From contig JBDTVP010000008.1 in assembly GCA_040007175.1 (NCBI GenBank), positions 1,350-65,349 of the forward strand: 64,000 bases of DNA, read 5' to 3'. The stretch's first letter is position 1; each line of letters starts with the position of its first letter. Made by a program: the position numbers and the translations under genes. Shown here one piece after another: positions 1 through 64,000 of the stretch. The notes under the pieces were generated by a model. That model saw only the letters and a program-made list of their open reading frames with translations. It had not been told where the DNA came from and ran no database searches. This DNA comes from Spartobacteria bacterium. Its GTDB lineage: Bacteria; Verrucomicrobiota; Verrucomicrobiia; Chthoniobacterales; UBA10450.

Positions 1-49
1 CAAACTACGCGCCGCGACTGGCTGGGCGCCGACAGTCACTTTTTCCGAA

Positions 50-1540
50 ATGGTAGCAAAACTCGTAAGCGAGGCACAGATCACATTGAAATCTTCCAAA
101 CTGCTCATTTTCATTCCCACTTACAACGAGGCCGAGAATGCGGATCGACTCTGCCGTGAACTGAACGCCCTGAATCTTGGCGCCGATATTCTTTTTTGCG
201 ACGATGGATCGCCCGACGGCACGGGGGAAATCATCGACCGCTTGGCGCAGGAGTATTCGCACGTCCACGCCATGCATCGCGAGGGCAAACTCGGAATTGG
301 CAGCGCGCACCGGGACGGGATCCGATACGCTTACAGGCATGGCTACGAGACATTGGTCACGATGGACTGCGATTTTACTCACCAGCCGGTGGACGTGGAT
401 CGATTAATAACGCTCGCCCGAACGAGCGGTCGCGCCGTGGCAATTGGCTCGCGTTACATTGAGCGAGATAGTCTGCCCGGCTGGAATCTGATGCGCCGCT
501 CCCTCACCCATTTTGGCCACCTCCTCACGACTAATCTGCTCCGCCTACCCCAGGATGCAACGGGGGCCTTGCGCGTTTATCGACTCGACCTGCTTCCCGA
601 AGAGTTATTCGATCGGGTCCGCTCGTGTGGTTACTCCTTCTTCTTCGAAAGTCTTTTTGTTTTACACCGTAACGGTTTCGCAATCGAGGAGATGCCAATC
701 GCGTTGCCCGCTCGGACCTATGGGAGTTCGAAGATGTCACTACGCGAGACCTGGCGGAGCGCCTGCCGATTGTTGAAACTCTACCTGGCCAGCGTTCGGC
801 AACCCGATAGCTTCCTACTTTCCTCCCCACTGCAACCAATCCTGGGAGCAGAGGCGCCTCTCCTGGACCCTCAAGGTTGGGACAGTTACTGGACACGAGG
901 TCAGGACAAGAGTCGGCGAATCTATTCTACTATCGCCAGTATCTATCGGCGGCTCGCGATCCGACGGAATCTCAATCATTTCATCTCCAAGCATTTCGTC
1001 CCCGGCGATCGTCTACTCCACGCCGGTTGTGGCTCGGGACAGGTAGACACGCTTCTTACCCGGGAAATGAAAATTACCGCAGTGGACATCTCTCTGCCGG
1101 CCCTCGAATCCTATCGGCGGAACAACCCAAACGCGGAAGCAATCCGGCACGGCAACATCCTGCATCTCGACGACATGCCGAACGAAACTTTCGACGGCGC
1201 TTATAACCTTGGCGTGCTGGAGCACTTCACGCGCGACGAGATCGTGCAAATCTTGCACGAGATGGGTCGCACGGTAAAGCCGGGCGGCAAGGTAGTGATC
1301 TTCTGGCCGCACCGTCGGGCTACCAGTGTCTTTGTGATCAAACTGATGCATTGGGCGCTCGACCTCTTTCGCCGTCGCGGTGGGGAGCGGGTGCGCTTCC
1401 ACCCAGCCGAGATTTCTCTCCTCGAATCTCGCGAGCAGGCGCGCGAAGTCGTCGAATGTGCCGGGTTTAATCTGGTCGAGTATTATTTCGGGATGCGAGA
1501 CTTGTTTGTCCAGGCGGTGGTCGTTGGCTCCAAGCAGTGA
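50..1540 (+). CDS. Fusion protein: N-terminal GT2 polyprenol-phosphate glycosyl(mannosyl)transferase (Dpm1/Ppm1/ArnC-like) and C-terminal class I SAM-dependent methyltransferase domain
   Basis: 496-aa ORF. The N-terminus ('IFIPTYNEAEN', 'FCDDGSPDGT', 'MDCDFTHQP', 'GSRY') fits the DPM1-like GT2 signature. The C-terminus ('LLHAGCGSGQVD', 'LGVLEHF', 'VKPGGKVVIFWP') fits SAM-methyltransferase motifs. Confidence 0.75.
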   Translation: MVAKLVSEAQITLKSSKLLIFIPTYNEAENADRLCRELNALNLGADILFCDDGSPDGTGEIIDRLAQEYSHVHAMHREGKLGIGSAHRDGIRYAYRHGYETLVTMDCDFTHQPVDVDRLITLARTSGRAVAIGSRYIERDSLPGWNLMRRSLTHFGHLLTTNLLRLPQDATGALRVYRLDLLPEELFDRVRSCGYSFFFESLFVLHRNGFAIEEMPIALPARTYGSSKMSLRETWRSACRLLKLYLASVRQPDSFLLSSPLQPILGAEAPLLDPQGWDSYWTRGQDKSRRIYSTIASIYRRLAIRRNLNHFISKHFVPGDRLLHAGCGSGQVDTLLTREMKITAVDISLPALESYRRNNPNAEAIRHGNILHLDDMPNETFDGAYNLGVLEHFTRDEIVQILHEMGRTVKPGGKVVIFWPHRRATSVFVIKLMHWALDLFRRRGGERVRFHPAEISLLESREQAREVVECAGFNLVEYYFGMRDLFVQAVVVGSKQ

Positions 1541-3315
1541 ACGGCTCGGCCTTGCTCATTGGAACTGAACCCTCTGCGGCGCCAAGGAGCCGGGGCAAGG
1601 AAGCAGGGTCCGATTCCGCAATCCCACCTTCTCGCCTGACCAATATCGGACGACTGCTGGAGTGGATGGCTGCGTCTCTGCTGGCCCTTGCAGCAATCGC
1701 TTTACACATCCGATTTGTAACCCATGTCGGCGCACTTTGGCGGGATGAGACCAACAGTGTAAACATCGCAACGCTTCCCAGCCTTGCAGAAGTCTGGCAC
1801 TTCCTGGATTACGACTCGTTCCCGATCCTCTACTTTGCGGTCCTTCGCGCTTGGACAGGGGTTTTCGGGTCTGGTAACGACCAGGCTCTGCGCGCGCTCG
1901 GTTTGCTGATGGGATTAGGAATCCTCGGAGCCCTGTGGTCCAATGCGCGCGCCTTTGGCAGCCGCTTGCCGCTCCTTTCGTTTGCCCTCGTCGGATTGAA
2001 TCCAATGGTCGTGCGCTACGGCGATTCCAATCGGGCCTACGGGTTGGGGATTCTCCTCATTCTTCTTACACTCCGAAGTTTCTGGCGTTTGGTGGAATCG
2101 GCGGAAACTCCTACCGCCAGGCGGATCGCGGTATCCGCGGTGCTCGCGGTCTTGAGCGTGCAATGCCTCTATTACAATGCGGTCCTCTTATTGGCGGTCG
2201 CCGCCGGCGCGGCAGCCGTAGCGCTGCGGACGAAAGCGTGGCGGACCATTGGTATTATTTTCGGCATTGGGATTCTCGCGGCCGTCTCACTGTTGCCCTA
2301 CGCGCCAATCATCATCCGCATGCGAGCGTGGACCTTTATGGTGAGTTATCCGGCCACCCTTGGCTGGTTGTGGAAACGCGCCGGCGAAGTAATGGGCTCG
2401 CCAGACCCTTACGCCGTCTGGTTATGGATAGGTCTGATTGTTGTCGGTCTCGGCGTGGCCGTTGCAACAGGTATTTCCGCTCTCTATCGGCGAGATCCAA
2501 GAGCCAATGCGGAATCTCAGGGATCTTCAGGGGGTCTCCCAGGGCCGGTGCTCTTTGCCGGCGTAACGCTGGTCGTAGGGGTGGTCGCATATACCGTTTT
2601 TCTCAGGGTCCTGAACTACTACACTCAACCCTGGTACTATATCGCCCTAGTTGCTTTCATTGCTTGCGTCCTGGATATCCTGTTCGCGGGATGGCCTACA
2701 AATGGAAAGCGGATTTTTCCAGGAGAAGCCCTCCGTTGGTTAAGGCCGCTGGTCGCGCTCCTGCTGCTCTGCTTCACGCTGCCGGGGGCATGGAGCGAAA
2801 TGCCCACGAGACAGACAAACGTCGACCTTATCGCTGCACAGTTTGAGAAGACTTCCCAGAAAGGAGATGTGATTCTCGTTCCCCGCTGGGAGTGCGCGAT
2901 CACTTTGTGCCGATACTATCAAGGCGAGGCGGAGATCATCACCATCCCGCCAATCGCGGATCACCGCTTCCATCGTTACGACCTGATCCTGGAGCAGACG
3001 AGGAATGCCGATGCCTATCAGCCTGTCCTAGACCGGATGGAGCAGGCGCTGCGCTCCGGCCACCGCGTTCTCCTTGTCGATACTCTCCCGGTTCCTGATC
3101 CGAGCGTGAAGATTCCGGTTGCTTACGCGCCTTACCGGGATGCAAAGGGAGCTTGGCACGGTTCCCCCTACAACGAGATTTGGAAAGCCCACGCGGGACG
3201 CTTCCTAAGTGCCCACACCAAGCGCGGAGCAAATATCGAGGTGCTTCGACCTTCCGGAATCAAGGTGCAACGGTTTGAGGAACTCGCACCCGGCGTTGTG
3301 GAGGGCTGGCAGTAG
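1537..3315 (+). CDS. GT-C fold (GT39/ArnT/PMT-like) polytopic membrane glycosyltransferase with C-terminal soluble domain
   Basis: 592-aa ORF with many predicted TM helices followed by a ~170-aa hydrophilic tail. Its GTG start overlaps the upstream stop (GTGA). An alternative ATG lies at 1666. The family call rests on architecture and context, not on a strict motif. Confidence 0.55.
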   Translation: MNGSALLIGTEPSAAPRSRGKEAGSDSAIPPSRLTNIGRLLEWMAASLLALAAIALHIRFVTHVGALWRDETNSVNIATLPSLAEVWHFLDYDSFPILYFAVLRAWTGVFGSGNDQALRALGLLMGLGILGALWSNARAFGSRLPLLSFALVGLNPMVVRYGDSNRAYGLGILLILLTLRSFWRLVESAETPTARRIAVSAVLAVLSVQCLYYNAVLLLAVAAGAAAVALRTKAWRTIGIIFGIGILAAVSLLPYAPIIIRMRAWTFMVSYPATLGWLWKRAGEVMGSPDPYAVWLWIGLIVVGLGVAVATGISALYRRDPRANAESQGSSGGLPGPVLFAGVTLVVGVVAYTVFLRVLNYYTQPWYYIALVAFIACVLDILFAGWPTNGKRIFPGEALRWLRPLVALLLLCFTLPGAWSEMPTRQTNVDLIAAQFEKTSQKGDVILVPRWECAITLCRYYQGEAEIITIPPIADHRFHRYDLILEQTRNADAYQPVLDRMEQALRSGHRVLLVDTLPVPDPSVKIPVAYAPYRDAKGAWHGSPYNEIWKAHAGRFLSAHTKRGANIEVLRPSGIKVQRFEELAPGVVEGWQ

Positions 3316-3348
3316 GCCGCCGGCCGCTGCCTAGCTTAGAAGCTTAGC

Positions 3349-5214
3349 TCACTCCTGCGGAGGAGCCTTCACCTTTCTTTCCATCTCTTCTCGCAAAGCG
3401 ATAAACTCGGGCTGAGTTGGACTGAGCTTAATGGCTTGCGCGATCTCGCCCCGCGCGGCGGCCAAGTCACCGGCGCGAAAATGCGCCTTTGCAAGTAGGT
3501 AGAGAGTCTTCGCGTTGTGCTCGTCTTCTTCGAGTGCCTTGGCAAAAAAATCCGCCGCGAGACTCCAGCGGTTTTCATCGAAAGCCAGGACTCCAAGATT
3601 GTTGTAGCTCCCTTGATGCCGCGGATCCAATTGAAGAACTGTGAGATAGAATTGTTTCGCAGCCACCTTGTTGCCTTGCGCAAGCCTCAGGTTCCCGAGG
3701 GCGAAGTTTAGCTCCGCATTTTTCGGGACGTAGGCATAAGCGAGGTCGAGTTTCTCTTCCGCAGCGGCAAGGTTCTTCGATTGCAACGCTCGCAAACCGG
3801 AATTGTAGCTCTCCAGCGCCCAGAGTGAGGGGGCCCGTTGTGGGAGAGAGACAAACCATGTGCTGAGGGCCAGGAGGCCGAGGTAGAACACGGCGCGACG
3901 ATAGTGAGCATTTGCGCCCGCGTGCCAGAACTCCCAAAGCCCCGCGGCCGCGAAAAGAAGCAGCCCCGGTACTGCCGCCAGTCGATAGCGTTCGGTCACG
4001 AAAACGCCCATGAGCGAAAACAAGTGCAGCAGCACGGCCGCCGCCATCCAGCGCGAAAGTGGAAATTTGCGCCAGGTCAGGAACAGGCCCGGCAGCGCCA
4101 AGGCGGCGACAATGCCAAACCGAATTCCGGGGAAAATGACTCCTTCCGCACGCAGCGTATCGATGATGCTGAGATCGTCGTATTGGAAGGCGTTCCAGAA
4201 ATTTCCAATCTTGATCCCTAACAGCTGGAGCCAGGCGCCAGGATTTTGTTTAATCCAGGCGCGGGCTTTCTGCGACCAATAGGCGGAGACTTCGGAGCGT
4301 TTGAGCGGATGGCCAGCTGCTCTTTCGGCGGTATCGATCGAGTCTTTGAGCATCGCCTTCTGCCCGGCGCGCAATCCAGGAGGGAATCGCGGATAGCCGT
4401 TGGCCTGGGGATTATTCCCGATCCAGAAATTCACCCCGCCGTGGGCCGACAGAAAAACCGGGTCACGCGCAATGAAATAGTTGTGAAGCGCAGCCGGAGA
4501 CGCGCCGAGGAAAATCCCTACGGCAAAAAGCGCGAGACGCGCCCATTGGCTGGAAAGCACCGCCTTCCAGCGCAGGAAGAATGCCGCGACGACGAGCGGA
4601 AAGAGGAAGAGAATCGTTGCGATGCCCATGGCGGTAAAACCAATGAGCACACCAAGGAGCAAGCAGACAGGAAGAGGCGGGGCTGCCCTGCGCCTGACGA
4701 TGTCCCAAACGACGAACCAGAAAACGATCACCAGCCAGACTGTCGGCATAAGAATGACCGAGTAGGCCTGAGCGGGTTGGAAGAATGCCCAGCCGAATGC
4801 GGCGGAGAGGCCGATGATCTGACCGCGCCGGCCTGTCTCTTCGCTCGCGAAAACCCGGATCCCGAGCTGATAAATGAGGACGGCGGTTCCTCCCTCGAGT
4901 CCGGCCTGGAGAAAGCCCGGAACAAACGGGTTATATCCGCAAAGTTTGTAAATACCAGCCAGCAGGTAGGCATAAAGCGGCAAACCGTAGAAAGCGGTCT
5001 GCTCGCTCCAACGGCCGCGCAGGATTCGCAGCGCCCATTCGTTGTAGAAATGCATGTCACCACCGGTTGGGAGGAGAAACTGGCTCTCGGTCAGACGCTC
5101 CAGCACGAACAAACGCAGCACGAAGACGCCCAAAAACACACCCAAAGCCGGCGAGATCGACCTCAGTGTGTTCGGTCGGAATTTCATGAACAGCGTGGAA
5201 GAGGAGTTAACCAC
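3349..5214 (-). CDS. GT-C (GT39/PMT_2-like) membrane glycosyltransferase fused to C-terminal TPR repeats
   Basis: 621-aa ORF with a polytopic N-terminal ~460 aa. The C-terminal ~150 aa shows clear TPR periodicity ('AELNFALGNLRLAQGNKVAAKQFYLTVLQLDPRHQGSYNNLGVLAF'). Confidence 0.6.
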   Translation of the reverse strand: MVNSSSTLFMKFRPNTLRSISPALGVFLGVFVLRLFVLERLTESQFLLPTGGDMHFYNEWALRILRGRWSEQTAFYGLPLYAYLLAGIYKLCGYNPFVPGFLQAGLEGGTAVLIYQLGIRVFASEETGRRGQIIGLSAAFGWAFFQPAQAYSVILMPTVWLVIVFWFVVWDIVRRRAAPPLPVCLLLGVLIGFTAMGIATILFLFPLVVAAFFLRWKAVLSSQWARLALFAVGIFLGASPAALHNYFIARDPVFLSAHGGVNFWIGNNPQANGYPRFPPGLRAGQKAMLKDSIDTAERAAGHPLKRSEVSAYWSQKARAWIKQNPGAWLQLLGIKIGNFWNAFQYDDLSIIDTLRAEGVIFPGIRFGIVAALALPGLFLTWRKFPLSRWMAAAVLLHLFSLMGVFVTERYRLAAVPGLLLFAAAGLWEFWHAGANAHYRRAVFYLGLLALSTWFVSLPQRAPSLWALESYNSGLRALQSKNLAAAEEKLDLAYAYVPKNAELNFALGNLRLAQGNKVAAKQFYLTVLQLDPRHQGSYNNLGVLAFDENRWSLAADFFAKALEEDEHNAKTLYLLAKAHFRAGDLAAARGEIAQAIKLSPTQPEFIALREEMERKVKAPPQE

Positions 5215-5319
5215 GGATTCTACGCTGGGTTGGCATCAACGCTGCTTTAGAAGGGAGGTAATCCGCGATGGAACGGCGGACGCAATCAAATAGAAATAAA
5301 CCAGATAGAAAGCAATAGC

Positions 5320-5724
5320 ATGTTACAAAAACTCACCAAAAATCGCGGGGGCTTCACCCTCGTTGAAATCATGATCGTTGTCGCGATCATCGCCTTGCTG
5401 GCGGCCATTGCGGTTCCGGGATTCCTCCGGGCTCGTAAACGTTCGCAGGCAAGCCGTGTCATCAATGATCTGCGCTTGATCGACGCCGCCGTCGACCAAT
5501 ATGCGATCGAAAACAATCGGGCCACGAATTCCACTGTCCCAATTGCCGCCTGGACGGCCTACCTGAAAAAAGGAACTGCGCTCTACAATACGGGCAAGGA
5601 CCTTTTCAGTAATTCCTACAATGCACAGACCGTGGATAGTCTGCCGCTGATTCCGCTGAACACCTACAACACCTTGTCGGATGTGGCGGATTCGTCCTTC
5701 TGGGCTCCTTATTCGACGAAGTAA
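5320..5724 (+). CDS. Prepilin-type N-terminal cleavage/methylation domain protein (type IV pilin / T2SS pseudopilin-like)
   Basis: 134 aa. The N-terminus 'GFTLVEIMIVVAIIALLAAIAVPGF' is the canonical prepilin peptidase site plus hydrophobic helix. Confidence 0.85.
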   Translation: MLQKLTKNRGGFTLVEIMIVVAIIALLAAIAVPGFLRARKRSQASRVINDLRLIDAAVDQYAIENNRATNSTVPIAAWTAYLKKGTALYNTGKDLFSNSYNAQTVDSLPLIPLNTYNTLSDVADSSFWAPYSTK

Positions 5725-5746
5725 GGAATCTGACGATTCATTCGCC

Positions 5747-5780
5747 TGTCATCCCGAATGCGGGGTGGCAGGGAATGAGG
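5747..5780 (+). repeat. Solo half-copy of the TTGTCATCCCGA-type REP/REPIN-like element
   Basis: TGTCATCCCGAATGCGGGGTGGCAGGGAATGAGG matches the arm consensus TGTCATCCCGA-N(10-16)-GAGGGA seen at 52129, 59004 and 61793. No inverted partner lies downstream. Confidence 0.55.
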
Positions 5781-5894
5781 TGTCCGATTAGTTCTCGCAA
5801 ACTCCCGTCGCTTTTGAACCGACCGTCCGCGGCGGAAAATTTGCCCTGCAAATCTCCCGGTAGCGTGATCACACATCGTCTCGAGGAAACAGAA

Positions 5895-8009
5895 ATGGCG
5901 CTCGATCCGGCGATTGGACCTGCGACTTCGCTGCGGCAGAAACTCGCCTGCCATCTGCAAAGCGATCTGCTCCGATCGATGTTCCTGGTTTTGCTCGCCG
6001 TGGCGGTCCATGTGCCGGCGTTATCGGGTGAATTGATTTGGGATGATCGCTATCTCGCGCACGACAATCCGTTCATCAAGAGCCCTCTCTTCATCCTGGA
6101 GGTGTTTCGGCATCACCTTTTTCTCGATTCATTCTCACCGCATTACCGGCCGGTGCAGAATCTCTCCTACATGTTCGATTACTTTTTCTGGAACACGAAC
6201 ACATTCGGTTTTCACCTGACCAATGTCATGCTGCACGCGGCGAGCGGGCTTCTCCTCTATTTCCTCCTGAAGCGACTCTTCCGGACCTTTCTGCAAGGGC
6301 GCGGCGCGGCCACCGAAGTTAAGGAATCACTTACTTCTGCCGCGTCATTCTTCGTCGCGCTTCTCTGGACTGTGCATCCAGTCCACAGCGCGGCTGTCGA
6401 TTACATCTCTGGCCGGGCGGACAGCCTGGCCGCTCTTTTTTCCTGTGGCGGATGGCTTCTCTTTTTGAAGGCACGCTCGGCACGAGCGGGTTGGGCGCGG
6501 GGGGCCTTCAGGGGATGCGCTGTGCTTTCGGCCCTCCTTGCTCTCGGTTCTCGCGAAACCGCCGGCCTTTGGTTGCTGCTTTTCCTTCTCTACCATCTCG
6601 GATTTGAGAAAACCATGAGCCGGCGGGCGAAGGCATTCCTGCTCGCGGCCTGTATCTGTTTTTTCGCGCTCTACACCGGATTGCGTCAGCTTCCGGGATC
6701 TCGCTCAAGCCAGGGACCTTCCCATGAATGGAGTAAACCGATGCGAGGCGTCCTGATGCTCCGCGCCTTGGGCGACTACGGCCGTCTCATGATCTTCCCC
6801 ACCCACCTTCACATGGAGCGCACCGTCCTATCGGGAGAAAGCTATCGCGATGCCGCGAGTTGGGAACGCTCGGCCGGGACCGAGTATCTCTCCATTGGCG
6901 GGCTCGCCCTGGTCGCGCTCTTGTTGGCAGCTTGCAAACGGCGCGGCCCGGCCCAAGGCCTCCGGATCTTCGGCGCAACCTGGTTTCTGATCTCTTATCT
7001 CCCCACCTCAAACATCGTCAGTCTGAACGCTACGGTGGCTGAACATTGGCTCTACCTTCCGAGCATTGGTTTGCTCATCTTTCTCGCGGGCTGCGCGCTA
7101 GATCTCCCCGTCCGCTGGCGCAAAGGCCTGATGGTGGGAGCATCTTGCGCGGTCGTCGCACTCAGCGCGCGGAGCGCCTTTCGCAGCGCCGATTGGCTTA
7201 CTCCGGAGATTTTTTATCAGCGCACTCTGGCCGAGGGCGGATCTGGGGTGCGGATCGTCATCAACCTTGCCCTCATCTACTCGGGGCGCGGTGAATATGG
7301 GAAAGCGGAAGCACTTTGCCGCAGAGTCTTGGCCATTGACCCGAACTATCCGATGGCCCGCAACAATCTCGCCCATGTCCTTTCCCGGCAGGGCAAGCTG
7401 AAGGAAGCCGAGGCCCTTTTTGTCGCGGACAGCAAAGCGGCCGAAACAGGGCGCAAGGAATTTCCGCGCACCTGGATTGCCGCCTGTAATCTTGCACGCC
7501 TGCGCCATTTCCAGAAAAACGATCAAGCCGCCTTCGCCATTCTCGACCAGGCGCGGAAAGATTATCCGGACGTTTGGGAATTGGTCAGCTACAACGCGGA
7601 ACTGGTCCGCGAAAGCAAGGGGCCAGACGCAGCCCTGGGAGTCGTGGAAGATTTCGCGCGAAAAAATTGGTGGCATTATGGTGCGGCGGTTGGTTTGGGT
7701 CGGCTCTATGCCCAGAAGGGCGATGTCCCGCGCGCCGAAACCGCGCTCCGTCACGCCAGTTGGCTGGACGTGCACGATGCCGAAGCTCTCAACCTCGTGG
7801 CCTCAATGAGTCTGCGCCAGAATCGCCTCGAGGACGCCTATCGAACGCAGCGCCGTGCCGTGGCGCGGCAACCCGATCAACCCCGGCAATACGTTCTCCT
7901 CTCCAATATTCTCGAGAAAATGGGACGGCCCGACGAAGCAAAGATGGCCGGTGCCGAAGTCGCGCGCCTCGAAAGCCTTGGTCGGCTGAACGCCGCTCTC
8001 GTAAATTAA
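5895..8009 (+). CDS. TMTC-like membrane protein: polytopic N-terminal domain plus C-terminal TPR repeats; putative protein O-glycosyl(mannosyl)transferase
   Basis: The ORF is open from 5775, but that extension covers the REP half-copy, so the ATG at 5895 is preferred. The 'LIWDDRYLAHDNPFIKSP' region and multi-TM N-terminus resemble bacterial TMTC/DUF1736-type proteins. The C-terminal ~280 aa is TPR. Confidence 0.6.
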   Translation: MALDPAIGPATSLRQKLACHLQSDLLRSMFLVLLAVAVHVPALSGELIWDDRYLAHDNPFIKSPLFILEVFRHHLFLDSFSPHYRPVQNLSYMFDYFFWNTNTFGFHLTNVMLHAASGLLLYFLLKRLFRTFLQGRGAATEVKESLTSAASFFVALLWTVHPVHSAAVDYISGRADSLAALFSCGGWLLFLKARSARAGWARGAFRGCAVLSALLALGSRETAGLWLLLFLLYHLGFEKTMSRRAKAFLLAACICFFALYTGLRQLPGSRSSQGPSHEWSKPMRGVLMLRALGDYGRLMIFPTHLHMERTVLSGESYRDAASWERSAGTEYLSIGGLALVALLLAACKRRGPAQGLRIFGATWFLISYLPTSNIVSLNATVAEHWLYLPSIGLLIFLAGCALDLPVRWRKGLMVGASCAVVALSARSAFRSADWLTPEIFYQRTLAEGGSGVRIVINLALIYSGRGEYGKAEALCRRVLAIDPNYPMARNNLAHVLSRQGKLKEAEALFVADSKAAETGRKEFPRTWIAACNLARLRHFQKNDQAAFAILDQARKDYPDVWELVSYNAELVRESKGPDAALGVVEDFARKNWWHYGAAVGLGRLYAQKGDVPRAETALRHASWLDVHDAEALNLVASMSLRQNRLEDAYRTQRRAVARQPDQPRQYVLLSNILEKMGRPDEAKMAGAEVARLESLGRLNAALVN

Positions 8010-8091
8010 GCGACCGCTGTCGCGTTCCTCGGTCAGGAGGATTTGACAACAAAAGGCGCACCGCTACCATCGGCCGCGCGAGCGGAGACTT

Positions 8092-9093
8092 ATGTCTGCG
8101 AAAATATTCACCGACAAAGAGGTCAATCTCGGCCCGCTTCTCGACAAGACTTGCGCGGTCATCGGCTATGGGGCCCAAGGCCGGGCTCACGCCCTCAACC
8201 TGCGCGACAGCGGAATCCGGGTCATTGTCGGTCTGCTCCCGAAGAGCCGGTCCCGCGTCAGCGCGCGCCGGGAAGGTCTTCGCCTAACGACCACGGCCGC
8301 GGCAGTCCGCCGGGCGGATATCATCTTCCTCGCTCTCCCCGACACCAAGATGTCGGAAATTTACCGGCTCGAGATCGCGCCTCACCTTCGCCCGGGGCAG
8401 ACCCTCCTCTTCGCCCACGGCTTCGCCATTCACTACCGCACGATCGTTCCGCCTAACGACGTCGACGTCGTCATGGTCGCGCCCAAGGGGCTGGGTCCGA
8501 TGGTTCGCACCCAGTTTGTCGCTGGTAAAGGCGTCCCCTGCGTCGTCGCGATTGAACAGGATGCCAGCGGTCATGCTCGCCAGCTCGCTCTCGCCTACGC
8601 CAAGGCGATCGGCGGCACCCGGGCCGGCGTCATCGAAACCACCTTCCGCGAGGAAACCGAAGCCGATCTTTTCGCCGAGCAGGCCGTCTTATGCGGCGGA
8701 ATGAGCGCGCTGGTCCAGGCCGGCTTCGAAACTCTGGTGGAGGCTGGCTACCAACCGGAAATGGCCTATTTCGAATGTCTCCATGAGTTGAAATTCATCG
8801 TCGACCTGATGCATCGGGCCGGCCTCAGCGGGATGCGCGCGCGCATCTCAGAGACGGCCAAATGGGGGGACGTTTCCGTCGGGCCCAAGATCATCGATGC
8901 GAGCGTCAAGCGCCGGATGCAAGAGGCCCTCCGCCAGGTGCAAAGCGGGCAATTCGCCAAGGGTTGGCTGCGCGAAACAGCGACCGGGCGAAAGCGATAC
9001 CAGCGTTTGCTCAAGCAAGGAGAGAAACAGCGGATAGAACAAGTAGGGGAACGCTTGCGCCGCTTGATGCCCTGGCTCGACGATAAAAACTAG
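8092..9093 (+). CDS. ilvC: Ketol-acid reductoisomerase (class I)
   Basis: 333 aa with the 'GYGAQGRAHALNLRDSG' NADP-binding motif. KARI similarity runs along the whole length. Confidence 0.95.
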   Translation: MSAKIFTDKEVNLGPLLDKTCAVIGYGAQGRAHALNLRDSGIRVIVGLLPKSRSRVSARREGLRLTTTAAAVRRADIIFLALPDTKMSEIYRLEIAPHLRPGQTLLFAHGFAIHYRTIVPPNDVDVVMVAPKGLGPMVRTQFVAGKGVPCVVAIEQDASGHARQLALAYAKAIGGTRAGVIETTFREETEADLFAEQAVLCGGMSALVQAGFETLVEAGYQPEMAYFECLHELKFIVDLMHRAGLSGMRARISETAKWGDVSVGPKIIDASVKRRMQEALRQVQSGQFAKGWLRETATGRKRYQRLLKQGEKQRIEQVGERLRRLMPWLDDKN

Positions 9094-9101
9094 ACGGGGC
9101 C

Positions 9102-9125
9102 GCGTGCCGTCCGAAAACGGCACGC
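9102..9125. terminator. 9-bp GC-rich hairpin between convergent ilvC and a small minus-strand ORF
   Basis: GCGTGCCGT-ccgaaa-ACGGCACGC, 9 nt after the ilvC stop. There is no clear U-tract. Confidence 0.4.
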
Positions 9126-9153
9126 CGCAGCAGCGAAAACCTTTCGCCTTCGC

Positions 9154-9447
9154 CTAACGACTCACAAACGTGCCGCGCCCGATGATCAGGATCGGCGTCG
9201 TGGTGGTCGGGACGGCCGTGAAATATGCGATCGGCTTCGGAATGGCCGAGGCCGAGGACATCACATAGTAAACAACCTTCTTCTGCGCGGGCATTTCCTG
9301 CGCCATGTGGGGACGGCCAGTCTTCATCGAAGTCCGATCAATCGTCGGACCAGCGAAGGCTGTGGCACACAGCATGGTTCCGAGGGCGCCGCCCACGGAA
9401 AGCAGAAACAAGCCGCGCAGATGGAACCATCCGCTTCTTGTATTCAT
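9154..9447 (-). CDS. Small secreted/membrane hypothetical protein
   Basis: The ORF is open to 9483; the ATG at 9447 gives a signal-peptide-like N-terminus ('MNTRSGWFHLRGLFLLSVGGALGTMLCATAFAG'). Its stop TAG lies inside the CCTAACGA motif at 9153. Confidence 0.4.
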   Translation of the reverse strand: MNTRSGWFHLRGLFLLSVGGALGTMLCATAFAGPTIDRTSMKTGRPHMAQEMPAQKKVVYYVMSSASAIPKPIAYFTAVPTTTTPILIIGRGTFVSR

Positions 9448-9486
9448 GTCGTCACCTTGCGCCCGCGAAGCACTCAGGCGCAAGGT

Positions 9487-9514
9487 AAATCGTCGGACTT
9501 AAATCCGACGATTT
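9487..9514 (-). terminator. 11-bp hairpin immediately downstream of the TPR gene (minus strand)
   Basis: AAATCGTCGGA-cttaaa-TCCGACGATTT, 4 nt beyond the stop at 9518. The stem is A/T-rich at its base. Confidence 0.4.
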
Positions 9515-9517
9515 CGG

Positions 9518-11986
9518 CTATTCGTCCCAGAGAAAATGCTCGAGCCGCAGCCGCGTCAGCCGTGCCTTGGCTTCCTCACTCCGCGTCCCACCGACCGCCG
9601 CCAGTTTGCGGTAGACCGCGACCGCAGACTTCCAGTCGCTCGATTCCTCGAGCAAGTGCGCGGCGTTGAAGCCGGCCTTGTAGAACCAGAAAAATTCGTG
9701 CTGCACATCCGGCCGCGCGCCTTGCTCGATCACGCCATAGTAGCTCGCGAGCGCCGCCGCCTTATCGTTCAACTTCTCGAGCGCCTTCCCTTTTTTGAAC
9801 TCCGCCTGGTTGCGCCAGTGCGCCGGACCGCCCGGTTCGCCTGCGAGCTGCTGGTAGAGATCGATCGCCTTTTGGTAGTTCGTCGGATCCGTCGCTCCAA
9901 ACTCGTAGAAAATGTCGCCTTTCCCGCAGAGCGCTTCCCGGCGTTCCGCTGGCTTCACGTCGTTCTTCAACACTTCGTCGTAGAGAGCGAGCGCTTCCCG
10001 ATTTTTGCTCAGCCGCCGTTCAATCGCCGCCTCTTCATTGCGCGCGGCCCATTTTAATTCGCCGTCCAGTTTCACCACCTGATCGAGCAAGGCGAGCGCA
10101 TGATCGAGCGCCCCCGCCGCCATGCTGGAGAGGGCGGATCGAGCCGCGAAAAAGAGCGCTTTTTCGGCCAGCGCCGCTTCCGGTTTTTGCTGCGCGAGGA
10201 GTTCGAATTGCGTTTGGGCGTTGGCGAAATCGCCGCGGCGATAATAAGCTTCCGCCACTTTCATCCGCACCTCCGCGGTGAAAGGGGAATCCCTGTGCAC
10301 CTCCAAAAAATGGCTCGCTGCCGTAATCACCGCGCTTTCGTCTTTCGCCGGCGCGGCGTCCTCCAGCCAGATTTGCAGGTAATCCGCGCGCTCGCGCGCC
10401 GCCTCGGTTGGCTTGCCCTGGCGAGCCATTTCCAAGTCCTTCCGCACAGTCGTTAGGTCTGGCTTGGGTGCGTGAAAGGCAATCTCCGCCAACGCCACCC
10501 AGGCTTCTGCGACGCGCGGACTCTGTGGAAAATCGTGAATGAATTTCTGGAAAGTCTGCGCGGCTTCTGCCTTGCCCTGCGCCGCCTGGACCGCGCCTTC
10601 CTCGAGCAGGAGTTCCCCGTGGACGGTTTGCTGCGCCGGATCGTTCGCGATCCTGCGATAATCGGCCGCATACTCGGTCTTGCGCTCGAGCCGGAGCCAG
10701 CAAAGCGCTGCATTAAAAAGTGCGGGCCCTGCCGAGGCGGGAGCAACCTCCGCCAGACGCTCATAAATCGGCGCCGCCTTTTCGAACTGGCCGCTGCGGT
10801 AAGCGGCTTCCGCGACCAGCCACTGGCTTCGCGCACGAAAAGCCGCGGCGGAGTTCTGCCTTCCGGCCGCTTCGGCCGCGGCACCCGCCGCCGCCCATTC
10901 CTTCCGCGCCAGGTGCAGCTTCGCCAGTTCGAGATCGGCTTCGCCTAACGATGCCGAACGTACCGGACTGTCCCGCAATTGCGTCAGCAATTCGATGGCC
11001 TTCTCCCGGTCGCCGGAGCGGAGTTTACTCCGGGCGAAAGACCATTGCGCAAGCGCCTGCCGCGGTTGGGCCGGGTCGCGCAGCCAGCGTTCGAGTTCAT
11101 TCGTCGAGGGTTTGCGTTCCATCCGGTAGAGCTCGTCGAGCCGGGCGAAGATCGCGGGCAAGGCGGAGTCGTTAGGGTGATGATCGATAAATTCTTCCAG
11201 CGCGTCGTCCCCACCCTCCGGCGTCTTGGTTTGGATGTGCGCATCGGCCAGGGCGAAAAGGGTCGCGACGAGCAGGGAATGCGAGACTCCTTCCGGTTTC
11301 TGCAAAATTACGCTCAAGGTTTCAATCGCGCGTTCCGGATGACCCTGCGCCAGGTTGAGCCGGCCGAAGAGGAAGCGCCGGTCGTTCCGCTCCGTCGCGA
11401 GCTGCGGTCTCGTTTGGCGCAAAAGGCGATCGGCGGCGGGGACATCGCCCCGTTCGATCAACAACTGGGCGATGCCCAGCTTGGCCCGCGTGCTCCAGGC
11501 CGCGGTCTTCTCCAGGGTTTGCAGGACGCGGATCGCTTCCTCCTTGCGTCCGAGCGCGCGGAGCGCTTCGGCCGTGCCGAAAGTGGCTTCCATTCGTCGC
11601 GCCGCCGATGCGTCGGCCGCAATCTTTTGATAGAGCGGGAGCGCTTCCGCCCAGCGTTCGAGCGCGGCCAGGCCTTGCGCCCGCCAGAACCCCGCTTCTG
11701 AGTCGTTCGTTAGGCTGGAAGAGTCGCGGAAAATCTTGAGCGCCTCCTCCGGCTGGCCGGACCGGACCAGGGCCTCGATCAGCTTGCGCTGCGCGCCCGC
11801 CCGCTCGCCCGCGGTGGGTTTCCCGGAGAGGAAAGCCTGCAGTCGCGTGACCGCGACTTCCGGCACCCCCTCGGCCAGGGGCGCGGCCGCACTCGCGAGC
11901 GCTGCCCCGGTGGTCTGCGCCTCGAGGAGGAATCCCCCTAACGAAAACCCGGCCAGACCAACGAGTGCGAAGAAAAGCACCTTCAT
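9518..11986 (-). CDS. Large secreted TPR-repeat protein
   Basis: The ATG at 11986 gives the signal peptide '[18 protein letters not shown]'. This ATG overlaps the uvrA stop (ATGA). The remainder is TPR-like helical repeats. Confidence 0.8.
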   Translation of the reverse strand: MKVLFFALVGLAGFSLGGFLLEAQTTGAALASAAAPLAEGVPEVAVTRLQAFLSGKPTAGERAGAQRKLIEALVRSGQPEEALKIFRDSSSLTNDSEAGFWRAQGLAALERWAEALPLYQKIAADASAARRMEATFGTAEALRALGRKEEAIRVLQTLEKTAAWSTRAKLGIAQLLIERGDVPAADRLLRQTRPQLATERNDRRFLFGRLNLAQGHPERAIETLSVILQKPEGVSHSLLVATLFALADAHIQTKTPEGGDDALEEFIDHHPNDSALPAIFARLDELYRMERKPSTNELERWLRDPAQPRQALAQWSFARSKLRSGDREKAIELLTQLRDSPVRSASLGEADLELAKLHLARKEWAAAGAAAEAAGRQNSAAAFRARSQWLVAEAAYRSGQFEKAAPIYERLAEVAPASAGPALFNAALCWLRLERKTEYAADYRRIANDPAQQTVHGELLLEEGAVQAAQGKAEAAQTFQKFIHDFPQSPRVAEAWVALAEIAFHAPKPDLTTVRKDLEMARQGKPTEAARERADYLQIWLEDAAPAKDESAVITAASHFLEVHRDSPFTAEVRMKVAEAYYRRGDFANAQTQFELLAQQKPEAALAEKALFFAARSALSSMAAGALDHALALLDQVVKLDGELKWAARNEEAAIERRLSKNREALALYDEVLKNDVKPAERREALCGKGDIFYEFGATDPTNYQKAIDLYQQLAGEPGGPAHWRNQAEFKKGKALEKLNDKAAALASYYGVIEQGARPDVQHEFFWFYKAGFNAAHLLEESSDWKSAVAVYRKLAAVGGTRSEEAKARLTRLRLEHFLWDE

Positions 11987-14862
11987 TTGCCTAACAACGG
12001 CCGCAAATGCGCCCCGGTATAACTCCCTTTCGCGCGCGCAATTTTTTCCGGCGTTCCAGCCGCCACGATCGCGCCGCCCCCTGCGCCGCCTTCCGGCCCG
12101 AGGTCGATCACCCAGTCGGCGCATTTGATCATTTCCAGATTGTGCTCGATCACGACCAGCGTGTTCCCCGCGTCGCGCAACTTCATCAGCACCTGCAGAA
12201 GTTTTTCGATGTCGGCAAAATGGAGCCCGGTGGTCGGTTCGTCGAGGATGTAGAGCGTGCGGCCGGTCGCTTTTTTCGCCAGTTCGGTGGCGAGCTTGAC
12301 CCGTTGCGCTTCGCCGCCGGAGAGCGTGGTGGCGGCTTGCCCGAGTCGCAAATAGCCGAGCCCGACATCCTGCATGGCGCTCAATTTATCCGAGACCGTC
12401 GGGACGTTGCGGAAGAAGCGCGACGCTTCGTCAACCGGCATCTCGAGCACGTCGGCGATGTTTTTCCCTTTGTAAGTAATCTCCAGCGTCTCGCGATTAT
12501 AGCGTTTGCCCTGGCAGACTTCGCAGACCGCGTAGGCGTCGGCGAGGAAATGCATCTCGATCTTGATCAACCCGTCGCCCTGACAATTTTCGCAGCGGCC
12601 GCCTTTGACGTTAAAACTAAAGCGCCCCGCGCTGTAGCCGCGAATCCGCGAGGCCGGCAACTGGCTGAAGAGCTCGCGGATCGGGGTGAACGCGCCGGTG
12701 TAAGTAATGGGATTTGAGCGCGGGGTGCGGCCGATCGCGCTTTGATCGATGATGATCGCTTTGTCGACCTGCTCGAGTCCCTGCAAGGCGCGGTGTTCGC
12801 CCGGCTTGTCCTTCGAGTTGTAGAAATGGCGAAAGAGAGCGCGTCGCAGAATATCGTCCACCAGGGTCGATTTCCCGCTCCCGGAGACGCCGGTGACGCA
12901 GGTGAAACAGCCTAACGGAAAGGCGGCGGTCACGTTCTTAAGATTATTTTCGGTCGCGCCGACGATCGTGATCCAGCCCTCGGACGACGGGTCGCTTGCG
13001 CGCGGCGCAGTCCGCAGGCGCGGGATAGCGATGCGCGAGCGGCCCGCGAGATAAGCCGCGGTCGGCGAGTTCGGTGCGTCCAGAATTTCCGCGAGCGGAC
13101 CCTGCGCGACAATCTCGCCGCCGCGCGGACCGGCGCCCGGCCCAAGATCGAGAATGTAATCGGCGGCCCGAATTGTTTCCTCATCGTGCTCGACCACGAT
13201 GACGGAATTCCCGAGATCGCGCAGACGGCGGAGGGTGCCGATGAGGCGCGCGTTGTCGCGCTGATGGAGTCCGATGCTCGGCTCATCGAGAACGTAGAGC
13301 ACGCCGGCGAGGCCGGAACCGATCTGAGTCGCGAGCCGGATGCGCTGCGCTTCGCCGCCGGAGAGGGTGCCGCTCTCGCGGTTGAGGGTGAGATAATCGA
13401 GCCCGACTTCGAGCAGGAACTCGAGCCGGGAAGAAATTTCATGCACGACTTCCGAGACAATCTCCCGTTGCGCATCCGAAAGCTTTAAGTGCCTAACGAA
13501 ATGAGCCGCGGCCGCAATCGTCGCCTCGCAGAACTGGTGGATGTTTGCCTCCCGGCCCCCCGCTTCCTTGATCGTGACGGCGAGAATTTCCGGCTTGAGC
13601 CGCGCCCCGTGACAGACGCCGCAGGGCGCGCGATTCATGAAGGAGCGAATCCGGCTGCGGGTAAACTCACTCTCGGTTTCCGCGTAGAGCCGCTGCAACT
13701 GCGGAAGCAAGCCTTCGAAAGGCCGGGCCGTTTTCGTAGCGGTGCGCCCGGCGCCGCCGAAACTCATCTCGATCGGGCTGTCGCCTGTCCCGAAGTAGAG
13801 CGCTTCCTTAAATTTCTCCGGCAAATCTTCGAACGGAATGTTGTCCGCGACATTGAAATGCTTAACGAGCGCGGTTTGCAATCCGCGATAGTAAGCCTGC
13901 ATCCGTTTCGTCCCGCGCCGCCAGGGCACGACCGCGCCGTCGGCGAGCGATTTCGAGGTGTCCGTGACCATCAACTCCGGGTCGCAAACCAGTTGGGTCC
14001 CGAGGCCGTGGCAGGCCGGGCAGGCGCCGAGATGGCTGTTAAAGGAAAAATGTTTCGGGGTCAGCTTCCCTAACGAAAAGTCCGTCTCGGGATTTCCGTA
14101 ATCGGTCGAGTAACGGACTTCCTCCCATTCGCTCTCGGTTTCGCGCAGGACGGCGAGGCGGTTATCGCCCCACTTCAAGGCCGTCTCGACTGAATCGGCC
14201 AGCCGGGTCCGAATCCCCTCGCGCACCACGAGCCGATCGACCACCGCCTCGATCGTGTGGCGTAGACCTTTCTTCAACCGGATCGGTGCCGGCCGGCCCA
14301 ACTCCATGATCTCGCCATCCACCCGAACCCGGACGAAGCCTTCGCGTTTCGTTTTTTCGATCACGTCGCGGAATTCTCCACTCTCGTTTCGCACCAATGG
14401 CGCGAGCAGGATGATCTTCGTCTCCTCCGGGTAACCGAGAATTTGATCGACGATTTGTTGCGTCGTCTGGCGGAAGATCGGCTGACCGGTGACCGGATCG
14501 TGCGGTTGCCCGACCGACGAAAATAGGACCCGAAGATAATCGTAAATCTCCGTCGTGGTGGCGATAATCGAGCGCGGATTGGTCCCCGCAGTGCGCTGCT
14601 CGATCGCGATCGCGGGCGAAAGGCCCTCGATGAAATCGACATCCGGCTTTTCCATCTGGTCGAGGAACTGCCGGGCATAAGCGGAAAGGCTCTCGACATA
14701 GCGGCGCTGCCCTTCGGCATAGAGAGTGTCGAAGGCGAGCGACGATTTTCCGGAGCCGCTCATCCCGGTGATCACGACCAGTTTTTCCCTCGGAATCTCG
14801 ACGTGGAGATTCTTTAGATTGTGCTGGCGCGCACCACTGATCTTGATAGTCTTTGCTGGCAT
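11983..14862 (-). CDS. uvrA: Excinuclease ABC subunit A
   Basis: Starts '[18 protein letters not shown]'. It has two ABC ATPase modules ('[12 protein letters not shown]', '[11 protein letters not shown]', 'LSGGEAQR' twice) and zinc-finger Cys clusters. Confidence 0.97.
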
Positions 14863-14930
14863 CGGGCGGGATTCGTCGAACCTATCAGTCAAGCACAACC
14901 GCCTGTTTTCTCCAGCGATTTGAATCCATC

Positions 14931-15182
14931 ATGACCGAGCAAAACAGCACTATCCCACAAGAAGAAATCGCGGAGCTGCAGAAGAAATTCAGCGAGATCA
15001 AGCATTCGATTAACAATGCGCTCGCCGTCATGATGGCGCTCTCCGAGATGTCGCAACGCCGGCCCGATTATGCGGAAAAGCTGGCCAGCACGGTCCTGGC
15101 CAAGGCCCCGCAAATCGTGACCAGCTTGCAAGAGTTTACCGTCGCGCTGAACGAAAAAGCCGGCCAGAAACCGGCGGCCTAA
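14931..15182 (+). CDS. Small helical hypothetical protein with a histidine-kinase DHp/H-box-like segment
   Basis: 83 aa from the ATG at 14931. 'FSEIKHSINNALAVM' resembles a HisKA H-box. No other domain is recognisable. Confidence 0.5.
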   Translation: MTEQNSTIPQEEIAELQKKFSEIKHSINNALAVMMALSEMSQRRPDYAEKLASTVLAKAPQIVTSLQEFTVALNEKAGQKPAA

Positions 15183-15225
15183 CAAATCGGGACAGAGCGC
15201 GCAGGGCGCGTGGATTCTAGATGCT

Positions 15226-15262
15226 AGGTCCCTCTCCGTCCTGCGGCGGATCGGGATGACAG
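15226..15262 (-). repeat. Solo half-copy of the TTGTCATCCCGA-type REP/REPIN-like element
   Basis: The reverse complement reads CTGTCATCCCGATCCGCCGCAGGACGGAGAGGGACCTAGC, near-identical to the left arm at 59004 and the right arm at 52217. Confidence 0.6.
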
Positions 15263-15296
15263 TGAAATTAGCTGCTTGCACCGCTGGTCTTAAAAC

Positions 15297-16397
15297 TCAC
15301 AGCGTCAGCAGCAACTCCGCGATCTCGAGCGACGCCCGCGGGCGGCTCAGCAAGCTGATATTTCGCGACCACTCCCGCCAGACCCGCGCCTCATCCGCAA
15401 AGGCCAACTGCACGGCGGTGCGGATCGCTTCCGGCGTCGTCGCCACGACTCCCGATTTCGTTTCCTCGAGCAAACGCGCGTTCCCTTCCTCCTGTCCCGG
15501 CACGATCTGGTTAATGATCATCGGACATTTTGCCGCGATCGTCTCCTGCACCGTCGCGCCGCCGGCTTTGCTGATGAGAAGATGACTTTCCAGCATGAGC
15601 CGCGGCAGTTGATCGCTCCAGCCGACAATCTCGAAGTCGTGGCCCGTCTCCGCGCCCACGCTCTCGACCATCTTCCGCAGTCGCTCGTCGCGGCCCACCG
15701 TCACCGTCAGGCGCACATCGGGAATCTGCGCCAGGCTACGAATGATCCCGGGCGCGGCGACCCCGCCGGCGTTGATCATGTAAAGAAGCCGGCGTTCCCC
15801 GCCCGGGAGTGGTGGCCGGCGCAGCTCGCCCAGCTCGGCAAATTTGGGCGTCACCGGGAAACCGCTCACCCGCAGCTTCTCTGCGGGCACGCCGGCGGCG
15901 CGGAGGACGGCGGCCGTCTGGTCGTTAGGCACGAGGAAGAGGTCGGCCGCGCCGCGAAACCAGATGGCGTTCACTGTGATTGAATCGGTCACGCAGACCA
16001 CGCGCCGAAAAGCAGGCGTGGCCTCGCCCACAATGGTCTCGAGGAGATGCGTGTAAGCCGGGTAAACCGAGACCACCGCGGTCGGTCGAAACCGTTCCAG
16101 CAAACGCCGCAGCCGGCTGCGCGCCAGGAAAAGCCAGCGCAGTTGCGCGCCGTAATTATCTCGCCCGTCAAACGAGCGATAAATTCGTCCCCAAGTCCGC
16201 GGCGCGTGGTTGATCAGCGCGAGATAACCTTTTCGCGCCCAGTCGTTCGCGAACCCGAAAGTCTCGGCAAAGATATCGCGCACTTCGACCACCGCCGCTC
16301 CGCCCGCGACGGCCGCGAGCCCGTCCCGCATCCCGCGCGCGGCCGCGTTGTGACCTTCCCCGAAACCGGCGCTCAATATCAGGATTCGTTTCTCCAT
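15297..16397 (-). CDS. GT28-family glycolipid synthase (MGDG synthase / UgtP-like diacylglycerol glycosyltransferase)
   Basis: 366 aa. The N-terminus 'RILILSAGFGEGHNAAARGM' is typical of the MGDG_synth domain, and the C-terminal half is GT-B-like. Confidence 0.8.
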   Translation of the reverse strand: MEKRILILSAGFGEGHNAAARGMRDGLAAVAGGAAVVEVRDIFAETFGFANDWARKGYLALINHAPRTWGRIYRSFDGRDNYGAQLRWLFLARSRLRRLLERFRPTAVVSVYPAYTHLLETIVGEATPAFRRVVCVTDSITVNAIWFRGAADLFLVPNDQTAAVLRAAGVPAEKLRVSGFPVTPKFAELGELRRPPLPGGERRLLYMINAGGVAAPGIIRSLAQIPDVRLTVTVGRDERLRKMVESVGAETGHDFEIVGWSDQLPRLMLESHLLISKAGGATVQETIAAKCPMIINQIVPGQEEGNARLLEETKSGVVATTPEAIRTAVQLAFADEARVWREWSRNISLLSRPRASLEIAELLLTL

Positions 16398-16428
16398 TCG
16401 TTAGGCCGCGATCTTGGCGGAGAGTTTA

Positions 16429-17364
16429 ATGGCAATCCCGGAGGGGCAAAGTAAACTTCGCGTGACGATGAAATTCCTCCGCAAATTTGGCCGCGTCGTG
16501 CGACGACTCGTCTGGGAGACCGCGACTGACGAGACGATGGGGCTTTCCGCCCAGATGGCCTACCAGTTTCTCTTCACCCTCGCCCCCGGCCTCCTTTTCC
16601 TCTGGCACCTCCTCGGCCTCTTCGGGACCGACCCTGCCAAGCTCCACAAAATGCTTGGCGTAGTCCGGGCTTTTCTTCCGCCCGACCCGAAGGTGCAGGA
16701 AATTCTCGATAACGTCGTGGCCAGCGTCATCATCACCGGGAGCGGCGGCGCGCTCATCACGGCCGGCATCATCGTCGGGATTTTTCTCGGCACGATGTTC
16801 ATTTCCACCATCTCCCACGCTCTCAGCCGCACTCACGGGATCACCGAGGACAAGCATTGGTGGTCGAAATACGTCATCTCGTTTCTTCTTCTTTTCTGGT
16901 TCGGCATCACGATTCTCTTCGCCTTTAACCTGACCGTCTTCGGCGAAACCCTGGCCGGGATCGCGGAAGTAAATTTCCAGCTCGGCATTCCGCTACAGAG
17001 CTGGGTCGCGGCCCTGAACCTCCCCTTCACCGCCCTCGCCCTGGTCATTCTTGCCCTCGCCCTTTACCTGCTAACGCCACAGAATTACCTCACCATCCGG
17101 CAGGCTCTCCCCGGCGCGATTTTTTTCTCCGTCGGCTGGATGACGGTGACGAAACTTTTCCAATTCTACGTCGCGCGCTACGACCGCTACAACCCGACCT
17201 ACCTCGCCCTCGCTTCCATCATCATGCTCCTGACCTGGATGTACCTCACCTGCCTCCTCTTGTTGCTTGGTGGAAAATTAAACGCCATCCTGCGCCGCGA
17301 GAGCGAACGCGCCGCCGCCCGCGCCGAGCATGCCGCGGAAGCGAACGAGCCGCAGCCGGCCTAA
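16429..17364 (+). CDS. YihY/BrkB (virulence factor BrkB / RNase BN-like) family membrane protein
   Basis: 'GLSAQMAYQFLFTLAPGLL' plus six hydrophobic segments. The start is ambiguous (TTG 16414, ATG 16429, ATG 16468). The stop TAA lies inside GCCTAACGA. Confidence 0.8.
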   Translation: MAIPEGQSKLRVTMKFLRKFGRVVRRLVWETATDETMGLSAQMAYQFLFTLAPGLLFLWHLLGLFGTDPAKLHKMLGVVRAFLPPDPKVQEILDNVVASVIITGSGGALITAGIIVGIFLGTMFISTISHALSRTHGITEDKHWWSKYVISFLLLFWFGITILFAFNLTVFGETLAGIAEVNFQLGIPLQSWVAALNLPFTALALVILALALYLLTPQNYLTIRQALPGAIFFSVGWMTVTKLFQFYVARYDRYNPTYLALASIIMLLTWMYLTCLLLLLGGKLNAILRRESERAAARAEHAAEANEPQPA

Positions 17365-17376
17365 CGAACTCGCGTT

Positions 17377-18393
17377 TTGATCCGACCGCGAATTACTCTG
17401 CGTTGGCCGACGCTCCTGGGCGCGCTGCTCCTGGTCGCCCTCTTCCTCGGCACGATCACCCGCGCCGAGCTGACCGAGGAGGAAAAAAAAGCGCTCTTCC
17501 TCAAGTCGCGCGAGAAAATGAGGACCGTCGCAACGCCGACCCCGGAGGAAGCCGCCACGCCCAAGCGCAAACCCAAACCGGCCGAGCGTCCGCCGGCGAA
17601 AAAGAAAAAGAAATCCAGTCCACCCAAGCCCACTCCCGAACCGGAGGAAACTCCCGCGCGCACCCCGAAGCCGAGCGCGAAAGAAACGCCCCGGCGTCGT
17701 GCCCCGCCGGACGAATCCACCCCGGCCCGCGCCGCTGCCGCCACCCGTGCACCGACCCCAGCCGCGACCACCGCGCCTGGCCGACGCTCGGAAAAACCGT
17801 CCGAGCCGGCCGAGGTCGTCGTGCAGAAATCCGGTTACCAAAAGCCGCGTGGCTTTTCCCTTCTCCCCTTCCACCTTTTCGGAAAACGCTACACTTACCT
17901 AACGAGCGCGGTCCGCCGGGAGATCGATCGCGCGCCGGTCCTGCGCGAACGCTGGCGTTTCATCATCGTGCACAATAGCGGCACCCGGCAGGGCAACGCC
18001 CGCATCTTCGATTACTACCACAAGAATGTGCGCCGGATGAAAAACGGGCTGGCCTACCATTTCGTCGTCGGCAACGGCACCTCCTCCGGCAACGGCGAGA
18101 TCGAGATCGGCGATCGCTGGCGCCGGCAAATCAACGGCGGCCACGTGCATAGCGATTACTTGAACAACATTTCGTTAGGCATTTGCCTCGTCGGCGATTT
18201 CAACCGCAGCCAGCCAACCCGGGCCCAGCTCGACGCGACCGAGGAACTGATCCGTTATCTCCGGGCGCGCTGCGGCAAGGTGGAGCGGCGCGACATTCCG
18301 GTGCGTCCGCACCGCGAGATGAATCCCCCGCGCTGGGCGACCGATTGTCCGGGCGATGATTTCCCCTACCGCTGGTTCGGGCAATTTCGTTAG
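17377..18393 (+). CDS. N-acetylmuramoyl-L-alanine amidase (Amidase_2/PGRP fold) with signal peptide and Pro/Lys-rich linker
   Basis: 'FIIVHNSGT', 'YHFVVGNG', 'GGHV', 'SLGICLVGDF' and 'TDCPG' match the amidase_2 pattern. TTG start. The stop TAG lies inside TCGTTAGG. Confidence 0.85.
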   Translation: MIRPRITLRWPTLLGALLLVALFLGTITRAELTEEEKKALFLKSREKMRTVATPTPEEAATPKRKPKPAERPPAKKKKKSSPPKPTPEPEETPARTPKPSAKETPRRRAPPDESTPARAAAATRAPTPAATTAPGRRSEKPSEPAEVVVQKSGYQKPRGFSLLPFHLFGKRYTYLTSAVRREIDRAPVLRERWRFIIVHNSGTRQGNARIFDYYHKNVRRMKNGLAYHFVVGNGTSSGNGEIEIGDRWRRQINGGHVHSDYLNNISLGICLVGDFNRSQPTRAQLDATEELIRYLRARCGKVERRDIPVRPHREMNPPRWATDCPGDDFPYRWFGQFR

Positions 18394-18588
18394 GGGCATT
18401 TTCACCACGAAGGGCACCATGGGAGAGGCGGGCAGAACCCCATCTGCCCGGTCATCAAGGACCCGACCGATTCCTCGCCATCACCCTCAAAAGCGACGGG
18501 ACACCGCTTGAGCCAGCCTTCCTGAGCAACTTCCAGAGTCTGCAAACGACCGGCGACTGGCAGTAATCCATCTCGCCGGCCCGACTTT

Positions 18589-18634
18589 CCCCTCGTTCTT
18601 GGACGATCGTGTTTGAGCGCGAGGGGATTTTTTT
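18589..18634 (+). terminator. Intrinsic-terminator-like hairpin plus T7 run inside a 354-nt intergenic region
   Basis: CCCCTCG-N24-CGAGGGG followed by A-TTTTTTT (18628-18634). It lies 196 nt after the amidase stop and 113 nt before the next start codon. Confidence 0.45.
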
Positions 18635-18747
18635 GCCCTGACCTCTGGCCATTTGACTTGATCGATCGGGGCCAAGTCGTGCAGTTTCAAGATGAGGAAC
18701 GGAAAAAACTTCTGCTCCCGGCGAGGAGAAACAACCAAGGAGAATAC

Positions 18748-20232
18748 ATGTCGATCATCACAAAAATCTGTGCGGTTTTTACCCTCTTGTTTCTAATCAG
18801 CTTCACCGCCCGGGCGCAATGGTCGCCGGTTACTTCCGGGACGGCGAACAGCCTCCGTGGCGTGCGCCTCCTTGATTCTGGTGTGGGCTACGCAGTCGGC
18901 GATGCCGGCACGATATTGAAATCGACCGACGCCGGCGCGACCTGGAGTGCGCAGGTTTCCGGAACCACCAAGACGCTCTACGATCTGTATTTTTTCAGTG
19001 ACACGGAAGGCGTCGCGGTGGGCGAAAGCGGGCTAATCCTGCGTACCACCGACGGCGGCGCGAGCTGGGCGGCGGTCAGCAGCGGAGTGCGCGACGGGCT
19101 GCTTTCGGTTTCGTTCAACGGAGCAAACGGGATTTGCGGCGGTTTTTCGCAGGATATTATTTACTCGAGCGATTCGGGCGCGACTTGGAAGGTTTCGCAG
19201 AAAGGTTTTTTCGGGGGCGGCTTTTATGGCGCGCATATGATCAGCCCGACGGTCGGTTTCGTGACCGGGCAAAATTCAATCTTCCAAGGCCTTCAAGGCA
19301 CGACGGTGGACGGCGGCGCGCACTGGACGTTTCATCCCTTCTATTTCAACAATACCGAAGGTAACGCGGACGATTGTTTCTTTTTTGATAGCAACACCGG
19401 CGTGACTTCGGGCGTTCTCTTCGACGGCACCGGTGCGATTGCGCGCACCACCGATGGCGGAACGAATTGGAACTCGGCGCTTTTCCCGCAAGCGATGCAG
19501 GGAATCGATTTTCCTAAACCGGAGGCCGGTTTTGCTGTCGGCTACGTCGGGGCCATCCTGAAATCTTCCGACCTCGGTATCCACTGGACGCCGCAAACCA
19601 GTGGAACGTTTTTCGATCTCTTCGACGTGCACTTCGCCAGCGACGCGCAGACCGGTCTCGCGGTCGGCGCGGCCGGGACTATTCTCCGCACGACGAACGG
19701 CGGAGCGGAAGGCGGCGCGCTGACCCTGCTCGCGGCCGCCTCGCGCAAAGGTCAGTTCGAAATCGACCTGCCGCTCACCGGCACCCCGGGAATCGAATGT
19801 CGCAGCGGCGGACCGAGCGGGCATTTCAAGCTGGCTTTCACCTTCAGCAACGAAATTGTTTCCGTGGATAATGTGACCATCTCCTGCGGCGCGGTCAGCA
19901 GCAGCACGGTCGACAGCGACGACGCGCACCGACTCGTCGTTAGGCTGGACGGCGTCATCTGCAATACCGAGAACGTCACGCTCACCCTGACCGGCGTGCA
20001 CGACGACCTGGGCAACACCCTCGCCTCCGCGTCCGTCCCGATGAGCCTGCTCCTTGGCGACGTGAACGGCGACGGGGCAGTCGATAACGCCGATTCCCAC
20101 GAGGTTAAACTCGACCGCGGCCAAACAACCGACAGCACCAACTTCCGCGCCGACGTGAAAGCGAACGGCCGGATCGACGGGATCGACTTCGCTCTCGTGA
20201 AATCGCAGCTCGGCACAACGCTGTCACCCTGA
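18748..20232 (+). CDS. Secreted BNR/Ycf48-like beta-propeller protein with C-terminal dockerin-like Ca-binding repeats
   Basis: The ATG at 18748 is preceded by AAGGAG. Signal peptide 'ICAVFTLLFLISFTARA'. Repeated 'S.D.G.TW' BNR motifs. C-terminal 'GDVNGDGAVDNAD ... DVKANGRIDGIDF' dockerin-type repeats. Confidence 0.7.
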   Translation: MSIITKICAVFTLLFLISFTARAQWSPVTSGTANSLRGVRLLDSGVGYAVGDAGTILKSTDAGATWSAQVSGTTKTLYDLYFFSDTEGVAVGESGLILRTTDGGASWAAVSSGVRDGLLSVSFNGANGICGGFSQDIIYSSDSGATWKVSQKGFFGGGFYGAHMISPTVGFVTGQNSIFQGLQGTTVDGGAHWTFHPFYFNNTEGNADDCFFFDSNTGVTSGVLFDGTGAIARTTDGGTNWNSALFPQAMQGIDFPKPEAGFAVGYVGAILKSSDLGIHWTPQTSGTFFDLFDVHFASDAQTGLAVGAAGTILRTTNGGAEGGALTLLAAASRKGQFEIDLPLTGTPGIECRSGGPSGHFKLAFTFSNEIVSVDNVTISCGAVSSSTVDSDDAHRLVVRLDGVICNTENVTLTLTGVHDDLGNTLASASVPMSLLLGDVNGDGAVDNADSHEVKLDRGQTTDSTNFRADVKANGRIDGIDFALVKSQLGTTLSP

Positions 20233-20309
20233 TCCCAGCAGGCCAAGAACGGCCGCGGACATTAAAAAATGTTGTAACCGGAGCCAGCCGGCCCGGTCAT
20301 TAACTGTCT

Positions 20310-20516
20310 ATGCCAAACCAGACTCTGGGTTCTAAGCACGACGGCGGACGGCGGTGGGCGAGAACGCTCTTGGTTCTGCTCCTGCTCGGCGGAACGCTCC
20401 TTGGTAGCGGTTGCGCGGACGATGCCTTCCTCCCGCCGCCCGACAATTTACCACCCGGCCAATCCGGGCCGAGTGAGTCAACGGCCGAGCCGCTGCGGCC
20501 GCCGCCAGAACTATAA
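20310..20516 (+). CDS. Possible small lipoprotein (hypothetical)
   Basis: 68 aa with the lipobox-like 'LLGSGC' after a hydrophobic stretch. The tail is Pro-rich. There is no homology evidence. Confidence 0.3.
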   Translation: MPNQTLGSKHDGGRRWARTLLVLLLLGGTLLGSGCADDAFLPPPDNLPPGQSGPSESTAEPLRPPPEL

Positions 20517-20573
20517 AAGTTTCAGGACGCGTTTCCCACCCGGTCGCTTCGGTTGCAGATTCCATCTGCGATC

Positions 20574-21086
20574 ATGAGCAAAGCTTTTACCCGCGAAGAA
20601 AATGACGGACCGGACATTCCGGATCTTCCGCCCTTGGCCTCGACGTTGCCGGAGGGAGCGCGCAATTACATCACGGCCGCCGGTGCAGAGCGGTTGCGTG
20701 AAGAACTTGGCGAACTGGTGAACGATCGCCGGCCGCCGCTCGTCGCCGCGACTAACGATCCCGACGCGAAAAGGCAGATCGCCGCGCTCGATCAACGCAT
20801 CTTCCAACTCGAACAAAGTCTCCAAACCGCGGAAGTCGTCTCGCCACCGGAAGGCGAACTCGACACGGTCCGCTTCGGCGCCACGGTCACAGTCCACGAG
20901 CCAAGCGGCGAAGAATCTACCTACCGCATCGTCGGGGTGGACGAGACCGATTTCGATCGCGGCTGGGTCAGCATGCAATCGCCCATTGCCCGCGCGCTGC
21001 TCAACGCGCGACTCGGCGAACGGGTCCGCTTTCGCTCTCCTGCCGGTGAAACGGTTTTGGAAATCGTCGCGGTGGAATATCGCTAG
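20574..21086 (+). CDS. GreA/GreB-family transcription elongation factor-like protein
   Basis: 170 aa starting 'MSKAFTREEN'. It has a coiled-coil N-terminal half and a C-terminal 'YRIVGVDE...SPIARALL' Gre C-terminal domain pattern. Confidence 0.8.
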   Translation: MSKAFTREENDGPDIPDLPPLASTLPEGARNYITAAGAERLREELGELVNDRRPPLVAATNDPDAKRQIAALDQRIFQLEQSLQTAEVVSPPEGELDTVRFGATVTVHEPSGEESTYRIVGVDETDFDRGWVSMQSPIARALLNARLGERVRFRSPAGETVLEIVAVEYR

Positions 21087-21153
21087 CGACCGGCGGGAAA
21101 GATCAGCGCGGTTTCAGATCGACATCGGGCCGCACTCCCGGCTCAATCGCACG

Positions 21154-22830
21154 ATGATTCGCACTTTCCTTTTCGGCGCCCTTTGCAGTTCGATGATGGT
21201 CCACTGTCTCGCCGCGCAGGACTTCGATGTCCTGATCAAGAACGGCACGGTTTACGACGGCCAAGGCGGGGAAGGCCGACAGGCAGACGTCGCGTTAAAA
21301 GGGGATCGGATCGCCGGTGTCGGCGATTTCAAGAACGCCAAAGCCGGCCTAACGATCGACGCGAGTGGCCTGGCGGTGGCGCCGGGATTCATCAACATGC
21401 TCTCGTGGTCGACTGAATCGCTGATTGCCGACGGCCGTTCGCAAAGCGAGATCCGGCAGGGCGTGACGACCGAGATCATGGGCGAAGGCGAATCAATGGG
21501 CCCGGTCAATGACGCGGTCCGCGCGAAAATGCTGCGCGACCAGAAGGACATTCATTACGACATCACCTGGAAGACACTGGCTGGATATCTCGGCTTCCTC
21601 GAGAAGCGCGGTGTCTCCTGCAACGTCGCGTCGTTCATCGGCGCGACCACGATTCGCGAGAACGTCATCGGCTTCGAAGACAAGGCGCCCATCCCGGAGC
21701 AGCTCGACGCAATGCGCGAGCTCGTTAGGCAGGAAATGGAAGCGGGTGCGCTTGGGATCGGCACCTCGCTGATTTATCCGCCGGCTTTTTATGCAAAAAC
21801 GCCAGAGTTGATCGAGCTCTGCAAAGTCGCAGCCAAATATCAGGGCAAATACATCTCGCATCTGCGGAGTGAAGGAAATCAGTTGCTCCAGGCGCTCGAT
21901 GAACTCATCCAGATCAGCCGCGAAGCGAAAATTCCGGCGGAGGTTTACCACATCAAGGCGGCCGGGGAATCGAACTGGCCGTTGCTCGACGCCGCGCTCG
22001 CGAAAATCGAAGCCGCACAAAAAGACGGGCTCAAGATCACGGCCGATATGTACACCTACACTGCCGCTGGCACCGGGCTCGATGCCTGTCTCCCGCCTTG
22101 GACGGAGGACGGCGGTTATCCGGCGCTTTTCAAGCGTCTGCGCGACCCGGCCACCCGGGAAAAAATCGCGGCGCAGGTGAAGACACCAAGCGACGAATGG
22201 GAAAACCTTTATCTCGCGGCCGGCTCGCCGGAGAAGCTCTTGCTCGTCGGTTTTAAGTCGGCAAAACTGAAACCGCTGACCGGAAAATCGCTCGCCGAGG
22301 TGGCCAAAATGCGGGGCAAAGATCCAATCGAAACGATCATGGACCTGATCGCGGAAGATGAATCCCGGATCGAATCGATCTACTTCCTGATGTCGGAAGA
22401 AAACATACGCAAGAAAGTCGCGAAATCGTGGATCTCGTTCGGCTCGGACGAAGCCTCGCAGGCGCCGGAAGGGGTCTTCCTGAAATCGAATCCACATCCG
22501 CGGGCCTACGGGAACTTCGCGCGGGTCCTCGGGAAATATGTGCGGGAGGAAAAAGTAATTTTGTTAGGCGAAGCGATCCGGCGCCTGAGTGCTCTGCCCG
22601 CGTCCAATCTCGGGCTCGACCATCGCGGCCTGCTCGAGAAAGGAATGTTTGCCGATGTCGTGGTCTTCGATCCGAAGACGGTGGGCGACCGCGCGACCTT
22701 CGCGAAACCGCATCAATATGCGGTCGGGATGAAGCAGGTTTTCGTGAACGGAAAACAGGTCCTGAAGGATGGCGAGCACACCGGCGCGAAGCCGGGACGC
22801 GCACTCTGGGGTCCGGGCAAGGTTCGTTAG
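21154..22830 (+). CDS. N-acyl-D-amino-acid deacylase (D-aminoacylase) family amidohydrolase, secreted
   Basis: Signal peptide followed by 'DVLIKNGTVYDG...DVALKGDRIAGVGD...IDASGLAVAPGFINMLSW', characteristic of D-aminoacylases. The stop TAG lies inside TCGTTAGG. Confidence 0.85.
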   Translation: MIRTFLFGALCSSMMVHCLAAQDFDVLIKNGTVYDGQGGEGRQADVALKGDRIAGVGDFKNAKAGLTIDASGLAVAPGFINMLSWSTESLIADGRSQSEIRQGVTTEIMGEGESMGPVNDAVRAKMLRDQKDIHYDITWKTLAGYLGFLEKRGVSCNVASFIGATTIRENVIGFEDKAPIPEQLDAMRELVRQEMEAGALGIGTSLIYPPAFYAKTPELIELCKVAAKYQGKYISHLRSEGNQLLQALDELIQISREAKIPAEVYHIKAAGESNWPLLDAALAKIEAAQKDGLKITADMYTYTAAGTGLDACLPPWTEDGGYPALFKRLRDPATREKIAAQVKTPSDEWENLYLAAGSPEKLLLVGFKSAKLKPLTGKSLAEVAKMRGKDPIETIMDLIAEDESRIESIYFLMSEENIRKKVAKSWISFGSDEASQAPEGVFLKSNPHPRAYGNFARVLGKYVREEKVILLGEAIRRLSALPASNLGLDHRGLLEKGMFADVVVFDPKTVGDRATFAKPHQYAVGMKQVFVNGKQVLKDGEHTGAKPGRALWGPGKVR

Positions 22831-22905
22831 GCCGGTCGAGCCGCAAAGGTGGCCGGAGCGGACGGTGGATGGACAAGGTGGGGACGCGACCTATTGGTTT
22901 GCTCC

Positions 22906-25071
22906 ATGACCCGTCGCCTTTTTCTCGCACTCCTTCTCACGTTTTCACTTTGCGCGGGTGCCTCCGCAAAAGACGCCGCAGCGAAATCGAAATACCCGGA
23001 AGCCCGCAAGGATAAGCAGGTCGACGATTATCACGGGACGAAGGTAGCCGATCCCTATCGCTGGCTGGAGGACCCGGATTCGGCCGCATCGCGCAAATGG
23101 ATCGAAGCGGAGAACAAGATCACTTTCCAATTTCTCGACGCGATCCCGCAGCGCGCGGCGATCAAAGCGCGCCTCAAGGAGCTTTGGGATTACGAGCGCT
23201 ACGGCGTGCCATCCAAAGAAGAGGCGCGTTATTTTTTCAACAAGAACAGCGGCCTGCAAAACCAAAGCGTCGTTTACACGACCGAGGATTTTGCCCAGCC
23301 GCCACGCGCGTTGCTCGATCCCAACACGCTCACGGCCGACGGCACGATGGCGTTGAGCGGTAGCGCGGTGAGCGAGGACGGAAAACTTTTCGCCTACGGC
23401 CTCGAGACGGCGGGCTCGGATTGGCAGAAATGGAAAGTGCGTGATGTCGCGACGGGAAAAGATCAGCCAGACAAACTCGACTGGATCAAATTCTCGAGCG
23501 CGTCCTGGAAGAAGGACGGGAGCGGATTTTTCTATAGCCGCTACGCCGAACCGAAGGGTGAAAACAAACTGCGCGCGCAGGTTTACAACCAAAAATTATA
23601 CTTCCACAAACTCGGCGCAGCACAGGCCGAGGACAAACTGGTCTACGAGCGGCCCGACCATAAGGATTGGCTCTTCGGCGGCGAGGTGACCGAGGACGGG
23701 AAGTTCTTCATCATCGAAGTCAGCAAAGGGACCGACCCGAAAAATCGCATCTTCTACCAGAATCTGACGAAACCGGACGCGAAGGTGGTGGAACTCCTGC
23801 CTAACGGCGATGCGGCCTACCGTTTCATCGGAAACGAGGGCGCGACTTTCTGGTTCCGGACCGACTTGAACGCCCCGCTTGGACGGGTCATCGCGATTGA
23901 CACGACGCAGCCGTTGCCGGTTCAGCCTAACGAATTGATCGCCGAAGCGCCGAACAAGCTGGAAAGCGTCGGCCTGGTCGGCGACCGGTTCATCGCTGAG
24001 TACCTGAAAGACGCGCACAGCCTGGTGAAGCGCTTCAAGGTCGACGGCTCGCCCGATGGTGAGATCGCACTCCCCGGCCTCGGCTCCGCCGGCGGTTTTA
24101 ACGGCAAGCGCACGGATCGCGAGACGTTTTATTCCTTCACCAGCTTCACGACTCCGACGACGATTTATCGCTACGACTTCGGGACGGGCAAGAGCGAGGC
24201 GCTTTTCACTCCGAAAGTGAAGTTTAACCCCGACGACTACACCACTGAGCAGGTCTTCTATGCGAGCGCCGACGGGACAAAGGTGCCGATCTTCATTTCC
24301 TACAAGAAGGGACTGAAGAAGGATGGGCAGAATCCCACCTACCTCTACGGCTACGGCGGATTCGACATCTCGCTCAGCCCTTCTTTCAATCCTGCCAACC
24401 TCGTCTGGATGGAAATGGGCGGCATCTACGCCGTGGCCAACCTGCGCGGTGGCGGTGAATACGGGGAGAAATGGCACGAGGCCGGGATGAAGCATGAGAA
24501 ACAAAACGTCTTCAACGATTTCATCGGCGCCGCGCAATATTTGATCGACAACAAATACACCTCGACCCCGAAACTGGCGATCGGTGGCGGAAGCAACGGC
24601 GGTCTGCTGGTCGGCGCCTGCCTGACGCAACGGCCCGATCTCTTCGGCGCGGCCACGCCCGCGGTCGGCGTGATGGATATGCTGCGTTTCCAGAAATTCA
24701 CGATTGGCTGGGCCTGGGCTTCGGATTACGGGAGCTCGGATAACGCGGAGGATTTTCCGTTTCTCTACGCCTACTCACCGCTCCATCACATCGCGCCCGG
24801 CACGAACTATCCCGCAACGCTGATCACGACCGCCGATCACGACGATCGCGTCGTGCCGGCGCACAGTTTCAAATTCGCGGCGACTTTGCAGGCTGCGCAG
24901 GCCGGCCCGGCTCCGATCCTGATCCGGATCGAGACCAAAGCCGGTCACGGGGCGGGCAAGCCGACGACCAAGATCATCGACGAGATCGGCGATCGCTGGG
25001 CCTTCCTGGCCAAGGTGCTCGAGATGAAGCCGTCGACCGACGCCAGTCCGGCGCCTTTGCCTAACGAGTAG
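22906..25071 (+). CDS. Prolyl oligopeptidase (S9A prolyl endopeptidase)
   Basis: 'DDYHGTKVADPYRWLED' N-terminal signature, a beta-propeller middle region and the C-terminal catalytic 'GGSNGGLL' Ser motif. Confidence 0.92.
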   Translation: MTRRLFLALLLTFSLCAGASAKDAAAKSKYPEARKDKQVDDYHGTKVADPYRWLEDPDSAASRKWIEAENKITFQFLDAIPQRAAIKARLKELWDYERYGVPSKEEARYFFNKNSGLQNQSVVYTTEDFAQPPRALLDPNTLTADGTMALSGSAVSEDGKLFAYGLETAGSDWQKWKVRDVATGKDQPDKLDWIKFSSASWKKDGSGFFYSRYAEPKGENKLRAQVYNQKLYFHKLGAAQAEDKLVYERPDHKDWLFGGEVTEDGKFFIIEVSKGTDPKNRIFYQNLTKPDAKVVELLPNGDAAYRFIGNEGATFWFRTDLNAPLGRVIAIDTTQPLPVQPNELIAEAPNKLESVGLVGDRFIAEYLKDAHSLVKRFKVDGSPDGEIALPGLGSAGGFNGKRTDRETFYSFTSFTTPTTIYRYDFGTGKSEALFTPKVKFNPDDYTTEQVFYASADGTKVPIFISYKKGLKKDGQNPTYLYGYGGFDISLSPSFNPANLVWMEMGGIYAVANLRGGGEYGEKWHEAGMKHEKQNVFNDFIGAAQYLIDNKYTSTPKLAIGGGSNGGLLVGACLTQRPDLFGAATPAVGVMDMLRFQKFTIGWAWASDYGSSDNAEDFPFLYAYSPLHHIAPGTNYPATLITTADHDDRVVPAHSFKFAATLQAAQAGPAPILIRIETKAGHGAGKPTTKIIDEIGDRWAFLAKVLEMKPSTDASPAPLPNE

Positions 25072-25091
25072 CGATTCGCCCGCCGCAGCCC

Positions 25092-26183
25092 TTATTGATT
25101 GAGCGCGTAGACTTCGAAGAGACCGACACCGCTCGCGCCCGTCGCGCTTCGGATGACGACCGAGTAAGCGCCCGGCGCCAAGGTCGAGACGATCGCGGCT
25201 TCCCGGCGGTCCGAGGGCTGCAGCGTGGTCGCAGTGATTTCCGCCGCATGGTCGCTCTGCCAATTATCATTCGCGTCCAGGAGAGTGCCGTTGCTGTTGT
25301 AAAGCTCCAGATTGGGATCGAGTAAGGCGTTCGCGACTCCGGCCGGGATGAGCGACGGGCCTACCGCCCGCACAATCACCGGCGTCGGGGACGTGCCGCT
25401 CAGAATGAAACCGCCGATCATCGCTCGGTCTCCTGGTTCCACCCGGCTGCGGGTCGAAATATTCGCGATCCGACCAGTGTCCGGTTCGAGATCATAAAGT
25501 TCAAACAGGGCCACACCGGACGAGCCGCCCTGACCGCTCACGATGGCGCTGTAAGCGCCGGGATCAAGGGCGACAACGAGCGCCGCTTCGCGCGCATCCG
25601 AGGGTGCGAGCCCGATCCCACTGACTTCTTCTCCGGGCACGTTCCAATTGTCGTTCGTGGCGACGGTCGCCCCGCTGGAGTTCACGATCTGAAGAACCGG
25701 ATCAGCCAACGCACCCGTCACGCCCGCAGCGGTCAAGGAAGGGCCGATGGCACGCAGACCGACTTTCTTAGGCACAACGCCGTCGACGATGAAGCCGCCG
25801 ATCATGACGTTCTCGCCGGTTTGCACCAGAGTGCGGCTGGAAATGTTGGCCAAAACCGCGGTCGGAATCGCGCGCGTGGAACCGACTGTGTAGGAGAGAG
25901 GCTGTGAGTAGGAACTTTCCACTCCCGAAGTATTGTAGGCGGTGACGGCAAAAGTGTAAGTCACTCCGAATTGGAGGTTATTGATGGTTGCGGCGGTTTT
26001 CGCGACGTCGACCAAGCTGCCATAGGGCGCGGAGGCCGTTCCGTAATGGACCCGATAGCCAGCGATGTCGGATTCGGAGTTGGCGTTCCAAGTGAGATTA
26101 AGATCTGCGGCCTGTGCAGCGCAGGCGGAAAATAAGGCGAGAGAAAGGGCCGCGAGAAAGTGAGATCGAGTGAGGAGATACAT
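25092..26183 (-). CDS. Secreted protein: FN3 domain followed by two tandem ~120-aa repeats of an uncharacterised beta-rich domain
   Basis: Signal peptide. FN3-like 'LTWNANSESDIAGYRVHYG...YTFAVTAYN'. Two copies follow of 'ANIS(S/T)R..V..G....IGGFI..G....V..RA.GPSL...GV...L.DP.L......G......NDNW...........L.PSD.REAA.V..L.PGAYS......G.SGV.LFE.Y.L' (about 25479-25853 and 25095-25466). Confidence 0.75.
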   Translation of the reverse strand: MYLLTRSHFLAALSLALFSACAAQAADLNLTWNANSESDIAGYRVHYGTASAPYGSLVDVAKTAATINNLQFGVTYTFAVTAYNTSGVESSYSQPLSYTVGSTRAIPTAVLANISSRTLVQTGENVMIGGFIVDGVVPKKVGLRAIGPSLTAAGVTGALADPVLQIVNSSGATVATNDNWNVPGEEVSGIGLAPSDAREAALVVALDPGAYSAIVSGQGGSSGVALFELYDLEPDTGRIANISTRSRVEPGDRAMIGGFILSGTSPTPVIVRAVGPSLIPAGVANALLDPNLELYNSNGTLLDANDNWQSDHAAEITATTLQPSDRREAAIVSTLAPGAYSVVIRSATGASGVGLFEVYALNQ

Positions 26184-26235
26184 ATTATGGATATATATTT
26201 TCTATAATTACCATAAGCAACATCTGTGCCTGAAC
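26184..26235 (-). promoter_or_regulatory. Strongly AT-rich putative promoter/5' UTR of the FN3 protein gene
   Basis: On the minus strand it reads GGTAATTATAGAAAATATATATCCATAAT-ATG. The AT-richness is conspicuous against the ~60% GC background, and TATAAT-like hexamers are present. Confidence 0.3.
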
Positions 26236-26375
26236 CGTGTCAGCGGGAGGCTAGGCTGCGGATAAAATGAGCGCGCCGAAAAGTCAGCGTTAAATCGTCG
26301 ATCTAAAAAATATCGATGGTCGCAAAGACGACCCCTAAACACGGCCTGCGTCTTGCTTCTAACAGATTCGGAACC

Positions 26376-26771
26376 ATGAGAGAATCATTGCAAATACTGG
26401 CGGTCGAAGACGAAAAAGCGGTGGCCCAGATCCTGGCAGTCGTGTTGGGCGGTCCGATGTCCATTGTCACCCGCGCCGCGGACGGCTGGGAAGCACTGAT
26501 CAAGGTTGCGGCGACGTCGCGGCCTTTCGACCTCGTGATCACTGATCACCGCATGCCCCGAATGGGTGGCCTGGAACTGGTGCGACGATTGCGGACGCGC
26601 AAATTTGACGGCAAAATCATGGTTCTCTCGGCCCATCTCTCCGACGAGGACATTCGCGCTTACGAAGAACTCCACGTGGACATGATGATGTCCAAGCCGT
26701 TCGACTTCAACGAGATCCAAGACGCGGTCGCCGTCCTGACCAAAGGCGCATCCGTCGCGGTCGCCGCCTGA
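26376..26771 (+). CDS. Stand-alone response regulator receiver (CheY-like) protein
   Basis: 'ILAVEDEKA', 'DLVITDHRMPRMGG' (phospho-acceptor Asp) and 'MMSKPF' (conserved Lys). There is no output domain. Confidence 0.85.
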   Translation: MRESLQILAVEDEKAVAQILAVVLGGPMSIVTRAADGWEALIKVAATSRPFDLVITDHRMPRMGGLELVRRLRTRKFDGKIMVLSAHLSDEDIRAYEELHVDMMMSKPFDFNEIQDAVAVLTKGASVAVAA

Positions 26772-26885
26772 CACTTTCGGCCCGCGCCTTCCGCATCGCG
26801 GCAGAGCCTGCCCGACACGCTCCAAAGGAGGAGCTTTTCACTTGCTGGGAAACCGCCTCCTCGCGATAGTTCGCCTCGCTGGCGC

Positions 26886-26958
26886 GGGGGTATAGCTCAG
26901 TTGGTAGAGCGTCTCGTTCGCAATGAGAAGGTCAGGGGTTCGAATCCCCTTACCTCCA
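26886..26958 (+). tRNA. tRNA-Ala (anticodon CGC)
   Basis: Hand-folded cloverleaf: acceptor GGGGGTA/TACCTCC with the G3:U70 Ala identity pair, D-arm GCTC/GAGC, anticodon loop TTCGCAA, T-arm AGGGG-TTCGAAT-CCCCT, discriminator A. CCA is not encoded. Confidence 0.93.
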
Positions 26959-26977
26959 GTCCGCCGGCCGATTTTCT

Positions 26978-28009
26978 TCAGCTCGCCGGGATGATTTCCG
27001 GGGCCGGAGCGCTCGGTCGTTGCATCGCCAGAGAATCCACAATCTGCTGCACGCGCGCTCCAGTTCCGCGCTCGAAAAGGAAGATGGAGCCCGGGCCTTT
27101 TCCGTCCGGGGCGATGACGAGATTCTCGGAGAGAAACTTCGGCTCACGGGAAGCTATGTTGCCCTCCAAATTAATCGTTAGCGCGCGCCGGCCCCAGCTC
27201 TTTCGCGCCACGAAGGTGAGTTTGCCGGGATCTTCACAGGTCGCGATCAGCACCCCGGACGAATTTGCCGGCACCCCGCGGACGCGCTTCGCAACGCAGG
27301 GCACCGCCCAGGCGACCGTTTCGCCTAACAAGTTCTCTTTTTTGAAAACGGAGGCGTAGCGCGAGGGCAGGGTCGTGGGCAACGTCTGCTCCGCGTCGCG
27401 GTCAGCTGGGCCGTTCAGCTTTTTCCAGATGAGCCAGAGTTTCACCCTGACCGCGCGAAAGATTTTCGGCGCGAAATAGAGAATGATCGAGAGAAGAAGA
27501 ACGAAGACCCCGAGAGCCCAGACTGGATTAAAATGAATCAGCGCCAACCCGCCGACGACGGCGGCGTCTTCCAGCAGGCTGAGCCCGATATTCGAGAACG
27601 GTTCGGGAGAGGCGTTCGTGACCAGACGGGTCGAAGCCTTCGCGGAATGGGTCACGAGGCTCGCGCCGCCCGCCGCCAGGGCCACGACGACGTCGAACGC
27701 GGGAGTGGTTTGACCGAGAACGCGGATGGCGAGGAGCGCACCCCCAATCGGTCGAATGATCGTATGGACGGTATCCCAGGCCGAGTCGACCCAGGGGATT
27801 TTGTCGGCGAAAAACTCGAGCACATAGAGAGTGCCGGCGATCCAGAGAATGAGCGGGTTGCCGAGAATGGCGAGCGATTGGTAGGCCGGGGCGAGGACGA
27901 TCCAGTGCTGGTTGATCGCGAGACCCGTGACGAAGACCGTCAGGTAAAGATTCACGCCGGCGAGGCAGGCGAGGCCGAGCGCGACGCCGAGCAGCTTGAG
28001 CTGGTCCAC
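26978..28009 (-). CDS. DUF4126-like membrane protein with C-terminal soluble (PH-like?) domain
   Basis: 343 aa. The N-terminal ~190 aa is hydrophobic ('LLGVALGLACLAGVNLYLTVFVTGLAI'), as in DUF4126. The C-terminal 130 aa is hydrophilic and of unknown function. Confidence 0.6.
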   Translation of the reverse strand: MDQLKLLGVALGLACLAGVNLYLTVFVTGLAINQHWIVLAPAYQSLAILGNPLILWIAGTLYVLEFFADKIPWVDSAWDTVHTIIRPIGGALLAIRVLGQTTPAFDVVVALAAGGASLVTHSAKASTRLVTNASPEPFSNIGLSLLEDAAVVGGLALIHFNPVWALGVFVLLLSIILYFAPKIFRAVRVKLWLIWKKLNGPADRDAEQTLPTTLPSRYASVFKKENLLGETVAWAVPCVAKRVRGVPANSSGVLIATCEDPGKLTFVARKSWGRRALTINLEGNIASREPKFLSENLVIAPDGKGPGSIFLFERGTGARVQQIVDSLAMQRPSAPAPEIIPAS

Positions 28010-28067
28010 GCGGGAAGTATGCGGGCGCAGACAGGGAAGTCACGCGCTTTCGCAGCCGAGACTTTGC

Positions 28068-28117
28068 GAGGATTTGGAGGATTAAAATCTTGTTAATCCT
28101 GCTAATCCTGTCTTTTT
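28068..28117 (+). promoter_or_regulatory. Composite inverted repeat (2x GAGGATT / 2x AATCCT) plus T-run immediately upstream of serS
   Basis: GAGGATT-tg-GAGGATT-aaaatcttgtt-AATCCT-gct-AATCCT-g-TCTTTTT, ending 8 nt before the serS ATG. It sits in the divergent promoter region. Confidence 0.3.
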
Positions 28118-28124
28118 CCTGCCC

Positions 28125-29396
28125 ATGCTCGATATCCGCCTCATTCGCGACCAAACTGACTTTGTGAAAAGCCGGCTCGCGACGCGTGGCGGCGACGAGC
28201 AGCTCAAAATCGACGAAGTTCTCGCGGTCGACGCCGAGCGGCGCAAACTGGAGACCGCCCTGCAGCAGGGCAACGCCGACCGCAAACGCCTGAGCAAGGA
28301 AATCGGCGGCGCGCGCAGCCGGGGCGAAGATTCCGCCGCGGCGGAAGAGCGCGTCCGGCTGATCGGCGACGAGATCGCCGAGCTCGTTAGGCAAGCTACC
28401 CTCGCGGAAGAGCGGCAGCGCGATCTACTCCTCAATATTCCGAATCTCCCTCACGCGAATGCCCCGGTCGGAACGACTGCGGCGGAGAATCCGGTCGTGC
28501 GCACGTGGGGCGAGAAACCGGAATTTACCCATCCGGTGCTCGACCACGTTGCTTTGGGCGCGAAACTCAAACTCTTCGATGCCGAACGGGCGACGAAGTT
28601 GAGCGGGAGCGGTTTCATTTGTTTCACCGGTGCCGGGGCGCGGCTGGAGCGGTCGTTGATTCAGTTCATGCTCGATCTGCACACCCGCGAACATGGTTAC
28701 CTCGAGGTAAGCCCGCCTTTCCTCGTGCGGCGCGACTGCATGGTCGGCACAACCCAGCTGCCGAAATTTGAGGACGACATGTATGGGTTTGAGGACGGCG
28801 GAATGTTCCTCGCGCCGACCGCCGAGGTGCCGGTGACCAATCTGCACCGCGAAGAAATCCTCGCGGCCACGGAGTTGCCGAAGAAATACACCGCCTACAC
28901 GCCCTGTTTCCGCCGCGAGGCGGGCTCGGCCGGGCGCGAGACGCGCGGCATCATTCGCGTGCACCAGTTCGACAAGGTGGAGCTGGTCAAAATCACCGCA
29001 CCGGAAAACTCCGCAGTTGAGCACGAGGCCCTGACCGCGGACGCCGAACGCGTTTTGCAGTCGTTAGGCTTGCATTATCGCTTGATCGAACTTTGCACCG
29101 GGGATCTTGGTTTCGGTTCGGCCAAGACTTACGACCTTGAGGTTTGGTCGCCGGGACAAAACGCTTATCTGGAGGTCTCGAGCTGCTCGAACTTCGAAGA
29201 CTTCCAGGCGCGCCGGATGAATCTCCGGTTCAAGGACGCGGATGGAAAAAATCGTTTTTGCCACACCCTGAACGGCTCGGGCACGGCTTTACCGCGCCTC
29301 TTTGCGGCGCTGGTGGAGGCGGGGCAGCAGCCGGACGGTTCCGTTCGGATCCCAGAGCCGCTCCAACTCTACTTCGGCGCCCCGGAGATCCGTTAG
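28125..29396 (+). CDS. serS: Seryl-tRNA synthetase
   Basis: 423 aa. 'MLDIRLIRDQ' starts the coiled-coil arm, and class II motifs are present ('FRRE', 'GSGTALPR'). Confidence 0.97.
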   Translation: MLDIRLIRDQTDFVKSRLATRGGDEQLKIDEVLAVDAERRKLETALQQGNADRKRLSKEIGGARSRGEDSAAAEERVRLIGDEIAELVRQATLAEERQRDLLLNIPNLPHANAPVGTTAAENPVVRTWGEKPEFTHPVLDHVALGAKLKLFDAERATKLSGSGFICFTGAGARLERSLIQFMLDLHTREHGYLEVSPPFLVRRDCMVGTTQLPKFEDDMYGFEDGGMFLAPTAEVPVTNLHREEILAATELPKKYTAYTPCFRREAGSAGRETRGIIRVHQFDKVELVKITAPENSAVEHEALTADAERVLQSLGLHYRLIELCTGDLGFGSAKTYDLEVWSPGQNAYLEVSSCSNFEDFQARRMNLRFKDADGKNRFCHTLNGSGTALPRLFAALVEAGQQPDGSVRIPEPLQLYFGAPEIR

Positions 29397-30286
29397 GGCG
29401 AGGGTGACGTTCCTGCGAAAAGGTCGAGCTGACCGCGATCGTTAGGCGGAGCGGCCGTCCCCGCATCCGGGAGCGGCAGCTCGAAACCAAGGCGTTGCGC
29501 GAGGCGCTGGCAGGTCGCGGGCGAGAATCCTTCGTAATGATTATTGACGAACGTCCAGACGCTCCGGATTTCGTCGAGATGCCGCTGGATGCGTAAGGCC
29601 CAACTGTCCAGCGCCGCCTCCCGTTTCCAGAGCAGTTTCCCGTAACGATGGATCCGCTGGCCGCGCTCGTCGTACTTGGTCACGGAATCGCCGAGCAGCC
29701 GGAGATAGAGAAAATCGGTCGTGATCGGCTGCAATTCGAAGGGCGCCTGGTTCCGCTCGTTCAGCGGGCTCATGTCGGACCAGACCCAGCAGACCCGATG
29801 TTTCTCGAGCAAACGGATGAACTGCGGACGATGCCAGCCAGCGTGGCGAAATTCGATCGCGAACCGGTAATCGCCCGGCAATTGCGCGACAAAATTCCGG
29901 AAGGCGCTCTTCTCCTCTTTCGGCTCGTAGGAAGGTGGTAATTGAATGAGCACCACGCGCAACTTCGGCGCCAGCGGCTCGAGCGCGCGGAGGAATGCGG
30001 TCAACTCCGGCCCGCAATCGCGCAGCCGACGCTGATGGGTGATCTCGCGCGGTAACTTGCAGGCGAAGCGGAACTGCGGCGGCGTCATGTCGACCCAGCG
30101 CTGGGCAATCGCTTCCGCCGGCGCGCTGTAAAAAGTCGAGTCGATCTCGACCGCCGGAAAATGGCGGGCATAGAATTCGAGCCAGCGATTCGACGGCCAA
30201 TCCTTCGGATAAAGAGGGCCGCTCCATTCGTCGAAGCTCCAGGCGCAGGTGCCGATCCGGATTTTCTGCTGCTCGGTCAGGTTCAA
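29393..30286 (-). CDS. DUF72 (UPF0759) family protein
   Basis: 'IRIGTCAWSFDEW...FYARHFPAVEIDSTFY' is the DUF72 signature. Its stop overlaps the serS stop in a 4-nt TTAG/CTAA. Confidence 0.9.
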   Translation of the reverse strand: MNLTEQQKIRIGTCAWSFDEWSGPLYPKDWPSNRWLEFYARHFPAVEIDSTFYSAPAEAIAQRWVDMTPPQFRFACKLPREITHQRRLRDCGPELTAFLRALEPLAPKLRVVLIQLPPSYEPKEEKSAFRNFVAQLPGDYRFAIEFRHAGWHRPQFIRLLEKHRVCWVWSDMSPLNERNQAPFELQPITTDFLYLRLLGDSVTKYDERGQRIHRYGKLLWKREAALDSWALRIQRHLDEIRSVWTFVNNHYEGFSPATCQRLAQRLGFELPLPDAGTAAPPNDRGQLDLFAGTSPSP

Positions 30287-30449
30287 AATGTGGCTCGATC
30301 ATCGTCCGGAAGTCCCGGCGCGCGTCGCTCTCCTGCATCGTATCGAATCGCAAGGTCGCGTCGCGCTTTTTCCAAGCGGATTTTCCCACGCGACAGGCCG
30401 GGTGCCCGGCTTGACGGGGTGTGCATCGTTCATTACCCTGCGAATCCCA

Positions 30450-31718
30450 ATGACCTTCCGAGTACGCTTCCTACTTTTATGCGCCGCGGCCTGCGTGGCG
30501 TTTCCGGAGCGGAGTCCCGCGCCGGTGGTCTTTCGCCCGACTGAAAAAGCGAAATACAAGGCTCCCGGCAACGAAGAGCTCATCATTGGCAACGCCAATG
30601 AGATGTTTAGCCAGGCCGAGGCGGCCGAAAGGGACGGGGCACGCGGCCGGGCGATCAAGATTTACAAGAAAATGGTGAAACGCTATCCGCGTTCCGACCG
30701 CTCGCCGGAAGCGACCTGGCGCGCCGGCCGCCTGACTGAGGAGAGCGGCGATCAGCTCAAGGCGGCCGCGATTTACCGGGGACTAATGGAGGTCTACCCG
30801 CAGACTCCGCATTTCCAGGAAGCGATCGAAGCGCAGTTTCGGATCGGCGAAATTTTTCTGAATGGGAAAAAGAAAAAAGTCTTCGGCGTGCCGATAGGTT
30901 CCTCGCTCGATGAGGCGGTGGAAATTTTCGCCGCGATCGTGCGGAGCGCGCCTTACGGCCGCTACACGGCCCGCGCGCAATTCGATATCGGCCGGGCCCG
31001 TGAAAAACAAGGTTCCGCCGATCTCGCGATTGAGGCTTACCAGGCGGTGGTGGAGAAATTTCCGACCGATCCGTTGGCCGTCGATGCGCAATATCAGATT
31101 GGCTATATCTGGCTCAGCGCCACCCGCGCTGGCACCTACGATCCGGACGCGGCCGACAAGGCGCGGACCGCATTTCAAGATTTCCTCTTTCGTTTTCCGA
31201 AGAGTGAGAAGGCCCCGCAGGCACGCCAAAATCTCGGCCTACTCGAGCAGCGCCTGACCAAGGGGTCGCTCGATATCGCGAAATATTACGACAAGGCAAA
31301 AAACTACCGTGCTGCCGTCCTCTATTATAACGAGGTAATCCGGCAGCAGCCCGGGTCCTCCGCGAGCCAGATCGCCAAGACGCGGATCGAACAATTGCGC
31401 TCCAAAGTCGGCGATGCCGCCTTGCAGTCGGCCGCCGAAGTTGCCGAAAAGCGAGCGAAGGCGAATCCTAAAAAATCAGTCGCTCAGTCGCGGAACTCCG
31501 CTCCATCCGGCGCCGAGGAACGCGCCCCGGTCCCGCCGGAGTTGCGTGGCAATCCCAGCGATCTCGCGCCTCTTCCGCCGCCAGCGGATGCTGACTCTCT
31601 CCCGCCACCGGCTTCGATCGACAGTTCTGCGCTGCCTGATCTCTCCGCCTCGCCGGAGCCTTCGACCACTCCGGAGCCCGCCGCGTCGCCGGAGACTTCC
31701 GCCACGCCCACCCCATAG
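30450..31718 (+). CDS. BamD/YfiO-like TPR lipoprotein (outer membrane protein assembly factor-like) with Pro/Ser/Thr-rich tail
   Basis: The ATG at 30450 gives the signal peptide 'MTFRVRFLLLCAAACVAF'. TPR-like repeats ('AIKIYKKMVKRYPRSDRSPEATWRAGRL...') are typical of BamD. The C-terminal 90 aa is low complexity. Confidence 0.7.
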   Translation: MTFRVRFLLLCAAACVAFPERSPAPVVFRPTEKAKYKAPGNEELIIGNANEMFSQAEAAERDGARGRAIKIYKKMVKRYPRSDRSPEATWRAGRLTEESGDQLKAAAIYRGLMEVYPQTPHFQEAIEAQFRIGEIFLNGKKKKVFGVPIGSSLDEAVEIFAAIVRSAPYGRYTARAQFDIGRAREKQGSADLAIEAYQAVVEKFPTDPLAVDAQYQIGYIWLSATRAGTYDPDAADKARTAFQDFLFRFPKSEKAPQARQNLGLLEQRLTKGSLDIAKYYDKAKNYRAAVLYYNEVIRQQPGSSASQIAKTRIEQLRSKVGDAALQSAAEVAEKRAKANPKKSVAQSRNSAPSGAEERAPVPPELRGNPSDLAPLPPPADADSLPPPASIDSSALPDLSASPEPSTTPEPAASPETSATPTP

Positions 31719-31720
31719 CG

Positions 31721-32230
31721 GTGAAAACGCTGGCTGGCGCCGCACTCCTCCTCCTTTCATTAGGCGGATGCGCTGGCTATCATATCGGACCGGTCCAACC
31801 CTATCACTTGCGGAGCGTGCACAGTATTGCTGTTCCGACTTTTGATAACAAAACTCTCGCCCCGCGCATCGCCGTGCTCGTGACCGACAGCGTCATTAAA
31901 CAATTCCAGCAGGATGGCACCTACCGCATCGCCGGCGACGACCAGGCCGATGCCATTCTGAAGGGCGAGATCACCCGCATCTCCCGCAACCCGGCGCGCT
32001 CCGTTCGCGGAAATGTGCTCGCCACGACAGAGTTCAATCTCACCCTGCGCGTGCGTTATTCCCTCGTGGAACGCAAGGGAGGCCGCGTCCTGACCGCGCC
32101 GGTCGAGGTCGTCGGCACGACCAGTTTTTTTGTCGGCCCCGACATCACTTCCGATCAACGGCAAGCTCTGCCACTGGCGGCGGAGGAACTGGCGGTGCGC
32201 CTCGTTAGCCAGCTCAGCGAAGGCTGGTAG
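31721..32230 (+). CDS. LptE-like LPS-assembly lipoprotein
   Basis: 169 aa with a GTG start and the lipobox 'LSLGGC'. 'VPTFDNKTLAPRI' and the size fit the LptE family. It is adjacent to the BamD-like gene. Confidence 0.6.
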   Translation: MKTLAGAALLLLSLGGCAGYHIGPVQPYHLRSVHSIAVPTFDNKTLAPRIAVLVTDSVIKQFQQDGTYRIAGDDQADAILKGEITRISRNPARSVRGNVLATTEFNLTLRVRYSLVERKGGRVLTAPVEVVGTTSFFVGPDITSDQRQALPLAAEELAVRLVSQLSEGW

Positions 32231-32231
32231 C

Positions 32232-33110
32232 GTGAAAGGCGAAGAAAAGCTCTGGCGTATCCTGCAGGATAAGCTGGAAATGCTCCGCGCCGGCGACCGT
32301 CTGCACGATGCGTTGCGGGTCGCCGAGACCGCGCTTGATCTGGCCCTGCGAGTTTTCCCCGAAGGCGATCCGACGCGCGCCCTCAGCTACGAGCGGCTCG
32401 GTCAGATTCACGACCAGCTCGGAGAAATCAAAGAGGCCAAAGCCTGCCTGGCCAAAGCTCTGCAAATCATCGAAGCGATTGAGCCAATGGACCAGCGGGC
32501 GATCTACCGGATTGCGCGTCGCCTGGCCTATCTGTGCGACACCGCGGGCCGCGAGACCGACGCGATCGGCTTCTACGAAAAGGCGATTAAGGCCGCGAGC
32601 CAGCTCGACAATGTGCTCCACTCCGACCTCGGCACGATGCTCAACAACGTCGCACTCATCTACCGCCGCAGCGGAGGGCAAAAAGCGGCCGAGCCGTACT
32701 ACCTGCAGGCGCTCGATCTCTACGAAAAACAACTTGGACTCGACCACCCCGACGTCGCGGCGGTCCTGAATAACCTCGGCGTTTTCTACACCAGCGAGGG
32801 ACGTTTCGCCGAGGCGGAAGCAATGCATCAACGCGCCCTCGCCATTCGACGCAAGGCGAGTCCCAACGGCGGTTCCGACATTGCACAATCGAACTGCAAC
32901 CTCGCGGTCGTCTACCATTCACAGGGCAACCTCGACCGCGCCGGCGAGCTTTATCGCGAATCGCTCCGCGGTTGGGATGACGTGGAGAAGCCCCCTGCCG
33001 ACTACGAAATCGTGGCCTCGAATTACGCCGATCTCCTCCGTTCGTTAGGCAAGAAGCGCAAGGCGGGTGCGATCGAATCCCGCGCCCGCAAACGGCGCGC
33101 CCACCTCTAG
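32232..33110 (+). CDS. TPR protein (kinesin-light-chain-like TPR_10/12 repeats)
   Basis: Repeated 42-aa units ('VAAVLNNLGVFYTSEGRFAEAEAMHQRALAI'). The GTG at 32232 lies 1 nt after the LptE-like stop. The ORF is open from 32130. Confidence 0.75.
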   Translation: MKGEEKLWRILQDKLEMLRAGDRLHDALRVAETALDLALRVFPEGDPTRALSYERLGQIHDQLGEIKEAKACLAKALQIIEAIEPMDQRAIYRIARRLAYLCDTAGRETDAIGFYEKAIKAASQLDNVLHSDLGTMLNNVALIYRRSGGQKAAEPYYLQALDLYEKQLGLDHPDVAAVLNNLGVFYTSEGRFAEAEAMHQRALAIRRKASPNGGSDIAQSNCNLAVVYHSQGNLDRAGELYRESLRGWDDVEKPPADYEIVASNYADLLRSLGKKRKAGAIESRARKRRAHL

Positions 33111-33184
33111 CCGACGGCGCGCGGCGACAGGATCTGCTTGCGGTCGCAGCGGCGGCGGGCAACTTACAGGCCGCTCGACGCGAC

Positions 33185-33265
33185 GCTCACGTGGCGGAAT
33201 GGCAGACGCGTACGGCTCAGAACCGTATGGGGAAACTCGTGGAGGTTCGACTCCTCTCGTGAGCA
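33185..33265 (+). tRNA. tRNA-Leu (anticodon CAG), class II with long variable arm
   Basis: Hand-folded: acceptor GCTCACG/CGTGAGC, anticodon stem TACGG/CCGTA, loop CTCAGAA, 13-nt variable arm, T-arm GGAGG-TTCGACT-CCTCT, discriminator A. Confidence 0.9.
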
Positions 33266-33303
33266 AGCGCGCTGCTGAGCGCGCACTTCGGTGCGAGCCC
33301 TGC

Positions 33304-35526
33304 CTAACGACCGAAAAGACCGCGGAGTCCGCCGCGCGATTCCGGCTTGGCCGTCAATTCGGCCGGCCAGCATTCCACGATCTCGAGCGCGAGGAAGCGG
33401 AAGAGCGTGAGGCGGGCAAACTTGATATCGAGCCGCAGGTTTTTCGAAATCTGCGCGATTGAACGGCTGCCATTGAACTGCGACGCGAATTGCGCTTCCG
33501 CCACGGTCAGGCGCAACTGCTGCACGCGCGCGTAACCGTCGCGGGTGTAGGCCGGGACGGAGGAAGTTTCCGCCATCGTCTTCGACCCGATCTCCTCGTA
33601 TTGCACGAAGCGCAGAGTGCTCAGGGCCCATTGATCGATGCTCTCCTCGGCCGGAGGCAGTTCGTTCGCGTAGGCGGGCAAGCCCTGTTGCTCAAAGGTG
33701 AACCGGACGCGGTCGGTCCAGAGCTGGGAAAAAAGTTTCTGCCCGTAATGTTGCACCAGTTGCAGGCCCGGTTCGCGCAGGATGAGACCCTCCTTCGCCA
33801 GGGTAACAAAAAGTGGGCAGCCATCTTGCACCTGCCGCGCGCGGGCCGCGTCGATTTTTTCCCGCTCGACGTTCAGCAAAGTGACCGGCGCTTCTTCGCA
33901 ATAAAGGCTCGGGTTGCGCGTCGTGACGAGCACCACGCGACCAGACTGAGCCAGCATCTCGACCGAATCGCGGGACCAGAAGGCGTGCAGCGTGCCGGTC
34001 AATTTCTCGCGGGCGATCGTCTGCAGTGCCCAATGGAGCGAGAAAAAGCTCGAGTCGCCGCAGAAATAAGCGGCGCTGGAGGCGATCGCCTCCTCGCCCT
34101 TAGGAGGAGCGGTTGCGCTAGAATCCGCAACGGGCGCTTGCTCGTCTACGCGGACGGGCGTGAAATCAGTTCCAGTCGAGTCGGCCGGTTGGCGCGGAGT
34201 TTCCGACGACGACGCCGCGGCCGGCACAACGGGAGCAGGCAAATCAATCGGAGCCGGTTGCTGACTGATGCCGGGCGCCCCGGGAGGGATGGCCGGTCGG
34301 GGTGTAGGCGGGAGAAAAGACTTCCGTGCTGGCGGAACGCTCTTGGTTTGGCTCGGTGCCGGTTTTTCGCCGGCCAGATAACTTTGCACTGCGTTGATCA
34401 GCGACTCGGAAGTAAACGGCTTGCTCAGGGAACCAATCACGTTCGGGATCTCGCCGCGATCGGGCTGGAGATCGCTCCCGAAGCCCGACACGTAGACCAC
34501 GGGAATCTTCGCCGTCGCCGGCTCCGCGACGAGGCGGCGGCAGACTTCGTCGCCTTTCATGTCGGGCAAAACGAAATCCAACAAAATCAGATCGGGCAAT
34601 TCGGCCCGGCAAACCTCGAACCCTTCCTCGCCCGTGGCCGCGGTCACCACAGCGTAACCTTGCTCGTCGAGAATCTCTTTCACGAAACTGAGCAGCATCG
34701 CGCTATCGTCGATCACCAGGATCTTTTTCCCGGTCGATTTCGGCCCGTCTGTCGCTGCGGATTCTTCGCTTTCGCGCGATTCATCAATGTTGCGCACCGC
34801 TTCCATGAGCAGCACTTGCCAATCGAGCTCGATCGTTTGCGGAGTTCCCGGCGGCACTGGCACTTCGGAAATCATGCCACCCTTCCAATCGACAATTTCG
34901 TTGAAAGCGGCCAATCCTTCCCGGCCCGGAGTCGCGGCGTGTCGCACCTGGCCATTCTTAAAATAAACCCGCGCTTTTTCGCCCCGCGGTCCGGTGAATT
35001 CCAGCATCGAAGTAGCACCGCTGATGCACTTGAGCTGGATAATGTCGGCGATATGAAGATCGCTCAACGTTCCCTGGAAACGTTCGCCCTCCGCGTCATC
35101 CGGCGGCACGAGGAGAGCCTCCGCCAGCGCCATGAAGTCAGCGCGCGGGAAAGGCTTTTCGAGGAAATGGATCGCGCCCAGTCCCGCCACCTGCTCGCGC
35201 TCCGTCGTAAAATGAATCGCGGTCAGGATGATGGCACGGGCATCGGGATTACTGGTGCGAAGATCGTAAATGAAGTCCTGCGCCAGATCGTAGGTCGCGT
35301 CGACATCGAGCACGAAGAGCGAGGGTCGCTGCGAAACAGCCAGTTGTTGTGCCTCGCCTAACGAAAGCGCAATTGTCGCAGTCGCCTCCGGGGCGGCTTC
35401 GCGCAAAGCCGCAACGATTTCGGCGGCAACTTTTTCATCCGGTCCCAGGATCAAAACCTGAAGAGCGCGGGAAGATGGAATGGCGGGCGAGTTTACTTCG
35501 TTCACAGTGCTAGACAGCTGTGACAA
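33304..35526 (-). CDS. Multidomain signalling protein: REC-like, DUF4388/PATAN, canonical REC, Pro-rich linker, second PATAN-like region plus C-terminal helical domain
   Basis: 740 aa. 'FQGTLSDLHIADIIQLKCISGATSMLEF...VYFKNGQVRHA...GLAAFNEIVDWKGG' fits DUF4388. 'KILVIDDSAMLL...DLILLDFVLPDMKGDEV...SKPF' is a canonical receiver. The start is TTG (uncertain). The stop TAG lies inside the motif at 33303. Confidence 0.75.
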   Translation of the reverse strand: MSQLSSTVNEVNSPAIPSSRALQVLILGPDEKVAAEIVAALREAAPEATATIALSLGEAQQLAVSQRPSLFVLDVDATYDLAQDFIYDLRTSNPDARAIILTAIHFTTEREQVAGLGAIHFLEKPFPRADFMALAEALLVPPDDAEGERFQGTLSDLHIADIIQLKCISGATSMLEFTGPRGEKARVYFKNGQVRHAATPGREGLAAFNEIVDWKGGMISEVPVPPGTPQTIELDWQVLLMEAVRNIDESRESEESAATDGPKSTGKKILVIDDSAMLLSFVKEILDEQGYAVVTAATGEEGFEVCRAELPDLILLDFVLPDMKGDEVCRRLVAEPATAKIPVVYVSGFGSDLQPDRGEIPNVIGSLSKPFTSESLINAVQSYLAGEKPAPSQTKSVPPARKSFLPPTPRPAIPPGAPGISQQPAPIDLPAPVVPAAASSSETPRQPADSTGTDFTPVRVDEQAPVADSSATAPPKGEEAIASSAAYFCGDSSFFSLHWALQTIAREKLTGTLHAFWSRDSVEMLAQSGRVVLVTTRNPSLYCEEAPVTLLNVEREKIDAARARQVQDGCPLFVTLAKEGLILREPGLQLVQHYGQKLFSQLWTDRVRFTFEQQGLPAYANELPPAEESIDQWALSTLRFVQYEEIGSKTMAETSSVPAYTRDGYARVQQLRLTVAEAQFASQFNGSRSIAQISKNLRLDIKFARLTLFRFLALEIVECWPAELTAKPESRGGLRGLFGR

Positions 35527-35721
35527 AGCAATTTCTCCGCCACGGGCACCGTCTTAGCTCTAGGAATGCCCGCTCCGTGCGAAATGGAAAGTCTTTTTTC
35601 GCCTCTGCAGAAGCCGCGCCAAACAGCCCGGCAGAAGGTAATTGGACCTCCGCCATGCGTCGCACCTACCGAAAACCCCGTTCGCCGGGTCTGGCCCGGC
35701 GCCGGTGCTCAGTCCCGGGAC

Positions 35722-35844
35722 TTAGTTGGTATGCACACCAGTCGTCACGGCATGCCCGCTATCCGTTCTCACTGTGGTCGAGCAACTGGAGAAAGCCGCG
35801 AGCATGATGATGGCGCCGAGTGTGGAAAGAAGAATGGTTCGCAT
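35722..35844 (-). CDS. Small (40 aa) putative lipoprotein, below the ORF-track cutoff
   Basis: Hand translation: MRTILLSTLGAIIMLAAFSSCSTTVRTDSGHAVTTGVHTN*. It has a signal-peptide-like hydrophobic core and a Cys at position 21. It has the same orientation as its flanking genes in a 396-nt gap. Confidence 0.4.
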   Translation of the reverse strand: MRTILLSTLGAIIMLAAFSSCSTTVRTDSGHAVTTGVHTN

Positions 35845-35922
35845 AATTAGTCTTGGTTTAACTCTTAATCGTAAACGGTTGCCAGAGCGGGCGTCCGGTC
35901 AATCGATTGTTATGCAAAAAAG

Positions 35923-37311
35923 TTAGGCCATAAAATATTCCGCCAGTTCGCGCCGACTGATCTTGCCGCGTTCGTTCGCAGGCAGAGATTCCAAAAGGAA
36001 AATCCGCTTCGGCACCTGCCAGCCGCTCAGCCGGCCCCGGCAAAACTCGAGCAACACTGCTTCTTCCAGTTCGCCCGCCGCGACCACACAGGCGATCACT
36101 TCCTGGTTACGCAAAGCGGAGGCGCGCCCGAAAACGACCGCCTGCCGGACGCTCTCATGCGCGAGCAGATGCGCCTCGACTTCGGCCGGGTTCACTTTTT
36201 TTCCCGCCACGTTGATCACATCCGAAAGTCGTCCCACAATCCGCAGGCCCTTTTCGCCTAACGTCACCAGATCGTCTGGCCGAAAAGAACCGTCGCCCAG
36301 TTTATCCGATTCCGACTCGGGAAAATAGCCATCTCCAACGGCTGCACTCCGGACCCGGATCTGGGTCGCAGCGCCGTTCTGCTCTTCCGCCTGCAATTCG
36401 ACGCCCTCCAACGCGGCCCCCACAAATCCTTCCGTCTCACTGGTCGCCGCGCGGTCATAGCAAATCCCGCCGCACTCCGAAGCACCATAGAAGGAATGAA
36501 TTGCGAGCCCGAATTTCTCCCGAAAATTTCGCGCCACATTCCGACTCAGCGGCGCGCCGGCAGAAATGCACAGGCGCAGTTTCGGCAGCTCGAGCGTCGG
36601 TTCCATTTCGCTAAAGGCCTGGAAAAAAAGCGGCATCCCTGGGAAGACTGTCGCCTCAGTTCGCGCCAGGTCGTCGAGCACCGCACGCGGTATCCGGTCC
36701 GTGCTGATCGCCAACGGCACACCGCGCGCCAGGAGCGGCGTGATCAAATTGCTGAACCCGTAGGAATGCGAGAGCGGGATGACCGCGAAATTCAAATCCG
36801 CGTCGGTGATTCCCATCGTCTCGCAAATCTGGATCGCATCTGCGAGCAGTTGCGCGCCGCGAAAACGAATCGCGCGCGGGGCCGCGGTCGTGCCAGAAGT
36901 GAGTTTGAGCAAGACAGGCGGTCGATCGCCCCAGTCGATCGCCTGGCGCGGCTCGAGTCGCTCGATCGGCCGCTCGGGAGCGTGGAACAAACTGGCGACC
37001 CGGCAGGACTGCAAGGCCGCGGCGCGCTCTCGTTCGCTCACCGTCTGCTCGATTGGCAGCACGACCAGACCGCGCCGCAGCGCCGCGAGAAAATAAGCCG
37101 GCCAATGCGGGTGATTGCCAATCTGGAACGCCACGATTTCCCCAGGAGCGAGCCCTTCCAGACTCTCCTGCTCGAGCCGGCGGCTCAGTTCTTCGATCTC
37201 GCCGAAGCGGAACAAAATTTGGCGCTGCCGGTCGAAGATCGCCGGGTCATCTTCCCGCCGACGCCACGTCTCGTCCCACGCCAGGAGGAGCGGATCGGCA
37301 CGATTCATCAC
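35923..37311 (-). CDS. AMP-dependent synthetase/ligase (acyl-CoA synthetase / adenylation family)
   Basis: 462 aa with the '[14 protein letters not shown]' AMP-binding core motif, 'YGASECGG', and a C-terminal 'GKISRREL' A10 lysine motif. Confidence 0.85.
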
Positions 37312-37358
37312 TTGCAGCCCCCAGCTTCTCCGGCTACTGTGCCAACTCTTTTTCCACT

Positions 37359-37592
37359 ATGAAAACGGACATTCATCCTGACTATAACGCGACGGAAATT
37401 AGCTGCGCCTGCGGCGCGGTCTACCATACCCGCTCGACCCGCCGGGATATCAAAATCGGCATTTGTGCCGCCTGCCATCCGTTCTTCACCGGTGAACAAA
37501 AGTTCGTCGATACCGCGGGCCGCGTCGAGAAATTTACCCGGCGCTATGGCAGCGTGAAGGCGACCCGCGCCGGCGCCCCGAAAAAAGTTTAG
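37359..37592 (+). CDS. rpmE: 50S ribosomal protein L31 (Zn-binding type)
   Basis: '[19 protein letters not shown]...[29 protein letters not shown]'. Confidence 0.95.
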
Positions 37593-37649
37593 CTGATTTC
37601 GCCTAACGAACGGTGATTGCGCCCTGGCGTGCAATCGCCGTTTTTGTTT

Positions 37650-38726
37650 ATGGACTTCCAAACCCTCATCGAGCACAAACGCGACCGCTTTCGACAACTC
37701 GAAAGCGAGATCGGCGATCCGCATCTTTTCGATAATCGGAAAAAGGCCAGCGACACCATGCGCGAACATTCCGCGCTCAAGGATTTGTTCGCGAAATGGG
37801 AGGACCTGGTCACGGCCCGGCGCCAGCTCGAAGACAATCGCGAGCTGGCCGCGGCCGACGACGTTGACCTCGCGCAGATGGCCCAGGAGGAAATTCCCGT
37901 CCTCGAAAAGCGCGGCGCCGAGCTCGAGTTTGCGGTGCAGATCGCGCTCCTCCCGCCCGACGAAGCAGACGATCGCGATGCCATCGTCGAGATTCGCGCC
38001 GGCACCGGCGGGAGCGAAGCGGCTATTTTCGCGGCAGATCTTTACCGCATGTATTGCCGCTACGCGGAAACTGCCGGCTTGAAGATTGAAGATCTCGAAG
38101 CAAGTCCGTCAGAGCTCGGCGGCTTGAAAGAAAGCATTTTCAAAATCTCGGGCGAATCGGTTTTTCGAAAGCTGCGTTACGAGAGCGGAGTCCATCGGGT
38201 GCAGCGCGTTCCCGCGACCGAGGCGCAGGGCCGCATCCATACTTCCACCGCGACCGTCGCCGTGCTGCCCGAAGCCGAGGAAGTCGATTTCGAACTCAAG
38301 CCCGAAGATCTGCGGATCGAAGTTTGCCGCGCCGGCGGCCCCGGCGGCCAGGGTGTGAACACGACCGATTCCGCGGTCCAGGTGATGTATATCCCGACCG
38401 GCCGCATCGTCCGTTGCCAGGACGGCCGCAGCCAGCAGAAGAACAAGGAAAAGGCGCTCAGCATCCTGCGCGCTCGCCTCCTCGAGGACAAAAAACGCGA
38501 GGAAGAAGCGAAATATTCCGCCACCCGCAAAAGCCAGATTGGGTCGGGCGGCCGCGAAGAAAAGATCCGCACCTATAATTTCCCGCAGAACCGGATCACC
38601 GATCACCGGGTCGGACTGACGCTTTATAATCTGGACCGCGTGATGGAAGGCGACCTGGAGGAGATGATCTCGACCCTGCAGCACGCCGACCTCGAACAGC
38701 GTTTGAAGGAATCGGCCCTGGCCTAA
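37650..38726 (+). CDS. prfA: Peptide chain release factor 1
   Basis: The 'PAT' tripeptide in '[14 protein letters not shown]' is RF1-type, and the GGQ motif is '[15 protein letters not shown]'. The stop TAA lies inside GCCTAACGA. Confidence 0.97.
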
Positions 38727-38800
38727 CGAGTGGAGACACCTCCCACCCGGCGGTGCGATCTGCCCCCACCTTCACCGAGCGCAGCGTGGACCGTGACGCG

Positions 38801-39637
38801 ATGACTGTTCTCGAAGTCCTGCAATCGACGACCGCCTATTTTGAAAAGCGCGCGGTCGAGAGCCCGCGCCTCAACGCCGAGCATCTCATCGCTCATTCGT
38901 TAGGGAAAAAACGCATCGAACTCTATCTCGAGTTCGAGCGCGCGCTCGCCGAGACGGAGCTCGCCCCGCTCCGCGAACTCGTCCGCCGCCGCGGCCAGGG
39001 CGAACCGCTGCAGCATCTTCTCGGCACAGTTGAATTCGCCGACCACGTTTTCGCGACCGATAAACGCGCCCTCATCCCCCGCCCCGAAACCGAACAACTG
39101 GTCGAATACCTTTGCGACCTCGACTGGCCGCCAACTCCCCGCATGCTCGACGTCGGAACCGGCAGCGGCGTCATCGCCCTCTCGCTGGCCGCCCGTTTTC
39201 CTAACGCGGAATTGCATGCAGTCGATCTCTCGGCAGATGCGCTCATTCTCGCGCGTGAAAACTCAAACCGCCTCGGCATTCCGGAGCGAATCCATTTTGT
39301 GCAAGGTCACCTCCTCGATCCGATCGCAGGCCGTTTCGACCTCATCGCGGCCAACCTTCCCTATGTCGCCGCGGGCGAGGCAGCGCAGCTCGCTCCCGAA
39401 GTCCAGCGCGACCCGCCGATCGCGCTTTTTGGCGGCGCGAATGGCGATGAATTAATTCGTGAGCTGATCGAAGCCGCGCCGGCCCATTTGGCACCGGGCG
39501 GGCTGCTCGCGCTCGAAATCGGCTTCGATCAGGAGTCGGCTCTGGGTGCGTTCCTGGCGGAGAAAAATTTTCACGACATCACCGCTAAGAAAGACTATGC
39601 AGGGACCGCAAGATTCCTCTTCGCGCGACATGGATAA
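38801..39637 (+). CDS. prmC: Release factor glutamine N5-methyltransferase (PrmC/HemK)
   Basis: It sits downstream of prfA. SAM motif 'LDVGTGSGVIAL'. The catalytic motif reads 'NLPY' instead of the usual NPPY. Confidence 0.88.
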   Translation: MTVLEVLQSTTAYFEKRAVESPRLNAEHLIAHSLGKKRIELYLEFERALAETELAPLRELVRRRGQGEPLQHLLGTVEFADHVFATDKRALIPRPETEQLVEYLCDLDWPPTPRMLDVGTGSGVIALSLAARFPNAELHAVDLSADALILARENSNRLGIPERIHFVQGHLLDPIAGRFDLIAANLPYVAAGEAAQLAPEVQRDPPIALFGGANGDELIRELIEAAPAHLAPGGLLALEIGFDQESALGAFLAEKNFHDITAKKDYAGTARFLFARHG

Positions 39638-40892
39638 GATTCTCGTTCACGGCGGCCACCCTCTTTCCGGTTCCATCAAGATCAGCGGCTCGAAAAATTC
39701 CGCGCTGCCCATCATCGCCGCTACTTTGCTGACCCGCGACCCGTGCGTTTTGCATCGCGTCCCGGACCTGAGCGACACGAATTACATGCTCCAGATCCTG
39801 ATGCATCTCGGGGCGGAAGTGGAGCGAGCCAGCGGCACGGTCACGGTCAAGGCGGAGAAGGTGGAATCGATCGCGCCCTATGAAGTCGTGCGGAAAATGC
39901 GGGCTTCGGTCTGCGTCATCGGGCCATTGTTAGGCCGATGCAAGGAAGCGACTGTCTCGCTCCCCGGCGGCTGCGTCATCGGGGATCGGCCGATCGATTT
40001 GCACCTGAAAGGCTTCGAAGCGCTCGGCGCCGCGGTCCGGGTTGAGAACGGCAATGTGAAAGTCTTCGCCCCAAAACTGACCGGCGCGGTGATCAATCTG
40101 CGCGGGAAATTTGGCCCGACCGTGCTTGGGACCGACAACGTGATGATGGCAGCGGTCCTGTCCGACGGCGTGACCGTGATCGAAGGTGCCGCGGCCGAAC
40201 CGGAAGTATGCGACCTGGCGGATTTCCTGAACAAGATGGGCGCTAAAATCGAGGGCGCCGGGACTCGGCGCATCATCATTGAAGGGGTCACGGAATTGCA
40301 CGGCGCCGAGCACGACATCATCCCGGATCGGATCGAGACCGGGACTTTCCTCGTGGCGGGCGCAATCTGTGGCCAAGGGATCACGCTCAACCGCGTGCAG
40401 CCGGAACACGTCGTTTCGGTCACGACGGCACTCATCGACTCTGGTTTCAAACTCGACATTGGCCAGAACTCGATCTCGATTTCGCCTAACGGCACCGCGA
40501 CGAAACCGCTGGAAGTGGTGACCGAACCGTATCCCGGTTTCCCCACGGATATGCAGGCCCAGATGTGCGCCCTCCTCGCCACCACCGAAGGCATCAGCGT
40601 GATCACGGAAAATGTTTTCCCGCAGCGCTACATGCACGTCGCGGAATTGAAACGGATGGGCGCGCAAGTGCAGATCGAAGGCGCGACCGCGGTCATCCAA
40701 GGCGTGGAACGGCTCTACGGCGCGCCGGTGATGGCGAGCGATCTGCGTGCTTCCGCCGCGCTCGTCCTCGCGGGTCTGAAGGCCGATGGCATCACCGAGG
40801 TGCACCGGGTTTATCACATCGACCGCGGCTACGAGCACCTCGACGAAAAATTAAGCGAGCTTGGCGCGCACATCGAACGTGTGAAAGAATAG
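39630..40892 (+). CDS. murA: UDP-N-acetylglucosamine 1-carboxyvinyltransferase
   Basis: 'MDKILVHGGHPLSGSIKISGSKNSALPIIAA' plus MurA similarity along the full length. It overlaps the prmC end by 8 nt. Confidence 0.97.
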   Translation: MDKILVHGGHPLSGSIKISGSKNSALPIIAATLLTRDPCVLHRVPDLSDTNYMLQILMHLGAEVERASGTVTVKAEKVESIAPYEVVRKMRASVCVIGPLLGRCKEATVSLPGGCVIGDRPIDLHLKGFEALGAAVRVENGNVKVFAPKLTGAVINLRGKFGPTVLGTDNVMMAAVLSDGVTVIEGAAAEPEVCDLADFLNKMGAKIEGAGTRRIIIEGVTELHGAEHDIIPDRIETGTFLVAGAICGQGITLNRVQPEHVVSVTTALIDSGFKLDIGQNSISISPNGTATKPLEVVTEPYPGFPTDMQAQMCALLATTEGISVITENVFPQRYMHVAELKRMGAQVQIEGATAVIQGVERLYGAPVMASDLRASAALVLAGLKADGITEVHRVYHIDRGYEHLDEKLSELGAHIERVKE

Positions 40893-40896
40893 CGGC

Positions 40897-41289
40897 ATGG
40901 AAACGCTAACACCGTCCACCACGGCGACTTCACCTTCCGTTCGCACCTGGTGTGTCCTTTGCCATGCCAGCGCATTGCTCGGGCTTTTTTTGCCGGCCGT
41001 CGCGCACATTGTTGGCCCGCTGATCATCTGGCTCTTGAAACGGGATGAATCGCCCGAGATCGACGACCAGGGTAAGGAATCGCTCAACTTCCAGATCTCG
41101 ATGTTGATTTACACCGTCCTGCTCGGCGTCGCCTTCTTCATCCTGATGTGGGTGCTGGTGGGATTTTTGCTCCTGCCGCTTTTCGGCGTCCTTTATGTGC
41201 TCGACATCGTGCTCGTCATCGTCGCGTCGATCAAGGCGAGCGAAGGCAAACTATATCGTTATCCCCTAACGATTCGATTGATCAAATAG
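40897..41289 (+). CDS. DUF4870-like small membrane protein
   Basis: 130 aa. 'GPLIIWLLKRDESPEIDDQGKESLNFQIS' and 3-4 TM segments fit DUF4870. Confidence 0.7.
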   Translation: METLTPSTTATSPSVRTWCVLCHASALLGLFLPAVAHIVGPLIIWLLKRDESPEIDDQGKESLNFQISMLIYTVLLGVAFFILMWVLVGFLLLPLFGVLYVLDIVLVIVASIKASEGKLYRYPLTIRLIK

Positions 41290-41360
41290 GGCGGACGCGT
41301 CTCGCAAGGAAACGTCCTCCAATTCGAAACGGGCGCGCCACTGCGCCAGTGACGGAGGGC

Positions 41361-42230
41361 CTACAATCCGCGCAGCGTCTTCATGTTCTCGACGTCTTCG
41401 TGCAGCTCCTTGCCTTTCGGCGTCTCGAGCACTTTTGGGATTTTGCGGAATCGGCGGTCGCGCATGATGAAGCGAAACGCTTCCAGGCCGATCTGACCTT
41501 TCCCGATATGCTCGTGCCGATCGACCCGCGAGCCGCGTCCCGTCTTGGAATCGTTCAGGTGCAGCGCGACGAGTTGCTCGAGACCGATCGTGCGGTCGAA
41601 CTCGCGGAATGTTTGACGTGTCCCCTCGGTCGTCGTTAGGTCGTAACCCGCCGCGAAAACGTGCGCGGTGTCGAGGCAAACGCAGAGGCGTTCTGGTGCG
41701 CGCACCTTCGAAATAATCGCGGCGAGATGCTCGAAACGGTGGCCAAGACAGGAGCCCTGCCCGGCGGTCGTCTCCAGCGCGATCCGCGTTTTCACTTTCG
41801 GGACCCGAGCGAAAACCTGATCGATCGACGTCACGACCTTATCCAGCCCGGACTCCTCGCCCGCGCCGAGATGCGCCCCCGGATGCAGAACGAGAAACGG
41901 CAGACCAAGCTGATCGGCGCGCGTCAACTCCTCGGACAAGGCGCGGATGGAATTGGCCAGAAACTGCGGGTTGGTCGCGGCCAGGTTGATCAGGTAGTTG
42001 GCGTGCGCAAAGACCGCGGCCAATTCCGCGCGCTGCGCATGCTCGCGGAAGGCTTTGATTTCCTCCCGGATCAGGGGCCGCGCAAACCATTGCATGTTGT
42101 TCTTCACAAAGATCTGCATCGCCGTGCACTCGATCGAGCGGGCGCGCTCGATCGCCCGCTGCGCGCCGCCTGCAATCGACATGTGCGCGCCTAACAAATG
42201 CGGTATCGCCGCCTTCGCGCGAGTCGCCAT
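41361..42230 (-). CDS. nfo: Endonuclease IV (AP endonuclease family 2)
   Basis: 289 aa, 'LLGAHMSIAGG...IFVKNNMQW...HLNDSK'. The start ATG overlaps the upstream stop (TGATG). Confidence 0.92.
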   Translation of the reverse strand: MATRAKAAIPHLLGAHMSIAGGAQRAIERARSIECTAMQIFVKNNMQWFARPLIREEIKAFREHAQRAELAAVFAHANYLINLAATNPQFLANSIRALSEELTRADQLGLPFLVLHPGAHLGAGEESGLDKVVTSIDQVFARVPKVKTRIALETTAGQGSCLGHRFEHLAAIISKVRAPERLCVCLDTAHVFAAGYDLTTTEGTRQTFREFDRTIGLEQLVALHLNDSKTGRGSRVDRHEHIGKGQIGLEAFRFIMRDRRFRKIPKVLETPKGKELHEDVENMKTLRGL

Positions 42231-44620
42231 CAGAACCGTTTCGGCCGCCAGATCGGCTTCGTTAGGCTGCCCGATCCGTGATATTCAAAAAGCTGGTAGA
42301 GCGGCGTGAGAAGGGCGCCCGGCCCGTTCGCATCAATCCGGATATCGAAATCGAGGTCGTTCTTAATGAAGTCGAGGTCGCCGTGCCCGAGCATGGAAAA
42401 AAGCCTGCCCGAGACTTTCAATTTCTCGGTGTGAATGACGCCGTTCTTGATCGAGAAAGGCGCGTTCGCCTCGTGCGCGATGCTGTAACCGGCGCCAGAA
42501 AATATTTTACTCAGCAACTCGGAGAGCGGCCCGAAAACCGGAATGGCGAAGACGTTGCCCTCCGTCACCTCGACTTTGCCCGAGCCGTGCAGCGCTTTTC
42601 GATCCGCGCCGATCCCGCCAAAATCGAATCGGCCGCTGAGCGCGCCTCCCAAAGTTTTGTACTTGAAATAGAGATCGGTCAGGGTCGCGAAATCGGCTTT
42701 CTCGACCGCGATGTTCGCGCTGTAATGCCGGTCATTTTTCGCCAGGGAAAGATCCACTCCGCCCGTTAGGCTACCGGAGAAAAGCGCTCCCTTCAGGTTC
42801 AGGATCTGGAGACGATCGTCGGTGAAAAGCAACTGACCCGAGATTTTACTGAAAGGCAGCACCTTGTCGATAAAGGTGTAATCCATCCCGGTCGGCGCAT
42901 CGACGTTGATCTCGAGATGGGTCTGTTTCCCCGGGCCGAACTGGACGAAGCCGTTCGCGGTCACGTGCGGCGGGCGATGGAACCGGTAGGGCACGACGTG
43001 TTCCCAAAAGCGCGGTTCGATCCACATGATCGCGTCGCCCGGCTTGAGCGTCGTTTCCACATTCGTTAGGCGAATTTCGCGGCGCCCGGCATCGTAGGAG
43101 AAGGCGCCCGTCCCGACGCCTTCGTCGCGCACGACCCGGAAATTTTCCAGGGCCACGAGGCCGTCGCCAAAGCGCAGATTGCCGCTCGCGCTATTCATCC
43201 AGATGCCGCGGAAGCGCGTCCGGCCGAGCCCGAGCGTGCCTTCACCCTGCCAGGTGGCGGGCGCGCGGCCCGTCCCACGGATGGCGAGATGGACGTTAGG
43301 CGAACGCGACCATTCCCATTGCTTGAGAAACGGCCGGAGGCGGTCCGGAAACAGCGGCTCGAACGCGCCCGGGACCATCGAACTGTCGAGGTTCAGGCGG
43401 AAATCGTTAGGCGCGTCGTAGAGATCCGCGTTGAGCTGTCCGCTGCGGTGCCGGAGACGGAGGTCGCGCAGCATCGTCCGGGTTCCGTCCCACGAAAAAT
43501 CGCCGGTCAATCCCTCGAAGCCGACTTCCCGCCAGGCAAAATGTTCGAGCGCGACCTTCCCGACGACTGCGATTTTTTTCTCGGCCGCGCCAATGCTGGC
43601 CGAACCGGAAGCCTCGATCAAGGGCGGCGCCTGGAAGGTGAAATCCTTCAGCATCGCCTCCAGATCAAAACTGCCTAACAATGTCTTGAGATCGACGCTG
43701 CTCCGCGCCTGGAAGGCAGTCGCGCCGTTTTCCCGGCTCCAGTTCGCCGTCCCGGCGAAGCGGCCGACCCGGTCGCTCCACTCGAGCTGAGGCACGGTCA
43801 GGACGTGATCTTTCCACTCCGCCGTGAGCTGGAAATTGCGCGCTTCATAGGCGTCTCGCACGATCTGGCTGCCGCGGAGCGTCGCCTCGACCCGCGCATT
43901 CTCGAGCTGAGCGAGATCGCCGGAAAATTTTATCTGGAGTTCGGGAGCGGCCCCCGGATAACGGAAACGCTGCAGAAGAGTGACGAGCGTCTGGAGGAGG
44001 CGCAGCCGGCGGGCCGCATCCTCGGCCGTGTCCTTCGTTGGTTGGAAATCCTGGCGCTTGATCAACTGGCCGCTGGCCGAGACACGTATGCCGGAGAAGA
44101 AACCCTCCGCCTGGCTGACTTCAATTCGTTCCGGCGGAAAATAGACGTGAGCGCGAAAACGTTTCAGCTCGGCCTTCGCGACCTGGCCTTCGACCGGCGG
44201 GAGCGGAATGGTGAGATCGCCGTTGCGGATGTCGAGCGCGTTCAGGAACGGCTGGTGATGAAAAAGCGCTGCGTAATTGATATCGAGCGAGATTTCGCTC
44301 ACCACCGCGAGGGTGCGCCCGCGATTCTTGTAGTCGAAAATGCGGACGTCGCGCGCGATTAAGCCGCGGAAAGGATCGAGCGTGAGGCGGCGCACGGAAG
44401 CTTCAACCCCGCGTTTGTGCAGCTCCTCGACAACCTTTTCGCGCCAGTTACGGCTGAAGCCTTTTCTCGCCAGATACCAGCCGCCCGCGACGAGCCCGCC
44501 GAGGACGAGAAGAATGCCCAATCGGAGGAGAATCCGGACGAATCGAACCCGGGCCGGCAGGCGGACACGCCCGCGATGCAAGCGCGGGCGCGGCGGCTCG
44601 CGGAGGAGCGATGTGGCCAT
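42230..44620 (-). CDS. AsmA/TamB-like large membrane-anchored protein
   Basis: 796 aa with an N-terminal Arg-rich segment and a single TM ('ILLVLGGLVAGGWYL'), followed by a long beta-rich periplasmic region as in AsmA-family proteins. Confidence 0.55.
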   Translation of the reverse strand: MATSLLREPPRPRLHRGRVRLPARVRFVRILLRLGILLVLGGLVAGGWYLARKGFSRNWREKVVEELHKRGVEASVRRLTLDPFRGLIARDVRIFDYKNRGRTLAVVSEISLDINYAALFHHQPFLNALDIRNGDLTIPLPPVEGQVAKAELKRFRAHVYFPPERIEVSQAEGFFSGIRVSASGQLIKRQDFQPTKDTAEDAARRLRLLQTLVTLLQRFRYPGAAPELQIKFSGDLAQLENARVEATLRGSQIVRDAYEARNFQLTAEWKDHVLTVPQLEWSDRVGRFAGTANWSRENGATAFQARSSVDLKTLLGSFDLEAMLKDFTFQAPPLIEASGSASIGAAEKKIAVVGKVALEHFAWREVGFEGLTGDFSWDGTRTMLRDLRLRHRSGQLNADLYDAPNDFRLNLDSSMVPGAFEPLFPDRLRPFLKQWEWSRSPNVHLAIRGTGRAPATWQGEGTLGLGRTRFRGIWMNSASGNLRFGDGLVALENFRVVRDEGVGTGAFSYDAGRREIRLTNVETTLKPGDAIMWIEPRFWEHVVPYRFHRPPHVTANGFVQFGPGKQTHLEINVDAPTGMDYTFIDKVLPFSKISGQLLFTDDRLQILNLKGALFSGSLTGGVDLSLAKNDRHYSANIAVEKADFATLTDLYFKYKTLGGALSGRFDFGGIGADRKALHGSGKVEVTEGNVFAIPVFGPLSELLSKIFSGAGYSIAHEANAPFSIKNGVIHTEKLKVSGRLFSMLGHGDLDFIKNDLDFDIRIDANGPGALLTPLYQLFEYHGSGSLTKPIWRPKRF

Positions 44621-44737
44621 GCCTGCACTCCTACGAGAGCCGGTTGCGATTTCAACTGGAGACGCTTTGCGCCCCTGCGGAGGAGCGCGAAGCGTCTACC
44701 CTTGCGCTTCGTTTCGGCTTAGGGTCCCGCCGCGCCC

Positions 44738-45181
44738 ATGACCATCTCGGATCTTCCAACGGTGAACGCTTCGTTCAATGCCGTCAGTACGGTTTTCATC
44801 TCGTTAGGCTGGTGGTTTATCCGGCGCGGGTTTTGGCGGCAGCACATCGCCTGCATGATCACGGCGCTGATTTCGTCGATCTTCTTTCTCGCCGGCTACC
44901 TGGTTTATCACGCTTACGCCGGCGAGAAATCGTCCGGCTACAGCGGCCTGATCGCCTGGCTTTATTTTCCGCTGCTCATCTCCCATGTGCTCCTCGCGTT
45001 CGTCACTCTCCCGCTCGTCATCGCCACCCTCATCCCGGTCTTCCGCCGCCGTTGGGATAAACATCGGCGAATCGCGCGCTGGACGATGCCGATCTGGCTC
45101 TATGTCTCGGTCACCGGGGTGCTGGTTTATTTCATCCTCTACCAGTGGTTCCCGCCGGCCAGTCTTGCGTTAGGGCAGTAG
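44738..45181 (+). CDS. DUF420-family membrane protein (CtaM-like)
   Basis: 147 aa with 4 TM segments. 'LPTVNASFNAVSTVFISLGWWFIRRG' fits the DUF420 N-terminus. Confidence 0.7.
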   Translation: MTISDLPTVNASFNAVSTVFISLGWWFIRRGFWRQHIACMITALISSIFFLAGYLVYHAYAGEKSSGYSGLIAWLYFPLLISHVLLAFVTLPLVIATLIPVFRRRWDKHRRIARWTMPIWLYVSVTGVLVYFILYQWFPPASLALGQ

Positions 45182-45222
45182 TTGATGTTTGATCAAACAC
45201 GCCCGCAACGCGCGGGTCTTTT

Positions 45223-45666
45223 ATGGTAACGATCGCGACCTACAACGAGCCGGCCAAGGCGAAGCGGCTGAAGGAAAAACTGCAGGAGGCTGGGGTGAAA
45301 GCCGATCTGCATAACGAGGCCAACCTCCAGACCTACGCTTTCATGTCGAAGCCGCAGGCCAACGCCAAGGTGATGGTGGAGGAAGAAGAATTCGAGCGCG
45401 CCCAGGCCCTGATGGTGGAATGGGAAGCCGCCGATCCCGACATCGGCGCGATCCGTTGCCCGCAATGCAATTCGCCGCGGATCGAGTACCCGCAGTTGAC
45501 CCGTAAATTCCTCACTCCCGCGCTGGCTGGAATTCTCTTTGCCCTGAAAATTTTCCAGAAGGAATTCTACTGCCAGGATTGCCATTTCACCTGGACGAAC
45601 GAACCGGAACGCCCGCGCTATCGCTTTTGGAATCGCTTTTTCTCCGGCCCCGAAAACGAGGGCTGA
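45223..45666 (+). CDS. DUF2007-like small protein with C-terminal Cys4 zinc-ribbon
   Basis: 'MVTIATYNEPAKAKRLKEKLQEAGVKA' is a DUF2007-like alpha/beta start. 'CPQC' ... 'CQDC' are Cys pairs. Confidence 0.5.
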   Translation: MVTIATYNEPAKAKRLKEKLQEAGVKADLHNEANLQTYAFMSKPQANAKVMVEEEEFERAQALMVEWEAADPDIGAIRCPQCNSPRIEYPQLTRKFLTPALAGILFALKIFQKEFYCQDCHFTWTNEPERPRYRFWNRFFSGPENEG

Positions 45667-45763
45667 AGGGAGCGCGACGGCTCCGCTACGGTGACAAAAT
45701 CACTCGGTCGGGAGCCACGTCGCCAGCCTCCTGGCCTGGATCTCGCTCCCCTGCGCTAGCCCG

Positions 45764-46603
45764 ATGAAATGGATTTTTGCTTTCCTCCTCGCCGTCCTCA
45801 TCTTTGGCGGGGCGGCGCTTTTTAGTTACAAGATTTTCGTCCGCCCCGAGATGGTGATGCGGGCCGAGCGCCAGTCGACCGCGACGGCCCGGCCAACCCC
45901 GGATATCAGCCTGCCGGAATTCGAGGCCGCGAAAAAAACAAAAGAGGAAGGCATGCTAGGGGAAGCGCGCGCTGCCTTGACCGCGTTCATCCAGAAATAT
46001 CCGAGCGGTCTCCATGTCGGCGAGGCGCAGGATCTCCTCGGCGATATCAACACCCGCATTCTTCTCTCCGATTATCCCTCGCCGGAAAAAAAGGAATACA
46101 CCGTGCGCAGCGGCGACGTCCTGGCCCGTGTCGCACAGCGGATGAAATCGACGCCGGAGTTGATCATGCGGACGAACAACCTGAGCGGAACCATGCTTCG
46201 CATCGGGCAAAAGCTTTTTGTCTCGAGCCCGGAATTTTCCATTCTCATCCAGCGCGACGCCAAGCTCCTTTACCTGTTGGATCACGAACATTTTTTCAAG
46301 CGTTACCACCTGCTCGAGGAAAAGCTGCCAGCCATTTCAACCGCCAAAATCAACACCCGGGTCAGCGAAATCATGGCGTGGAAGAATGGGAAACGGATCG
46401 GCCTCGGCAGTCCTGATTTTCTAAACAGCACGCGCTGGATTCGGCTCGGCGCGGCCGGTTACGTTCTTTATTCTGAGCCGGATGACTCGCATCCGATCCT
46501 CGACGTTCCGCCGCCGGGGCAGGGCATTGGGATGGCGGCCTCGGACGTGGACGAGTTGAGCAGCCTTGTAAACACCAAAACGGCTGTCACCATTACCAAA
46601 TAG
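45764..46603 (+). CDS. LysM peptidoglycan-binding domain protein, membrane anchored
   Basis: N-terminal TM, a TPR-like helix pair and the LysM 'YTVRSGDVLARVAQRMKSTPELIMRTNNLSGTMLRIGQKLFV'. The C-terminal domain is uncharacterised. Confidence 0.75.
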   Translation: MKWIFAFLLAVLIFGGAALFSYKIFVRPEMVMRAERQSTATARPTPDISLPEFEAAKKTKEEGMLGEARAALTAFIQKYPSGLHVGEAQDLLGDINTRILLSDYPSPEKKEYTVRSGDVLARVAQRMKSTPELIMRTNNLSGTMLRIGQKLFVSSPEFSILIQRDAKLLYLLDHEHFFKRYHLLEEKLPAISTAKINTRVSEIMAWKNGKRIGLGSPDFLNSTRWIRLGAAGYVLYSEPDDSHPILDVPPPGQGIGMAASDVDELSSLVNTKTAVTITK

Positions 46604-46608
46604 CGACC

Positions 46609-47586
46609 ATGGATTCGCAACCGCTCGATTTCGAAAAGCCGATCCTGGAATTGCAACGCCGGTTGCAGGAACTCAAATCGCATTCCGATAAACACGACAT
46701 CGATTTCGATTCCGAAGTCGAGTCGATGGAATTGAAAATTCGCGAAACGCGCATGGAGATCTACGACAACCTGACCGCCTGGCAGCGGGTCCAGATTGCG
46801 CGCCATGTGCAACGGCCGTTTGCGCTCGATTACATCGGACGCTGTTTCACCGAATGGATCGAATTGCACGGCGACCGCGTCTTCGGCGACGACAAAGCGA
46901 TGCCCTGCGGCCTGGCTAAACTCGGGACGCAGCGTTGCGCCGTCATCTCCCAGCAAAAAGGGCGCGACACGAAAGAGAACGTGAAACGCAACTTCGGCTG
47001 CGCTTATCCGGAAGGTTACCGCAAGGCACTCCGCGTCATGCGTCTGGCCGAGAAATTCAAGCTGCCCGTTATCGCGTTAATCGACACGCCCGGCGCGTAT
47101 CCCGGGATCGGCTCGGAAGAGCGTCACATCGCTGAGGCCATCGCCGTCAACCTGCGGGAAATGATGGTCCTGCGCGTTCCGATTATCGCCTGCGTCATCG
47201 GCGAAGGCGGCTCCGGCGGCGCGCTCGGCATTGGCGTGGCGGATCGCGTCCTGATTCTCGAGAACGCCTATTATTCCGTGATCAGCCCCGAGGCCTGCTC
47301 CGCCATTTTGTGGAAGGATCGCAAACACGCGCCGGAAGCGGCCGAGGCGCTCAAACTGACGGCGGAGAATCTGATGCGGCTTGGGGTGGTCGATGAAGTG
47401 GTCGCGGAACCGGAAGGCGGCGCGCATCGCGATCACGATCTGGCCGCGGCCAATCTCGGCGGCGCGCTCCGACGCAATCTCAAGACCGCGCTCGAGAAGC
47501 CGATCGACGACCTGCTCAAGGAGCGCTACGCGAAATTCCGCAAGCTCGGCAATTTTGCGGAAACGAAAAAGCCGAACGGAGCCTAA
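46609..47586 (+). CDS. accA: Acetyl-CoA carboxylase carboxyltransferase subunit alpha
   Basis: 325 aa, 'LDFEKPILELQ...IALIDTPGAYPGIGSEERH'. The stop TAA lies inside GCCTAACGA. Confidence 0.96.
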   Translation: MDSQPLDFEKPILELQRRLQELKSHSDKHDIDFDSEVESMELKIRETRMEIYDNLTAWQRVQIARHVQRPFALDYIGRCFTEWIELHGDRVFGDDKAMPCGLAKLGTQRCAVISQQKGRDTKENVKRNFGCAYPEGYRKALRVMRLAEKFKLPVIALIDTPGAYPGIGSEERHIAEAIAVNLREMMVLRVPIIACVIGEGGSGGALGIGVADRVLILENAYYSVISPEACSAILWKDRKHAPEAAEALKLTAENLMRLGVVDEVVAEPEGGAHRDHDLAAANLGGALRRNLKTALEKPIDDLLKERYAKFRKLGNFAETKKPNGA

Positions 47587-48440
47587 CGAATCGCCGGGAG
47601 AAAGTCCGCGACCCGTGCCATCATCCGGACCCCCGGCGGGAGCGGCGGATACAAGAAGCGCAGCACCGCCTCGAAGCGCGCGCCCCAGGCCCGCTCACTG
47701 TGATCGCCCCCCACCACCTCGGTGTAATGCAGGTCGTCATCCAGACGCCAGCCCCGCTCGACCAACCGGTCGCGGAGCGCGCTCGCGCGTTCCCAGCCCG
47801 GTTCGTTCGTGCCGGTATCGAGCCAAATCTTGAGGGGCGGCTTTACCTCGACCGTGTCGAGCAGCCGGTAAATCAGGCAATCGTCCCACCAAATCGAAGG
47901 CGAGAGCACGGCGAGCCGATTAAAAGTCTCCGGGTAGCAAAGGCCGAGCGCCAGAGTGGCGAGCCCGCCTAACGAGGAACCGCCCAGTCCGGTGAACTCC
48001 GCTTCCGGTTGTGTCCGGTAGGTGCGGTCGATGAAAGGCTTGAGCTCGTCGCGCAGAAACCGGCCGTACTTGCGGAGCAAGCCGCGGCTCCGCTTTTTGC
48101 GCGGCGCGCTGCTGTCGATCACGCCACGGCTCGGCGCGTACTCGTGAATCCGGTCGTCGCCCATGTTCGGCACCGCCACGATGATGGTCGGCTCGATCAG
48201 CCGCTTCCTCGTCAGGCGCTCCGCCGTTTCGTCCGCGTTCCATTCCACCCCGCCGAAAGCCGTCGCGGCGTCGAAAACATTCTGGCCGTCGTGCAAATAG
48301 AGCACCGGGTAACGCCGCGTCCGCGCCCGCCGGTAACCGCGCGGGAGGTAAACCAGCACATCACGCCGGTTGTGCAGGATCCATGACTCGAAACCCGGAT
48401 GCTCCTGGATGTTGCCGGTTAAAGTATGATTTTCGTCCAT
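47583..48440 (-). CDS. Putative esterase (esterase D / enterochelin-esterase-like alpha/beta hydrolase)
   Basis: 'RRYPVLYLHDGQNVFD' and 'GGSSLGG' (nucleophile elbow). The ATG at 48440 is preferred over the TTG at 48479. The stop TAG overlaps the accA stop by 2 nt. Confidence 0.8.
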   Translation of the reverse strand: MDENHTLTGNIQEHPGFESWILHNRRDVLVYLPRGYRRARTRRYPVLYLHDGQNVFDAATAFGGVEWNADETAERLTRKRLIEPTIIVAVPNMGDDRIHEYAPSRGVIDSSAPRKKRSRGLLRKYGRFLRDELKPFIDRTYRTQPEAEFTGLGGSSLGGLATLALGLCYPETFNRLAVLSPSIWWDDCLIYRLLDTVEVKPPLKIWLDTGTNEPGWERASALRDRLVERGWRLDDDLHYTEVVGGDHSERAWGARFEAVLRFLYPPLPPGVRMMARVADFLPAIR

Positions 48441-48576
48441 CGGCGCGCCTTGTATCGGCGAAGGGAATCGTCCGTGCAAACACCGCAGGCCTCACAGAGA
48501 GTCGGAAATATTCTCAGCGCCAACCAGGCTCGCATTCCTTCCTCCTTCGTCACTGGTCATTAGTCATTCCCCTCTC

Positions 48577-49596
48577 CTACGTCAGTATGTAACGGCCGCT
48601 CTTTCTCGTCCCGATCCGCCGCACCAACCCCGCCTTGATCAGCGGACGAAGCAAATCGAGCGCGCCCTGTTTCGAAACTCCGACTCCATCCCAAATTTCG
48701 CGCGGCGTCATCGCCTTGTGCTCGCGTAACAAATGCAGCAATTGCTCTTGTTTCGGGCGCAGCACGAGTTTCGCTTTGCCGCCGTGCGCGGTCAGCTTTT
48801 GGATCCGGCTCCAGACGCGTTCCAGCGTCACGCGCAACCCCTCCGCGCTGTACTCGAGCCAGCTCGTCAGGTCGCCCTCCTCCTGCCGCACATTTTCCAG
48901 CGCCTCGTAGTAGCGGGTCCGGTCTTCCCAATAAAATTCGTCGATCGAGAAGATGTGATGATCGTCGAACCCGCGCCGGTACAATTCCCAAAGGCTGAGC
49001 ATGCGACCGGCACGCCCGTTGCCATCGGCGAATGGATGGATCGTTTCAAACTGATGATGCACGATGGCCGAGCTGAGGATCGGTGAAAGCTCACCCGCCT
49101 CCTTGTTCCACCACGCGAGCAGATCCGACATCATCGGCCGCACCCGTTCCGGTGGCGGCGCGACATATTTCCCCACCCGCACTCGGATCGTCCGATACTT
49201 GCCCGCTTCGCCTTGGTCCATCACCTGCCCGGCCATGATGCGATGCAGTTTCAGCACCTCGGCGTCGGTGATGGCAGCGCGACGCGCGTTCTTTTCGACA
49301 AAGCGAAGGCCTGCAAAATAGTTCGCCACTTCCCGGCGCGGCCGCGGCCCGGTCGCGGGAACTTCCCGCCCTTCCTCGATCGCACGCACCTGTTCGAGCG
49401 TCAGCGGGTTGCCTTCGATCGCGGTCGAGAAATGCGCGTTGCGAATTCGCGTGTCTTTCTGTAACGCCGGCACCCACGGCACCTGGACGGCCGCGGTCAG
49501 AATCCGCTCGCGCAAGGCAGCGACCTGCTCGACCTGCGAGAGGAGCAGCGGGGTGATGGTGTAGGTCGGATCGAAACTCACGGCCTTGTAAGTCAA
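48577..49596 (-). CDS. Fic-family protein (class II, N-terminal inhibitory helix) with C-terminal winged-helix domain
   Basis: Fic motif 'HPFADGNGRAGR'. The inhibitory motif (S/T)xxxE(G/N) is present as 'STAIEGN'. C-terminal 'LLHLLREHKAMTPREIWDGVGVSKQGALDLLRPLIKAGLV' is wHTH-like. The start is uncertain (TTG 49596 or GTG 49581). Confidence 0.9.
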   Translation of the reverse strand: MTYKAVSFDPTYTITPLLLSQVEQVAALRERILTAAVQVPWVPALQKDTRIRNAHFSTAIEGNPLTLEQVRAIEEGREVPATGPRPRREVANYFAGLRFVEKNARRAAITDAEVLKLHRIMAGQVMDQGEAGKYRTIRVRVGKYVAPPPERVRPMMSDLLAWWNKEAGELSPILSSAIVHHQFETIHPFADGNGRAGRMLSLWELYRRGFDDHHIFSIDEFYWEDRTRYYEALENVRQEEGDLTSWLEYSAEGLRVTLERVWSRIQKLTAHGGKAKLVLRPKQEQLLHLLREHKAMTPREIWDGVGVSKQGALDLLRPLIKAGLVRRIGTRKSGRYILT

Positions 49597-49685
49597 GCGT
49601 AAGTCAAGTTATTAGTCAAGCGATTCCGGGTTCCGTTTTGCCTCGATCAAACCACCGGACCACGATAAGTCCAGTGTAAGTCAAT
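49588..49685. promoter_or_regulatory. Five iteron-like copies of (G)TAAGTCAAG in the fic / ATP-grasp divergent intergenic region
   Basis: GTAAGTCAAG at 49588 and 49599 (11-bp spacing), TTAGTCAAG at 49612, ATAAGTCCAG at 49665 and GTAAGTCAAT at 49676. Read on the minus strand they contain TTGACT (-35-like) hexamers. Confidence 0.5.
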
Positions 49686-49785
49686 TTATTGGCCAAGCTG
49701 CTCCGGTAGCGGGCGGGGGCGGCTGGAGCCCGGGATTGCCTCTTCCCGCGCCCGATGCCACACTGTCGCCCGCCCATCTTATCCT

Positions 49786-50751
49786 ATGAAAAAAATCGGA
49801 ATTCTCTTCGGCCAGGAAAACAGTTTTCCCCCCGCGTTCGTGGAGCGCGTAAATCAAAAAACCGGCGGGCAAGGCATTATGGCCGAGCCGGTCCGGATCG
49901 ACAAAGTGATCCAGGGCGAACCGGTCGGTTACGACGTCGTGATCGATCGCATTTCGCAGGACGTCCCGTTCTATCGCGGCTGGCTCAAGAACGAAGCGCT
50001 GACCGGCTGCGCGGTCGTGAACAATCCGTTTTGGTGGAGCGCCGACGAGAAATTTTTCAATAACGCGCTCGCGACCAAGATCGGCGTGGCCGTTCCGAAA
50101 ACGGTCCTCCTGCCCTCGCACGATTTACCGACGGACACGAGCGACGGCTCCTTCCGCAACCTCGCTTACCCGCTCGATTGGGAGGCGATCTTCGCCTACA
50201 TCGGCTGGCCGGCTTATTTCAAACCGTTCGCCGGCGGCGGCTGGAAGAACGTCTACAAACTCAATAACCCGGAGGAATTTTTCCGCGCCTACGGCGAGAC
50301 CGGACAGCTCGTCATGATGTTGCAGGAGGAAGTGCAATTTCAGATGTACTTCCGCTGTTACTCGATCGATCAACGCCACGTGCGCGTGATGAACTACGAG
50401 CCGCGGCATCCGTATCATCTGCGCTACCAGACCGATTGGCAGGCGCCGCGCGAGCTTCTCGAGAAAGTTGAGGAAGGCGTCCTCGCCCTCAATCAATACC
50501 TCGGCTACGACCTGAACACGGTGGAATTCGCCATCCGCGATGGTGTCCCGCTGGCGATCGATTTCTGTAATCCCGCGCCTGATGCCGAAATCGCGTCGGT
50601 CGGTCAGGACAACTTCGATTGGGTCGTCGAGGCGGTCTCCGAAATGGCCATCCGCAAAGCGAAAGAACATGTGCCCGGGCGCGACAACCTGAGCTGGGGG
50701 AAATTTATTAAAGCCGCGGTTAACGGACGTTCGCTCAGCGATCTCGCCTAG
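49786..50751 (+). CDS. ATP-grasp domain protein (RimK/glutathione-synthetase-like ligase)
   Basis: 321 aa. 'KKIGILFGQEN' and the central 'WPAYFKPFAGGGWKNVYKL' resemble an ATP-grasp nucleotide-binding segment. The substrate is unknown. Confidence 0.65.
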   Translation: MKKIGILFGQENSFPPAFVERVNQKTGGQGIMAEPVRIDKVIQGEPVGYDVVIDRISQDVPFYRGWLKNEALTGCAVVNNPFWWSADEKFFNNALATKIGVAVPKTVLLPSHDLPTDTSDGSFRNLAYPLDWEAIFAYIGWPAYFKPFAGGGWKNVYKLNNPEEFFRAYGETGQLVMMLQEEVQFQMYFRCYSIDQRHVRVMNYEPRHPYHLRYQTDWQAPRELLEKVEEGVLALNQYLGYDLNTVEFAIRDGVPLAIDFCNPAPDAEIASVGQDNFDWVVEAVSEMAIRKAKEHVPGRDNLSWGKFIKAAVNGRSLSDLA

Positions 50752-50828
50752 CGAAACTCTGACTCCGGGGAGCGCCTCGACAAAATTTTTCGACCGCGCC
50801 ATCCACTTCGGCTTAACTTGCCCGACGC

Positions 50829-52082
50829 ATGAGCATCGAAGTCAAAATCCCGCCGGTCGGCGAATCCATTTCCAGCGGCGTTGTCTCCGTTTGGCACAAG
50901 AAAACCGGCGAATACGTCACGGCCGGGGAAGCTCTCCTCACGCTCGAGACCGACAAAGTTTCGACCGAAATCACCGCTGAAAAAGCCGGTCTCCTCGAAA
51001 CCAAAGTAGAGGAAGGTCAGGAAGTGAAAATCGGCGAGGTCGTGGCCGTGATCGACGACCAGGCCGCCGCCCCGACCGAAGGGAAACCAGCCGCCGCTCC
51101 AGCCGAGGCCAAATCAGCCGCCGAGAAGGAGCCCGCGCCTGCCGCGAAAAAAGAGGGCAAACGTTCCCCTAACGCCGAGGTCCTTTCCCCGGCGGTAAAA
51201 CGGATGACGACCGAAGAGAAACTCGACCCGGCCACGATCAGCGCGACCGGCAAAGGCGGCCGCCTAACGAAAGGCGACGTCATCTCGCATCTGCAAACAA
51301 AGCCGGAAATTTCCACCGACGACCAGGAGAAGTCGCGCAGTTCCAAGCCCACTCCCGCGCCCGCCGAACCGGTCGCAGAAGAAGGCCGCTTCACGCGCAA
51401 AAAAATGTCGCCGCTCCGGCGCAAGATCGCCGCCCAACTCGTCATGTCACAGCAGACCGCGGCCATCCTCACCACTTTTAACGAGTGCGACATGACTGAG
51501 GTGATGGCGTTCCGCAAAAAGGCGCAGGAAAAATTCCAGGCGGATCACGGGCTCAAGCTCGGATTCATGTCGTTCTTCATCAAAGCGACCGTCGAAGCGC
51601 TCAAGGCCGTCCCCGCGATCAATAGCCGGATCGAAGGCGACGATTTCATCACCAATCATTTCTTCGACGTCGGCGTCGCGGTCGGGACCGAGCGCGGCCT
51701 GGTCGTGCCGGTGGTGCGCGAGGCGGACCAAAAAAGTTTCGCCGATCTCGAGCGCGATATTGCGGAGTACGCGGCCAAGGCGCGCGACGGCAAGATCAAG
51801 ATCGAAGACTTGCAGGGCGGCACTTTCACGATTTCCAACGGCGGCGTTTACGGCTCGCTCCTCAGCACGCCGATCCTCAATCCGCCGCAGAGCGGCATCC
51901 TCGGCATGCACAGCATCCAGCAGCGCCCGATGGCGGTGGAAGGCAAAGTCGTCGTTAGGCCAATGATGTATCTGGCCTTGAGCTACGATCACCGCGCGGT
52001 CGACGGCAAGGAGGCGGTGACCTTCCTGATCAAGATCAAGGAAGCGATCGAGAATCCCACCGCGCTCCTGCTCGACCTCTAG
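50829..52082 (+). CDS. sucB: Dihydrolipoyllysine-residue succinyltransferase (E2 of a 2-oxoacid dehydrogenase complex, SucB-like)
   Basis: Lipoyl domain ('[10 protein letters not shown]'), E3-binding domain ('SPAVKRM...[11 protein letters not shown]') and catalytic 'DHRAVDG'. No adjacent E1 gene is in the window. Confidence 0.88.
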
Positions 52083-52128
52083 CGTCCTCCATCGTTCTCA
52101 ACGCGTTCGTTAGGCGCGCTTCCCTTGC

Positions 52129-52255
52129 TTGTCATCCCGAGCCGGCGCAGCGCGGCGAGGGATCTCACAGTTGAAATCCCGCGTTCTCTCGTCACCAGGC
52201 TGCACCGACTGCAATAGCGACACCCTCTCCGTCCTGCGGCGGATCGGGATGACAA
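52129..52255. repeat. REPIN-like element (two inverted ~40-nt REP arms, TTGTCATCCCGA termini) in the sucB-lpdA spacer
   Basis: The left arm is TTGTCATCCCGAGCCGGCGCAGCGCGGCGAGGGATCTCACAG. The right arm ends ...CCCTCTCCGTCCTGCGGCGGATCGGGATGACAA. Total length is 127 bp. Confidence 0.8.
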
Positions 52256-52311
52256 GGAGGAACGGCGCGCGTAAATAATAGCCCGCCCAGAGACAGCCTT
52301 TCACAACCACC

Positions 52312-53718
52312 ATGGACAAATTCGACGTCATCATCATCGGCTCCGGCCCGGGCGGCTACGTCGCCGCCATCCGCGCGGCGCAGCTCGGACTCAAAACCGC
52401 CATCATCGAAAAAGACCCTGAGCTGGGCGGCACCTGCCTCAACGTCGGCTGCATCCCGAGCAAAGCGCTCCTCGCCTCGAGCGACCATTTCCTCTTTGCG
52501 AAAAAAGAAGCCGCCCAGCATGGCATCGTCCTCGACAAGGTGAGCCTCGACCTCGCGACCATGCTCGGCCGCAAAGACAAAGTCGTGAAAACGCTCACCG
52601 GCGGCGTCCGCGCCTTAATGAAAGGCAACAAAGTCACCACTTTCGCCGGCCTCGGCACCATCACCGCGCCCGGCAAAGTGAGCGTCCAGCCTAACGAAGG
52701 CGCCACGACCGAGATCGCGGCCGACCACATCGTCATCGCAACCGGCAGCGTGCCGGTCAACCTCCCGAGCATGCCTTTCGACGGCGACATCATCGTCAGC
52801 AGCACCGAGGCGCTTTGCTTCCAGAAACCGCCCGAGAAATTTCTCGTCATCGGTGCGGGCGCGATCGGGCTCGAGCTCGGCTCAGTCTGGAATCGCCTCG
52901 GCTCCGAGGTCACCGTGGTGGAATTTCTCCCGCGCATCGCGGTCGGGTTCGACCTCGAAGTCGCCAATCTCCTCCAGCGCGCCCTGACCGCGCAGGGCAT
53001 GAAGTTTCATCTCGAAACCAAGGTCGGCGCGGTCAAAGTCGTCAACGGCCGCGCCCTCGCCACCGCCACGAAGGGTGGCGAAGAACTGAATTTCGAGGCC
53101 GATAAAGTCCTCGTCTCTGTCGGTCGCCGCGCTTTTGCCGAAGGTGTCGGCGCGGACAAAATCGGCGTCGCCCTCGATGACCGCGGCCGGATCAAAGTGG
53201 ACGCGAAGTTCCAGACCAACGTCCCGGGCATTTACGCGATCGGCGACGTGATCCCCGGCCCGATGCTCGCGCACAAAGCCGAAGAGGAAGGCATCGCCTG
53301 CGTCGAGCTGATTGCCGGCAAAGCGGGGCACGTGAATTACGACGTCATCCCCGGCATCATCTACACCAACCCGGAGCTGGCCGGCGTCGGGATCACCGAA
53401 GATTTCGCCAAAGAAAAAGGCCTGAAAGTGCGCATCGGCAAATTTCCTTTCCGCGCCAACGGCCGCGCCCTGGCCAACGCCGATGCCGAAGGCTTGGTGA
53501 AATTCATCGCCGACGCCGAAACCGATCGCATTCTCGGCGCCTCCATTCTTTCGCACGCCGCCTCCGAATTGATCGCGGAGATCGTCGCGGTAATGGAATT
53601 CGGCGGGAGCAGCGAAGACCTCGGCCGGACCGTGCATGCGCACCCGACCTTGAGCGAAGCGGTCAAGGAAGCAGCGCTCGCGGTCGACAAGCACGCCATC
53701 CACATCGGCAACCGCTAA
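52312..53718 (+). CDS. lpdA: Dihydrolipoyl dehydrogenase (E3)
   Basis: '[17 protein letters not shown]' FAD motif, redox-active '[16 protein letters not shown]' and C-terminal 'HAHPTLSE'. Confidence 0.96.
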
Positions 53719-53730
53719 CGAATTGGAAGT

Positions 53731-54009
53731 ATGCCCGACGACGACGCGAAGAAACTCTCCGGCGCGGAAGAATACGTCGCGGCGGAGATCGAACTGACCG
53801 ACCCGCTCGACCCCGCACAGGAGAAAAATTTGCGCGATGCCCTCGCCCAGACCGATCCGCAGGCGCTCGATTCCTGCGACATCGGCCCGAAAAAAATCTC
53901 GCTCTGCTACGACCCGACGCGAACCTCCAAGGAAGAGCTTCTCCGCCTGATCAAGCAAGCCGGCGGCCAGCTTGGGCACGTCGAGAGCGAAAGCTCACCA
54001 CTGATCTAA
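53731..54009 (+). CDS. Small acidic hypothetical protein
   Basis: 92-aa ORF 12 nt downstream of lpdA. It has no recognisable motif, and its coding status is supported only by position and length. Confidence 0.4.
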   Translation: MPDDDAKKLSGAEEYVAAEIELTDPLDPAQEKNLRDALAQTDPQALDSCDIGPKKISLCYDPTRTSKEELLRLIKQAGGQLGHVESESSPLI

Positions 54010-54037
54010 AGTTTTTCCGGAACTTGGAAAATGTGGG

Positions 54038-54099
54038 AGGGGCCTTTGTGCCCCGCTTCTGCGAGCGTCGCGCTATCCCCTCGGGGCGCAAAGGCCCCT
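54038..54099. terminator. Long imperfect inverted repeat (18-nt arms, 26-nt loop) between convergent genes
   Basis: AGGGGCCTTTGTGCCCCG ... CGGGGCGCAAAGGCCCCT (17/18 complementary). It lies between the 53731-54009 ORF (+) and the MidA-like gene (-). Confidence 0.5.
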
Positions 54100-54105
54100 T
54101 TCACC

Positions 54106-55257
54106 TTAGGCCAGGCCGAGCGTGGCGCGGCTCGGGCGCGCGAACTTGAAACCGCCTAACGAATCGCCGGTTGCGAAATTTTTTGTCAGACCGAGGAACT
54201 GGAATTTTGCGCCCAGGAACTCCGGGTGAATCAGGGTCTGCAAGGCGCGGCTTTTTTCCGCGCCGGCGGAGGCGAGCGCGGGATGGGTCGAAAGCAATCC
54301 GGTGAGAAAATGATGCTGATCGGTAAAGCCCGCGAGCTCCAAGCCGCATTCTTCGGCCTCTTCCACCAGACTGGTCCACTCCACGTGGGTGGTGATGTCA
54401 CTTTGACCGACACGTTCCAGGAGCGAGGGCAGGACGCGATGTTCGGCGTAGCACTGCAGCGTCCCGGTGCGCCGGCTCGGCGCGTAAAATTCCTCCCTCG
54501 TTAGGCCGTAGTCGGCGATCAGCACCATCCCGCGTTGGAGTTTGGGCGCGAGCGTTTCGATCCAGTCGAGCGCGGCGAGATTGATCTCGGTTTCGTATCC
54601 GCCCGGCGGGGTCGCGGGTAGTTTCGCGAGGCGCGCTTTGACCCGCGGATCGGCGACCGGCCGATCGACAAAGGTAAAACCGCAGGAGGTGCGCTCCACC
54701 AGGCGTTCCTGCCAGCGGCGCTCCTCGCCTGCGCCGTTTTTGACGAGGAGGTGCACCGGCATGGCATCGAGTAGTTCGTTGGAAAAATGCACGCCGCAAA
54801 ACGGCTCCATCGCTTCCAGCGACTCGACCCATTCCGTGCGCGCGACAAATTGCCGCAGCACGCCCTGCTGACGCTGCCGCAGAATCGCGAACGGCTCGAC
54901 GATCCGGTAGCGCACGAGCGCAAAGAGGTCCGGGTGTTGCGCCCGCAAAGCCTCCAGAACGTCGGTCGCGAATTCCCCGTGATGTGCGCCCTGCTCGACG
55001 ATCACGAAATCGTTAGGCCGATTCAGCTTTTCCCAGATCTCCGCGAACTGCCCGGCCATCAATTTCCCGAAGAGCGGCCCCACGCTCACACTCGTGAAAT
55101 AATCGCCCCGCCGCCCGATCGCGCACCGGCCCGAGCTGTAATACCCGTGCGCGGGATGATAAAGCGCCTGCTCCATGAACCACGCGAACGGCACCGGCCC
55201 TCGGGCGCGAATCCCCGCCCGGATCTCTGAGATGAGTTCGAAATTCCCTTCTTCCAC
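54106..55257 (-). CDS. MidA/NDUFAF7-family (DUF185) SAM-dependent methyltransferase
   Basis: 'PFAWFMEQALYHPAHGYYS' and 'IVEQGAHHGEFA' are typical of MidA-type protein arginine methyltransferases. Confidence 0.85.
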   Translation of the reverse strand: MEEGNFELISEIRAGIRARGPVPFAWFMEQALYHPAHGYYSSGRCAIGRRGDYFTSVSVGPLFGKLMAGQFAEIWEKLNRPNDFVIVEQGAHHGEFATDVLEALRAQHPDLFALVRYRIVEPFAILRQRQQGVLRQFVARTEWVESLEAMEPFCGVHFSNELLDAMPVHLLVKNGAGEERRWQERLVERTSCGFTFVDRPVADPRVKARLAKLPATPPGGYETEINLAALDWIETLAPKLQRGMVLIADYGLTREEFYAPSRRTGTLQCYAEHRVLPSLLERVGQSDITTHVEWTSLVEEAEECGLELAGFTDQHHFLTGLLSTHPALASAGAEKSRALQTLIHPEFLGAKFQFLGLTKNFATGDSLGGFKFARPSRATLGLA

Positions 55258-55406
55258 CTTCGAAAAATTGCTGCAGGCCGCGCCCTTCTGCGCACCGCCG
55301 CTCTTCAGCCTGATCTTACCTTACCACTCGAATTTGGCATTTGCAGAGGTTTGCCGCTAAGTTGCGCGCTATCTCGATTTTCCCGGGTAATCGCCCGCTT
55401 CGCCGC

Positions 55407-57947
55407 ATGCCTGTTGATTATTTCACACCGACGGAATTCTCCCGCTACGACCGGGCCTGGTATGCGCGTCCCTGGTTCTATCTCCCGGTCGGGCTCTTCC
55501 TCGTCGTGGTCGTGGTCAGTCTTCTCGCTTTCATCCCGATCGCCGCTTCGCTCCGGCAACAGGCGGCCGCGCTCGATCTCACGCATCTCGAAAAGATGGA
55601 ATCGGCCAGCGTCATCGTCGATCGCAACAACAAGATCTTTGGCCAGATCTACGTCGAGAACCGCGAGACCGTTCCCTACGATCAACTCCCGAGCGGCCTG
55701 ATCAACGCGATCATCGCGACGGAGGACAACAAGTTCTACCAGCATCACGGCTACGACCTGATGGGCATTGCGCGGGCGGCCTTGAAAAATGCCGTCGCCG
55801 GCCACGTCCGGCAAGGGGCGAGCACCATCACCCAGCAACTCGCCCGCAACAGTTTCGAACTCAAAGGCCGAACGTTTCGCCGCAAACTGCTCGAGATGTT
55901 CGTGGCCCGCCGGATTGAGGACAATTTCTCCAAGCAGAAGATCATGGAGCTCTACCTGAACCGGATTTATTTCGGCGGCGGACTCTACGGCGCGGAAGCA
56001 GCGGCGCGCGGATATTTCGACAAGCCGGCGCGCGAGATGTCGCTCGCGGAATGCGCCACGCTGGCCGGGCTGGTCAAAAGCCCAAACAAACTTTCGCCCT
56101 GGAGCGATCGGGCGGCCTCGCGCGAGGCGCGCAATTTCGTCCTCGGCCGGATGCGCGAACTGGGCTTCATCAACAGCGAGCAATTCCAGACTGCGCAGGC
56201 GGCAATTTTGCAGATCGGCAACCGCCAGAACGCACGCGGACAGAACTACGCGATCGATTACATCCGCCAGCAGGTCATCGCCGCGGTCGGCTGGGATCGC
56301 GCAATGAGCGACGGCTTTCGGATCCACACTACGATCGATGCCTCGCTCCAGAATGTGGCCGAAAAATCGCTCCGCGCGCAGCTCGACGCCGCCGAGGAAA
56401 CCCCGGGCTACGATCACCAAACCTACGCGCAATACGCCGAACTCCTGCAAGAGGCGCGCCGGGAAAAATCGCCTAACGGGAAGACGACCGCCCCGCACCC
56501 GCCGGAATATTTGCAAGGCGCGGTCATCGCGCTCGATAACAAAACGGGCGGCATCCTCGCCCTCGTCGGCGGGCGGGACTTCGAGCACAACGAATACAAT
56601 CGCGCCCTCCAGGCGAAGCGCCCGCCGGGCACCGCGATGCTGCCTTTCGTTTACGCCGCGGCTTTCGAGAAAGGCCTTTTTCCCGGTTCGCTGGTGGAGG
56701 ATTCCGCGCTCGATAATCGCACCGTCATGATCGGCGGCACCACCGGCATCCTCGGCGAATGGGGGCCAGAGAATGCCGAGAACCGCTACGAAGGGCAGAT
56801 CACCGCGCGCGAAGCGCTCGCCAAATCGAAGAACGGATCGGCGGTTCGCATAGGTACGACCGCCGGCCTCGAGACCGTTTCGCAGCTCGTGCATAAAGCC
56901 GGCGTGGAAACTAAACTGCGCCCTTATCCCGCGACGTTCCTTGGGAGCAGCGAGATCACCCTGGCCGAGCTGGCCCGCGCTTACACCATTTTCCCTAACG
57001 GCGGCTGGCGCCCCGCGGCCCCGCACATTCTCGACCGGATCGAGGACAAACAAGGGAACATCGTCTGGCAATCGGAAGATCGCGATGCGCGCTACCCGGT
57101 CCTGAAACCGGAGATCGCCTACGAAGTGACTTCTTGCCTAACGGATGCCCTGACCGAAGGCACCGGTCACCTCGCCGCGCAAAAGTACGGCCTGAAGAAA
57201 TTCCCCGCCGCCGGCAAAACCGGCACTGCCTACGATTTCACCGATGCGCTTTTCGCCGGTTACGACTCGGCCGTTACCTGCGTCGTCTGGGCGGGCTTCG
57301 ATAAGCCGCAGAAAATTTATCGCGGCGCCTTCGGCAGCGTGCTCGCGCTGCCGGTCTGGGTCGACGTGATGAACGCCTCCGTTGGCCAGCATCCGCCAGA
57401 AGAGTTTTCCGTTCCGCCGGGTTTGCACAAAGTCGAGATTTGCTCGACCTCCGGCCTGCTCGCGACCGACAAGTGCTACGAGAATGTGAAGAGCGCGAGC
57501 GGCGACACGGTTAAACGGCGGACCAGTTATTTCGAGTTTGCGAACGACGAACAAATGCCGACCGGTCCCTGCGACGTTCACACCGACGCGGTCCGGACGC
57601 AGTTGGTAAAAAAATTTGAGAACAGTCAGTGGCCGCGCGCCGCGCTCGCGATCGATACCAACGAGGTCGCGCCGGTCGCGATGAAAGGTCCGACCTTGCT
57701 CGCGGACGAGGATCCCTACGCCGCGGTCGGCTCCACTTTCCAGCCGAAGATTGTCGCGAAACAGGAGGCAGCGGCCCCGTTTGATCCGGACAAGCCGGTC
57801 AAACGCGCCCTCCCGGTGAACCCCGCGCCCGAAGGAGAAGTCGAAGTCCGCCGCGCCGAACCGGTGCGGCCGATCGATGAGGCGGGCCGGGAACCGCTCC
57901 TCGAAAATGAGCCGCCGGCGCCGCTTGATTTCAGTGACGACAACTGA
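55407..57947 (+). CDS. mrcA: Penicillin-binding protein 1A (bifunctional GT51 transglycosylase / transpeptidase)
   Basis: GT51 motifs 'ATEDNKFYQHHG', 'GASTITQQLARN' and 'RIYFGGGLYG'. The transpeptidase motifs include a 'KTGT' box. The C-terminal tail is Pro-rich. Confidence 0.95.
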   Translation: MPVDYFTPTEFSRYDRAWYARPWFYLPVGLFLVVVVVSLLAFIPIAASLRQQAAALDLTHLEKMESASVIVDRNNKIFGQIYVENRETVPYDQLPSGLINAIIATEDNKFYQHHGYDLMGIARAALKNAVAGHVRQGASTITQQLARNSFELKGRTFRRKLLEMFVARRIEDNFSKQKIMELYLNRIYFGGGLYGAEAAARGYFDKPAREMSLAECATLAGLVKSPNKLSPWSDRAASREARNFVLGRMRELGFINSEQFQTAQAAILQIGNRQNARGQNYAIDYIRQQVIAAVGWDRAMSDGFRIHTTIDASLQNVAEKSLRAQLDAAEETPGYDHQTYAQYAELLQEARREKSPNGKTTAPHPPEYLQGAVIALDNKTGGILALVGGRDFEHNEYNRALQAKRPPGTAMLPFVYAAAFEKGLFPGSLVEDSALDNRTVMIGGTTGILGEWGPENAENRYEGQITAREALAKSKNGSAVRIGTTAGLETVSQLVHKAGVETKLRPYPATFLGSSEITLAELARAYTIFPNGGWRPAAPHILDRIEDKQGNIVWQSEDRDARYPVLKPEIAYEVTSCLTDALTEGTGHLAAQKYGLKKFPAAGKTGTAYDFTDALFAGYDSAVTCVVWAGFDKPQKIYRGAFGSVLALPVWVDVMNASVGQHPPEEFSVPPGLHKVEICSTSGLLATDKCYENVKSASGDTVKRRTSYFEFANDEQMPTGPCDVHTDAVRTQLVKKFENSQWPRAALAIDTNEVAPVAMKGPTLLADEDPYAAVGSTFQPKIVAKQEAAAPFDPDKPVKRALPVNPAPEGEVEVRRAEPVRPIDEAGREPLLENEPPAPLDFSDDN

Positions 57948-58956
57948 GCGCGACCGGACGGAAGCCTTTCGCCTAACGGTTCTCAATCCCGGCGGACGCG
58001 ATCCCGCGCAGGATTTTTCCGCCGGGAACAATTCGCCTAACGACGGCCACGCGCCGGTCAATTTCCACGGCTACGCCGCCTGCACCCGGGGCCGCTTTGA
58101 ACGCGACGTCGAGCCGGCGGTCGCGGCCGACCGTCCCGTCCTCTTGCTCCTGCGCGGCGATTTCAAAGAAACGCAACGCGCGCTCCGCGTGCTCCAGGAG
58201 CGCGGGCTGACCGTGGCGGTTACATTAAAAGAAACCGGCCTGCACCAGATTGCCCAACAACTGGCCGACGCGAAACGCGCGACGCGTTTTCGCGAGATCG
58301 TGGCGGCGGCGGATGGTTGCCTGGCGGCCACCCCGGAAGCGCTCACCTTCTATGGCCGCGGAGAGTTCATTCCCACGCCCTATCCGCTCGATGATGCGGG
58401 CTGGGATTTTTCCCGGCCGTTAGGCGAACGGAGGGGAATTTTCGTCGGGACTCGCGAATGGGGCGTGCCGTCGCGTCACCATTTGGCCGCGCTTCTCCTC
58501 GCGTTCGAGCTCGGCGAACCGGTCACGGTTTTTGACGAAGATCCGCGCCGCTGCCGGAAGACGCTGGCCGCGCTCGGGGTCGAGACCACTTCGCTCCGCG
58601 TGCTCGAGCGCCGGCTCCCTTATCCCGATTATCTGGCCGAGATGGCGCGGCACCGGATCGTTTTGCAAGCCGACAAGAGCGCGGTTCCCGGACAGGTCGC
58701 GGGCGACGCGTTGCTTTGCCGATTGCCCTGTGTCGGCGGAGACGGCGCAGTCGATCGGCTCGCCTTCGCGGCCACTTGCGGAAGTGGGCGCTCGTTAGGC
58801 GAGCTGAAGGAACTGGCGACCCGCCTGCTACAGAAGGCTGATTTTTATTCCGCAACCGTCGAGGCCTCGCAGAAAGAAGCGCGCGCCCGACTCGGCTCTG
58901 AAGCCGTCGCCCGCCAGCTCGAAAAATTTTTCTCGAGTCTCTCCAGCCCGGCCTGA
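57907..58956 (+). CDS. Hypothetical protein (possibly degenerate GT-B/Rossmann-like)
   Basis: The ORF is open from 57877. After the PBP1A stop, no ATG or GTG occurs in frame until TTG 58144 / GTG 58189, so the start either overlaps mrcA (ATG 57877 or 57907) or is TTG 58144. Confidence 0.45.
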   Translation: MSRRRRLISVTTTERDRTEAFRLTVLNPGGRDPAQDFSAGNNSPNDGHAPVNFHGYAACTRGRFERDVEPAVAADRPVLLLLRGDFKETQRALRVLQERGLTVAVTLKETGLHQIAQQLADAKRATRFREIVAAADGCLAATPEALTFYGRGEFIPTPYPLDDAGWDFSRPLGERRGIFVGTREWGVPSRHHLAALLLAFELGEPVTVFDEDPRRCRKTLAALGVETTSLRVLERRLPYPDYLAEMARHRIVLQADKSAVPGQVAGDALLCRLPCVGGDGAVDRLAFAATCGSGRSLGELKELATRLLQKADFYSATVEASQKEARARLGSEAVARQLEKFFSSLSSPA

Positions 58957-59003
58957 TGCACCAGCGCGCCCCCTAACGAACAACAACCGACCGCCCCCCG
59001 TGC

Positions 59004-59119
59004 TTGTCATCCCGATCCGCCGCAGGACGGAGAGGGATCTCACAAGAGACGTGCGACAACCGTATCACAAACAGAGCTCAGAGACGCTGGTGGAACCCTC
59101 GCTCCGCTCGGGATGACAA
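59004..59119. repeat. REPIN-like element (TTGTCATCCCGA ... TCGGGATGACAA), 116 bp
   Basis: The left arm is TTGTCATCCCGATCCGCCGCAGGACGGAGAGGGATCTCACAAG. The right arm is ...GGAACCCTCGCTCCGCTCGGGATGACAA. It lies between convergent genes. Confidence 0.8.
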
Positions 59120-59148
59120 ACTCGGCCGGCAGCCGCTCGCACGCCGTC

Positions 59149-60312
59149 TCAACTGCGGCCAGCGAGCGCTTCGAAATAAAAGTCCTCCAATGCGCGAGCC
59201 TGCGTCCCCTGCTCAAACTTCGCTGCGACGGCGCGCGAACCAGCTTCCGCCAGTTCACTCAAGGCCGCCGGCCGGTTCGTCCATTCAAGGAGGACCGCCC
59301 CGAGCGCAGCCTCGTCCCGTTCCGCGACAAGAACCCCGCTGACTCCCTCCGCGATCGCCTCCGGGATCCCGCCATGCCGCGTTGCGAAAACAGGCAATCC
59401 GCTCGCCATCGCCTCCAGCATCGAATTCGGAACTCCCTCCTGATTTCCGTCCCCGCCCATCTCGCTCGGATGAAGAAACAGATGCGATTCGTAAAACAGC
59501 TCGCGCAATTGCGGCTGCGCCAAGAACCCCGCGAAGCGAACCCGCTCGGCGATACCCAGCTCGCAGGCCAGATCTTGCAGTTCTTCCTGCATGGTGCCTT
59601 CGCCCGCGATCGTGAAAACCGCGCCGGGATAGGTGCGCCGAAAGGCCGCGAAAGCGCGGAGACTGGTGCGCAATCCCTTCTTCTCAATCAGCCGGCCAGC
59701 TTGCAGAAATTTCCAAGCCCCGTCGTTAGGCCAGGTCCGGGCTCGGAAAGGAATTTTAGCGAGCGGAATCCCGGTGCGATGCAGCCGGATCTTTTCCGCG
59801 GGACAACCAAGCTGGCCGACCGCGCGCGCCAGCGACTCTGACCGGACAAGAACAAGCCGCGCCGCGGCCAGCATCTCCCGTGTCGCCTCCCGGTAGCGCG
59901 GCTTGTCGAGATCGACGAGCACGTCCGCGCCATGGAACGATACCACTGTGGGCTTTGGCCAGGTGCGCATCAGCGGCAGGAGATGCACCGCGATGTGCCC
60001 AAAATAAATATGGAGAAGCTGCGCGTCGTTCTCCGCCAGGATACGCATGAGCTGCGCAATTTCCCCACGCGACATTTGCCAGGGCGCGTCCCGCAATTTG
60101 CGGAACCAAAACCTTCGCAAAAAATGCGCCGCCGGTTGCCCCACGACAAAGACCGGCGCAAATGGAAAGCGCTCCGCTTCTTCCCGTTTCTGCGCGATGA
60201 CCACCGGCCGAAAGCGCTCGAGCGCCGTGAGCTGCCGGTAGATATGCAGCATCTCCGGCTTGAGAAACGTCGCGCAATAACACGCGACGACAGGCGGAGA
60301 GCGCTCAGGCAC
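59149..60312 (-). CDS. Glycosyltransferase family 4 (GT-B, RfaG-like)
   Basis: 387 aa with the C-terminal 'EGVPNSMLEAMASGLPVFATRHGGIPEAI' EX7E-type motif. GTG start. Confidence 0.88.
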   Translation of the reverse strand: MPERSPPVVACYCATFLKPEMLHIYRQLTALERFRPVVIAQKREEAERFPFAPVFVVGQPAAHFLRRFWFRKLRDAPWQMSRGEIAQLMRILAENDAQLLHIYFGHIAVHLLPLMRTWPKPTVVSFHGADVLVDLDKPRYREATREMLAAARLVLVRSESLARAVGQLGCPAEKIRLHRTGIPLAKIPFRARTWPNDGAWKFLQAGRLIEKKGLRTSLRAFAAFRRTYPGAVFTIAGEGTMQEELQDLACELGIAERVRFAGFLAQPQLRELFYESHLFLHPSEMGGDGNQEGVPNSMLEAMASGLPVFATRHGGIPEAIAEGVSGVLVAERDEAALGAVLLEWTNRPAALSELAEAGSRAVAAKFEQGTQARALEDFYFEALAGRS

Positions 60313-60360
60313 GCCTAACGTTCAACGCTGGCGCGCCCCGTTCAACTGCTCGGTCGGCGA

Positions 60361-60690
60361 TTAAAAGGTCCAGGCAAAGAGAACGATGCCCTTCGGCTTG
60401 CCCGGATCATTCGGATCGTGCGAGACCCGGTCCTGCGCGTTGCCGTAACGCGCCGGCGCTGCTGGATTGATCATCTGCAACGGCTGACCGTGGCGAATGA
60501 TCGCCTGGGCCACGCCTTCGATCGGGACGATCGGCGCGGCGGCGGGTGGCCGCGGTTTGGGCAGGGTCGTGGTCACTTCCCCAGTCGCGGTCGTCGTCGT
60601 CGTGGTGGTGGAAAGTTCAGCCTGCCCCTGGGCAAATGCCAACCCCGTGCTCAACGCAAGCAACATGCTAACGAGTAATTTTTTCTTCAT
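60361..60690 (-). CDS. Small secreted Thr/Pro-rich hypothetical protein
   Basis: 109 aa. Signal peptide 'MKKKLLVSMLLALSTGLAFA', a poly-Thr tract and a C-terminal aromatic 'FAWTF'. Confidence 0.5.
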   Translation of the reverse strand: MKKKLLVSMLLALSTGLAFAQGQAELSTTTTTTTATGEVTTTLPKPRPPAAAPIVPIEGVAQAIIRHGQPLQMINPAAPARYGNAQDRVSHDPNDPGKPKGIVLFAWTF

Positions 60691-60765
60691 AAGCGATCTC
60701 CGTAGGCTAAGAGCTTAACGCAATTCCTTGCTCGCGCTCGAGCCTCACCCCACAATTATAAATCG

Positions 60766-61737
60766 ATGGACTACATTGAAAAGGCCGCACGTGTCCTTGA
60801 TTTAGAAATTTCCGAGCTCCAGCGCCTCCGCCAGCGGCTGGGCGAAAGCTTTGTGCGCGCGGTCGATTTGATCAAGGAAGCGGTCGAAGCCCGCGGCAAG
60901 GTCATCGTTCTCGGGGTCGGCAAATCCGGACACATCGGGGAAAAAATCGCCGCGACCCTGACCAGCACCGGTTCGCCCGCGGTCGTGCTCAATTCGCTCA
61001 ACGCACTCCACGGCGATCTCGGCGTGATCGCGGATGGCGACGTCATCCTCGCCCTCAGCTACAGCGGCGAGACCGAGGAACTGGTTCGCATCCTGCCGGC
61101 GATCGCGCGTTTCCAGGTCGCGATGATCGCCATCAGCGGCGCGGCCGAGTCGACCCTGGCGAAAAATTGCGACGTCTTTATCGACGTCAACGTCGAGCAG
61201 GAAGCGTGTCCGCTGAACCTGGCGCCAACCTCGAGCACGACGGTCATGCTCGCGCTCGGCGACGCGCTCGCGATGGTTTTGCTCGAGGCGCGCGGCTTCC
61301 AGAAGGAAGATTTCGCCAAGTTCCACCCCGCCGGGATGATCGGGCGCAGCCTGTTGATGCGCGTCAACCAGATCATGCGGCCGCGCAGTGCGCTCGCTCT
61401 CGTTAGGCCAGAGGCCAACATCCGGACCGTGCTCGAGGCGATGACCTCGCTCCGCGCCGGGGCCGCGGTCGTGGCCGGGGCGGACGAGCAATTGCTCGGG
61501 ATTTTTACGCACGGCGATTTCGTCAGGCATTTCCAGACGGACCCGCGGGTCGGCGAACGACTGGTGGCCGACCTGATGACGCTCAACCCGGTCGTTGTGC
61601 ATCAGGACAAGCTCGCGGTCGAGGTGCTCAACCTGCTCGAGCGCCACCGGATCGATGATCTTGTGGTGGTCGATGACCAGGGCGTGCCGGTCGGGATCGT
61701 TGATTCGCAGGATCTGACAAAGTTAAAACTACTCTAG
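60766..61737 (+). CDS. kdsD: Arabinose-5-phosphate isomerase (KdsD/GutQ/KpsF; SIS plus 2 CBS domains)
   Basis: 'KVIVLGVGKSGHIGEKIAATLTSTGSPA' SIS motif and tandem C-terminal CBS domains. Confidence 0.9.
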   Translation: MDYIEKAARVLDLEISELQRLRQRLGESFVRAVDLIKEAVEARGKVIVLGVGKSGHIGEKIAATLTSTGSPAVVLNSLNALHGDLGVIADGDVILALSYSGETEELVRILPAIARFQVAMIAISGAAESTLAKNCDVFIDVNVEQEACPLNLAPTSSTTVMLALGDALAMVLLEARGFQKEDFAKFHPAGMIGRSLLMRVNQIMRPRSALALVRPEANIRTVLEAMTSLRAGAAVVAGADEQLLGIFTHGDFVRHFQTDPRVGERLVADLMTLNPVVVHQDKLAVEVLNLLERHRIDDLVVVDDQGVPVGIVDSQDLTKLKLL

Positions 61738-61792
61738 GCCTCGCCCACGCAAGCGGAGCCCTCAAGGAGGGCGCGGAAAATCCGAAAAAAAC

Positions 61793-61950
61793 TTGTCATC
61801 CCGAACCGCGCAGACGGTGAGGGACCTCGCAGTCGTAGAGCGTGGGCGCGCGGAAGTGAAAACTTCTCGCGCAGATCCGCCCAGGGTTAAAAACGACATT
61901 GAATTTGAAGTTGTGAGATCCCGCGCCGTCTGCGCGACTCGGGATGACAA
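61793..61950. repeat. REPIN-like element (TTGTCATCCCGA ... TCGGGATGACAA), 158 bp, upstream of efp
   Basis: The left arm is TTGTCATCCCGAACCGCGCAGACGGTGAGGGACCTCGCAG. The right arm is ...GTTGTGAGATCCCGCGCCGTCTGCGCGACTCGGGATGACAA. Confidence 0.8.
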
Positions 61951-62019
61951 ATTGATAAAACACCCACCCGCGGCGATGACTTGTAAAATCCACCGCTCTC
62001 CACTAAGAATCTGACCTCT

Positions 62020-62577
62020 ATGGCCGCCGCAAACGATCTCCGCAAAGGAATGGCAATTAAATACAACGGCAACACCGCCATCGTGCTCGACGTGCAGCAT
62101 CGCACCCCGGGAAATTTGCGCGCCTTTGTCCAGGCCATCATCCGCTACATCAACACCGGCAAGAGCGCCGATGTCCGGTTCGGTTCGACCGACAAAGTGG
62201 AACTGGTCGATATCGCGCGGACCACGCTCGAGTTCAGTTACAAAGACAACACCGGTTTCCATTTCATGGATCCGAGCACTTACGAGACGATCACTTTGCA
62301 GGAAAGCCTGCTGAGCGAGGCGAAGGATTACCTGGTCGAGAATCTCCCGGTGGAAGTCCTCTTTACGGAAGGTCGTCCGGTGCAGGTGGAATTGCCCTCC
62401 TCCGTCCAGCTCAAGGTGGTCGAGGCGCCGGAAGGCCTGCGCGGCGATACCGCGAGCAACGTGACCAAGCCCGCGCTGCTCGAGACCGGTAAGACCGTCA
62501 ATGTCCCGCTCTTCATCAACGAGGGCGAAACGATCAAGATCGATACGCGGACCGGCACCTACATGGGCCGCGCCTAA
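62020..62577 (+). CDS. efp: Elongation factor P family protein (non-canonical loop tip)
   Basis: 185 aa. 'DLRKGMAIKYNG', 'EAPEGLRGDTASNVTKPALLETG' and 'IKIDTRTGTYMGRA' match EF-P/EfpL. The loop reads 'RTPGNLRAF' where E. coli has 'KPGKGQAF'. The stop TAA lies in GCCTAACGA. Confidence 0.9.
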   Translation: MAAANDLRKGMAIKYNGNTAIVLDVQHRTPGNLRAFVQAIIRYINTGKSADVRFGSTDKVELVDIARTTLEFSYKDNTGFHFMDPSTYETITLQESLLSEAKDYLVENLPVEVLFTEGRPVQVELPSSVQLKVVEAPEGLRGDTASNVTKPALLETGKTVNVPLFINEGETIKIDTRTGTYMGRA

Positions 62578-62580
62578 CGA

Positions 62581-63420
62581 ATGGCGGCACGCCGCGTCAC
62601 CCGCCAGCCCGCCGCCCGGCGCAAGCCGGCGCCGAAGCGCGGCAAACCGACGACCAAGCGACGCGTCCGGGTGATGCCTTACGTTGTCCCCACCCGGGGA
62701 GCGACCCTGGCCGAGGGCCTGATGGTCCCGACCAAATGGGTCAAGTTCGTCTTCGCCCTTTTTCTCCTCCCGCTCTGCGCTGTCCTGAGCCAGACCTTCT
62801 TCACCGCCTTCGCGCGCGCGACGGTCGCGGAACGTCTCTGGGCCGGCCAGGAATTCTGGTTCTTCTCGTTAGGGGCAGTCCTTTGGCTGATCGCTTTCTT
62901 CGGCCTGCCCCGCCCGATTCTGATTTACGTTTTCGGGCATGAATTGACCCACGCGCTCTGGGTTTGGCTGATGGGCGGACGGGTCAGCCATTTCCGGGTC
63001 GGCCGCGACGGCGGACATATCCTGACCGACAAGAATAATTTTCTGATTGCCCTCGCTCCTTATTTTTTTCCGCTCTACAGCCTCATCGTGCTCGCGCTTT
63101 ACGGCGCGGCCAGCCTCTTCACCAGCATGCAGCCCTACGGCCAGTTGCTCTACGCGCTGATCGGCGTGACCTGGGCGTTCCATTGCACTTTCACGCTCTG
63201 GATGATCCCGAAAAACCAGAGCGACCTGAGCGATAACGGCACGATTTTTTCCCTCGTCGTCATCTACCTGATGAACCTGCTCCTCCTCGGCGCGATGCTG
63301 ATCATCGCCTCGCCCAGCCTCACCTTCGCCAGCTTCAGCGCGGATCTGTTGCGCAACACGACAAACTTTTCGCACTGGGTCACGACAGTCTGCGAGAGTC
63401 TCAGCGGCGTGGGCGGCTAA
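62581..63420 (+). CDS. Polytopic membrane protein with HExxH motif (putative intramembrane/M50-like metalloprotease)
   Basis: 279 aa with a basic N-terminus, 6 or more TM segments, and 'FGHELTHALWVW' within a TM segment. The ATG follows efp as TAA-CGA-ATG. Confidence 0.55.
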   Translation: MAARRVTRQPAARRKPAPKRGKPTTKRRVRVMPYVVPTRGATLAEGLMVPTKWVKFVFALFLLPLCAVLSQTFFTAFARATVAERLWAGQEFWFFSLGAVLWLIAFFGLPRPILIYVFGHELTHALWVWLMGGRVSHFRVGRDGGHILTDKNNFLIALAPYFFPLYSLIVLALYGAASLFTSMQPYGQLLYALIGVTWAFHCTFTLWMIPKNQSDLSDNGTIFSLVVIYLMNLLLLGAMLIIASPSLTFASFSADLLRNTTNFSHWVTTVCESLSGVGG

Positions 63421-63468
63421 CGACGACGCCACCCGACGATCACGCCCGCAAACGACCGCTGCGAAAAA

Positions 63469-64000
63469 TCACCTCTCGCTGCTCAGGACCGCGAACGGCA
63501 ACCGGGCAAAAACGCGGGCCAGTGGCAGGGAAGTCTCCTGCGTTGCGATCTCTTCGCCGGTGAAGAGATCCCTTCCCGCTGTGAATCCATCTGGCAACTG
63601 GACCGCGGTGTCGCCCCACGCTTCGCCGAGCGGTGGAAATCCAACCCGGGAAGAAAGACGCGGCGCGAGCACGATAATGGTTTGCCCCTCGTGAGTACGA
63701 GCAAAGGCGATGGCGCAATCCGCCAGGCTACCCGTTAGGCCTAGCGGAGAGTAGCTCCCGTGTTCGAAAAGCGCGGCATGCTCGCGCCGAAAAACGAGCA
63801 ACCGATGAGTCAGGAACAACTTGATCCGGCCATCGCTCCAGTTGCCTAACAATTCCTCCGGTGTCGCGCCGGCCAGTCCGTCGAGTAGCTCCTGGCGCCG
63901 CCCATAGTCGATCGCCCGCCGGTTATCCGGATCGACCAGGCTGAAATCCCAGATCTCGTTTCCCTGGTAAATGTCCGGGACGCCGGGCGCGGTCAGCTTG
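63469..64000 (-). CDS. treY: Malto-oligosyltrehalose synthase C-terminal part (5' end beyond the window)
   Basis: The minus-strand frame stays open to the window edge. It reads '...KLTAPGVPDIYQGNEIWDFSLVDPDNRRAIDYGRRQELL...', the conserved TreY C-terminal region. Confidence 0.8.
   Translation of the reverse strand, partial: KLTAPGVPDIYQGNEIWDFSLVDPDNRRAIDYGRRQELLDGLAGATPEELLGNWSDGRIKLFLTHRLLVFRREHAALFEHGSYSPLGLTGSLADCAIAFARTHEGQTIIVLAPRLSSRVGFPPLGEAWGDTAVQLPDGFTAGRDLFTGEEIATQETSLPLARVFARLPFAVLSSER

What the first reader, a model, noticed from the sequence alone, without database searches (positions are those of the whole stretch)
8283..62873. Hyper-abundant, strand-neutral 8/9-mer (G)CCTAACGA at about 1 copy per kb: a DNA-uptake-sequence-like genomic signal
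By eye I count 53 exact copies. As CCTAACGA on the + strand (25): 8283, 8452, 9153, 10944, 11937, 13492, 14069, 17360, 17898, 21348, 23926, 25060, 33303, 35357, 37602, 38722, 41265, 47582, 47968, 51263, 52690, 54155, 58036, 58972, 62573. As TCGTTAGG on the + strand (28): 10450, 11169, 11707, 15922, 16398, 18172, 18387, 19937, 21722, 22824, 28384, 29061, 29439, 33042, 38897, 41633, 42259, 43063, 43404, 44801, 51953, 52107, 54498, 55010, 58792, 59723, 61400, 62866. Assuming about 60% GC, a zero-order hand estimate gives only about 1-2 occurrences of this 8-mer in 64 kb on both strands. 42 of the 53 copies are preceded by G, and no further flank is conserved. One-mismatch relatives are also common: about 11 CCTAACGG/CCGTTAGG and about 7 CCTAACA. 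Copies sit inside unrelated housekeeping genes (ilvC twice, uvrA, serS, prmC, lpdA, sucB, nfo and others). They occupy every reading frame that avoids the internal TAA/TAG: C-CTA-ACG-A (Leu-Thr), CCT-AAC-GA (Pro-Asn-Asp/Glu), TCG-TTA-GG (Ser-Leu-Gly) and TC-GTT-AGG (Val-Arg). This forces CTA/TTA Leu codons, which are normally rare in GC-rich genomes. Selection therefore appears to act on the DNA word rather than on a peptide. The 25:28 orientation split argues against polar signals such as Chi or KOPS. The length, density, strand symmetry and frame independence match what is established for Neisseria DUS and Pasteurellaceae USS. I know of no such signal described for PVC-type bacteria.
Basis: partly seen in the sequence, partly recalled or inferred. 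Interest (0 to 1): 0.85.

Follow-up and report, generated by a model that had tools for sequence, protein, structure and literature searches.

The report
Uptake-signal-like genome word GCCTAACGA
A nine-letter DNA word, GCCTAACGA, occurs about once per thousand bases on both strands through the genes of a group of uncultured soil Verrucomicrobia (its eight-letter core also in some Gemmatimonadaceae and phage contigs); it behaves like the "self-recognition" uptake words of Neisseria and Haemophilus, which I found described for no other bacterial group.

Summary
CCTAACGA occurs 53 times (25+/28-) against about 1 expected, and it is the top 8-mer of the window. There is no conserved flank beyond G at -1. 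The window comes from an uncultured Chthoniobacterales (Verrucomicrobiota) soil bacterium. All close relatives sampled carry the word at 0.6-1.2 per kb, with dialects such as GCCTAACGAGT. Most more distant relatives lack it. Copies arise in situ by point substitutions, including CTC->TTA synonymous changes. They are conserved between lineages in 53% of cases, against 13-20% for random 8-mers. They show no replichore or transcription polarity. They pile up at gene 3' ends, and 17 of 47 stop codons lie in the word or a near variant. They are absent from a conserved low-GC3 pilin/TPR segment (1-8282). The same 8-mer core, GCCTAACG, is also the top word in two Gemmatimonadaceae MAGs. It is also dense in two phage contigs, one of which encodes an integrase. 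Every sequence-level property of DUS/USS that I could test is met, except Neisseria-style inverted pairs. Uptake bias itself cannot be tested here. Best reading (about 0.5): an uptake-signal analogue kept up by transfer-linked molecular drive. Rivals are a Chi-like self signal and a HIP1-like methylation- or nucleoid-linked word.

The parts
8283..8290 (+). word copy (G at -1) in ilvC, sense, read Leu-Thr
8452..8459 (+). copy in ilvC, sense, Pro-Asn-Asp
9153..9160 (+). copy overlapping the stop (TAG on - strand) of an uncertain small ORF 9154-9483
10450..10457 (-). copy in TPR gene 9518-11986, sense, Leu-Thr
10944..10951 (+). copy in TPR gene, antisense, Ser-Leu-Gly
11169..11176 (-). copy in TPR gene, sense, Pro-Asn-Asp
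11707..11714 (-). copy in TPR gene, sense, Leu-Thr
11937..11944 (+). copy in TPR gene, antisense, Ser-Leu-Gly
13492..13499 (+). copy in uvrA, antisense, Val-Arg; at a variable residue pair in orthologues
14069..14076 (+). copy in uvrA, antisense, Ser-Leu-Gly; shared with L005, L323-L325; outgroups have TCC CTC GAC and similar
15922..15929 (-). copy in MGDG-synthase-like gene, sense, Pro-Asn-Asp
16398..16405 (-). intergenic copy, conserved in L323-L325
17360..17367 (+). copy whose TAA is the stop of the BrkB-family gene 16414-17364
17898..17905 (+). copy in amidase_2 gene, sense, Leu-Thr
18172..18179 (-). copy in amidase_2 gene, antisense, Ser-Leu-Gly; conserved in L323-L325
18387..18394 (-). 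copy whose complement TAG is the stop of amidase_2 gene 17377-18393
19937..19944 (-). copy in BNR/dockerin gene, antisense, Val-Arg
21348..21355 (+). copy in amidohydrolase gene, sense, Leu-Thr
21722..21729 (-). copy in amidohydrolase gene, antisense, Val-Arg
22824..22831 (-). copy whose complement TAG is the stop of the amidohydrolase gene 20986-22830
23926..23933 (+). copy in prolyl oligopeptidase gene, sense, Pro-Asn-Glu
25060..25067 (+). copy 4 nt before the stop of the prolyl oligopeptidase gene, Pro-Asn-Glu-stop
28384..28391 (-). copy in serS, antisense, Val-Arg
29061..29068 (-). copy in serS, antisense, Ser-Leu-Gly
29439..29446 (-). copy in DUF72 gene, sense, Pro-Asn-Asp, 46 nt from its end
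33042..33049 (-). copy in TPR gene 32130-33110, antisense, Ser-Leu-Gly
33303..33310 (+). copy supplying the TAG stop of response-regulator gene 33304-35526 (- strand)
35357..35364 (+). copy in response-regulator gene, antisense, Ser-Leu-Gly
37602..37609 (+). intergenic copy upstream of prfA
38722..38729 (+). copy whose TAA is the stop of prfA
38897..38904 (-). copy in prmC, antisense, Ser-Leu-Gly
41265..41272 (+). copy in DUF4870 gene, sense, Leu-Thr, 17 nt from its end
41633..41640 (-). copy in nfo-like AP endonuclease gene, sense, Leu-Thr
42259..42266 (-). copy in YhdP-like gene, sense, Leu-Thr, 29 nt from its end
43063..43070 (-). copy in YhdP-like gene, sense, Leu-Thr
43404..43411 (-). copy in YhdP-like gene, sense, Pro-Asn-Asp
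44801..44808 (-). copy in DUF420 gene, antisense, Ser-Leu-Gly
47582..47589 (+). one copy supplying both stops of two convergent genes: TAA of accA (+) and TAG of the esterase gene (-)
47968..47975 (+). copy in esterase gene, antisense, Ser-Leu-Gly; shared with L085/L086
51263..51270 (+). copy in E2 (sucB-like) gene, sense, Leu-Thr; relatives show graded near-matches GGGTCACGA, GCGTCACGA and GCCTGACGA
52107..52114 (-). intergenic copy after E2 gene
52690..52697 (+). copy in lpdA, sense, Pro-Asn-Glu; conserved in L085, L086, L088, L090
54155..54162 (+). copy in Methyltransf_28 gene, antisense, Ser-Leu-Gly; conserved in 5 relatives
54498..54505 (-). copy in Methyltransf_28 gene, sense, Leu-Thr; window-specific gain
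55010..55017 (-). copy in Methyltransf_28 gene, sense, Pro-Asn-Asp; shared only with L090
58036..58043 (+). copy in unknown ORF 57877-58956, sense, Pro-Asn-Asp
58792..58799 (-). copy in unknown ORF, antisense, Ser-Leu-Gly; conserved in 5 relatives
58972..58979 (+). intergenic copy
59723..59730 (-). copy in GT4 glycosyltransferase gene, sense, Pro-Asn-Asp; conserved in 4 close relatives (L086, L088, L090, L091) and in the distant relative L093
61400..61407 (-). copy in SIS/CBS gene, antisense, Val-Arg; window-specific
62573..62580 (+). copy whose TAA is the stop of efp; L086 has GCCTGACGA (TGA stop) at the same place
62866..62873 (-). copy in unknown ORF 62581-63420, antisense, Ser-Leu-Gly; shared with L086, L090, L147, L093
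15177..15185 (+). variant GCCTAACAA supplying TAA stop of ORF 14853-15182
29390..29398 (-). variant CCCTAACGG supplying both stops of convergent serS (TAG) and DUF72 gene (TAA)
35920..35928 (-). variant GCCTAACTT supplying TAA stop of AMP-binding enzyme gene 35923-37311
53713..53721 (+). variant CGCTAACGA supplying TAA stop of lpdA
63415..63423 (+). variant GGCTAACGA supplying TAA stop of ORF 62581-63420
1..8282 (.). word-free segment (GT2/methyltransferase, unknown, TPR, prepilin-like 5320-5724, TPR genes). It has low GC3 (0.64-0.68 against 0.75 elsewhere). It is also word-free and low-GC in orthologous segments of L323-L325

Best explanation
GCCTAACGA is a lineage-specific genomic signature word, kept at about 1 copy per kb by a transfer-linked molecular drive. 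It is most likely the sequence preferred by the DNA-uptake apparatus of natural transformation in this Chthoniobacterales clade, an analogue of the Neisseria DUS and the Pasteurellaceae USS. What is shown: the word is created in place by ordinary point substitutions, on either strand. Once present it persists far longer than the surrounding sequence. It settles where proteins tolerate it: the four frames without its internal TAA/TAG, variable residues, the last 100 nt of genes, the stop codon itself, and spacers. What is inferred: DNA fragments from dead relatives that carry the word are bound and imported preferentially, probably by a pilus-associated receptor. They then replace the homologous stretch by recombination. 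Alleles that have gained the word are therefore over-transmitted, and alleles that have lost it are overwritten. Related lineages drift to dialects (GCCTAACGAGT, GCCTAACGAC). Temperate phages that live in these genomes would acquire the word in the same way. A conserved low-GC3 pilin/TPR segment stays free of the word, possibly because it takes little part in this recombinational exchange.
For: The enrichment is 55-120 fold over Markov or shuffle expectation, at 0.97 copies per kb. That is in the range I recall for USS and far above Chi. There is no conserved flank, so this is not repeat-element debris. Orientation is 25:28. Within genes, 22 copies are sense and 19 antisense, in all four stop-free frames. 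Over eight loci, 82 copies lie on the G-rich strand and 96 on the C-rich strand. Copies originate in situ: in the uvrA codon alignment, CTC/CTG/CTT Leu in all relatives is TTA in the window, and TCC CTC becomes TCG TTA. Graded near-matches occur among relatives at single sites. Window sites are retained in ingroup relatives in 61 of 115 cases (53%), against 13-20% for random 8-mers in the same alignments. The word is clade-specific. All relatives with PBP1 identity of 76% or more, or UvrA identity of 80% or more, carry it at 0.6-1.2 per kb. Most relatives with PBP1 identity of 60-70% carry none. Dialects exist. Copies are biased to gene termini, with 12 of 47 in the last 100 nt against 4.2 expected, as reported for Pasteurellaceae USS (PMC2346458). 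Phage contig L169 (terminase, portal, holin, repressor-like HTH protein) has 1.2 copies per kb, and integrase-bearing L218 has 0.8 per kb. This parallels the accumulation of USS in temperate Pasteurellaceae phages (PMC6776037). The word is absent from a compositionally atypical segment (P = 3e-4 for no copy; GC3 Mann-Whitney p = 3e-4).
Against: There is no evidence that these uncultured bacteria are competent. Competence genes could not be surveyed, and only a generic prepilin-like gene is in the window. There are no closely spaced inverted pairs forming terminators as in Neisseria. Spacing is Poisson-like rather than more even than random (CV 0.87). The identical 8-mer core is the top word in two Gemmatimonadaceae MAGs that are not sister lineages. 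That requires an extra assumption, such as lateral transfer of the receptor. The word-free segment is conserved as word-free in several lineages, so 'recently imported DNA' does not explain it. A lysogenic lifestyle for phage L169 is not demonstrated.
Confidence: 0.5

Rival explanations
1. The word is a Chi-like 'self' signal read inside the cell by a DNA-end-processing or defence nuclease (RecBCD/AddAB type or an unknown system). DNA that carries the word often enough is spared or channelled into recombinational repair. Both the chromosome and resident or infecting phages are therefore selected to carry it.
For: The word is an 8-9 nt asymmetric sequence, dense on both host and phage DNA. Sites are conserved above background, which fits selection. 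The patchy cross-phylum occurrence would fit a laterally mobile nuclease or defence module. A preprint (bioRxiv 10.1101/2024.09.10.611283) discusses a Chi-like effect for another hyper-abundant octamer, HIP1.
Against: There is no replichore polarity (25:28 in a window with monotonic GC skew; 82:96 over eight loci; a skew of 70% or more is rejected at p = 0.006). Known Chi sites are polar (my knowledge). The 55-120 fold over-representation and dialect extension to 11 nt exceed what I know for any Chi. The word is AT-cored, whereas known Chi sites are G-rich.
Confidence: 0.15
2. The word is a HIP1-like element. It would be tied to an orphan DNA methyltransferase and associated repair, or to a nucleoid-organising protein. 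It would then be maintained by selection for an intracellular function, or by a sequence-specific repair bias, independently of DNA uptake.
For: HIP1 (GCGATCGC) is 15-300 fold over-represented in cyanobacteria, sits in genes in several frames, and is conserved between genomes (PMC5861425). It is recognised by orphan methyltransferases (PMC4390886). Methyltransferases move laterally with ease (my knowledge), which would account for the same core in two phyla with a patchy distribution. An in-cell process would also act on prophages.
Against: The word is not palindromic. No known repair bias produces a 50-100 fold excess of an asymmetric 9-mer (my knowledge). No methyltransferase candidate was identified; the MTase-domain genes in the window are prmC, Methyltransf_28 and a GT2 fusion, none of them a DNA MTase family. 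Periodicity could not be tested on 64 kb. HIP1 itself is now being linked to transformation, so this rival partly merges with the main reading.
Confidence: 0.15
3. The word is a donor-side packaging signal. It would be recognised by the terminase of a generalised transducing phage or a gene-transfer agent, so that host DNA rich in the word is packaged and spread preferentially. This is a drive at export rather than at import.
For: The logic of the drive is the same as for uptake, so the same genomic footprint is expected. Phage contigs with terminase genes carry the word densely.
Against: No precedent is known to me for a pac-like signal at 1 per kb in both orientations. The phages of the two phyla share no detectable genes. 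There is no GTA cluster in the sequence at hand.
Confidence: 0.05
4. The word is an artefact or trivial by-product: a compositional or codon-usage effect, a favoured peptide, mobile-element debris, or assembly contamination.
For: None beyond the bare possibility.
Against: Shuffles and Markov models give about 1 expected copy. There are four different reading frames on two strands, and rare codons are used. There is no longer conserved unit. The same sites appear in independent assemblies from NCBI, Logan, JGI and ENA. Copies arise by substitution and not by insertion. About 70 control loci show nothing comparable.
Confidence: 0.01

Closest known systems
Pasteurellaceae uptake signal sequence (USS; Hin-type AAGTGCGGT, Apl-type ACAAGCGGT)
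   Same: Both have a 9-nt asymmetric core at about 1 per kb, about 100-fold over-represented, with equal use of both strands. Both are mostly inside genes in several frames and are biased to gene termini (against PMC2346458). Both have clade dialects. Both accumulate slowly by point mutation, and both appear on phage DNA: USS accumulates in temperate phages (PMC6776037), and the word is dense on an integrase-bearing phage contig.
   Different: The word and the phylum are different. No AT-rich helically phased flanks were seen here, only weak pyrimidines at -3/-4. Competence and uptake bias are unknown here. Use as a stop codon is prominent here because the word contains TAA/TAG.
Neisseriaceae DNA uptake sequence (DUS, GCCGTCTGAA and dialects; receptor ComP)
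   Same: Both are hyper-abundant 10-12-mers with family-level dialects. Both are strand-symmetric and occur in coding and non-coding DNA. L005's 11-mer GCCTAACGAGT resembles a DUS dialect extension.
   Different: DUS often occurs as inverted pairs that form terminators and is enriched between genes (my knowledge). Here there are no close inverted pairs, and 77% of copies lie wholly within genes. No receptor is identified.
Cyanobacterial HIP1 (GCGATCGC)
   Same: Both are hyper-abundant octamers with 15-300 fold excess. Both occur within genes and are conserved between genomes beyond background (PMC5861425). HIP1 has recently been linked to transformation efficiency (bioRxiv 10.1101/2024.09.10.611283).
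   Different: HIP1 is a palindrome and a known methylation target, and it is phylum-wide. The word here is asymmetric, is restricted to sub-clades of two phyla, and its modification state is unknown.
Chi (crossover hotspot instigator) and KOPS/AIMS polar octamers
   Same: All are short asymmetric words over-represented on chromosomes and read by DNA-processing motors.
   Different: Those are strongly co-oriented with replication and only a few-fold over-represented (my knowledge). The word here shows no polarity and a 55-120 fold excess.

Membership tests
DNA uptake sequences (DUS/USS type) | Short (9-12 nt) word at roughly 1 per kb, orders of magnitude above expectation | tested here: met
   53 copies against about 1 expected; 0.97 per kb; the 9-mer has 42 copies against 0.3-0.7 expected
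DNA uptake sequences (DUS/USS type) | Both orientations about equally frequent, with no replication or transcription polarity | tested here: met
   25:28 by strand; 22 sense and 19 antisense; 82:96 relative to GC skew over eight loci
DNA uptake sequences (DUS/USS type) | Stand-alone word that arises by point substitution inside unrelated genes and spacers, not part of a longer repeat | tested here: met
   No flank conservation. Orthologue alignments show substitutions, including synonymous CTC->TTA, and no insertions
DNA uptake sequences (DUS/USS type) | Clade-specific, with dialects among related lineages | tested here: met
   Present in all close relatives and absent from most distant ones. 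Dialects are GCCTAACGAGT (L005), GCCTAACGAC (L090, phage L169) and GCCTAACG without the A (Gemmatimonadaceae)
DNA uptake sequences (DUS/USS type) | Sites maintained longer than neutral sequence | tested here: met
   61 of 115 (53%) conserved, against 13-20% for random 8-mers
DNA uptake sequences (DUS/USS type) | Lower density in accessory or atypical DNA; accumulation in long-resident temperate phages | tested here: inconclusive
   The 8.3-kb low-GC3 segment has none, but it is conserved as word-free in several lineages. Phage contigs L169 and L218 carry the word densely, but only L218 shows an integrase
DNA uptake sequences (DUS/USS type) | Intragenic bias to gene termini (Pasteurellaceae) | tested here: met
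   12 of 47 in the last 100 nt against 4.2 expected, p = 7e-4. 17 of 47 stop codons lie in the word or a variant with 2 or fewer mismatches
DNA uptake sequences (DUS/USS type) | Inverted-repeat pairs acting as terminators (Neisseria) | tested here: not met
   Only isolated close pairs in 182 kb of ingroup sequence; the smallest gap in the window is 155 nt
DNA uptake sequences (DUS/USS type) | Competent cells take up word-bearing DNA preferentially | not testable with these tools
   The organisms are uncultured; this needs an experiment
DNA uptake sequences (DUS/USS type) | Competence machinery and a sequence-specific receptor (for example the ComP minor pilin) encoded in the genome | not tested
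   Only 64 kb plus flanks were available. One prepilin-like gene (5320-5724) matches only through its N-terminal methylation motif. It also lies next to word-free relatives' orthologues
Chi sites | Co-orientation with replication (about 70-80% on one strand) | tested here: not met
   28 of 53; a skew of 70% or more is rejected at p = 0.006; pooled 82:96
Chi sites | Modulates RecBCD/AddAB | not testable with these tools
   Biochemical assay needed
KOPS / AIMS | Extreme strand skew switching at ori and dif | tested here: not met
   No skew within a window of uniform GC-skew sign
HIP1-type iterated palindromes | Palindromic word | tested here: not met
   GCCTAACGA differs from its reverse complement TCGTTAGGC
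HIP1-type iterated palindromes | Cognate orphan methyltransferase | not testable with these tools
   No whole genome or methylome available
REP/MITE or other mobile-element debris | Word embedded in a longer conserved unit; copies arise by insertion | tested here: not met
   Information content is near zero beyond -1 and +1. Orthologous sites align without indels

The most novel reading that the evidence does not exclude
The same 8-mer core, GCCTAACG, is imposed on the genomes of sub-lineages of two unrelated soil phyla (Verrucomicrobiota/Chthoniobacterales and Gemmatimonadota/Gemmatimonadaceae) and on phage contigs with matching dialects. The cause would be a laterally mobile sequence-recognition module. 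That module could be an uptake receptor, or something not yet known, such as a self-recognition system. In that case genome-wide 'DNA languages' are transferable traits and are much more widespread in environmental bacteria than the two textbook families suggest. Sister lineages with a different dispersed word, (A)AGATCGACA(A), hint at this.
Probability: 0.25. Interest if true: 0.9.

Novelty: new member of a known kind. Interest (0 to 1): 0.75.

Why it matters
As far as I know, sequence-specific DNA uptake words are established only in Neisseriaceae and Pasteurellaceae, both host-associated Proteobacteria. A third case with the same genomic footprint, in abundant and uncultured soil Verrucomicrobia, would have several consequences. 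It would show that self-biased DNA exchange, or some equivalent word-based drive, is not a peculiarity of two pathogen families. It would give a simple sequence tag for assigning contigs and phages to these hosts in soil metagenomes. It would make gene flow in the soil microbiome testable. The shared core in Gemmatimonadaceae raises the question of whether recognition specificity itself moves between phyla. The heavy use of the word as a stop codon shows how far such a drive can reshape coding sequence and codon and stop usage.

Tried and rejected
- Peptide or codon explanation. Rejected: four frames on two strands, rare codons, and synonymous changes towards the word.
- Longer repeat or mobile-element debris. 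Rejected: no flank conservation and no indels.
- Chi/KOPS polarity. Rejected.
- More-even-than-random spacing, or one copy per gene. Not found: CV is 0.87 (P = 0.17), and 13 genes have no copy.
- Inverted pairs or terminators. Not found.
- 'The word-free 8.3 kb is a recent import into this lineage'. Weakened: the orthologous segment is syntenic, word-free and low-GC in L323-L325 too, although L005 has copies there.
- 'Phage copies argue against uptake'. Dropped after reading that temperate Pasteurellaceae phages accumulate USS.
- A gene shared between the Verrucomicrobia-type and Gemmatimonadaceae-type phage contigs, as a candidate determinant. None found by tblastx.
- Other frequent words in relatives. 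AATGACGAA (L097 and others) is clustered in local arrays, and L104 and L132 are tandem repeats, so these are different phenomena. CCTAAC counts in L137 and L093 are near expectation for a 6-mer.
- Viral contigs of about 50% GC with 5-8 copies (L234, L296, L307). Not significant after allowing for selection on two copies and for about 160 contigs tested.
- Literature searches for the word itself returned only primers. Searches for uptake sequences in Verrucomicrobia/Chthoniobacter or Gemmatimonadetes found no description of such a word.
- Rfam and tRNA scans. Only two tRNAs, unrelated to the word.
- Surveying competence genes was not possible, because whole genomes cannot be fetched with these tools.

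Full report
**Observation.** One copy starts at 51952 and not 51953. Dinucleotide-preserving shuffles give 0.98 +/- 0.97 copies. Markov models of order 1-3 give 0.9-1.9 for the 8-mer and 0.3-0.7 for the 9-mer GCCTAACGA, which occurs 42 times. CCTAACGA and GCCTAACG (54 copies) are the two commonest 8-mers of a 60.8% GC window, ahead of every GC-rich word. G precedes 42 of the 53 copies. There is a weak A at +1 and weak pyrimidines at -3/-4. Otherwise the flanks carry no information over 15 nt on either side, so the word is not part of a longer repeat. The most conserved core is CCTAAC (80 copies). End variants are also enriched: GCCTAACGG 9, GCCTAACAA 8, CCCTAACGA 8. As a control, I applied the same test to about 70 loci of 10-23 kb from other phyla. 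Their best 8-mers reach log10 P of -4 to -10, against -73 for the window.

**Context.** I built a gene map from ORFs, codon-position GC and Pfam. UvrA and PBP1 relatives place the window in uncultured Chthoniobacterales, phylum Verrucomicrobiota. Independent assemblies that are 99.9% identical exist in NCBI and Logan, so the word is not an assembly artefact. Of the 53 copies, 41 lie wholly inside genes: 22 sense and 19 antisense. They use only the four frames that avoid the internal TAA/TAG: Leu-Thr 11, Pro-Asn-Asp/Glu 11, Ser-Leu-Gly 13, Val-Arg 6. Four copies are intergenic. Eight overlap a gene end and supply its stop codon, TAA on one strand or TAG on the other. The word holds 38% of all CTA codons, 32% of TTA, 20% of AGG and 22% of CCT.

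**Stop codons and gene ends.** Allowing up to two mismatches, 15 copies or variants overlap 17 of the 47 stop codons. In two cases one copy ends two convergent genes: accA/esterase at 47582, and serS/DUF72 at 29390. Twelve of the 47 genic copies lie in the last 100 nt of a gene, against 4.2 expected (p = 7e-4). Spacing is otherwise Poisson-like (CV 0.87). The one exception is that the first 8282 nt hold no copy (P = 3e-4).

**How copies arise and persist.** In a codon alignment of uvrA from the window and five relatives, the word appears by substitution at positions where the protein tolerates it. One Leu codon is CTC, CTG or CTT in all relatives and is TTA in the window, which gives CCGTTAGGC. 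TCC CTC in a word-free relative corresponds to TCG TTA in the window and L005. At a variable residue pair the window reads Val-Arg. There are no insertions. Across 13 ingroup relatives, window sites that fall in alignable sequence are still the exact 8-mer in 61 of 115 cases (53%). Random 8-mers in the same alignments are fully conserved in 13-20%. Lineage-specific gains are also visible. Some sites show graded near-matches among relatives, for example GGGTCACGA, GCGTCACGA and GCCTGACGA at the position of the GCCTAACGA copy at 51263. At the efp stop, GCC-TGA-CGA in one relative corresponds to GCC-TAA-CGA here. The force therefore acts on the DNA word, copies are gained by ordinary mutation, and they are then preferentially retained.

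**Distribution among relatives.** Every close relative sampled carries the word at 0.6-1.2 per kb. This covers PBP1 identity of 76% or more (L085-L091, L152, L156), L005 (UvrA 80% identity), and L323-L325 (UvrA 84-91% identity). Most relatives at 60-70% PBP1 identity, and L006-L009, have none. A few (L103, L147, L163, L093) show a weak excess, partly at conserved sites. Dialects exist. L005 extends the word to GCCTAACGAGT (G at +1 in 24 of 29 copies, T at +2 in 19 of 29). L090 prefers C at +1. The window weakly prefers A.

**A second phylum.** Among the control loci, the only other strong outliers are two Gemmatimonadaceae MAGs. Their top 8-mer is the same core, GCCTAACG: 11 copies against 0.3 expected in L023, and 8 against 0.16 in L033. 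They show no preference for A at position 9. The two are not closer to each other than to seven word-free Gemmatimonadaceae. The distribution in that family is therefore patchy.

**Polarity.** The window has a GC skew that is negative in most 2-kb bins, with an almost steadily falling cumulative skew. It still holds 25 + and 28 - copies. Pooled over eight Verrucomicrobial loci, 82 copies lie on the G-rich strand and 96 on the C-rich strand (p = 0.33). A skew of 70% or more is rejected for the window alone (p = 0.006). This excludes KOPS/AIMS-type signals and makes a classical Chi unlikely.

**Phages.** I scanned IMG/VR for two copies 60-120 nt apart, or 200-230 nt apart for inverted pairs. Apart from tandem repeats and chance hits, this returned phage contigs with dispersed copies at host density. 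L169 (62.7% GC) has 17 CCTAACG in 13.9 kb, dialect GCCTAACGAC. It encodes a large terminase, a portal, a holin and a repressor-like HTH protein. L218 (67.9% GC) has 12 copies in 14.9 kb, dialect GCCTAACG[C/G/A] as in Gemmatimonadaceae. It encodes RecT and an integrase. L168 and L291 are weaker cases. I first took this as evidence against an uptake signal. However, Szafranski et al. (PMC6776037) report that temperate Pasteurellaceae phages accumulate USS up to host-like frequencies while large lytic phages do not. The phage finding therefore fits the uptake model, provided these phages are temperate. That is shown only for L218.

**The word-free segment.** Positions 1-8282 encode a GT2/methyltransferase fusion, an unknown protein, two TPR proteins and a small prepilin-like protein. 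Their GC3 (0.64-0.68) lies at or below that of every other gene of the window (mean 0.75; Mann-Whitney p = 3e-4). The orthologous segment is also word-free and low in GC in L323, L324 and L325. L005 has six copies there. This is therefore a conserved property of the segment and not a recent import. One possibility, which is inference only, is that this segment takes little part in the recombinational exchange that would drive both GC-biased conversion and word accumulation.

**Interpretation.** The footprint matches that of the two established families of uptake sequences in nearly every property that can be read from sequence:
- density and fold-excess;
- strand symmetry;
- stand-alone word;
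- origin by point mutation;
- retention above background;
- clade dialects;
- gene-terminus bias (reported for Pasteurellaceae, PMC2346458);
- presence on a phage contig that encodes an integrase.

The one DUS feature that was tested and not met is close inverted pairs. The defining feature, preferential uptake, cannot be tested here, and competence genes could not be surveyed. I therefore rate an uptake-signal analogue, maintained by transfer-linked molecular drive, as the best explanation at about 0.5. The main rivals are an intracellular Chi-like or defence 'self' signal (0.15) and a HIP1-like word tied to methylation, repair or nucleoid structure (0.15). HIP1 is itself conserved, 15-300 fold over-represented (PMC5861425), and recently linked to transformation (bioRxiv 10.1101/2024.09.10.611283). 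A donor-side packaging signal is a minor rival (0.05). Artefact, peptide and repeat-debris explanations are excluded. The shared core in two phyla, with a patchy distribution, is most simply explained by a laterally mobile recognition determinant. This is compatible with the main reading through receptor transfer, but it raises the weight of the rivals.

**Novelty.** Full-text searches for the word, and for uptake sequences in Verrucomicrobia, Chthoniobacter or Gemmatimonadetes, found no description of it. If the uptake reading holds, this is a new member of the small class of genomic uptake words and the first outside Proteobacteria. Genome-wide tests can be run directly on the Mb-scale contigs of the clade.

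Noticed in passing
L023 (22.9 kb) and L033 (12 kb), Gemmatimonadaceae MAG contigs: The same 8-mer GCCTAACG is the most over-represented word: 11 copies against 0.3 expected, and 8 against 0.16. Copies are dispersed, on both strands and in several frames, without the final A. Seven other Gemmatimonadaceae loci lack it, and the two carriers are not sister lineages.
   Followed up: partly
L169 (IMGVR_UViG_3300037261_000237), L218 (IMGVR_UViG_3300010373_000065), L168, L291: Phage contigs carry the word at host-like density with host-matching dialects. L169 encodes terminase, portal and holin. L218 encodes RecT and an integrase. The word could serve as a host-assignment tag for soil phages.
   Followed up: partly
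L006, L009, L139, L141, L142 (word-free Chthoniobacterales relatives): A different dispersed word, (C)AAGATCGACAA(T), is frequent. For example, the 9-mer occurs 11 times in 22.9 kb of L006, and GATCGACA occurs 14 times against 0.95 expected in L142. It is found on both strands, mostly read as Val-Asp-Leu, and some copies lie in conserved UvrA peptides. It may be a second signature word in a sister lineage.
   Followed up: partly
L097 5773-5885 and 14524-14628; also L107, L108, L110, L153: AATGACGAA occurs in tight local clusters of 6-7 copies in both orientations within about 100 nt. This is a clustered array, unlike the dispersed word.
   Followed up: no
window, all gene ends from 8092 onwards: Stop codon usage is unusual for a 61% GC genome: TAG 22, TAA 14, TGA 11 of 47. 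Ten of the 14 TAA stops and 6 of the 22 TAG stops sit in the word or a near variant.
   Followed up: partly
window 47582-47589 and 29390-29398: A single copy (or variant) of the word provides the stop codons of two convergent genes at once: accA/esterase and serS/DUF72. The gene ends overlap by 4 nt.
   Followed up: yes
window 1-8282; L323 17.7-23 kb; L324 18.2-22.9 kb; L325 16-22.9 kb: A syntenic block of TPR, prepilin-like (one or two copies), TPR and glycosyltransferase/methyltransferase genes is word-free and 3-6% lower in GC than its surroundings in several lineages.
   Followed up: partly
L201/L237 (IMGVR_UViG_3300023035_000005, 36% GC, 157-kb contig); L212, L175: Unrelated repeats happen to contain the word. 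One is a dispersed 13-mer, CCTAACGAAGTAT, in a large low-GC viral contig. The other is a 17-nt tandem repeat, TACGCCTAACGAGTAGG.
   Followed up: no
window 26886-26958 and 33185-33265: tRNA-Ala(CGC) and tRNA-Leu(CAG) are the only Rfam or tRNA hits. A word copy lies 38 nt downstream of tRNA-Leu.
   Followed up: yes
window 11983-11986: The uvrA stop overlaps the start of the downstream TPR gene by 4 nt on the - strand. In L005 the uvrA stop itself is the TAA of a word copy.
   Followed up: no
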